NCBI RefSeq assembly: GCF_000179635.2
Contig: NC_014833.1
Coordinates: forward strand, 990,001-1,022,000
Direction: 5' to 3'
Source: Ruminococcus albus 7 = DSM 20455
GTDB taxonomy: Bacteria; Bacillota; Clostridia; Oscillospirales; Ruminococcaceae
DNA length: 32,000 bases
Shown here: positions 1 through 32,000 of the stretch, one piece after another
Numbering within the stretch: position 1 is the stretch's first letter
How the letters are laid out: every line of letters starts with the position of its first letter
The notes under the pieces: generated by a model
What the model saw: the letters and a program-made list of their open reading frames with translations, nothing else
What the model was told of the DNA's origin: nothing
Databases searched by the model: none
Translations under genes and position numbers: made by a program

Positions 1-939
1 GACGGGACTTCTATGGGGATCATGTTGAGGGATTTCCTGGATCTGTATCAAGGACATGAGGTGAAAGAACCTCCATACAATTACCGCGACTTTACCCTCT
101 GGCAAAATGAATTCAAACAGTCCGCATTCAAGCTGAAACAGGATGATTACTGGAGAGAAGAACTGCGGGATATAGTTAATTTTGAGTCTACACTGCCATT
201 GGATTTCGATCGTCCGAAAGTTCGTACAAATGAAGGTGATCTCTATGAGATGGTATTTGATGCAGAGTTTACGAGAAGGCTCAAGCAATTTGCAGGTGAT
301 CAGAAATGCACTCTGAATATTCTGCTGTTGTCCGCGCTGTTTCTGGTGCTGGGCAGATGCAATCATCAGGATACTGTTGTGATAGGTATGCCTATCTCAG
401 GCAGACACGGTGATGATCAGCATCGTATAATCGGAATGTTTGTGAATATGCTCATTATCAAGATTCATCTGGATCCGGATATGTCATATCTTCAAATGCT
501 GGATTCACTTAAAAGGAAAGCATTCCGTGCATACGAGAATCAGGATTCACAATTCAATGATGTAACAGAGATGATGGAATTTGAGCGCGAAGCCAACAAA
601 AATCCATTCTTTGATCTGGTATTTGCATTGCAGGAGATCGATATCCCGCGTCTGGAATTGCCTGAACTGACATTCACTTCACAAAATCTGGATATGTCCT
701 CGAAATTTGATCTGGTTTGTACCGCTTATGGAATGGGCGATGAGATCAGACTTTCGATGCGCTACTGGATCCGTATTTTCAAGGAGGAGACCGTTAAGCA
801 GATCATGCAGGATTTCCGAGAAATCCTCGGTGAGATCCTGGATTCACCGGACAGAAAACTGTCCGTGATCGGAATGCGGAGCATGGAGAAGCTGCAGAAG
901 GACACCACTTTTGATGAGATCAATTTTTCATTTGATTAA
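1..939 (+). CDS. NRPS condensation (C) domain, C-terminal ~310 aa; 5' end truncated by the window edge
   Basis: The frame is open from nt 1 (DGTSMGIML...), which fits the DG of the HHxxxDG core motif followed by the rest of a C domain (YNYRDFTLWQNEF, LPLDFDRP, GMPISGRHG, MFVNML). Ends in an acidic/aromatic tail, FDEINFSFD*. Confidence 0.85.
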   Translation, partial: DGTSMGIMLRDFLDLYQGHEVKEPPYNYRDFTLWQNEFKQSAFKLKQDDYWREELRDIVNFESTLPLDFDRPKVRTNEGDLYEMVFDAEFTRRLKQFAGDQKCTLNILLLSALFLVLGRCNHQDTVVIGMPISGRHGDDQHRIIGMFVNMLIIKIHLDPDMSYLQMLDSLKRKAFRAYENQDSQFNDVTEMMEFEREANKNPFFDLVFALQEIDIPRLELPELTFTSQNLDMSSKFDLVCTAYGMGDEIRLSMRYWIRIFKEETVKQIMQDFREILGEILDSPDRKLSVIGMRSMEKLQKDTTFDEINFSFD

Positions 940-966
940 ACCATTCAAATGATCCGGAGGTATTAC

Positions 967-3900
967 ATGAAACATTTATATGAACAAGAGGTACTGCTTT
1001 CTGATCCCGGCCTTCAGGATGAGATCAGTTTCTGGGAAGAGCAGTTTAAAGGTGAATGGGAACTGTCGGAGATAAGGGCAGAAGCAAACGAAAACGAAAT
1101 GGGTTTCCGTGAGATCCGTTTTGAACTTGAAGCGAAAGCTGCTCAGCGTCTTCACGAGATATGCAGAGGATCGGCACAGGCAGAATATATTGTTTTTCTG
1201 AGTATTGTATCTGTGCTGGTTTCACGCTATACAGCGCTCCCGGATGCGGCATTCAGTGTCCCTCTGATGACACATGATCCAGATCAGATAAACGATTATC
1301 TGCTGCTGCATACGGAGATCGATCCCACGGATACGCTTAAATCACTGCTTAAACGCGTCACAGCCAATATTAAAGAGCTGTACGCACATCAGAATGCACC
1401 ACTGCTGGCACTTCTGAAAAGAAACGGACGCATCAGCAGCAGCGAATATGTTATGAAGATCTGTGTGTGCAGTGAATTGCTGCAGGATAAAGGGATCTTT
1501 GAAAAACATGGATGCGGGGTAGGTTTTTCGATACTGACGAAGGATCATAATACGACAGCGGGTATCACTTATCGCAAGGATTTGTATCCTCAGTCCATGA
1601 TGGATACAATGGCAGATGTTTTGCAGGATCTTTGCTGTGAGATGATCATGCATCCTGATCAGCGTGTGAAGGATCTCCGACTGCTGGGAGATGAAAAAAT
1701 CACAGACAGTATGTTCTGGGGTGAGCAGTTTCAGTATGAACCTGTCGGATTTTTGCAAAAATTCCGTGAACACGTACAGGCACATCCAGAAAAAAATGCT
1801 TTGATAGACGATACCTGCAGCTATACATACGAAAAGTTGGACCGATTTTCAAATCAGATCGCTCATTTTGTTAAAAACTATGCTTCGGGACAAACGGAGG
1901 AGCGCGTTGGTATACTGATAGAAAACTCCGTGCTGCAGGCGGCTGCTGTACTGGGTGTCATGAAATCCGGATGCGTATATGTGCCGATCGATGTCAAGCT
2001 GCCTTTTGACCGTATAAGAGTCATGCTGGAGGATGCATCGATCTCTGTAGTCCTTACTACCTCACGCTATCTGGATATGGTGAATAAACTTCAGTGGGAG
2101 TGCAGTACGTTCCGTACGTATGCTTGCCTTGACCGCGATGATCTGTACGAACTGGAGGAGATCCACTCCAATCCGCTTATGAACAAGAACATATGGAATA
2201 TAGTTGCCCGCAGTGCACAGGACAGCATAGGGCAAGGCGGATGGACAAGTTCCTACACAGGTGAATTGTTCTCCGAACAGGAGATGAACGAATACAGTGA
2301 GAATACTGTACGAAAACTGATCCCTTATCTCACAAAGGATACCCGTGTGCTTGAGATCGGCTGTGCATCAGGACTGACAATGTTCCGTATCGCTCCGTAT
2401 GTCTGCTATTATTACGGTACTGATCTTTCGGAAGAAACCATTCGTAAAAATCTTGAATATATCGAACAGGAGAAAATATCCAATATCGGGCTGGAAGCAG
2501 TGCCTGCTGATCTTATCGGTCAGATAGCGCAGAAGGACTTTGATATAGTGATCATCAACAGTGTGATCCAGTGTTTCAATGGATATAATTATCTGCGAAA
2601 GGTTTTGAAACAAGCTGTTTCCCGCATGAAACCCAAGGGGATACTGTATCTGGGAGACTTGATGGATCAGGACAGAAAGGCGGCGCTGATAGACTCTCTG
2701 AAAGCATATCAGAAGATCGATCCGAGTGCGAAGACCGACTGGTCGGAGGAACTGTTTATATCAGCCGATTTTCTGCGTGATCTTCGTTTTGAGATGCCTG
2801 TCATCACACAGGTGGATACATCTGATAAATACTACACTATTGAGAACGAACTGACTATGTTCCGGTTTGATGCTATACTGCATATCGATCAGAATAACAC
2901 AAGCATCCCCGCAGGGACAAAAACCAGAAATCAATTCGGTATCGGGGAGATCCTCTCCGAGGATCCAATGGCGCCCGAAACGTTGCCGGAACTGGATGCC
3001 ACTGCATATATGATATATACCAGTGGCACCACCGGACTTCCCAAGGGTGTTATGCTTTCGCACCGTTCTTTGGAGAATCTCTGCGTATACAGCCGTGAAG
3101 CTTTTGCGATGCATGAAGACAACAGAATGACACGCTATGCGAATTTTGCATTCGATGCATCAGTCTGGGAACTGTTACCATCACTGTATGCAGGCGGTAC
3201 GGTATTTGTATTGCCGGATTCACTGCGTTATGATATGAAACGTCTTTCTGCATTCTTTGCAGATCATCAGATCACCCATTCATTCCTGCCGACACAGGTC
3301 GCTGAGCAGTTTATGGAACTGGATCATACATCGCTTCAATGCCTGTTGGTGGGCGGTGATAAGCTCACAAATATCCATCGTGTTCCATATCGCGTGTTCA
3401 ATAATTATGGCCCTGCTGAAAATACAGTAGTATCTACCACTTATCGTATCCGAGGAGATGAGCAGATCATTCCGATCGGCAGACCTATATTCAACACAGG
3501 TGTGATCGTGACTGACTGTTTCGGGCATCTTCTGCCGATGGGCGCAGTTGGTGAACTTTGCTGCCTTGGCAGAGGTGTAGCTAAGGGATATCTGAACAAC
3601 GAAACGGAAATGAAAAAGCGATTTGTTCGCTGGAATTCAAGCGATATGATATGCTACAAAACAGGTGACAGAGGACGATACCTCTCTGACGGTAATCTGG
3701 AGTTTCTCGGACGCATTGATCGTCAGGTCAAGATACGCGGTTATCGCATCGAGATGGAGGAGATCCCGTCCACACTTCAAAAAAGCGGATATGTCAAGGA
3801 TATTGTTGTTAAGGCTCTGGAGGATCAGACACATAATACTTATCTGGCTGCTTACTATGTCTTGAAGGAAAGCTGCAGGGATATGGATGCAGAATTGCTG

Positions 3901-4284
3901 AAGGCTTATCTGCTGGAACATCTGCCGCATTATATGGTACCTGAAGTATGGGTGAAAATGGATGAGATCCCTCTGACAGCCAATGGAAAGGTTAATTATC
4001 AGGCTTTGCCACGTCCTGAAGTGACACGGAAATTATCTCAGGACAAACCGCGAAATGAAGAAGAAGCATACCTTTGCGCTGTGTGGAAAAAGATACTGGA
4101 ACGTGAGGATATCGGTATTTATGACAATTTCTTTGATCTGGGCGGAAATTCCCTGAAAGCGATCATGTCCATTTCGGAAATGTCGGATCACTGTGATCTG
4201 GAGATCGGAGATCTGTTCCTTTACCAGACTATCAGCGAACTGGCTGCATTTCTGAAGAAAGAAGGAAAGATCTATGGAGCATAA
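967..4284 (+). CDS. NRPS subunit: truncated C-like N-terminus, then an A domain interrupted by a SAM-methyltransferase, then a T (PCP) domain
   Basis: GGAGG at 956-960 lies 6 nt before ATG 967; the track start at 949 lacks an RBS. A-domain cores: KSGCVYVPID (A2, 1963-1992), YTSGTTGLPKG (A3, 3016-3048), FDASVWE (A4), NNYGPAENT (A5), GELCCLGRGVAKGYLN (A6), YKTGDRGRY (A7), GRIDRQVKIRGYRIEMEEI (A8), LPHYMVP and PLTANGKVN (A9/A10). MT motif I VLEIGCASG (2347-2373), plus FDIVIINSVIQCF and KPKGILYLGD, all lie between A2 and A3. T domain: FFDLGGNSLKA (GGNSL at 4141-4155). Confidence 0.95.
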   Translation: MKHLYEQEVLLSDPGLQDEISFWEEQFKGEWELSEIRAEANENEMGFREIRFELEAKAAQRLHEICRGSAQAEYIVFLSIVSVLVSRYTALPDAAFSVPLMTHDPDQINDYLLLHTEIDPTDTLKSLLKRVTANIKELYAHQNAPLLALLKRNGRISSSEYVMKICVCSELLQDKGIFEKHGCGVGFSILTKDHNTTAGITYRKDLYPQSMMDTMADVLQDLCCEMIMHPDQRVKDLRLLGDEKITDSMFWGEQFQYEPVGFLQKFREHVQAHPEKNALIDDTCSYTYEKLDRFSNQIAHFVKNYASGQTEERVGILIENSVLQAAAVLGVMKSGCVYVPIDVKLPFDRIRVMLEDASISVVLTTSRYLDMVNKLQWECSTFRTYACLDRDDLYELEEIHSNPLMNKNIWNIVARSAQDSIGQGGWTSSYTGELFSEQEMNEYSENTVRKLIPYLTKDTRVLEIGCASGLTMFRIAPYVCYYYGTDLSEETIRKNLEYIEQEKISNIGLEAVPADLIGQIAQKDFDIVIINSVIQCFNGYNYLRKVLKQAVSRMKPKGILYLGDLMDQDRKAALIDSLKAYQKIDPSAKTDWSEELFISADFLRDLRFEMPVITQVDTSDKYYTIENELTMFRFDAILHIDQNNTSIPAGTKTRNQFGIGEILSEDPMAPETLPELDATAYMIYTSGTTGLPKGVMLSHRSLENLCVYSREAFAMHEDNRMTRYANFAFDASVWELLPSLYAGGTVFVLPDSLRYDMKRLSAFFADHQITHSFLPTQVAEQFMELDHTSLQCLLVGGDKLTNIHRVPYRVFNNYGPAENTVVSTTYRIRGDEQIIPIGRPIFNTGVIVTDCFGHLLPMGAVGELCCLGRGVAKGYLNNETEMKKRFVRWNSSDMICYKTGDRGRYLSDGNLEFLGRIDRQVKIRGYRIEMEEIPSTLQKSGYVKDIVVKALEDQTHNTYLAAYYVLKESCRDMDAELLKAYLLEHLPHYMVPEVWVKMDEIPLTANGKVNYQALPRPEVTRKLSQDKPRNEEEAYLCAVWKKILEREDIGIYDNFFDLGGNSLKAIMSISEMSDHCDLEIGDLFLYQTISELAAFLKKEGKIYGA

Positions 4285-5848
4285 GATCGAGAAGCTGATC
4301 TGTGAGATCCTGGGAATATCGGAATTCGGTGAACAGGACGATTTCTTCCTGAAAGGCGGCGGATCTCTTGAAGCGATTAAGCTTCGGAACTGTATACGGA
4401 CAGAGCTTGGCTGCGATATCTCATTGGCGGAGATCTTTCGCCATGCCGATCTTTCTTCAATAGCTTCAGCGTGCCGACCTCTTGAAGTGCAGCAGCCTGA
4501 AGAAGGAACAATTCCTGTTCGTGCTGGAGAGCTTTCCCTGGAACAGGAAGGTATCTGGATGTATGAAAAAATGTATCCGTCAGATTATTTCCGACTGACA
4601 GCTATACAGGAAGTACAGGGAGAGATCGATGTTGAAAGATTACAGCTGGCGATCAAGCAGACCGTTCAAAATCATGAGATGCTTCGTGCTGAGGTGCGTC
4701 TGGGTAAAGACGGCTTGCCGATGATACAGATACAAGAGTCATTTTCACGAACGCTTGAGATCCTCAACTGGTCGAAAATGCCATTCGTCAGTGATAAGTC
4801 GGTGCACGATGCTGTAAAAATGATCGCCTTATCACTGGATATGGAAAAAATCGAAAAAACAGCGCGGTTTGTTCTGATCAAGCTGCCGCAGCACCGTTCA
4901 TTCCTTACTATAGGGATACATCATCTTTACAGTGATGAAGCTTCTTTTCAGGTGATCTTCCGCGAGATATGGGATCGTTACCAAAATCGGACTGTACGTG
5001 ATGCCGATCGTTATACAACGTATATTATGGAGGAACGACGTACCGGTAAATTACAGGTGCGCTCAGAAAAAAGAGAGAGACTTGAACGTCTGGCAGAACA
5101 GCTGTATCTGGAAATACCTTGTTCAGGAACAGTTAAGCCTGGAGAATTTTCGACATTTGTTAAGGATGTACGGATATCAGATACGTATCTGCAAGATTTG
5201 CAGCTGATGGCACGCAGCCGAAATCTGACGATGCATACTCTGTTTCTCGGGGCATTTCAAATTCTGCTGCATCAACTGACGGGTGCTGATCTGATCAGTG
5301 TCGGGATTCCGGTCAACAGCCGAATGGATGATCGTTTTTCAGATACCTGTGGTCTGTTTGTGCGTGAGACCCTGATCATACAGGAGATCTCAGAAGCGGA
5401 TAGCTTTATTACGTTTTGCGGTAAGTTGCAACTAACTGTCGTGGATCAGATCATGGATGCTTCTGTGCCATTTGAACGTCTTATCCGAGATCTGAAACAC
5501 GAAAAACTGCTGCGTACTCTTCCTAATCATCTGCATTTCAATTATATAGAGGAAACTTGTCGGAAAGATACTAAGAATGGATCACCGCATATCAGTGCGA
5601 TACGATTTGCGGAAACAGGACATCTTTGTGACTTAGGCCTTATTGTTGAACGTCAGGAGTCTCGCTGTAGGATCGCACTGGTCGCAAATAAGAACTATCT
5701 CAGCGAAAGTCTGCTGGAAGGGTATGCCGATCAATTCATGACACTTCTGCAAACCATTGTCGAAGGCGGTATGGATCGACCCATTTCAGAACTTTGTCAC
5801 GTTCACAGTTCTGATGAAGATGAGATCGAAGCAGACTTTTCCTTTTGA
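4274..5848 (+). CDS. NRPS T-C didomain protein (carrier domain followed by a condensation domain)
   Basis: The start overlaps the upstream stop by 11 nt. T: FFLKGGGSLEAIKL. C: LSLEQEGIWMYEK, then HHLYSDEAS (4919-4945, an HHxxxD core with E in place of G), then GIPVNSR. Ends in the tail DEDEIEADFSF*. Confidence 0.9.
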   Translation: MEHKIEKLICEILGISEFGEQDDFFLKGGGSLEAIKLRNCIRTELGCDISLAEIFRHADLSSIASACRPLEVQQPEEGTIPVRAGELSLEQEGIWMYEKMYPSDYFRLTAIQEVQGEIDVERLQLAIKQTVQNHEMLRAEVRLGKDGLPMIQIQESFSRTLEILNWSKMPFVSDKSVHDAVKMIALSLDMEKIEKTARFVLIKLPQHRSFLTIGIHHLYSDEASFQVIFREIWDRYQNRTVRDADRYTTYIMEERRTGKLQVRSEKRERLERLAEQLYLEIPCSGTVKPGEFSTFVKDVRISDTYLQDLQLMARSRNLTMHTLFLGAFQILLHQLTGADLISVGIPVNSRMDDRFSDTCGLFVRETLIIQEISEADSFITFCGKLQLTVVDQIMDASVPFERLIRDLKHEKLLRTLPNHLHFNYIEETCRKDTKNGSPHISAIRFAETGHLCDLGLIVERQESRCRIALVANKNYLSESLLEGYADQFMTLLQTIVEGGMDRPISELCHVHSSDEDEIEADFSF

Positions 5849-5904
5849 TAGCCGGTACGGTATATTTATAAGTCAGAATCAGCTTAACATCTGGAGGAGA
5901 AACT

Positions 5905-6663
5905 ATGTTAAAGCATTGGTTTAAATACGAAACAGAATACGAGCAGAAAAATGTAAATCTCATTTGTTTTTCCCACGCCGGAGGGAGTGCAAGAGCATAT
6001 ATTCCTTGGAAACAGTACCTCCCCATAGAAGTCGGACTGCTGCCTGTGCAGCTTCCGATGCGTGAAAACCGCATTAGGGATAAGATGCCGGAAAACATCC
6101 AGAGCATTGTAAAACAGATCGTTGATGAAAATACTGAAGTCTTCAAAAAGCCCTTTGCACTTTTCGGACACAGTCTGGGCTCATTCTTCGCCTTTGAAAC
6201 GGCTGTCTATTGTCAGGAAAATCTTGGAGTAGAACCTGAGGCGATGTTCGTTTCAGGGACGGTCGACCCTGCGCATTCAAAGGAAAAAGGAAAGATGCTG
6301 GATCTGGATGACGGTAAACTGCTGCGTACTCTCCTGAACTTCGACGGAACGGAGCAGCAGCTTCTGGAAAACAAAAGCTTCCGTGATTACCTGCTGCCGA
6401 TCCTCAGAACAGATTTCAGACTGTTCAGGGAATACAAGAACACAGCGCAGCAAGTCCATTGTCCTATTTACAGTTACAGTGGCTCGCGAGATCCGTTTGC
6501 TATGACAGGAGAAGTTGAGAAATGGCGAAATTTTACCAATGCCCAGTATAGCCATAAGGAATTCACAGGAGGGCATTTCTATATGAACCAGCATACGGAG
6601 GAGCTTTGTCATGATATTCTCCGCAAGCTGAAACTGACAGGAGGGATCCGAAATGCAGTCTGA
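5905..6663 (+). CDS. Type II (editing) thioesterase, alpha/beta-hydrolase
   Basis: 252 aa. LICFSHAGGSA near the N-terminus and nucleophile elbow GHSLG (6166-6180), the typical size and layout of NRPS/PKS TEII proteins. GGAGGAG RBS upstream. Confidence 0.9.
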   Translation: MLKHWFKYETEYEQKNVNLICFSHAGGSARAYIPWKQYLPIEVGLLPVQLPMRENRIRDKMPENIQSIVKQIVDENTEVFKKPFALFGHSLGSFFAFETAVYCQENLGVEPEAMFVSGTVDPAHSKEKGKMLDLDDGKLLRTLLNFDGTEQQLLENKSFRDYLLPILRTDFRLFREYKNTAQQVHCPIYSYSGSRDPFAMTGEVEKWRNFTNAQYSHKEFTGGHFYMNQHTEELCHDILRKLKLTGGIRNAV

Positions 6664-9094
6664 ACAGCAATGGCTGCCGTCTGATGCTGAACATATATCC
6701 GGCAGCACGATACAGCGAGCCAATTTTGCATTGGATAAAGAACTTTCCGATGCTTTGCTTGCTATATCCAATGGAAAAAGCGCTGTCCTGAAAATCCTGA
6801 TCTGGACAGCATACAATATTTTTCTGAACCGGCTGACAGGACAGAAACAAGTAATATGCAGGTTGTATCAAAAAGGAGATCTGTGTTCCTATACAGTGGA
6901 TATTGACGAAACGCGAACCATTCGGGAACAGCTGAATTATCAGTTGAAGCTCTGGAAATGTGAAGATACTGCTAATGACGGAATGATAGGCGCTGCGATA
7001 CTGATGCAGAATGAAATAAAGGATACGGAAAGTCCTTACAGTATTGTGTACAGCAGCGATACGGTAAGCTGGATATATAACGAAGCATCATATTCAAAGG
7101 AACGTATCAGATACTATGGTGAAAAATACCTTAAGATCCTTCGTGAAATCCTGGTTGATCAGTATATTCCTATCAGCAGTATCGAATGGTATGATCAGGA
7201 AGAGCTGGAAGCATTTTCACGTTCGGAAAACGGCTTCAGGAAGGCGATAGATAGTTCTGGATCATTTCTTGTACGTTTGCAGAAACAAGCGCAGGCATCA
7301 CCTGAACGTATCGCAGTTTTTCATCGTGACGGGAATGTGACCTATCACGAATTGCTATGTATGGCGGAGCATATACGACAGGAACTTTTGCGCAGCGGCT
7401 GCGGTGCGAAGGAAAAGATCGCTGTATTCTGTGCACATCGTCCGTTCACTATTGCTGCGATCGTTGCTATTGCAGCAATTGGGGCATTTTATGTTCCTGT
7501 GGATGACCGCACACCACCACAGCGAGTTCAGGAACTCTTGACTGAAAATCGTATCCGTGTTCTTTTATGCGAATCGGGGGACAGTCCGCAGGCAGATGGG
7601 ATCTGTATCCTGCAGGTCTCTTTGGATCGCACTGAGATACCCATTCCTCCTGCAGAAGATGAGCAGACAGGATATGTGATCTTTACTTCCGGAACTACAG
7701 GAAAACCCAAGGGCATCCTGATCGATGAACCTAAGCTTATGAACCTGTGTGTCTGGTATGCAGAAACCTTCGGGATAGATCAGAACAGCCGTGTGATGCT
7801 CCTCAATAACTTTAATTTCGATGCATCAATAAAAAATCTGTACACGCCGTTGATGCAGGGAGCTGCTGTGGTATGCACGAAGAATGGTTTGTTCAATACA
7901 TTTGAGATCATTGAAGATATACGTCAGTTTCAGGTCACGCATATAAACTGTGTCCCTTCGCTGATGGCAGCCATTCTGGATACTGCAAGACATGAGAATT
8001 TCAGACATCTTGAAAGTGTACAGGACACAATTCTGGGCGGTGACGTATTTGAATGCGGACCGCTGCGTCTTTGGGCAGGTGCGGAGAATTGTCACAGTAC
8101 ATTTGCTAATGTCTATGGCCCTGCAGAATGCACCAGTGTTTCTACCTTCTGCTGTATTGATCGGAGCGAAGTGCTTCAATCTGATAAAACGCCGATCGGA
8201 AGACCGATCTATAATAAAAACGTCTATGTACTTAATGATACACTGCGGCGTGTTCCGATGGGAACAGTCGGGCAGATATTTATTTCAGGCTTAGGGGTGA
8301 TCACTGGGTATGAAACCGCAGTGAATGAGCAGGCACGTTTTATGCAGGCTCCCTGGGATTCAGATGAGCTGTTGTATGCAACAGGAGATCTTGGTGCATG
8401 GGATGAAAACGGAGAACTATTGTATTTTGGAAGAAACGATAATCAGCTGAAAGTCAACGGACAAAGGATCGAAGCGGAAGAATTGGAGATCCGTGCGCAG
8501 TCGTGCAGAGAGATCGAATCCTGCATAGTACGTCTTTGGAAAGATGAAGGCAACAATGGACATCTTGTGCTGTACTATACTGTAAGTCCCGGAGTCAAGG
8601 GGACAGCAAAAGAAGAGATACGTTCATATCTTCGCAGTATTTTCCCGCCGTCACTGGTGCCTCAGCAGTATGTCTGCCTGGAAAAGCTTCCGTTGACAGC
8701 AAATGGCAAAAAGGACAGAGATCATCTTCCGATGCCTGTGCAGGAACACACAGAACCTTGCATTTCTGATGCAAGCGAGCTGGAACAGAAGATACTTGAG
8801 GCGTGGAGACTTACACTTAACAGGCAGGATATTTCACTCAAGGAACATTTTTTTGAAGCCGGCGGTTCATCGCTTCTGCTATATAAGTTAAAATCAGAGA
8901 TCGACCGTATCCTTGGTACGGACATCGAACTTGTATCGCTGCTCAATTATACAACGGTGAAGGAACAGGCAGTCTGGCTTTCCGGAAAGGATGAAGTTAA
9001 GACCGCAACGCTACAGTCTGAACCTGAGATCATGATACAGCGCAGCCAGATCCGCTCTAAGAGAAAACAACTGTTGAGAGGAGGGAAACCTTGA
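6653..9094 (+). CDS. NRPS subunit: truncated C-like N-terminus, A domain, T domain
   Basis: Overlaps the TEII stop by 11 nt, with a GGAGGG RBS. A cores: FTSGTTGKPKG (A3), FNFDASIKN (A4), NVYGPAECT (A5), GQIFISGLGVITGYE (A6), YATGDLGAW (A7), GRNDNQLKVNGQRIEAEELE (A8), LPLTANGKKD (A10). T: FFEAGGSSLLLYKL. Basic C-terminal tail. Confidence 0.93.
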   Translation: MQSEQQWLPSDAEHISGSTIQRANFALDKELSDALLAISNGKSAVLKILIWTAYNIFLNRLTGQKQVICRLYQKGDLCSYTVDIDETRTIREQLNYQLKLWKCEDTANDGMIGAAILMQNEIKDTESPYSIVYSSDTVSWIYNEASYSKERIRYYGEKYLKILREILVDQYIPISSIEWYDQEELEAFSRSENGFRKAIDSSGSFLVRLQKQAQASPERIAVFHRDGNVTYHELLCMAEHIRQELLRSGCGAKEKIAVFCAHRPFTIAAIVAIAAIGAFYVPVDDRTPPQRVQELLTENRIRVLLCESGDSPQADGICILQVSLDRTEIPIPPAEDEQTGYVIFTSGTTGKPKGILIDEPKLMNLCVWYAETFGIDQNSRVMLLNNFNFDASIKNLYTPLMQGAAVVCTKNGLFNTFEIIEDIRQFQVTHINCVPSLMAAILDTARHENFRHLESVQDTILGGDVFECGPLRLWAGAENCHSTFANVYGPAECTSVSTFCCIDRSEVLQSDKTPIGRPIYNKNVYVLNDTLRRVPMGTVGQIFISGLGVITGYETAVNEQARFMQAPWDSDELLYATGDLGAWDENGELLYFGRNDNQLKVNGQRIEAEELEIRAQSCREIESCIVRLWKDEGNNGHLVLYYTVSPGVKGTAKEEIRSYLRSIFPPSLVPQQYVCLEKLPLTANGKKDRDHLPMPVQEHTEPCISDASELEQKILEAWRLTLNRQDISLKEHFFEAGGSSLLLYKLKSEIDRILGTDIELVSLLNYTTVKEQAVWLSGKDEVKTATLQSEPEIMIQRSQIRSKRKQLLRGGKP

Positions 9095-11118
9095 AATTTG
9101 ATGAAATTGCCGTGATCGGAATGAGCTGTTGTTTCCCTAAGGCAGATACGATCGATTCCTTCCGCACTATGCTCTGTGAGGGCAAGGATGCTGTGCGAAG
9201 GATCTCTCAAAATAAGAAGTCAAGATACGGATACACTGACAGGATAGATGAGAAAGAATATGCTTTTCTGGAAACCGAAGATCATTTTGATCCGGAATTT
9301 TTTGGAATTTCTGAAACCGAAGCACTGGAACTCACCGCTGTTGGACGAAATCTTCTGAAGCTTTGCGTGCAGGCGGTTGAACAAGCCGGCTATTCGTTGG
9401 ATGAACTGAAAGAACATCGCACCGGTCTGATAGTGAGTCTGTCTGAAGAAGAACTGACTGATCAGACAGATCTGCTGTCAGGAAAAGGCGGAATGGTGCT
9501 TGGTAAGATCGCACATTATCTTGGGGGCATTCATAAGGCTTATCTCGTAGATACGACTTGTACTTCGGCTTTGACGGCGATCCATCAGGCTTGCACTGAG
9601 CTGAGGGCAGATGAATGCGATATGGTAATTGCTGCATCATTTCATCTGACGCAGTTTCGGAATACTCCCCAGGGCTATCGCTGTGTGGAGGAACTGACGA
9701 AGATCGCATCACCGGATTTCCGCTCCTATCCGTTCCAGGAGCGTGCGAACGGAACGGGGATCGGTGAAGGCGGCGGTGCTGTTTTACTGAAACGAATATC
9801 GGATGCCATCAGAGATCGTGATTCTGTCGATGCAGTCATCTGTGGGTCTTCAATGGCTTACACAGGAAGTGAAAAGACAGATCTTTCGATCCCTGAGGAA
9901 CGTACGCTGCTCAGGAATGTGACGGAAGCTATGAAGTATGCCGATGTTAAAGTATCGCAGATAGGTTCCATTGAAGCGCATGGGACAGGTACAAAGATCG
10001 GTGATGCCATAGAGCTCCAGGCTTATGCAAAGGCATTGACAGGCAGTGAAAGGAAATGCAGGATCACTGCTGTCAAATCCAACATCGGTCATCTGGAACA
10101 TGCTGCCGGCATGGCATCATTTATTAAAATGGTCCTGCAAGTATCAGAGGGTAAGCATTATCCGATCTGTGGTTTTCATGATAAAACTACAGCAGTAGCA
10201 TGGGAGAACTCAACCCTGCTGCCTTGTGATACACTTCTTGATTGGGATGAGGAGGAACGCTTTGGTATTGTAGGAAGCTATGCGATGAACGGCAGCTGTG
10301 TACATATGGTGATGCGGAACGCCAAGAAACAGCAGGTAGATGAAGTTGTGCAGCGTCCTTGTGTTCTTCGGCTTTCTGCACAAGCGCATGATCTTCTTGA
10401 AAAACTGATCGACTCATGCTGTACAGCACTTGGAAGTTTACCGCAGCAGGATCTGGCTGATTTTGCATTCACCATGAATACTGGTCGTCCAAAATGCAAA
10501 TATACAGCAGCAGTCACAGGTTCTACCTGTGAGGAGATGATACAAGCCTTACACAGCTGTCAAACGGAAAAGATCACAGAACGGCTGAAAGCAACAACAG
10601 TCGTTTTATTGTGTTCAGGATCGGGAGAAACAAAAGCACAGACTCCTGAAGAATATGTCAAGGAGAAATTCAGGCAGATCAGTTACTTGAGAGATCTGGG
10701 CATCCCGGTCCATTCGGTGCTGGGATGCGGTCTGGGTAATGTTGTTGTAAGACATTGGCAGAATAACAGCATATCGGATGAAGAACTGCAGAGTGATATA
10801 GAACGTTGGAAAGATCAGAATGGCTGTAATGAAGAAAAATTTCTACAGTATATACACAAACAGACATCTGGCGGGGCTGTTATCTATCTGACCGCAGAAG
10901 AAGGGCTGCTCGGCAGTCTTTTAGAGCATGACGGCACAGCGGAACTGGTACGGCTGGAGAAAATAGCAGGAGCGGAAAAACTCCTTCAGATACTTTGCAG
11001 CAAAGGTGCAGATATCGACTGGCATATGTATTACCGTACTACAGGTCAGCATCTTCGTCGTATCGCAGTCCCTGCCAGTCCGCTGAAAGACAAAATAATA
11101 TGGAGGAATATGCAGTGA
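9091..11118 (+). CDS. Type I PKS ketosynthase with KS-AT linker and a degenerate, truncated AT remnant
   Basis: The TTG start overlaps the upstream TGA (TTGA), with GAGAGGAGGG upstream. KS: IAVIGMSCCFP, active-site DTTCTSA (Cys codon 9559-9561), EAHGTGTKIGD and KSNIGHLEHAAG, so the C-H-H triad is intact. The final ~250 aa look like a linker plus the start of an AT, but with GCGLG (10723-10737) where GHSxG is expected. Confidence 0.93.
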   Translation: MKFDEIAVIGMSCCFPKADTIDSFRTMLCEGKDAVRRISQNKKSRYGYTDRIDEKEYAFLETEDHFDPEFFGISETEALELTAVGRNLLKLCVQAVEQAGYSLDELKEHRTGLIVSLSEEELTDQTDLLSGKGGMVLGKIAHYLGGIHKAYLVDTTCTSALTAIHQACTELRADECDMVIAASFHLTQFRNTPQGYRCVEELTKIASPDFRSYPFQERANGTGIGEGGGAVLLKRISDAIRDRDSVDAVICGSSMAYTGSEKTDLSIPEERTLLRNVTEAMKYADVKVSQIGSIEAHGTGTKIGDAIELQAYAKALTGSERKCRITAVKSNIGHLEHAAGMASFIKMVLQVSEGKHYPICGFHDKTTAVAWENSTLLPCDTLLDWDEEERFGIVGSYAMNGSCVHMVMRNAKKQQVDEVVQRPCVLRLSAQAHDLLEKLIDSCCTALGSLPQQDLADFAFTMNTGRPKCKYTAAVTGSTCEEMIQALHSCQTEKITERLKATTVVLLCSGSGETKAQTPEEYVKEKFRQISYLRDLGIPVHSVLGCGLGNVVVRHWQNNSISDEELQSDIERWKDQNGCNEEKFLQYIHKQTSGGAVIYLTAEEGLLGSLLEHDGTAELVRLEKIAGAEKLLQILCSKGADIDWHMYYRTTGQHLRRIAVPASPLKDKIIWRNMQ

Positions 11119-14100
11119 AGCAATTATTGTCAGTATTAAGATCGCTGTCACAGATCAAGGATCTGCGCGTTAAGCGAACAGAAAACGGTGAGACCGAGAT
11201 CTATCTGCTAGCAAAAGAGCCGGTTCCGGATGCGTACCTTTCCTATCTGAAACATCAGGAGCCGGATGCAGATACCATACGAATATATAAAGTGGATGAA
11301 GCTGCATTCTGCGGCATCAGCAGTGAACTGCAGGTATCTGTGGACGATCTCGAACAGGTACAGGCAAAGCTTTCTTCAAATGTCTTTTTTGAGCAGGAAT
11401 TCTTCCCGTGCGAGGATAATCTTTGTATTCCCGACCTTACGCAGTACCCGGTCAGCTTTGAGAACAAGGCTAACAGCAAAAAAGCTATCTGCCATGGACG
11501 CGGTGACATCAGTTCTGAACTTGAAAAATTCCGTATCGGAGATCTGTCGCAGTTCCTGTTTCGCGCTGCAAAGTCAGATCAGAAGGTCGTTTTCATCAAG
11601 GCAGACGGTTCAGTTACGGAAGAATCGTATTCACTCCTTCTGGAACGCGCTAAGCGTATTGCGATGCAGGTACGCAAGCTTCCATACGGCAATTATCCGG
11701 TCCTGATGTTTCAGTTTACCGATAATCAGGATTTTATAGAAACATTCTGGGGATGCGTCCTGTCGGGTATCGTTCCTGTGCCTGTGCAGACCTGTGCGAA
11801 TTATGGGATTGCTGATGCAAACACATCACGTGTTTATAATATCTGGAAGATCCTTGATAAACCCCCGATAATCACTTCGGATGCTCTTTACGGCAGTATG
11901 CTGGATATACAGGAAGTATATAAAGAACAGATGCAGATATTCCCGTTCAGCTGCCTGATGAAGGAGAACGATGAACCGTTTGAGCATATCGAACGCCCGA
12001 TCGACGATCTGGCACTTATCATGTTCACATCAGGTAGTACGGGATTGCCTAAAGGCGTTAAGCTTTCACATTTTAACCTGATCTCGCAGGTCATCGGTCA
12101 AGTATCACTGAACGGATTTACGTCCGCGGATATCAGTATGAACTGGATGCCGCTGACGCATGTAGGCGGTATCATTTATTTCCATCTTCGTGATGTGTAT
12201 CTGTGTGCCTTGCAGGTACATGTGGATACAGATCTGGTGCTGAAGAATCCGCTTTCATGGCTTGATATAATTGATGAGTACCGTGCGTGTATCACATGGT
12301 CACCGAATTTTGCATATAAACTGATCGTTGATGCACTGGAATGCGGCGATGTACACAAAGAATGGGATCTTTCCTGTATGCATACGTTCCTGGACGGCGG
12401 AGAAGCAGTAATAGCAGAAGTGGGACTTGCCTTCTTGAAGGGATTAAAACCATTCGGACTCAGGTCAACGGCATTCGTACCTAGTTATGGTATGTCGGAA
12501 ACATCATCTGGTGTCATATATTATTTCGGATTTAATGAGGATACTATCCGCCCGACTGATAATTTTGTACCTGTCGGTGAGATCGTTCCGGGTGACAGTG
12601 TGCGTATTGTCGATGAACACGATCAGCTCAAATGCGAAGGTGAGATCGGACGATTCCAGGTGAAAGGCAATACTATCACCAAGGGGTATTTCAATAACGA
12701 GAAGGCGACCCGTGAAAGTTATACTGAAGACGGCTGGTTCAATACCGGAGATCTTGCATTCATCAAAGACGGAATGCTTTCGATCACGGGACGTGAAAAG
12801 GATGTCATCATCATAAATGGTGTGAACTACTACAATCATGAGATCGAGAGCGAACTGGAAACTCTGCAGGAAGTCAGGAGTTCTTTCTGTGTGGCAGGTG
12901 CTGTCACCGTGGTACCCGGAACTCCGGAAAAACTTCTTATACTGTACAGTGCTCAGGAAATATCCGATGATGTACTGCTGGAGCAGTCTGATGATACTAT
13001 GGCGTACATTGATCGAGTAAATGAGAAGATACGTCGCGACCTTGCTAAAAACTTTAATCTGTTTCCTCATGATGTGGTTTGTATACCGTCATTTGAGATA
13101 CTTAAAACGGATATCGGCAAACTGCAGCGCAAAAAGATGATCGAACTGTACCTGAAGGGAATGTACAGAAAATATACCGACTCTGCTGCGGGAATATCCA
13201 CTTCGGAAACGGACGAGAAAAACAAACCGCTGATGACCAGGATCTGGCAGGAAAAGCCCTGCACCCATGAGGCGGAGCAGGACTGTACGGTACTTCTTGT
13301 CGGAACGATAAGGGGATCAATTCACTCTTTGATTGAAGATAATTATACTAAGGTACTTCCGTTCAGTAAATATGATACACTGCCTGCAGATACGCACGTA
13401 TCCGTGATCATGGACTTCGGACAGGACAGCGATATTCACACTAAGATCACCATTCTTCAGGATACTGTCCGCTCGCTGGAAGAATATGGACTTGATCGGG
13501 TAGTGCTAAATGTTTTCACAAGCGGAGGATTCTATGCAAAACCGGGAGACAGTGTGAATGAAAATGCTGTATTCAACGGGATCCTGCAAAGCTATCAGAT
13601 GGAAAACGGAAATATATTTGTCAAGCAGATCGATGTGGCGGAAGGCGATATGTTGCCGGGTGCTGAAGAGATCACGCAGACTAACGACCATGTTATAGTC
13701 TACCGCAGCGGTGTCAGATATGTTCCGTATCTTGTGTCAGCAGATGTGGATACATCTGTCACACAGCCGATCACAGAAGGCGGTCTTTATCTTGTTACCG
13801 GTATAACAGGCGGTGTGGGAAGAAAGATCACGTCCTTCCTGGCAAGAAACTATAACTGCCGTTTTATTGCTGTAGGCAGAAAGTCTGAGGAAGCTGCACG
13901 AGAGATATTCCGCAGCGAGCAAATGGATGAAAGTGTTCTTGCGTACCGAAACATCGAGCTTTCAGATACGGATCAGCTTTCTTCCTTTGTTGCTGATGCA
14001 GAGCAAATGGATGGAAGTACCCTCGCAGGTATACTGCATTTTGCAGGCAGCGTATCCGAACTGCATGGCGGCAGAGATCATTGGGAAGAGTTCCGATTGC

Positions 14101-15011
14101 ATTTTCTGGTATCCGAAACGATGGGATCCTTCGATGAGGCATTGGCGCCAAAGGGATATGCGGTTTCATCTCTTTGCAAGCTGCTTGAAGGCAGACCTGA
14201 TTGTCGTATGCTTCTGCTATCGTCGGTAAATGCATTTTTCGGAGGTTCCTCGCTTGCAGCTTATTCAGGTGCGAACAGTTTCCTTAATGAAATGGCATTG
14301 TCTTGTATGGAAAAGCATCCTCAGGTGTACTGCATCAATTTTGCAAATCTTTCTAATATAGGAATGTCAGCCGATATCCCCGACGGTCTTAAAGAATCAT
14401 CGAAGAAGAACGGTTTCTATTTGCTGACACTAGAAGAAGCAGCTAGCGTTATGTTGTATGTGCTGGCGCATCATATCCGTTTCTCGTTCTATGGCATCAA
14501 TTTACAGAATCGGAATATGCAGCAGTTCTGCTGCGAGCCGATGCAGCAGCGGATCATAGCTTATCTGCCCAAAGCACAGGAACCCGGACAGATCTCATCG
14601 ATCCTTGGCAATACCGCAGAACTTCGCTTTGGCAGGCTGGCTGACTATGAAGTTCGTATACAATCTCTTCACAGTCGTATGCCGCAGTTGGAGGCGTGGA
14701 AGGATACTCTGCGCAGCAGAGGATTATTTGCTTCGGCAAGCAGACTTCTTCAGCCGTCAACTGAAACAGAACAGGCAATTTATAACATCTGGAAAGAGGT
14801 ATTGCAGATCGAAGATTTCGGAATAGATAAGTCCTATTTCACCATTGGCGGAAACTCTCTGAACAGTTTCCGTACGCTTGAGAAGATGAACCGACATTTC
14901 AATACAGAACTGACAATAGCAGATTTCTTTACCTACAATTCGGTACAGGAGTTTGCTGAATTACTTGACCAAAGATCAAAGAATGACAATCAGGAGGAGG
15001 GCATGTTCTGA
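11100..15011 (+). CDS. Fatty-acyl-AMP-ligase-like adenylating domain, ketoreductase and carrier protein (tridomain, plus an N-terminal ~150 aa of unknown function)
   Basis: ATG 11100 (MEEYAVK) is preferred over the track start at 10995. FAAL-like motifs: MFTSGSTGLPKGVKLSH, NWMPLTHVGGII, SPNFAYKL, PSYGMSETS, GRFQVKGNTITKGYFN, WFNTGDLAF, GREKDVIIINGVNYYNHEIE, KTDIGKLQRKK. KR: VTGITGGVGRK (13797-13824) and SSVNAFFGGSSLAAYSGANSFL. Carrier: YFTIGGNSLNSF (GGNSL at 14848-14862). Confidence 0.9.
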   Translation: MEEYAVKQLLSVLRSLSQIKDLRVKRTENGETEIYLLAKEPVPDAYLSYLKHQEPDADTIRIYKVDEAAFCGISSELQVSVDDLEQVQAKLSSNVFFEQEFFPCEDNLCIPDLTQYPVSFENKANSKKAICHGRGDISSELEKFRIGDLSQFLFRAAKSDQKVVFIKADGSVTEESYSLLLERAKRIAMQVRKLPYGNYPVLMFQFTDNQDFIETFWGCVLSGIVPVPVQTCANYGIADANTSRVYNIWKILDKPPIITSDALYGSMLDIQEVYKEQMQIFPFSCLMKENDEPFEHIERPIDDLALIMFTSGSTGLPKGVKLSHFNLISQVIGQVSLNGFTSADISMNWMPLTHVGGIIYFHLRDVYLCALQVHVDTDLVLKNPLSWLDIIDEYRACITWSPNFAYKLIVDALECGDVHKEWDLSCMHTFLDGGEAVIAEVGLAFLKGLKPFGLRSTAFVPSYGMSETSSGVIYYFGFNEDTIRPTDNFVPVGEIVPGDSVRIVDEHDQLKCEGEIGRFQVKGNTITKGYFNNEKATRESYTEDGWFNTGDLAFIKDGMLSITGREKDVIIINGVNYYNHEIESELETLQEVRSSFCVAGAVTVVPGTPEKLLILYSAQEISDDVLLEQSDDTMAYIDRVNEKIRRDLAKNFNLFPHDVVCIPSFEILKTDIGKLQRKKMIELYLKGMYRKYTDSAAGISTSETDEKNKPLMTRIWQEKPCTHEAEQDCTVLLVGTIRGSIHSLIEDNYTKVLPFSKYDTLPADTHVSVIMDFGQDSDIHTKITILQDTVRSLEEYGLDRVVLNVFTSGGFYAKPGDSVNENAVFNGILQSYQMENGNIFVKQIDVAEGDMLPGAEEITQTNDHVIVYRSGVRYVPYLVSADVDTSVTQPITEGGLYLVTGITGGVGRKITSFLARNYNCRFIAVGRKSEEAAREIFRSEQMDESVLAYRNIELSDTDQLSSFVADAEQMDGSTLAGILHFAGSVSELHGGRDHWEEFRLHFLVSETMGSFDEALAPKGYAVSSLCKLLEGRPDCRMLLLSSVNAFFGGSSLAAYSGANSFLNEMALSCMEKHPQVYCINFANLSNIGMSADIPDGLKESSKKNGFYLLTLEEAASVMLYVLAHHIRFSFYGINLQNRNMQQFCCEPMQQRIIAYLPKAQEPGQISSILGNTAELRFGRLADYEVRIQSLHSRMPQLEAWKDTLRSRGLFASASRLLQPSTETEQAIYNIWKEVLQIEDFGIDKSYFTIGGNSLNSFRTLEKMNRHFNTELTIADFFTYNSVQEFAELLDQRSKNDNQEEGMF

Positions 15012-15033
15012 TGAAAGCCCGGAAGGAGCATAA

Positions 15034-16116
15034 ATGAAACGAATTGCCATATTAGGTGCATACGGGACAGTCGGACGTGAGGCACTGCAGCATCTGTACA
15101 GTACAGGGGATTATGAGTTATATGGGTTAGTCAGACAGCCTGAACGTGTGAAGGAGGATCCGTTCTTTGACGCTATGCCTGATGTCCGCTGGGAAAGGCT
15201 GGATATCACAGAGAATGAGCGATTGACTGATGCGATCTGCGGAATGGATGTTGTTCTGAATACAGTTTCCTGTTCAGGTAAGTACAGCAGAAAAATAGCA
15301 GAACTATGTGCCGAACGGAATACAGCCTATGTGGATGCAGGTATCCCGGATAATATCGGTGATCTGTCAGGACAGTCAGATAAAACTTTACTGTATGGCG
15401 CAGGTGCTTTGCCCGGATTGTCTTCAGTACTGGGGGTATATGCTGCACAGGGATTTGATACTGTCAGCGGATATCAGCACATCGCATCGATACACGGTGC
15501 ATTCTCGTACGGTGCAGCTTATGATTATCTGCGTGGTGTCAGCGGAGAATACGGCGGACATCCTGTGAAGAAAACGGAACTTCCTCTGCTGGGCTGTACT
15601 GAGATCATGCAGTATACAGATGACGAGACACACTATGTTCTGCAAAAGATCGGCTGTCCGGACGGAAAACATTATGTCACGCTCGGATCACGTAAGTTAT
15701 ATGCTACGATCGAACGGGCAGTTTTGCGCTTTGAATCAGATCCTGAAGGTGCAGCTCGTGAACTGGTGACTTACAGTCAGCTATACCGCGTTCGTTCTCA
15801 GGAACATATGGCATTCATTATAGAGGTGCAGGGGACAACGGAGCAAGGGATACAGCAGACGAGAACTCTGCTTATGAAATACGATTCAGCGGCAGCACTC
15901 ACAGGACTGTCTTCAGGACTTAGCACTGAAATTGCTGCAAATGCATCACAGCCGATAGGTGTATGCAGTCTGACACACTTCCCCGACGATCCGCTGTATG
16001 CCAAGGAAATGCCGCGGATACTTCGGGCGATCGATGAAAACAGACACAAGGTCGTATTTGAGACCTGCGCGTGCAGTATCAACGAGTGGATGCAGGAAAG
16101 TGAAGGGGAAATCTAA
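15034..16116 (+). CDS. Saccharopine-dehydrogenase-like NAD(P)-binding oxidoreductase
   Basis: N-terminal Rossmann motif IAILGAYGTVGREAL, then VVLNTVSCSG...AYVDAG and GAGALPGLSSVL, which resemble the Sacchrp_dh_NADP layout. GGAAGGAG RBS. Family assignment is by eye only. Confidence 0.65.
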   Translation: MKRIAILGAYGTVGREALQHLYSTGDYELYGLVRQPERVKEDPFFDAMPDVRWERLDITENERLTDAICGMDVVLNTVSCSGKYSRKIAELCAERNTAYVDAGIPDNIGDLSGQSDKTLLYGAGALPGLSSVLGVYAAQGFDTVSGYQHIASIHGAFSYGAAYDYLRGVSGEYGGHPVKKTELPLLGCTEIMQYTDDETHYVLQKIGCPDGKHYVTLGSRKLYATIERAVLRFESDPEGAARELVTYSQLYRVRSQEHMAFIIEVQGTTEQGIQQTRTLLMKYDSAAALTGLSSGLSTEIAANASQPIGVCSLTHFPDDPLYAKEMPRILRAIDENRHKVVFETCACSINEWMQESEGEI

Positions 16117-16134
16117 TGAAATCAGGAGGGCAAT

Positions 16135-19100
16135 ATGCCAAGTAAATATGATGCAGCGCGGGAGCTGCTGGAAGCATTGGAAGCCAAGGGCATCACGTTC
16201 TGGTGTGAGGGAGATAAGATAAAATACAAAGCCGGTGCCGGTGCAATGCAGAAGGATGATATTCTCAGGTTAAAAGCCTGCAAGAGTGAGATACTGGAGC
16301 TTCTCGCAGCTGACAGCGGAAAAGTGAAACTTATGGAAAACAAGTCAGAACGATATGAACCGTTCGTACTGACAGACGTTCAGCAATCCTATCTGATGGG
16401 GCGCGGCAACTTGTTTGATTATGGAGGTGTAGCGTGCCATATCTATATACAGCTGTGTTATGAACAGCTTGACCCTGTTCGGGTCGAGCGTGTATGGAAT
16501 GAGCTGATCGCCAAGCATGAAATGCTTCGTGCGGTGATCCATGAGGAGGGTTATCAGCAGATAATGAAGGAAGCACCTCCTTTTAATGTCCGTGATTATG
16601 GTGATCTTCCTGCCGATCAGATCGAGCAGGAGATGGGACATGATGCTTTTGAGATCGGCTCATGGCCGTATTTTGCAGTTGGTGTTTCCAATTATGAAAA
16701 GAAAGCGATAATGCATATTTCGATCGAGTTTATCATAGCGGACTGGACTAGCATCTGGATGCTGATGTATCAGTTTGAGCAGTTGTATTTCGGAGAACTG
16801 CAGGAGATACAGTCGGTACCGATAAGCTTTCGTGATTATGTTCTTACCGAACGCGAACAGAAGGAAAGTGCAGTGTATGCACAAGACAAAGCCTATTGGA
16901 TGAAGCAGCTGGAAACTTTTCCGACACGTCCGCTGCTGCCTGTTATCCGCAGTAATGACAAGGAAAAAGCATATTTTGAACGTAAATATGTGCGCTTGTC
17001 ACCTGACGAGTGGGGACGTGTCAAACAGTACGCGCTTGTAAACGGGATAACACCTACTACGCTGGTGTTGATGCTGTATGCAGCGGCACTGGAACGATAC
17101 AGCGAAAACAAACGATTTGCCATTAACCTGACCGTACTGAATCGTCAGCCGTTTCATCCGGATATAGACAAGGTCATAGGTGATTTCACCACTCTGAGCC
17201 TTTTGGAGATCGACTTCGGAAGCGGAAAGGATTTTCTGGAAACTGCAAAGATCACTGGTGAAAGACTTTTCGGAAACATGGATCACAGCAGCTACTCAGG
17301 TGTGGAGTTTATGCGTGAGATCTCTCGCAGCAAAGGTCCGGATGCAGCATTCATGCCTTATGTTTTCACCAGTGCAGTCGGACTCTTCTCGTCAATGCCT
17401 GATATGATGATCCGCGGCATGGGGGAAGGAAGCGGCATCAGCCAGACTCCGCAGGTGTTTATTGATTGTCAGGTCATGGATGGAAACTTTGGTATGCAGG
17501 TCAACTGGGATATCCGCAAGGGTGTTTTTGAACCGTGTATTATAGAAGATATGTTCACACTGTTCCGTGAGATGCTGTGTTCCATTGTGGACGGAATGCC
17601 TGTGATCCCTGATCATCCGGCATATCAGGCGCAATTGCTTGCCGATGTCAACAGGACCGCTCAGAAACTTCCGACTCCGCTCCTGCATGAGAATATACTT
17701 CGTGCCGCGGCAGAATATCCTGATAAGACCGCAGTGATCTCGGGAAGGAATACCTACACCTATTCACAGCTGCTTTGCATCGCTGGAGGAATTTTCCAAA
17801 AGCTTAAAACTCTGTCGCCTTTGCGTGAAGAACCGATCGGTATCGCCGCAGAAAAATCTGTATACCAGCCTGCAGGCGCACTAGCTATACTCTGCGCAGG
17901 CTGTGCCTATGTTCCGATCTCGGTGGAGCAGGGAACTCAGCGTATCGAAAGTATACTCCGACGTTCAGGGATACGTATTATACTGACAACCACGCAGGAT
18001 AATACACCGTATCCTGAAGATATAACCGTTATCCGTGCTGATACCCTGTCTGAGTGTGAACTTGAGCCCGAAGTGCTGCAGGATCGGTCTGACAGCGAAC
18101 TTGCTTATATTATCTTTACATCAGGTTCTACGGGAGAACCAAAGGGCGTTGCTATTTCCCACGCGGGAGCTGTCAATACCATTGAGGATATCAACCGAAG
18201 ATATAATGTTACAGAAAAAGACAGTGTACTCGGTGTATCTCAGTTAAGCTTTGATCTGTCGGTATATGATATCTTCGGTGTGCTGGGAACGGGAGGAACG
18301 CTGGTATATCCTGAAGATGAGCGCAAAAAAGAGCCTGCTCATCTGGCACAGTTGATCGCGCAGCATCACATAACGCTGTGGAACAGTGTACCGTCACTTC
18401 TTCGTATGGTAATGGTATATCTTGCATCCGAAACGAAAACTACGGAGATAGAATCATTAAGGCTGGTGCTGTTGTCAGGAGACTGGATTCCGTTGGATCT
18501 GCCCGATACACTGCTGAGATATGCACCTGATGCACAGGTGGTCAGTCTTGGCGGTGCGACGGAGGCTTCTATATGGTCAAATTATCACGACTATCACGGA
18601 TTGTGCAGTAATTTTAGGAGCATACCGTATGGAAGACCTCTGGCGAATCAGGAATTTCGGGTGCTGGATGAACATCTTCGGAATTGCCCTGTTGGTGTCA
18701 AGGGTGATCTTTATATTCTGGGCAAAGGACTTGCCCAAGGGTATTACAGAGATCCTGAACGCACACAGAAGCAGTTCTTCATACATCCTATCACCGGTGA
18801 GCGTATGTATCGTACAGGCGATGTTGGTATGTATCATCACAATGGTGAGATCGAATTTCTGGGTCGTTCAGATGATCAGATCAAGTTCAACGGACACAGG
18901 ATCGAAGTGGGTGAGATCGAAAGTGCCGTCAGCCGAACTCCTGGTATCGCACGAAATATTGTGGTGTATACAGATGTAGATGGAGAAAAGACATTGACCT
19001 GTTACTATGAAACAGCCGTTGCCGATGAAGCAAAGCGTACAGCATACACGGATGAATGGAATGCCATGACTGCCGACTTTCAACATGATCCATCTTTCGA

Positions 19101-19899
19101 TCTGTGTGTTCTTGAATTTGTGAAAAAGTATGCTGCCCTGAATGCTGCAGCGAGGATACTGATCATCGGAGATGAAGAGTTCGCCGGTCATCTGGCAGAC
19201 GAATTGCCGGATATTCACATTACACAATGGGTAGCCGACATATCGGAACAGGCAGATACAAATGCTTTTGATATCGTGATCTCCCGTGGTGGATTTGCAG
19301 GAGATGTACGTGCAGCAGTACGCACTGTAAGATCGTGCCTGAGACCCGGCGGGTATTTCCTTACAAGGGATGAAGCTTCTTACACTCTGCTTGATGAGAT
19401 CGATAACAGCAATACGGGTGGTCTGCTTAATACAGAGTGTTTTGCCATGCAGTGCAAGACCGACAGATATAATGTAACGGTAAAGGAAATACTGGATACG
19501 ATCAGGGATCGTTTGACGACCTATATGATTCCGACTGCATTCTGTATGCTAGATATTATTCCGGTCACATTCAATGGTAAGACTGATATGCGTGCGTTGG
19601 CTGCTCTTGCTGCTGCACGTAAACATTCAAAGGCAGGCACAGCGGCTCTGTCTTCGGGAACAGACCACATGACTGATCTGCAGAAGCAGCTTGCAGAGAT
19701 CATTGAGCAGTCGGGGATCCACGGTGCAGGCTTGACAGATAACTTCTATGATCTTGGCGCGGATTCGCTGATGATGGCACAGCTGACGGGAAATCTCCGT
19801 AAAAGTGTGGCACAGGCGATACCATTTGATGAACTTCTCCGTTTCTTGCTAAATCATCCGACACTCGGTCAGCTGTCCGTTTTTCTTGCTGATAAATAG
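16135..19899 (+). CDS. NRPS subunit: TubC-type N-terminal docking domain, heterocyclization (Cy) domain, Cys-specific A domain with an embedded MT-like remnant, T domain
   Basis: Docking: LLEALEAKGITFWCEGDKIKYKAGAGAM...KSEILELL. Cy: FVLTDVQQSYLMGR, LRAVIHEEGYQ, EFIIADWTS (16726-16752), QTPQVFIDCQV. A: FTSGSTGEPKG, FDLSVYD, GGATEASIWSN, YRTGDVG, GRSDDQIKFNGHRIEVGEIE, YMIPTAF, VTFNGKTD. Code DLYNLSLIWK. T: FYDLGADSLMMAQL. Confidence 0.95.
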   Translation: MPSKYDAARELLEALEAKGITFWCEGDKIKYKAGAGAMQKDDILRLKACKSEILELLAADSGKVKLMENKSERYEPFVLTDVQQSYLMGRGNLFDYGGVACHIYIQLCYEQLDPVRVERVWNELIAKHEMLRAVIHEEGYQQIMKEAPPFNVRDYGDLPADQIEQEMGHDAFEIGSWPYFAVGVSNYEKKAIMHISIEFIIADWTSIWMLMYQFEQLYFGELQEIQSVPISFRDYVLTEREQKESAVYAQDKAYWMKQLETFPTRPLLPVIRSNDKEKAYFERKYVRLSPDEWGRVKQYALVNGITPTTLVLMLYAAALERYSENKRFAINLTVLNRQPFHPDIDKVIGDFTTLSLLEIDFGSGKDFLETAKITGERLFGNMDHSSYSGVEFMREISRSKGPDAAFMPYVFTSAVGLFSSMPDMMIRGMGEGSGISQTPQVFIDCQVMDGNFGMQVNWDIRKGVFEPCIIEDMFTLFREMLCSIVDGMPVIPDHPAYQAQLLADVNRTAQKLPTPLLHENILRAAAEYPDKTAVISGRNTYTYSQLLCIAGGIFQKLKTLSPLREEPIGIAAEKSVYQPAGALAILCAGCAYVPISVEQGTQRIESILRRSGIRIILTTTQDNTPYPEDITVIRADTLSECELEPEVLQDRSDSELAYIIFTSGSTGEPKGVAISHAGAVNTIEDINRRYNVTEKDSVLGVSQLSFDLSVYDIFGVLGTGGTLVYPEDERKKEPAHLAQLIAQHHITLWNSVPSLLRMVMVYLASETKTTEIESLRLVLLSGDWIPLDLPDTLLRYAPDAQVVSLGGATEASIWSNYHDYHGLCSNFRSIPYGRPLANQEFRVLDEHLRNCPVGVKGDLYILGKGLAQGYYRDPERTQKQFFIHPITGERMYRTGDVGMYHHNGEIEFLGRSDDQIKFNGHRIEVGEIESAVSRTPGIARNIVVYTDVDGEKTLTCYYETAVADEAKRTAYTDEWNAMTADFQHDPSFDLCVLEFVKKYAALNAAARILIIGDEEFAGHLADELPDIHITQWVADISEQADTNAFDIVISRGGFAGDVRAAVRTVRSCLRPGGYFLTRDEASYTLLDEIDNSNTGGLLNTECFAMQCKTDRYNVTVKEILDTIRDRLTTYMIPTAFCMLDIIPVTFNGKTDMRALAALAAARKHSKAGTAALSSGTDHMTDLQKQLAEIIEQSGIHGAGLTDNFYDLGADSLMMAQLTGNLRKSVAQAIPFDELLRFLLNHPTLGQLSVFLADK

Positions 19900-19949
19900 A
19901 GTGTACATCTGTCATAAGACCTTATATTGCTCTGAAGGAGGAAAAAACA

Positions 19950-20624
19950 GTGTACTCTGAATTAACCGGTATTTGTCATGAAAAAGTGAAGTGTGATCCG
20001 TTTCTTGTGCTGTTTGATGCACAGACCATTACCGATGCACAGCTTGAGAAGTTGGAGAGTATACTGCCTCCGTATCGGGTGAAGTACGCTGAAAGATATC
20101 GTAAACGGGAAGACCGTGTAAACAGTATGGTTGCATTTGCAATGCTGGCATATCTGCTGAAGACCTGCTATCATACTCAGCTGCCACAGACGGAGCATAG
20201 GAACGCTTACGGAAAACCGCTTCTGGATGCACCCCTTCAGATGAGTATATCGCATTGTAGCTGCGCCGTATGCTGTGCTGTTGCATCAGGGGAGGTTGGT
20301 GTGGATGTGCAGGAACTTGTGACAGATTGTTCAGGGATCGCCGAATTGGTACTGTCAGGATCACAGTATGAAACCTATTGTGCTTCTGATGCACCTGAAC
20401 GATGTTTTACCGAATTCTGGACACAGAAAGAAGCATATCTGAAACTGCAGGGGACAGGACTGACCGATGATCTTTCACAAATTGATCCCATGATCTGTGC
20501 AGGATCACTGCAGCATAAAACTGTCTGGTACGATAATATCTGTATAAGTACTTGTTCCGAGAACCCGTTGGAGCATCGTATCATAACAGTGAATGAATTG
20601 CGTGCTGTGCTTCAGAGATCCTGA
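19950..20624 (+). CDS. Sfp-type 4'-phosphopantetheinyl transferase
   Basis: GTG start 8 nt after GAAGGAGG. Motifs: YGKPLL, SISHC, GVDVQE (20298-20315), FWTQKEAYLKLQGTG. Size of 224 aa is typical of the Sfp family. Confidence 0.85.
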   Translation: MYSELTGICHEKVKCDPFLVLFDAQTITDAQLEKLESILPPYRVKYAERYRKREDRVNSMVAFAMLAYLLKTCYHTQLPQTEHRNAYGKPLLDAPLQMSISHCSCAVCCAVASGEVGVDVQELVTDCSGIAELVLSGSQYETYCASDAPERCFTEFWTQKEAYLKLQGTGLTDDLSQIDPMICAGSLQHKTVWYDNICISTCSENPLEHRIITVNELRAVLQRS

Positions 20625-20788
20625 TCCTGATATATATTATCAGATACAGACGGTGTTTTCTGTATGAAAAAATATAGTATCCTGTTCAACATCAAGGCAG
20701 ATTATGTTGAAATGAACATTGGTCATAAAACACCGCTCTGTGATTTTGTAAGATAGTTAGAAAAAACTAACCGAGGCGTTTATCTGCA

Positions 20789-20817
20789 TTGACATTACTC
20801 CTTCAAAGTGATATTAT
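20789..20817 (+). promoter_or_regulatory. Sigma-70-like promoter for the ABC transporter operon
   Basis: TTGACA (20789-20794), 17-nt spacer, TATTAT (20812-20817). Lies about 80 nt upstream of ATG 20897. Confidence 0.45.
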
Positions 20818-20896
20818 ATTTTATGGTTAAGTACAACTAACCCGAACATAAGTGATCAAATCCCTTGTGTTTGATAAATATGAAGGAGAGTTAAAA

Positions 20897-21604
20897 ATGA
20901 AAGAAACAGCGGTAGAATTCAAGGATGTTGTAAAGATCTATGGTAAAGGGGAGGGTGCTCAGACTGCTGTAGACAATGTAAGCTTTAAGATAGACAAAGG
21001 TGAGTTTGTGGTCATACTGGGTCAGTCGGGTGCAGGAAAGTCCACTGTGCTGAATATGCTTGGCGGCATGGATGTACCCACATCAGGCAAGGTGATAGTT
21101 GACGGTCAGGAGATATCGTCATTCAATGATAAAAAGCTTTCGCAGTACCGTGCGGAAGTTATCGGTTTTATTTTCCAGTTCTATAATCTTATCCCGGGGC
21201 TGACGGCTTATGAGAATGTTGCGCTGGTCAAGGATATTAAAAAGTCTGCACTTGATGCAAATGAAATGCTTGACCGTGTGGGGCTATCAGACCAGAAGCA
21301 TAAGTTCCCGGCGCAGATGTCAGGCGGCCAGCAGCAGAGAGTTTCTATCGCACGCGCACTTGCAAAAGATCCCAAGATCATTCTTGGCGATGAGCCTACA
21401 GGTGCTCTTGATTCCGAAACGGGCAGGATAGTCATCGAACTGCTGCAAAAGCTTTCCACTGAGGACGGAAACACAGTCATTCTCGTTACCCATAACGCGG
21501 ATATAGCGAAGTGTGCAAATAAAGTCATCCATATGAAGAATGCGAAGATAAAGTCTGTAAAGATAAATGAACATCCACTCTCGGCAGATGAGATAGAGTG
21601 GTAA
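20897..21604 (+). CDS. ABC transporter ATP-binding protein (MacB/FtsE-like)
   Basis: GAAGGAGAG RBS before ATG 20897; the track start at 20852 has none. Walker A GQSGAGKST, signature MSGGQQQRVSIARAL, Walker B IILGDEPTGALD, H-loop VTHN. Confidence 0.95.
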   Translation: MKETAVEFKDVVKIYGKGEGAQTAVDNVSFKIDKGEFVVILGQSGAGKSTVLNMLGGMDVPTSGKVIVDGQEISSFNDKKLSQYRAEVIGFIFQFYNLIPGLTAYENVALVKDIKKSALDANEMLDRVGLSDQKHKFPAQMSGGQQQRVSIARALAKDPKIILGDEPTGALDSETGRIVIELLQKLSTEDGNTVILVTHNADIAKCANKVIHMKNAKIKSVKINEHPLSADEIEW

Positions 21605-21616
21605 GGGGGCGGCAGT

Positions 21617-23911
21617 ATGCTTAGGAAAAAAATGCTGCGCGATATCAGAAGCAATTTTGCACAGTTCTTCTCAATATTCATTCTCGCTGTAGTGGCGATG
21701 TGGTGCTTTACGGGTTTTCAGTCGGATGTCATCGGCGGAAGACGTGCCATGAAAAACTTTACTGAAAGTACTAATTTCTCTGACGGCTGGATATACGGCA
21801 GCGGATTTGACAGCAAACAGGCGGATAAAGTAAAAAATATCGACGGCATCAAAGACGTTCAACTGAGATGTGAAGTTCTAGGCAAGGCAGATGAGAAGTA
21901 CAACACAGCTGAGATATGGTGTTATTTTCAGAACGATAATATCGTAACAAGACCTTATACAGTCAGGGGCGCTGAATTTGATCCTGCAGATACCGATGGT
22001 TTGTGGCTGTTCGAGGCTTTTGCAAGTACATGGGGTCTTGATGTCGGAGATAAATTCACCGTACATGTTATGGGGCAGGACATCGAAAAAGAGATAAAAG
22101 GTCTTATAGAATCACCTGAGCACATTTTCTCCTGTGCTTCAAGTGATACCGATACCGATTTCCATAATATCGGATCTGCGTATCTGTCACAGAAAGTACT
22201 TCCCGAGGAAATGCGTATAAACAATGAGATGGTATTCACCTGCGATGGTAAGGCGCTTTCTTATGAAAAAGATATCGACAATGCCCTTGACGGCGGTTAT
22301 TCCTTTATTGCTGACCGCAAGAGCATTGACGGCTACAACCGCCTTGTGGATGAATTGGATCAGCATGACGGTTTTTCATACATATTCTCATTTGTGTTCG
22401 TGGCGATAGCTATGCTCGTCATAACTACAACAATGAAGCGTATGGTGGCACAGCAGCGTACACAGATAGGCACTCTGAACGCACTGGGAATGAAGCGCCG
22501 CAAGATAATGCTTCACTATCTTGGGTACAGCTTTATTCTGTCTTTACTTGGCTGTATTACGGGCATGGTGCTGGGTATATATACTTTCGGCAGAATGATG
22601 ATAGATATGTTTTCGGCATTTTATCGTTTGCCCGATTGGAAAGGCGGATTCGATTACAAGAGCGCCGCAGTTGCGGCTGTCATCGTGCTGGTATGCACAG
22701 GCGCAGCGTATTTCAGCTGTTATCAGATACTAAAGATACACCCGTCGGAAGCTCTTCGTCCTGCTGCGGCAAAAAACGCAAAGCCCTGCATATTCGAGAA
22801 AATGCCATTCTGGGATAAACTTGGATTTACTACACGTTACAGCCTGCGTGATATCTCACGTTCAAAGCTTCGTGCGGTTATGGGGATATTCGGCACTTGT
22901 GTCGGCATGATGGTGATGACCCTCGGTCTTGGTGCTTTGGATACACTTGACTATGTGCGAAGCTGGTACTTTGATGATATACAGAATTACAGCAGCCAGG
23001 TGATACTTTCTGACAGCTGTACAATTGAAGAAGCAGAAGACCTTTCGGAAGAATATGACGGCGAACTTATCGGTATGGGGCTTATATCCATAGCTTCAGA
23101 CGACCACCCTGTTTCAGATGATATCATAAGCTGTAAACTGTCTATAACAGAGGGCAAGGGGTTGTTCTGTATATCAGACACCGACCTGAATGCGGAAAAA
23201 CTGAAACCGGGAACAGTGGCTTTGACGATGAAACAGGCTGCTAAGCTTGGTCTTGAAAAAGGCGACAGCGTTTACTGGAAGACATCAGATGGTGATAAGT
23301 GGATAAGAAGTGAGATCGGATCCATATCACGTCATCCGTCAATAACCGGCATTACTATACTCCGCAAAGACTATGAAGGCGAAGGCTTTGAATTCAAGCC
23401 GCAGATGATGGTCACAAGGAAAGACTGTTCCGAGGCGGAGAACAGAGAATATGTATCCGCAGTGCACAGCATGGATGACCTAAAAGCCGCTTTTGACAAG
23501 ACCATGGAGATCATGGACCTGCTGGTATATTTCATGGTTTTCTTCTCTTCACTCCTGATTATCATAGTTCTTTACAATTCCGGCAATCTCAGCTTCAACG
23601 AACGTGAGAAGGAATTTGCGACTCTGAAAGTTATCGGCTTTGGAAGTCCGAGAGTACGCAGACTTATATCTGTGCAGAATCTATGGCTGTCACTTATAGG
23701 CACGGTATGCGGAATACCATTCGGAAAGAAGATATTGCAGGCGATGATGGATTCAAACGGTGATGCTATCGACTGGCCGTGTTATATCAGACCACTGACA
23801 TATATGCTGTCTGGCGCGTTCGTTATAGGTATTTCGGTATTGGTTGGATTCATGTTCTCAAAGAGGATAAAGCGTATAGATATGGTTGGTGTCCTGAAAG
23901 GTCTGGAATAA
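21617..23911 (+). CDS. ABC transporter permease with two FtsX-like membrane domains and two large extracytoplasmic loops
   Basis: 764 aa, immediately downstream of the ATPase. The N-terminal TM (FFSIFILAVVAMW) is followed by a ~220-aa loop. Hydrophobic clusters occur around aa 255-375 and 410-440, and again at the C-terminus after a second loop. This is the FtsX/MacB duplicated topology. Confidence 0.85.
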   Translation: MLRKKMLRDIRSNFAQFFSIFILAVVAMWCFTGFQSDVIGGRRAMKNFTESTNFSDGWIYGSGFDSKQADKVKNIDGIKDVQLRCEVLGKADEKYNTAEIWCYFQNDNIVTRPYTVRGAEFDPADTDGLWLFEAFASTWGLDVGDKFTVHVMGQDIEKEIKGLIESPEHIFSCASSDTDTDFHNIGSAYLSQKVLPEEMRINNEMVFTCDGKALSYEKDIDNALDGGYSFIADRKSIDGYNRLVDELDQHDGFSYIFSFVFVAIAMLVITTTMKRMVAQQRTQIGTLNALGMKRRKIMLHYLGYSFILSLLGCITGMVLGIYTFGRMMIDMFSAFYRLPDWKGGFDYKSAAVAAVIVLVCTGAAYFSCYQILKIHPSEALRPAAAKNAKPCIFEKMPFWDKLGFTTRYSLRDISRSKLRAVMGIFGTCVGMMVMTLGLGALDTLDYVRSWYFDDIQNYSSQVILSDSCTIEEAEDLSEEYDGELIGMGLISIASDDHPVSDDIISCKLSITEGKGLFCISDTDLNAEKLKPGTVALTMKQAAKLGLEKGDSVYWKTSDGDKWIRSEIGSISRHPSITGITILRKDYEGEGFEFKPQMMVTRKDCSEAENREYVSAVHSMDDLKAAFDKTMEIMDLLVYFMVFFSSLLIIIVLYNSGNLSFNEREKEFATLKVIGFGSPRVRRLISVQNLWLSLIGTVCGIPFGKKILQAMMDSNGDAIDWPCYIRPLTYMLSGAFVIGISVLVGFMFSKRIKRIDMVGVLKGLE

Positions 23912-23963
23912 TATCTTATATGGGTATCCCTAGGACACAAGAGAATAACTATACATATACTGT

Positions 23964-24000
23964 AAAAAAACTCTCCGCCCGTTAACTGGCAGAGAGCTTT
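23964..24000. terminator. Putative bidirectional rho-independent terminator between convergent genes
   Basis: A-run, stem CTCTCCGCC (23971-23979), 8-nt loop, stem GGCAGAGAG (23988-23996, one mismatch), then CTTT. Confidence 0.5.
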
Positions 24001-24008
24001 GGATGTTA

Positions 24009-25667
24009 TTATTTGAAAAAGTTTATGATATGATCTTTGTCGTCTTCCATGGACAAGAATTCAAAATCACCTGTATTTTCATTGAATTTTTCATTTGAAA
24101 TCTTATCAGAACCGATATCCGAAATACTTTTTTCTATTGTTTTTAACTCATTTAGATTACCATCAGCAGTCTCATACAAAGTGAACTTCATCTTGCCATT
24201 ATTTGTATTTACCGATAAAGCATATTTACCGCTTTGTGACAAGCAGACATGACCATTATTGCCGTTTGTATTAAGATCATATTCAGTTACAGTATAATTT
24301 TTGTCGCCGACTTTAACATTACCGTTAGCATCGGGTCTTATTGTTGAAACACGGTTATCATTTTCAAAAGCAAGATAAATAACGTCATTATCTTTTACTA
24401 CGTGTGGTATGGGATTCGGATGGTCATTGGTTCCTTTCATAACATTGTGTGCTGCATTTTTATTGCTGCTGTTGGTGTCAAGGGTGTAAAGATCAATACC
24501 GTTGCTGCCATCTTTGTATCCGCATGAAATGACAAGCAGATCATTTGAAATTGCAGTTTGCTGGAAGTATAAATAATCTTTACTATAAAATTCAGCGATC
24601 TTAAATGCTTTTTTCTGATTTTCATAGTCGAAGCAGTAGTAAGCTGTTTTGGTAGCATCTTTATTCCAGATGTCAAAGATCAGTTTTTTACCGTTTGGGG
24701 TAGCATTTACCCCAGAATACTGTTTTTCGTTGTCGAATATACCTGCTTTTTTAATATCGATATTATAATCGTAAACCAAGTTTCCGTTTGTGTCATATAT
24801 GGAGTATTCCACAGGGGCATCGTCAGGATTATATAATGTTGCAAATTTATCATCAAGTGTACCACTGAAGTTTTTGTCCATGGGAACAGTAGCGATAATA
24901 GAATCAGAAGGTACATCATATATCATATAATCACCTGTTGCATTTTCGCTCCAATCATATACAAGATACCTGTTATCATTTATTCTGTAAATTCCATGAT
25001 TAGGATAAGCGTTGTCCAACTTTGCATCGATGTCTTCACGGATCCTGTCTTTCAGGCTATTCGTATCATCCGTCTTGTTTTCGTTGATATTATTATCCTT
25101 GTTGTTCTCTTTGTTGGCATCAACAACTATTACCGACTCATTATCATTTCGGTTGTCTGTTTTAGCGTCTTTCTTGTTATCTGTTTTGCTGTCATTATTG
25201 TCGTCTGTGCTGTCGTTTATGATATCTTCAGTATCCGTTTCGCTTTCGTTAGTGCTGTTTTCATTATCATCCTCGGGGTCTGTGGTGACAGCTTCATTGT
25301 ATATTGAAGAATCTCTGTCGTTATTGGGAACAGTGTTGTGCATATTTCTGTTCAACGAGAATATAACTCCGCCTGCAGCGATTATTGCGATACAAGCTGC
25401 TATCGCACCGCCGCGCCTCAGCTGTATCTTTCCTGTGGACTGTTCTTCATTTGTACTGTTCGTTCTTGATGTAATATTTCTTTTTGCTGTTATCACACTA
25501 TTTGTATTGTTCATCTCAAATCCTGCCTTTCTCATAACGGAAGAGAGTATGCGCTGCTGTTCCTCATCTGTGAGCTTGTCATCATCGAAGGAAGCAAGCT
25601 CATCAGCAAGCTTTTCTGCATCTGACAGAGATACGCTTTCTGTCAATGCGTTCAGTTTATCCTTCAT
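24009..25667 (-). CDS. Single-pass membrane protein, putative anti-sigma factor with a D/N-rich linker and a beta-rich extracytoplasmic domain
   Basis: Its ATG shares 1 nt with the stop of the upstream sigma gene (TAATG). Short cytoplasmic N-terminus (LTDEEQQRILSSVMRKA), one TM (GGAIAACIAIIAAGGVIF, nt 25356-25412), a low-complexity D/N/T/K region (nt ~25023-25331), then a ~340-aa Y/N/D/G-rich domain. The anti-sigma call rests on context only. Confidence 0.5.
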   Translation of the reverse strand: MKDKLNALTESVSLSDAEKLADELASFDDDKLTDEEQQRILSSVMRKAGFEMNNTNSVITAKRNITSRTNSTNEEQSTGKIQLRRGGAIAACIAIIAAGGVIFSLNRNMHNTVPNNDRDSSIYNEAVTTDPEDDNENSTNESETDTEDIINDSTDDNNDSKTDNKKDAKTDNRNDNESVIVVDANKENNKDNNINENKTDDTNSLKDRIREDIDAKLDNAYPNHGIYRINDNRYLVYDWSENATGDYMIYDVPSDSIIATVPMDKNFSGTLDDKFATLYNPDDAPVEYSIYDTNGNLVYDYNIDIKKAGIFDNEKQYSGVNATPNGKKLIFDIWNKDATKTAYYCFDYENQKKAFKIAEFYSKDYLYFQQTAISNDLLVISCGYKDGSNGIDLYTLDTNSSNKNAAHNVMKGTNDHPNPIPHVVKDNDVIYLAFENDNRVSTIRPDANGNVKVGDKNYTVTEYDLNTNGNNGHVCLSQSGKYALSVNTNNGKMKFTLYETADGNLNELKTIEKSISDIGSDKISNEKFNENTGDFEFLSMEDDKDHIINFFK

Positions 25668-26191
25668 TACACACCCTCCTCTAATATTTTCTTTAGCTTT
25701 TTCAGTCCGCGAGACAGCTTCATATTCAGCGTGCTGATATTCATGCCAAGGTCTTTGGCGATGTCTTTGTTTTTCTCGCCAAGATAGTATTTGCGTATAA
25801 ATATCTGTTCATCAGGTTCGCCCAGCTGTTTTATGGCATCTATAAGGTCGGAATTTTCGCTGTTGTCTTCTGCGATAGTATTTTCCAGATCATCATAGTC
25901 AAGCATTTCTTCCTGTTTGCACTGTCGGTGAAATACATTTATACAGTGACGTTTTGCTATCACCATAAGCATCGCACGCACCGAACGCATATCAAAGCCG
26001 TTTTTCTTACCCAGCTCGTAAAAAATAAGAAAGATATCACTTACAGCTTCTTCGATGTCCTCTCTGGTGCATACATCACGAAGCCGTGTATAAGCTATCT
26101 TATGTACATAAGCACTATACTGCATTACAGTCTGTGCAAGTCCTTGTTGCGTATTGCTTTTCAGCAATTGCAGCAGTTCTTTATCATTCAT
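25667..26191 (-). CDS. RNA polymerase sigma factor, sigma-70/ECF-like family
   Basis: ATG 26191 (MNDKELLQ) lies 8 nt after GAGG. Region-2-like DIEEAVSDIFLIFYE...VIAKRHCINVFR and a region-4 HTH IFIRKYYLGEKNKDIAKDLGMNISTLNMKLSRGLKKLK. Confidence 0.8.
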   Translation of the reverse strand: MNDKELLQLLKSNTQQGLAQTVMQYSAYVHKIAYTRLRDVCTREDIEEAVSDIFLIFYELGKKNGFDMRSVRAMLMVIAKRHCINVFHRQCKQEEMLDYDDLENTIAEDNSENSDLIDAIKQLGEPDEQIFIRKYYLGEKNKDIAKDLGMNISTLNMKLSRGLKKLKKILEEGV

Positions 26192-26457
26192 ATGAAAACC
26201 TCGCTTATTGAAACGTTTCACTATATACAGTCAAATGATATAAGCAAAAAATCACATAGGCATAAAATTATTTGCAAAAAATATTGTAAATAATCTATGA
26301 ACGCATCCAAACGCGTTGATAAGTGTGGTATAACAGATCATAATATACCCGGGATCAGGCATATTTTTTCAGCCTTTCAATTATACACTAAATGCTCATA
26401 GTTGTAAAGATTAAAAGTATCAAAGCACTGCTGTACGTAAACTCCACAGATACTTCC

Positions 26458-26486
26458 TTGCCAAATATACATAAATAAGCTATAAT
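26458..26486 (+). promoter_or_regulatory. Sigma-70-like promoter for the XRE regulator gene
   Basis: TTGCCA (26458-26463), 17-nt spacer, TATAAT (26481-26486). Confidence 0.45.
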
Positions 26487-26528
26487 GATATCAGCAAAAG
26501 CGCTTTTGTATCAGTACAAGGAGTGATA

Positions 26529-27470
26529 ATGATGACAATAGGTTCAACTATCAGGCAACTCAGACAGGAACAGGATATCACACAGGAACAGTTAGCCGAA
26601 GCACTTGGCATAACATCAAGGGCGGTGAGCCAGTGGGAGTGCGACAGAACGACCCCGGATATATCTCAGCTTCCCGCCCTTGCGAATTTCTTTGATGTAA
26701 CGACCGATCATCTGCTGGGTGTAGATATAAGCCGCAAGGAGTACGAGATAAGCAAGATACTGAAGCATATTCAGATATCGGGAGTATCCGGTGATCGTGA
26801 GGAAACAGAGAGATATCTCAGGGAAAAACTTAAAATATATCCCAACGAGCCCGTTTTGCTGTGCCATCTTGCATCTGCATTACAGGATATTTATTTTCGG
26901 CATGGTAAAGCAGATACAGATAAACTGAAAGATGAGATATCAGATGAGATCATATCTCTTTGTGAAAGAGCGCTGAGATACTATAAGCCCACTGAAGACA
27001 ACAGCTTTCCGAAACTGCTGCTCATATTTCAATACGAATATATGAATGAAAAGGAAAAAGCAAAGGCGATCATATCGTCACTTCCATACATCAGCTGTAC
27101 AAGAGAAATGCTTGAAGCTGATGTGTTTGATGGAAAAGAAGCGCTTGAAAAAAGACAGTCGGCACTGTTCAGCCTGACGGCATATATGCACAAAATGTTC
27201 TATGAGATATATCGTGATGCATCATACAGTAATGAACAGAAAACTGAGATACTGAAAGCAGACTCCGCTATGATCGATCTCATAACAGGCGGCAAACCAA
27301 GGTTTTTCCATGGTGCTTTGGCGGTCAATGCAGCGGAACAGGCTGTTTTGCTGCTAAAAACAGGGAACACGGAAAAAGCTCTTGATATGCTTGAAGCTGC
27401 ATACTTTCATGCTCATAGCTACGAATCCCGCCCAGATGGTGAAAAATATGCACCCTGCTGGCTGTCCTAA
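26529..27470 (+). CDS. XRE-family helix-turn-helix transcriptional regulator with an alpha-helical (TPR-like) C-terminal domain
   Basis: AAGGAG at 18-23 (26518-26523) precedes ATG 26529/26532. HTH: IRQLRQEQDITQEQLAEALGITSRAVSQWECDRTTPDISQLPALANFFDVTTDHLLG. The remainder is helix-rich. Ends at TAA 27468-27470, but see the in-frame extension listed next. Confidence 0.85.
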   Translation: MMTIGSTIRQLRQEQDITQEQLAEALGITSRAVSQWECDRTTPDISQLPALANFFDVTTDHLLGVDISRKEYEISKILKHIQISGVSGDREETERYLREKLKIYPNEPVLLCHLASALQDIYFRHGKADTDKLKDEISDEIISLCERALRYYKPTEDNSFPKLLLIFQYEYMNEKEKAKAIISSLPYISCTREMLEADVFDGKEALEKRQSALFSLTAYMHKMFYEIYRDASYSNEQKTEILKADSAMIDLITGGKPRFFHGALAVNAAEQAVLLLKTGNTEKALDMLEAAYFHAHSYESRPDGEKYAPCWLS

Positions 27471-27629
27471 CTTTACGACAAGAGTGATCGTGTAGTCAAA
27501 ACAAGTACCGATACCGCTTATGATCACCTTTATAAAAGAATTATCGATAACGATCTTTGTAAAGAATTATACGATAGTGAAAGATTTGAGAAGCTTTTTG
27601 AGAGCCTGAAAGAAAAGATAAGCAGATAA
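27471..27629 (+). other. In-frame, stop-free extension (52 sense codons plus TAA) directly after the regulator's TAA stop
   Basis: In the same frame as 26529-27470, it translates to LYDKSDRVVKTSTDTAYDHLYKRIIDNDLCKELYDSERFEKLFESLKEKISR*. It has no internal in-frame ATG and is followed at once by a terminator hairpin. Confidence 0.4.
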
Positions 27630-27638
27630 CAGTACAAA

Positions 27639-27665
27639 CCCGAAATGATATTTTTTTCGGTATTT
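27639..27665 (+). terminator. Putative rho-independent terminator
   Basis: CCGAAA (27639-27644), T-rich loop, TTTCGG (27655-27660), then TATTT. Confidence 0.5.
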
Positions 27666-27762
27666 ATCATAGTCCTTTGATGATATGCAATAAATAACAT
27701 AGTAAATAACTATTCAATCTGTAAAATATTAAGATATATGATATATTTATAATGTAAAACTA

Positions 27763-27791
27763 TTGACTAATTATTATTCGTGTAGTATAAT
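27763..27791 (+). promoter_or_regulatory. Sigma-70-like promoter for the secreted RTX/FN3 protein gene
   Basis: TTGACT (27763-27768), 17-nt spacer, TATAAT (27786-27791). AT-rich upstream region. Confidence 0.5.
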
Positions 27792-27860
27792 GAGACCGTC
27801 TTTGTAAGACCAATATCAGTTGAATGATATTGAACATCTGGCTAAGGAGGGTTTTTCAAC

Positions 27861-30800
27861 ATGAAAAAGACAAAAAGAGTAATTGCATCCGTGTTAGCGC
27901 TGACGCTGACAATGGGCTGCGCAGTACCTGCTTTTGCGGCAACAGATCCCTATGAAGATTATGATGCAAAAACAGATATTGAAGGTGCGGTGGCGATAGT
28001 TAAAGGTATAGTCGATCCTTTGGCTGCGGGCCAAAAATTTGCCGATGATCCTACTATCACGGATCAGGCTAATGAGTACGCAGGGTTTATAGACGGTGTG
28101 TACGACGCACTTAAAGATCCATTTGATATACTGAAATATATAGATGGTTTTAAAGAGTATTATGACAAATATGAAGAATACAAGGAAACAGGATATGTAA
28201 GTATCAGCAGAGAGTATGTAAGCGAGAATTTTGATGAGCAGGCTTCCATAGTTATGACAAAGGAGGACTATGAGGATCTTACTGCAAATCCCGAGAGATA
28301 TGAGCTTCATTTCATCAATGGAGAAGCTGTGATTTACCGTGACGGACTTGTATATGGTCTGGAAAACAGACCTGATGCTCTCCAGGGAGATATATTTGTG
28401 GAAATAACTGTCGCTCAGGCGTGTGAGATACTCAAGCGTATGGACAAAATATTTATGGCAGTAAATACACGAAATGAAGCCCTTCAGCAGATAGAGGATT
28501 TCATGACAGAGTACGGCTACTGGAACATTGTGGAAGATGAAATAGTTATAAAGCCTTCTCATGGCGAGTACATCACCCCCTACAATGCAGGTTCGGGCAG
28601 CGATACATACAAGATACAGAAAGGCAGCGGTTATGTATATATCGGCGATTACTGTGAGCGCAATTCGGGTGACGAGGATACGATAATATTCGACTATGAC
28701 ACATCGGATACTCACTTTGCCCTTTACCGTGACGGTGGTGATCTGTATATACTTGATGTTGAAAACGAAACTCTCGTATTTGTTGATGACTACTTTGAAA
28801 ACTCGCTGAGTAGGGTAGAGAATATACAGTTCAGTTCTGATATCACTCTTGAATATAAGGACGTAATCAAGCTGGTAAACAAAATAAAGGGCACAGCTGA
28901 GGATGATGAGCTGACTGGCTATAAAGAGTCTACCGTTATCTGGGGCGAAGAAGGAAATGATACCATTACAGCCGAGGGCGGTGATGAATACTATATCCAC
29001 GCAGGCAGCGGTGATAACACTATTACTGCTTCTAACGGCAATGACATTATTATTTCTGAAAATGGAAACGATTACATTACTATATCGCGTGAAAGGAACA
29101 GGCTGTTTACTTCGGAAAACCCCGGATATAACGTGATAATCAGCGGTAAGGGTGATGATACTATAAATCTTGACGGCAATAATATAGTTGTTGCAGGAGA
29201 GGGCAATGATATCATAAACAGCGGTTTCGGTGACGATGTATTCGTATATTACTATGGTGACGGCGATGACAAGATAACAGATAGTGTAAACGCATGGTCA
29301 AACGGAGGAACAGATGTTATCTATTTTGCTGACCTTACTCCCGATGATGTATATGTTCGCAGAGAGAACGGCTTTACTTTCTATGTAAAGGGCGAAAAGA
29401 AGGGTTCTGTAAATATACCCGGTACTTATCAGAACGGTGCTTCAAAGTACAGGGAGCCAATCGAGTACGTGGCATTCAATGACGGTACTGTATGGAATCT
29501 ACACGATTACCTCGAACAGACCAGATATGTAGAGGATACTACCTACTTCATTGGCAAGGATTCCTTTGGATATATTATAACAGGAACAGATGATGATGAT
29601 ACTTACTATACTGCAAACGGCGATGATTATATTGTTCCCGGCAAGGGCAACGATTACGTAAATGCAGGCGGCGGTACCGATACATTTGTATTCAACCGCG
29701 GTGACGGACATGATATATTTGATGAATCTAACGGTGGTTCATATCCTGCCAGCGGAGAAGACACTGTTTTCTTTGCAGATATCAATTCAGATGAAGTTCA
29801 TGTGACCAAGTTTGGCAATAAAATTACCATAAAGGTCAACGACTCCGATGATGCAGTTGAACTGCCCGTTATATATCAGTCGGGATTTTCCGGTCCTCTT
29901 CACCCTATCGAGAAGGCTAAGTTCGCTGACGGCGTCGAGTGGACATTCCTTGAAATGCTGAAAATGGCGTGTGTAGAGGGTACTGACGGTGATGATGATT
30001 TCATAGTAGGTGACGAAACTCCTGCTATTTATTGTGGCAAGGGCAATGATAAGATACGCGGCAAGGAATTTGATGACGTGTATATCTATAACCTCGGTGA
30101 CGGACATGATATTGTCAGAGATTACACTATATGGGGACGTTCATACGATGAGGTACGCTTCGGCAAGGGTATAACTTCCGATATGCTGTGTGTAAAGGTT
30201 GACGGAAATGAAGCAGTTATGTCCATACCCAATACCGAAGATTCCGTCACCATTATAAAGGGCGAGATCGAGCTCTTTACTTTCGTGGACGGAACAAAAC
30301 TGGATGAGAGCGAGATCTTCGCAAAGGCAGCCGATCATCACTACTCCGAAACACCTGAGTGTGTATGGACAAATAATGAAGGCAATTACTCTGCAAAATT
30401 CGTGTTCGTATGCTCCGACTGCGGTGCAAAAGTAAGCTATGCAGCAGAAGTAGAGTGTGAAGAAGGCGATGACGGTGTTAAGGTATATACCGCCAAAGCG
30501 ACTGTTGCAGGCAAGGAACATACAGCTGTATACAAGAAAACTCCTGTATCATATAAAGCCCCAAAGATATCTTATGAGGCTGGCGCAAATTCTGTAAAAC
30601 TCAGCTGGACAAAGGTCGATGCTGCTGATATGTACGGTGTATACGGCTATGTAAGCGGCAAGTGGCAGCTGATAAGCGAGAGCAAGGATACTTCTTTCGT
30701 GCTTAATTCTCTGAAGGCAGGCACCGAATATAAGGTCGCTGTTGTTTCCAAGATCGACGGCAAGTGGAATAAGGATACCTCAAATGCTGTAACTGTAAAA

Positions 30801-31097
30801 ACACTGGATCAAGCACAGAGCAGATATCCTTCTGTAACAAGTACACAGTACAATGATAAGTATCACCAGTTCAGACTCAACTGGACAAAGGTAAATGGCG
30901 CATCCCAGTACGGTGTCGCTGTTAAGATCGCAGGAAAGTGGAAAGTATACGCATATACCGATGCCAATACCACAACATTCACATCTCCCAAGCTGAAAGC
31001 AGGCAGCACATACGAAATGGTGATATGTGCTAAGGTTAACGGCAAGTGGGACACTTCAAACCTTAATGCAAGAGCATTCAAAGTCACTGTAAAGTGA
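27861..31097 (+). CDS. Secreted multidomain protein: Sec signal peptide, RTX-type Ca-binding nonapeptide repeats, four HCBP-related-like modules, Cys-containing region, two FN3-like domains
   Basis: AAGGAGG RBS. Signal peptide MKKTKRVIASVLALTLTMGCAVPAFA|A. Nonapeptide repeats EEGNDTITA / GSGDNTITA / SNGNDIIIS / ENGNDYITI / GKGDDTINL / GEGNDIINS (nt ~28941-29240). Repeated modules of the form GDGxDxI...D.v.F.d......V....g......v.......v.........PIE...F.DGT.W at aa 247-335, 459-552, 608-702 and 739-820. Two C-terminal repeats carry SWTKV / NWTKV...YGV...GKW (nt 30552-31094). Confidence 0.8.
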   Translation: MKKTKRVIASVLALTLTMGCAVPAFAATDPYEDYDAKTDIEGAVAIVKGIVDPLAAGQKFADDPTITDQANEYAGFIDGVYDALKDPFDILKYIDGFKEYYDKYEEYKETGYVSISREYVSENFDEQASIVMTKEDYEDLTANPERYELHFINGEAVIYRDGLVYGLENRPDALQGDIFVEITVAQACEILKRMDKIFMAVNTRNEALQQIEDFMTEYGYWNIVEDEIVIKPSHGEYITPYNAGSGSDTYKIQKGSGYVYIGDYCERNSGDEDTIIFDYDTSDTHFALYRDGGDLYILDVENETLVFVDDYFENSLSRVENIQFSSDITLEYKDVIKLVNKIKGTAEDDELTGYKESTVIWGEEGNDTITAEGGDEYYIHAGSGDNTITASNGNDIIISENGNDYITISRERNRLFTSENPGYNVIISGKGDDTINLDGNNIVVAGEGNDIINSGFGDDVFVYYYGDGDDKITDSVNAWSNGGTDVIYFADLTPDDVYVRRENGFTFYVKGEKKGSVNIPGTYQNGASKYREPIEYVAFNDGTVWNLHDYLEQTRYVEDTTYFIGKDSFGYIITGTDDDDTYYTANGDDYIVPGKGNDYVNAGGGTDTFVFNRGDGHDIFDESNGGSYPASGEDTVFFADINSDEVHVTKFGNKITIKVNDSDDAVELPVIYQSGFSGPLHPIEKAKFADGVEWTFLEMLKMACVEGTDGDDDFIVGDETPAIYCGKGNDKIRGKEFDDVYIYNLGDGHDIVRDYTIWGRSYDEVRFGKGITSDMLCVKVDGNEAVMSIPNTEDSVTIIKGEIELFTFVDGTKLDESEIFAKAADHHYSETPECVWTNNEGNYSAKFVFVCSDCGAKVSYAAEVECEEGDDGVKVYTAKATVAGKEHTAVYKKTPVSYKAPKISYEAGANSVKLSWTKVDAADMYGVYGYVSGKWQLISESKDTSFVLNSLKAGTEYKVAVVSKIDGKWNKDTSNAVTVKTLDQAQSRYPSVTSTQYNDKYHQFRLNWTKVNGASQYGVAVKIAGKWKVYAYTDANTTTFTSPKLKAGSTYEMVICAKVNGKWDTSNLNARAFKVTVK

Positions 31098-31120
31098 TCA
31101 TGTGTACAAAATAACAGACA

Positions 31121-31165
31121 ACACAACCGACGGTATCTTTTCGGATACTGTCGGTTGTGTTTGTA
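31121..31165 (+). terminator. Rho-independent terminator
   Basis: 17-nt stem ACACAACCGACGGTATC (31121-31137) pairs with GATACTGTCGGTTGTGT (31144-31160), with one G:T position, followed by TTGT. Confidence 0.7.
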
Positions 31166-31222
31166 TGACATCATCTCCATAGCGATTTAAATGACAGCTA
31201 TGTAAATAACATATTAAAACTA

Positions 31223-31251
31223 TTGACTTAGTATGATTAAGGTGATATAAT
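31223..31251 (+). promoter_or_regulatory. Sigma-70-like promoter (extended -10) for the ThiF/MoeB-family gene
   Basis: TTGACT (31223-31228), 17-nt spacer ending in TGA, TATAAT (31246-31251). Confidence 0.5.
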
Positions 31252-31282
31252 AGATAAGATATTGAAAGGGGAGTAGATGATA

Positions 31283-32000
31283 ATGGCACTCACCGATGAA
31301 CAGCTTGAACGTTATTCAAGGCACATCACACTGAAAGAGATAGGTGTTAGGGGGCAGAAAAAACTGCTTTCATCAAGGATACTTATAATAGGCGCAGGCG
31401 GACTTGGCTCACCTGCAGCAATGTACCTGGCAGCCGCAGGTGTGGGCACCATAGGTATCGCTGACAGTGACAAGGTAGAGCTTTCAAATCTGCAAAGGCA
31501 GATAATACATACTACCGAGGATATCGGCAAGTCTAAAGCTGCTTCCGCCGAAGATACCATAAATGCCCTGAATCCCGATGTTACGGTCAATACCTACGAG
31601 ATAAGGGTCAACAGCACTAATATCCTTGACCTTATAAAGGACTACGATTTCATCATCGACGGCACAGATAACTTTGCGGCAAAGTTTCTTATAAACGATG
31701 CCTGCGTGCTGGCAAAAAAGCCTTTCTCCCATGCGGGAATACTGCGTTTCACAGGTCAGCTGATGACCTGTGTTCCCGATAAATCCCCATGTTACCGATG
31801 TATCTTTGAAGCACCTCCCCCGAAGGACACTGTGCCCACCTGCCGTGAAGCAGGTGTCATCGGTGCCATGGCAGGTATAATAGGCACCATGCAGGCGCTT
31901 GAAGCCATAAAATATATCACGGGTCAGGGTGAACTGCTAACCGGCTTTATGCTTACCTTTGACGGACTTAAAAATGAATGGCGAAAGATAAAGCTCCCCG
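31283..32000 (+). CDS. ThiF/MoeB/HesA-family E1-like adenylyltransferase; 3' end truncated by the window edge
   Basis: Absent from the ORF track because it has no stop within the window. My translation from ATG 31283, after GAAAGGGGAG: MALTDEQLERYSRHITLKEIGVRGQKKLLSSRILIIGAGGLGSPAAMYLAAAGVGTIGIADSDKVELSNLQRQIIH...DGTDNFAAKFLINDAC...CYRCIFEAPP...TCREAGVIG. This shows the classic nucleotide-binding and CxxC motifs. ATG 31277 is an alternative start. Confidence 0.9.
   Translation, partial: MALTDEQLERYSRHITLKEIGVRGQKKLLSSRILIIGAGGLGSPAAMYLAAAGVGTIGIADSDKVELSNLQRQIIHTTEDIGKSKAASAEDTINALNPDVTVNTYEIRVNSTNILDLIKDYDFIIDGTDNFAAKFLINDACVLAKKPFSHAGILRFTGQLMTCVPDKSPCYRCIFEAPPPKDTVPTCREAGVIGAMAGIIGTMQALEAIKYITGQGELLTGFMLTFDGLKNEWRKIKLP

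Follow-up and report, generated by a model that had tools for sequence, protein, structure and literature searches.

The 32,000-nt window, the whole stretch of DNA analysed here from the rumen bacterium Ruminococcus albus 7, contains the downstream ~24 kb of an intact operon that spans at least 45 kb; the operon encodes a multi-subunit hybrid assembly line in which NRPS modules are combined with PKS modules lacking an AT. Nucleotides 1-20624 are filled by ten open reading frames, all on the + strand like every feature of the window described below, and their proteins correspond to R. albus 7 ADU21406-ADU21413; exact protein matches in this strain cover ADU21406-21419. Neighbouring frames overlap at four of the nine junctions (11 nt for g1/g2 and g3/g4, 4 nt for g4/g5 and g5/g6), and the remaining junctions are spacers of 9-56 nt with GGAGG-type ribosome-binding sites. 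The translational coupling proposed for all ten genes in an earlier note on this DNA is thus literally true for those four of the nine junctions. Pfam searches (E-values of 1e-8 to 1e-71) gave the domain string: C-terminal part of a C domain; half-C, A with an embedded MT, T; T-C; type II thioesterase; C remnant-A-T; KS with a KS-AT linker; X-AMP-binding-KR-T; NAD(P) reductase; TubC_N-Cy-A-T; and an Sfp-type phosphopantetheinyl transferase (PPTase). Nearly all of the earlier domain calls were reproduced, as were the ten co-directional genes, the fragmented hybrid operon with modules split at unusual points, and the counts of four adenylating domains, five carriers, two MT-type insertions and C, C, Cy and KS as condensing domains. 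By Pfam, nt 1-20624 contain neither a functional AT nor a cis TE or R domain, and inspection of 45 kb revealed no AT.

The cluster continues upstream of nt 1, as had been stated, for at least 25 kb. This part encodes a large NRPS, an MptD-type ECF transporter, a thioesterase with an active-site Cys, two AT-less KS modules, two C domains and, besides the large NRPS, at least three carrier-bearing proteins. In the visible gene order the large NRPS (...A-T-C-A(MT)-T) comes first, followed by the ECF transporter (S and T components with a fused ATPase), the stand-alone Cys-thioesterase, KS-cMT-ACP, C-T and KS-ACP-C. Then come [half-C]-A(N-MT)-T for N-Me-Leu, T-C, type II thioesterase, [C remnant]-A-T and KS, and after these A(keto acid)-KR-T, an EqbM/SrbE-type oxidoreductase, βHD-Cy-A(Cys)-T, the PPTase and a MacB-type exporter. 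Because of this upstream extension, the small product predicted in the earlier note is wrong. The absence of a cis release domain stands, but two free thioesterases are encoded, g3 with a Ser nucleophile and the upstream Cys-type enzyme.

The 3' end of U4 (nt 1..939) encodes the C-terminal 312 residues of a C domain (Condensation, E 6.6e-60); the entire gene (L015 6212-9973) specifies a 1253-aa KS-(AT relic)-ACP-C protein with KS, linker, PP-binding and Condensation domains, a C-domain motif HHIIGD and the tail ...DEINFSFD. Next, g1 (nt 967..4284; start at nt 967 likelier than at nt 949, given the ribosome-binding site and the public gene call) encodes an ADU-series NRPS of 1105 aa in which Pfam finds the C-terminal half of a C domain, covering only profile positions 175-451, followed by A(MT) and T. 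Its specificity code, DAWFLGNVV, is the classic Leu code, in line with the Leu module called before. The MT (residues ~400-670) lies between a2 (~340) and a3 (691) and contains all five type V N-MT motifs of a published set (PMC8341866): QGGWTSSY, VLEIGCASG, YYYGTDLS, DIVIINSVIQCFNGYNYL and NELTMFRF. An intact backbone N-methyltransferase indicates that the module would make N-methyl-Leu, and g1 is predicted to be its loader. The T-C didomain protein g2 (nt 4274..5848; PP-binding E 1e-9, Condensation E 1.3e-42) matches ADU21406 exactly, with the motif HHLYSDE and the tail ...DEIEADFSF. It is followed by g3 (ADU21407; nt 5905..6663), the stand-alone type II thioesterase (Thioesterase, E 3.9e-39; nucleophile motif GHSLG), and g4 (nt 6653..9094), in which Pfam detects A-T behind a degenerate C remnant of ~200 aa that stays below threshold. 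The g4 code, DAKNIGVSV, is nearest to canonical Glu, at five of nine positions. All codes were extracted against a GrsA reference that agrees with the core motifs and with a BmdB alignment.

Relic domains in this cluster are real, as had been proposed, in g1, g4, g5 and g8. Compared with a homologue of ~50% overall identity, the g4 remnant is 33% and the g4 A domain 64% conserved. The KS protein g5 (ADU21409; nt 9091..11118; ketoacyl-synt E 4.8e-46) has no carrier domain, and its KS-AT linker is CurL-like/RhiE-like by Pfam. Reading by eye reveals a vestigial AT, in which GCGLG replaces GHSxG, followed by a post-AT linker; Pfam gives no match to this relic. The Cys-His-His triad is kept in all three KS domains, g5 (DTTCTS, HGTGT, NIGH) and the two upstream.

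The adenylating domain of g6 (nt 11115..15011; X(1-143)-A-KR-T) had been called a fatty acyl-AMP ligase (FAAL), and this assignment was not supported. In phmmer searches of the PDB the closest relative of known structure is StsA (6ULW, A-KR-pseudoAsub-T; E 2e-128), with 330 bits over the A stretch and 97 bits over the KR-to-T stretch, and McyG (4R0M) follows at E 3e-115. Matches to true FAALs are far weaker (~1e-40; ~140 bits versus 390-430 for StsA and McyG). The top NCBIfam matches are FAAL/FadD subfamily models, and all the FAAL models fall well short of their cutoffs (226 bits where 600 are required, for example), and Pfam assigns the region only to the generic AMP-binding domain. Alignment with the keto-acid A-KR-T enzyme StsA leads us to expect an α-hydroxy acid rather than a fatty acyl group, and g6 is probably an α-keto-acid-type adenylation/ketoreduction module, an α-hydroxy-acid loader. 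No other segment of the cluster is as well conserved as its A domain, which reaches 81% in the ~50% homologue. The C-terminal tail of g6, ...QEEGMF, looks like a docking motif.

The Cys module, g8 (ADU21412; nt 16135..19899), starts with a TubC_N β-hairpin docking domain (βHD; E 3.4e-10), followed by Condensation, AMP-binding and PP-binding domains. The Cy motifs, including the core ExxxxDxxS, and a perfect Cys code (DLYNLSLIW) uphold the heterocyclisation module proposed earlier. Best PDB matches are BmdB (7LY7; E 4e-172), FmoA3, PchE and EpoB. Between a8 and a9/10 lies an MT-like insertion of ~160 aa (residues ~956-1115; nt ~19000-19479); only its C-terminal half matches class I MT profiles (E 4e-4), its SAM motif is degenerate (ILIIGDEEFAG), and it is missing from the L013 homologue. 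The two MT-type insertions are both present, with the g1 domain intact and the g8 domain vestigial. Downstream are the PPTase g9 (ADU21413; nt 19950..20624; ACPS E 5.2e-11; NCBIfam AusB and HetI matches under cutoff), a MacB-type ABC ATPase (nt 20852-21604; ABC_tran E 5.7e-37) and an FtsX permease (ADU21415; nt 21617-23911; FtsX E 6e-33). The latter two, beyond the range covered by the earlier note, probably form an exporter, and a promoter scan placed a promoter-like site ahead of the pair (nt 20789-20817; 11/12 matches plus TG). In L013, too, the gene after that of the PPTase encodes an ABC ATPase, and the contig ends before the permease position; in L014 the pair is absent.

Between g6 and g8 lies g7 (ADU21411; nt 15034..16116), an NAD(P)-binding oxidoreductase of the EqbM/SrbE/MchE family (Sacchrp_dh_NADP, E 6.9e-8) with a saccharopine-dehydrogenase-like fold. 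The best Foldseek matches of its AF2 model (pLDDT 86) are lysine 6-dehydrogenase, carboxyspermidine dehydrogenase and saccharopine reductase (TM ~0.65), so the predicted fold matches Schiff-base/imine-reducing enzymes most closely. Its final five codons (nt 16099..16113) encode SEGEI-COOH, a putative short linear docking motif. Among 158 family members, 145 end in G-x-[ILVFM]-COOH, with a tail of the form (E/D)EGx(I/L), and G358, E359 and I360 of g7 are invariant or nearly so in the family alignment. The same type of tail terminates T-ended NRPS subunits in the same clusters, neighbouring a TubC_N docking domain, and the two tails match (GEI/GEI in R. albus, L022 and C. butyricum; GVL/GVL in L021); Irp3-like reductases lack it. 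In all six contexts examined, the g7 homologue adjoins a TubC_N-Cy-A-T gene. It is well established that short linear motifs dock on βHD domains by way of the last five residues (PMC9113145). From the tail common to the g7 family and the NRPS subunits beside TubC_N, we infer that g7 docks on the Cy module, where it may act in trans as an imine reductase converting thiazoline to thiazolidine. Similar tails occur on five proteins (the large NRPS, g6, g7, U1 and U3) whereas one βHD is visible, so some may be coincidental.

Literature searches found no published account of this cluster, and on its proteins no NCBIfam equivalog model came near its cutoff; neither source gave a characterised counterpart. 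To this extent the earlier statement that it matches no known pathway stands, but its toolkit (βHD-Cy-A-T, EqbM/SrbE-type oxidoreductase, type II thioesterase, PPTase and MptD-type ECF transporter) is common to the equibactin, sorangibactin, coelibactin and clostridial thiazoline clusters. The R. albus cluster differs from its relatives in a module count well above that of equibactin or pyochelin, in the absence of a cis TE from g8, where relatives bear one, and in lacking the Irp3/PchG-type reductase that the characterised relatives have beside their EqbM/SrbE-type protein. For equibactin, EqbM was needed for activity upon reconstitution in E. coli, and equibactin-dependent iron uptake requires eqbHIJ (PMC3672683). 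Sorangibactin contains two thiazolidines and its cluster two oxidoreductases, SrbI and SrbE, of which SrbE has no assigned function (PMC10127202); its family, from thiazoline siderophore clusters, has none either. The C. butyricum thiazoline cluster is accompanied by Trep_Strep/MptD ECF cassettes, and in the equibactin-like cluster of C. difficile the annotation lists an Ecf 'cobalt transporter' together with a membrane protein and an ABC ATPase.

On balance we lean towards a hybrid peptide-polyketide line with docking and reduction by g7 and a metallophore as its likely product. The full C domains that end U4 and g2 would work with the next-encoded A-T proteins, g1 and g4 respectively, with the half-C remnants at the N-termini of the latter as structural platforms, and malonyl units would be supplied by a trans-acting AT whose gene lies elsewhere. 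g6 would activate an α-keto acid and reduce it to a carrier-bound α-hydroxy acid. g8 would join the upstream acyl or peptidyl chain to Cys and cyclise it to a thiazoline; g7, its tail (...EGEI) bound to the N-terminal βHD of g8, would then reduce the carrier-bound C=N to the thiazolidine, in place of the absent Irp3/PchG-type enzyme. Given the position of the cis TE in relatives, g8 is probably the final module, and one of the two free thioesterases would release the chain. Such a line would be expected to yield a hydroxyacyl/thiazoli(di)ne peptide-polyketide of medium size, methylated on both N and C. The scheme gives no part to the g5 KS or to the extra T of g2.

It is possible, as a tentative alternative, that the same line makes an antibiotic, toxin or signal, with the MacB-type pump behind the PPTase gene serving export or self-protection and the ECF cassette serving unrelated cargo, immunity or other uptake. 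N-Me-Leu and hydroxy acids are typical building blocks of bioactive compounds of the depsipeptide type, the module number far exceeds that of equibactin or pyochelin, and a fragmented NRPS/PKS cluster of R. champanellensis has a MacB pump and no Cy domain. The analysis revealed no substrate-binding protein, aryl cap or metal-responsive regulator, and the 55 kb inspected contain no DtxR/Fur-type regulator, aryl cap or Irp3-type reductase. Against this, the ECF cassette lies inside the operon and is kept there in a homologue of 51-69% identity as well as in clostridial thiazoline clusters, and the EqbM/SrbE-type genes in the literature examined belong to siderophore-type clusters. The ECF cassette could import an unrelated substrate. 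It is rather unlikely that g7 instead makes a precursor by reductive amination, such as the g4 amino acid or a polyamine, or performs other redox chemistry, with the ring staying a thiazoline. The enzymes whose folds it resembles all act on free amino acids or polyamine metabolites, the g4 code has no canonical assignment, and an Irp3-type thiazoline reductase already accompanies the saccharopine-dehydrogenase-like protein in every characterised relative, so its activity may differ from thiazoline reduction. However, a family-wide tail identical to those of NRPS carrier subunits near a βHD points to action on the assembly line, as do the constant Cy-module neighbour, the lack of an alternative ring reductase in R. 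albus-type clusters and the equal numbers of thiazolidines and reductases in sorangibactin.

A small, FAAL-primed lipo- or hydroxyacyl-thiazoline-Leu product made essentially by the ten genes of the window is very unlikely: the Leu and Cys codes are confirmed and g6 does rank FAAL/FadD models first with only a generic Pfam assignment, but the sub-cutoff scores, the StsA/McyG alignments including the KR-T region, and the further upstream modules largely refute it. Least probable of all, and hardly credible, is a decaying, non-functional remnant in which relics and split modules reflect pseudogenisation. The half-C remnants, the vestigial AT and MT, the KS without a carrier and the fast evolution of relic regions, with the g8 MT relic deleted in one relative, would fit such decay. 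Yet all reading frames and catalytic motifs are intact, four start/stop junctions overlap, identical proteins recur in many independent R. albus sequencing runs, and two other lineages, at 78% and 51% identity, share the gene order. Conservation is 57-85% in catalytic domains and 8-48% in relic segments, as would be expected of purifying selection. Intact frames, synteny in two lineages and this conservation contrast suggest that cluster function is likely retained. The cluster is an orphan, fragmented relative of equibactin/yersiniabactin-type clusters and no novel type of system; its product is most likely a metallophore that would be re-imported through the in-cluster ECF transporter.

Between nucleotides 1 and 20624 of the window, ten genes lie on the forward strand in one direction, and an ABC ATPase/FtsX permease pair follows downstream on the same strand (ORF listing); beyond nt 24009 the genes are unrelated to the cluster and the GC content falls. 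Exact-sequence look-up identified the window proteins as ADU21406-ADU21419 of Ruminococcus albus 7 (ATCC 27210), and identical proteins recur across many independent sequencing runs. Paenibacillus larvae, suggested as the source by GC content and run accessions, is ruled out by these matches. Four gene junctions overlap, and the remaining spacers of 9-56 nt come with GGAGG-type ribosome-binding sites. The public gene call for g1, which encodes an interrupted NRPS module, begins at nt 967, not at nt 949. Pfam confirmed the domain string drawn up in an earlier note on this DNA: A, carrier, C/Cy and KS domains are encoded together with an ACPS-type PPTase (E 1e-8 to 1e-96), which is the make-up of a hybrid NRPS-PKS thiotemplate pathway. 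No RNA families were found in the window with Rfam.

The operon extends upstream of the window in Logan, ENA and NCBI contigs bearing the same proteins, and a homologous cluster (51-69% identity) has the same upstream genes. These are, in order, a large NRPS ending in A-T-C-A(MT)-T; an ECF cassette made up of a Trep_Strep/MptD-type S component, CbiQ and a fused double ATPase; a stand-alone thioesterase (U1) whose nucleophile is Cys (GHCAG); KS-cMT-ACP (U2) and then C-T (U3); and KS-ACP-C (U4), the 3' end of which occupies window nt 1-939. Since the cluster, with these further modules, is much larger than the window, the small product predicted in the note can no longer be upheld. A homologue search with the truncated window part of U4 gave two weak matches, and the parent protein was absent from them. 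Intact catalytic motifs, kept synteny and the stronger conservation of catalytic domains than of relics argue for a functional operon. A fully colinear route, from the large NRPS through U2 to the KS and A-KR-T proteins g5/g6 and on to the Cy module g8, does not account for all carriers and C-terminal tails; a route from g6 straight to g8 likewise leaves some of them unaccounted for.

The NRPS part of the operon is distributed over several proteins. Substrate specificity codes were read by alignment to a GrsA reference that agrees with the core motifs and the BmdB alignment. On this reference the code of g1 is DAWFLGNVV (Leu) and that of the A-T protein g4 is DAKNIGVSV, matching no assigned substrate. 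The MT of g1, about 270 aa long, is located between a2 (about aa 340) and a3 (aa 691). Type V M domains are defined by motifs mb(a2-a3) i-iv and vi, including the Asn in the NSV motif (PMC8341866), and comparison with the table in that paper identified all five type V backbone N-MT motifs in g1, as in Family 4 interrupted A domains. Taken together, the Leu code and the intact motifs predict that the g1 module makes N-methyl-Leu. g1 resembles Family 4 examples (A2-M(V)-A3, such as TtbB) in MT position, length and the five motifs, but differs from them in being joined to a Leu code and preceded by half a C domain. Pfam detects only the C-terminal half of a C domain at the N-terminus of g1, and a C remnant weaker still at that of g4. 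The full C domains that end U4 and the T-C protein g2 would serve g1 and g4, respectively. U4 and g2 each precede a protein with a half-C remnant at its N-terminus, and their own C-terminal tails are alike (U4 ...DEINFSFD, window 927-939; g2 ...DEIEADFSF, 5834-5845); these tails and remnants may constitute a second, uncharacterised docking pair. The cluster offers a natural example of C|A module splitting in which half-C remnants have been kept.

All three KS modules are of the AT-less kind seen in trans-AT systems. The KS of g5 keeps its Cys (DTTCTS), HGTGT and NIGH, as do both upstream KS domains, and in g5 the domain is followed by a KS-AT linker with CurL/RhiE-like Pfam matches. Beyond the linker, a vestigial AT (GCGLG instead of GHSxG) and a post-AT linker were read by eye; Pfam gave no match to this C-terminal stretch of 196 aa at E <= 10. 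Pfam matches to KAsynt_C_assoc and the CurL/RhiE-like linker occur in all three modules, and none of them matches Acyl_transf_1. No discrete AT gene was seen in about 55 kb of the R. albus locus (upstream contigs L025 and L015 plus the window) or in the homologous contigs L022 and L013. Malonyl units would be loaded by an AT encoded elsewhere.

The A-KR-T protein g6, which the note had taken for an FAAL, belongs instead with the keto-acid modules. FAALs in the PDB match it at E 1e-38 to 1e-40 compared with E 2e-128 for StsA (6ULW), and the NCBIfam models for FAALs reach 226 bits where their cutoffs are 572-600. Both the A domain and the stretch from KR to T align with StsA, and the loading A domain of McyG (4R0M), an arylpropanoid loader, matches almost as well. 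In g6, MPLTHVGG replaces the amino-group-binding FD (FDxS) motif, StsA having MPLDHIGG at this site, so that the Asp for an alpha-amino group is missing, and a KR is present (Pfam E 3e-18). The A domain of g6 is also the most conserved segment in the whole cluster. With StsA as best match, the expected unit is an alpha-hydroxy acid on the carrier, arising from a 2-oxo acid, and g6 would load it. Unlike depsipeptide modules of the StsA/CesA type, however, g6 lacks an upstream C domain for ester formation; it differs from these and from McyG in a 143-aa N-terminal region of unassigned nature (no Pfam match at E <= 10 to the first 150 aa) and in being encoded directly after a carrier-less KS. g6 is more likely a loader, or else an unprecedented partner of the g5 KS. 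We know of no characterised precedent for a carrier-less KS directly upstream of a keto-acid A-KR-T protein, and the g5-g6 pairing is a testable point for enzymology.

The heterocyclizing module resides in g8, which has the Cy-A(Cys)-T architecture of yersiniabactin-, pyochelin- and equibactin-type clusters. Every Cy signature is present (FVLTDVQQSYLMGR, EFIIADWTS and SQTPQVFID), the code DLYNLSLIW indicates Cys on the GrsA reference, and the best PDB matches are BmdB and PchE, with the HMWP2 Cy domain also among the best. The Cy core at residues 198-206 reads EFIIADWTS (ExxxxDxxS) where DxxxxDxxS is canonical; the Glu is kept in the homologues from contigs L014 and L018 and from C. butyricum, while the actinobacterial-looking L021 has Asp. 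Between a8 and a9/10 lies an MT-like insertion of about 160 aa with a ruined SAM motif, a relic as the note had supposed; MT profiles align with it over their C-terminal half only, and one homologue has no insertion. The N-terminus is a TubC_N (betaHD) domain (residues 10-57, E 3.4e-10), and the alignment with EpoB includes the EpoB docking domain. g8 would make a thiazoline; since a cis TE occupies the corresponding position in relatives, it is probably the last module of the line.

Directly upstream of g8, g7 encodes a protein of about 360 aa with a Sacchrp_dh_NADP domain (Pfam). Its position beside a Cy-containing NRPS gene places it with the oxidoreductases EqbM, SrbE and MchE, an assignment that rests on the common Pfam domain and gene context. 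Homologues number 225 representatives at E <= 1e-30 in a profile search and ten in a word-indexed search; NCBIfam has no match for g7. The nearest structures to the AF2 model of g7 (pLDDT 86), at TM about 0.65, are those of saccharopine reductase, lysine 6-dehydrogenase and carboxyspermidine dehydrogenase, all three of which act on C=N intermediates. A g7-type gene adjoins a TubC_N-Cy-A-T gene in six of six contexts, namely the window, L013, L014, L018, L021 and the C. butyricum megaplasmid. In published work, EqbM was needed for equibactin activity in E. coli reconstitution (PMC3672683), MchE is the same-family oxidoreductase of the mupirochelin cluster, and SrbE of sorangibactin and its coelibactin counterpart are described as 'indispensable' and of 'yet unknown function' (PMC10127202). 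In sorangibactin, two oxidoreductases and two MTs accompany two thiazolidines (PMC10127202); these counts would fit a role of the SDH-like enzyme as a second thiazoline reductase, a reading that is ours and not a claim of the authors of that work. In the R. albus cluster, g7 would reduce the g8-bound ring.

Two other accounts of g7 were rejected. It is not a PchG/Irp3 homologue, since it has no GFO_IDH_MocA or Irp3-like_C match and its fold differs. Nor is the g7 type a plain substitute for Irp3 throughout the family, because the distant relatives have both enzymes; an Irp3/PchG-type reductase is present in all three distant contexts (L018, L021 and C. butyricum), and it stands beside g7 homologues in L018, L021 and L027. 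An Irp3/PchG/YbtU-type reductase (GFO_IDH_MocA + Irp3-like_C) is absent from the window and from L013, L014, L015 and L022.

The C-terminus of g7 suggests how such an enzyme may reach its substrate. The g7 family ends in G-x-[ILVFM]-COOH in 145 of 158 members, mostly as (E/D)EG(E/A/V)(I/L), and T-terminated NRPS subunits of the same clusters share this tail type, the variant co-varying from cluster to cluster. In R. albus, g7 ends in ...SEGEI and the large NRPS in ...EIGEI (read from the 99%-identical L025 contig). The SDH-like protein and the T-terminated NRPS end in ...NEGEI and ...ETGEI in L022/L013, ...VEGEI and ...EEGEI in C. butyricum, and ...DEGVL and ...EEGVL in L021. Irp3-like reductases do not have this tail. 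The g7 tail has a lower pLDDT than the rest of the AF2 model. Salt bridges are known to attach the final five residues of short C-terminal motifs to betaHD (TubC_N) domains (PMC9113145), and the betaHD hairpin of g8 has a basic beta2 strand, KIKYKA. We infer from these sequences that g7 would be recruited to g8 by its C-terminal tail and act on a g8-bound intermediate. Among other proteins of the cluster, the g6 tail (...EEGMF) is similar, those of U3 (...ESLMF) and the Cys-type thioesterase U1 (...EIDEI) are less alike, and a single betaHD domain is visible for several tail-bearing proteins. g8 resembles the SLiM-betaHD systems of tubulysin (TubC), epothilone (EpoB), rhabdopeptide (Kj12) and enacyloxin (Bamb_5915/5917) in that a TubC_N domain with a basic strand is matched by putative partners with short acidic tails, the final five residues of which could provide the docking strand. 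A difference is that carriers share the conserved tail here with a family of free NAD(P) oxidoreductases; a review lists SLiMs on 'oxidases', which may include this family, and on Cy, PCP and ACP domains (PMC9113145).

Neither a cis TE nor an R domain was found by Pfam in the cluster genes examined. Two free type II-like thioesterases are present, g3 with GHSLG (Ser) and U1 with GHCAG (Cys), and the Cys nucleophile is conserved across the U1 family; a free TE would release the product. U1 is encoded at L015 183-965, which lies upstream of the window, at some 9 kb from nt 1; nine homologues, one of them in R. champanellensis, keep the Cys, and the tail ...YEI(D/N)E(I/L) of U1 in R. albus-type clusters resembles docking tails. 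The ECF cassette in mid-operon comprises a Trep_Strep/MptD S component, CbiQ and a fused double ABC ATPase (L025 2238-5015, L022 7192-10004); the ATPase gene is called as two ORFs in L025, possibly by frameshift or assembly error. An ABC-F resistance protein was considered for this upstream ATPase and rejected, since the gene follows those for Trep_Strep and CbiQ and hence encodes the ECF ATPase. No aryl-acid cap genes (salicylate/DHB ligase, isochorismate enzymes) were found in the window or the 25 kb upstream, and no metal-responsive regulator was seen in the operon region inspected; the distant relative L021 does carry aryl-acid cap genes. Because of the ECF cassette in the operon and the toolkit in common with equibactin-type clusters, the product would be read as a metallophore re-imported through that cassette. 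At the downstream end, the best sigma-70-like promoter match of the region (20789-20817, TTGACA-17-TATTAT with an upstream TG) sits in the 227-nt gap between the PPTase and ABC ATPase genes, and the exporter may therefore be transcribed separately.

Several features of the relatives and of the flanking DNA were recorded besides. Assembly GCA_024712465.1 (>1.5 million contigs) holds two different relatives, on contigs JAMQYI011500430.1 and JAMQYI010182000.1 (L013/L022 and L018). In the L013/L022 relative, which is syntenic (51-69% identity), the PPTase gene is preceded by an additional gene, for S-adenosylmethionine synthetase; the L018 relative combines SDH-like, Irp3-like, betaHD-Cy-A(MT)-T and KS-AT-ACP proteins. 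Contigs L028/L029, of Ruminococcus champanellensis type, have a different, more fragmented small NRPS/PKS cluster (A-T, TE, KR, KS-linker, ACP, Cys-TE, ACP, TE, T-C-A-T, with a PPTase and a MacB-type pump), and extreme fragmentation with multiple free thioesterases may be a Ruminococcus trait. In the window, the minus-strand region 24009-26221 has the lowest GC (0.34-0.41) and encodes an ECF-type sigma factor (184 aa, Sigma70_r4_2), the gene of which overlaps by 1 nt a downstream gene for a 552-aa protein without a Pfam match, probably an anti-sigma factor; the pair also stands beside the cluster in R. albus contigs L007, L008 and L010. On the plus strand, 26523-27470 encodes a 315-aa XRE-type HTH protein with a weak TPR match, like Rgg/PlcR-type quorum regulators; its exact sequence is absent from a 15-billion-protein collection in which those of its neighbours are present. 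ADU21419 (27861-31097, plus strand, 1078 aa) combines fibronectin type III domains with calcium-binding repeats of the RTX/haemolysin type. It is conserved (>90% identity) across numerous R. albus strains and metagenomes from the rumen, and its gene has a strong promoter-like site at 27763-27791.

Among known systems, the related Firmicutes thiazoline NRPS(-PKS) clusters with Cy-A(Cys)-T are that of equibactin (eqb, Streptococcus equi ICESe2) and the orphan clusters of C. kluyveri, C. difficile 023_CTn1 and the C. butyricum megaplasmid. They share with the R. albus cluster an EqbM-type SDH-like oxidoreductase, a TEII, an in-cluster PPTase and a multi-gene ABC/ECF-type transporter cassette inside the cluster. 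In C. butyricum, the SDH-like gene adjoins the betaHD-Cy-A-T gene and a Trep_Strep ECF cassette follows; the identity between g7 and its C. butyricum counterpart is only 28%. Uptake of iron with equibactin requires EqbHIJ, for which the published description goes no further than a putative ABC transporter (PMC3672683). The R. albus cluster differs from the equibactin type in being far more fragmented, in having a keto-acid A-KR-T, an N-Me-Leu module, three AT-less KS modules and a Cys-type free TE, and in that no salicylate-type aryl cap, Irp3/PchG-type reductase or DtxR-type regulator was seen. The thioesterase of sorangibactin and coelibactin reportedly has a Cys nucleophile, as U1 does, but these two clusters and that of mupirochelin belong to Gram-negative bacteria or actinobacteria, are NRPS throughout, and combine a salicylate cap with a P450, a cis TE and an Irp3-type reductase. 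Yersiniabactin (HMWP2/HMWP1/YbtU/YbtT) and pyochelin (PchE/F/G) have in common with R. albus the Cy-A-T with an MT-like insertion in the A domain, the KS-cMT-ACP module and the TEII. Reduction of thiazoline to thiazolidine occurs in trans in both pathways, by a Gfo/Idh/MocA fold as opposed to the saccharopine-reductase-like fold of R. albus, which furthermore has no cis AT or aryl cap and many more subunits over several small proteins.

No published description of the cluster was found in the literature on R. albus or Ruminococcus NRPS/PKS, and a comparison with NCBIfam models and the literature revealed no characterised counterpart. Orphan hybrid clusters are very common, and this one is a thiotemplate pathway of known kind that does not depart from thiotemplate logic; its layout is unusual and highly fragmented, and some of its parts are uncommon. 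We tentatively propose, as a possibility to be entertained rather than the outcome we expect, that EqbM/SrbE-type enzymes reduce thiazolinyl imines on the assembly line as a second class beside the Irp3 type, an (E/D)EGx(I/L)-COOH tail that mimics the tail of the upstream carrier and binds the betaHD bringing them to Cy modules, and that the R. albus product is a new hydroxyacyl-thiazolidine peptide-polyketide metallophore, made by a cellulolytic strict anaerobe of the rumen. The R. albus cluster, having an EqbM/SrbE-type enzyme but none of the Irp3 type, would be the simplest natural system for demonstrating such a role. Little of the secondary metabolism of strictly anaerobic Clostridia from rumen and gut has been explored. 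R. albus 7 is a model cellulolytic organism, and a metallophore or antibiotic made by the cluster would be relevant to how rumen microbes compete. Of greatest interest is a testable hypothesis for the EqbM/SrbE family: if true, it would provide a candidate function and a recruitment mechanism for enzymes left unassigned in published work.
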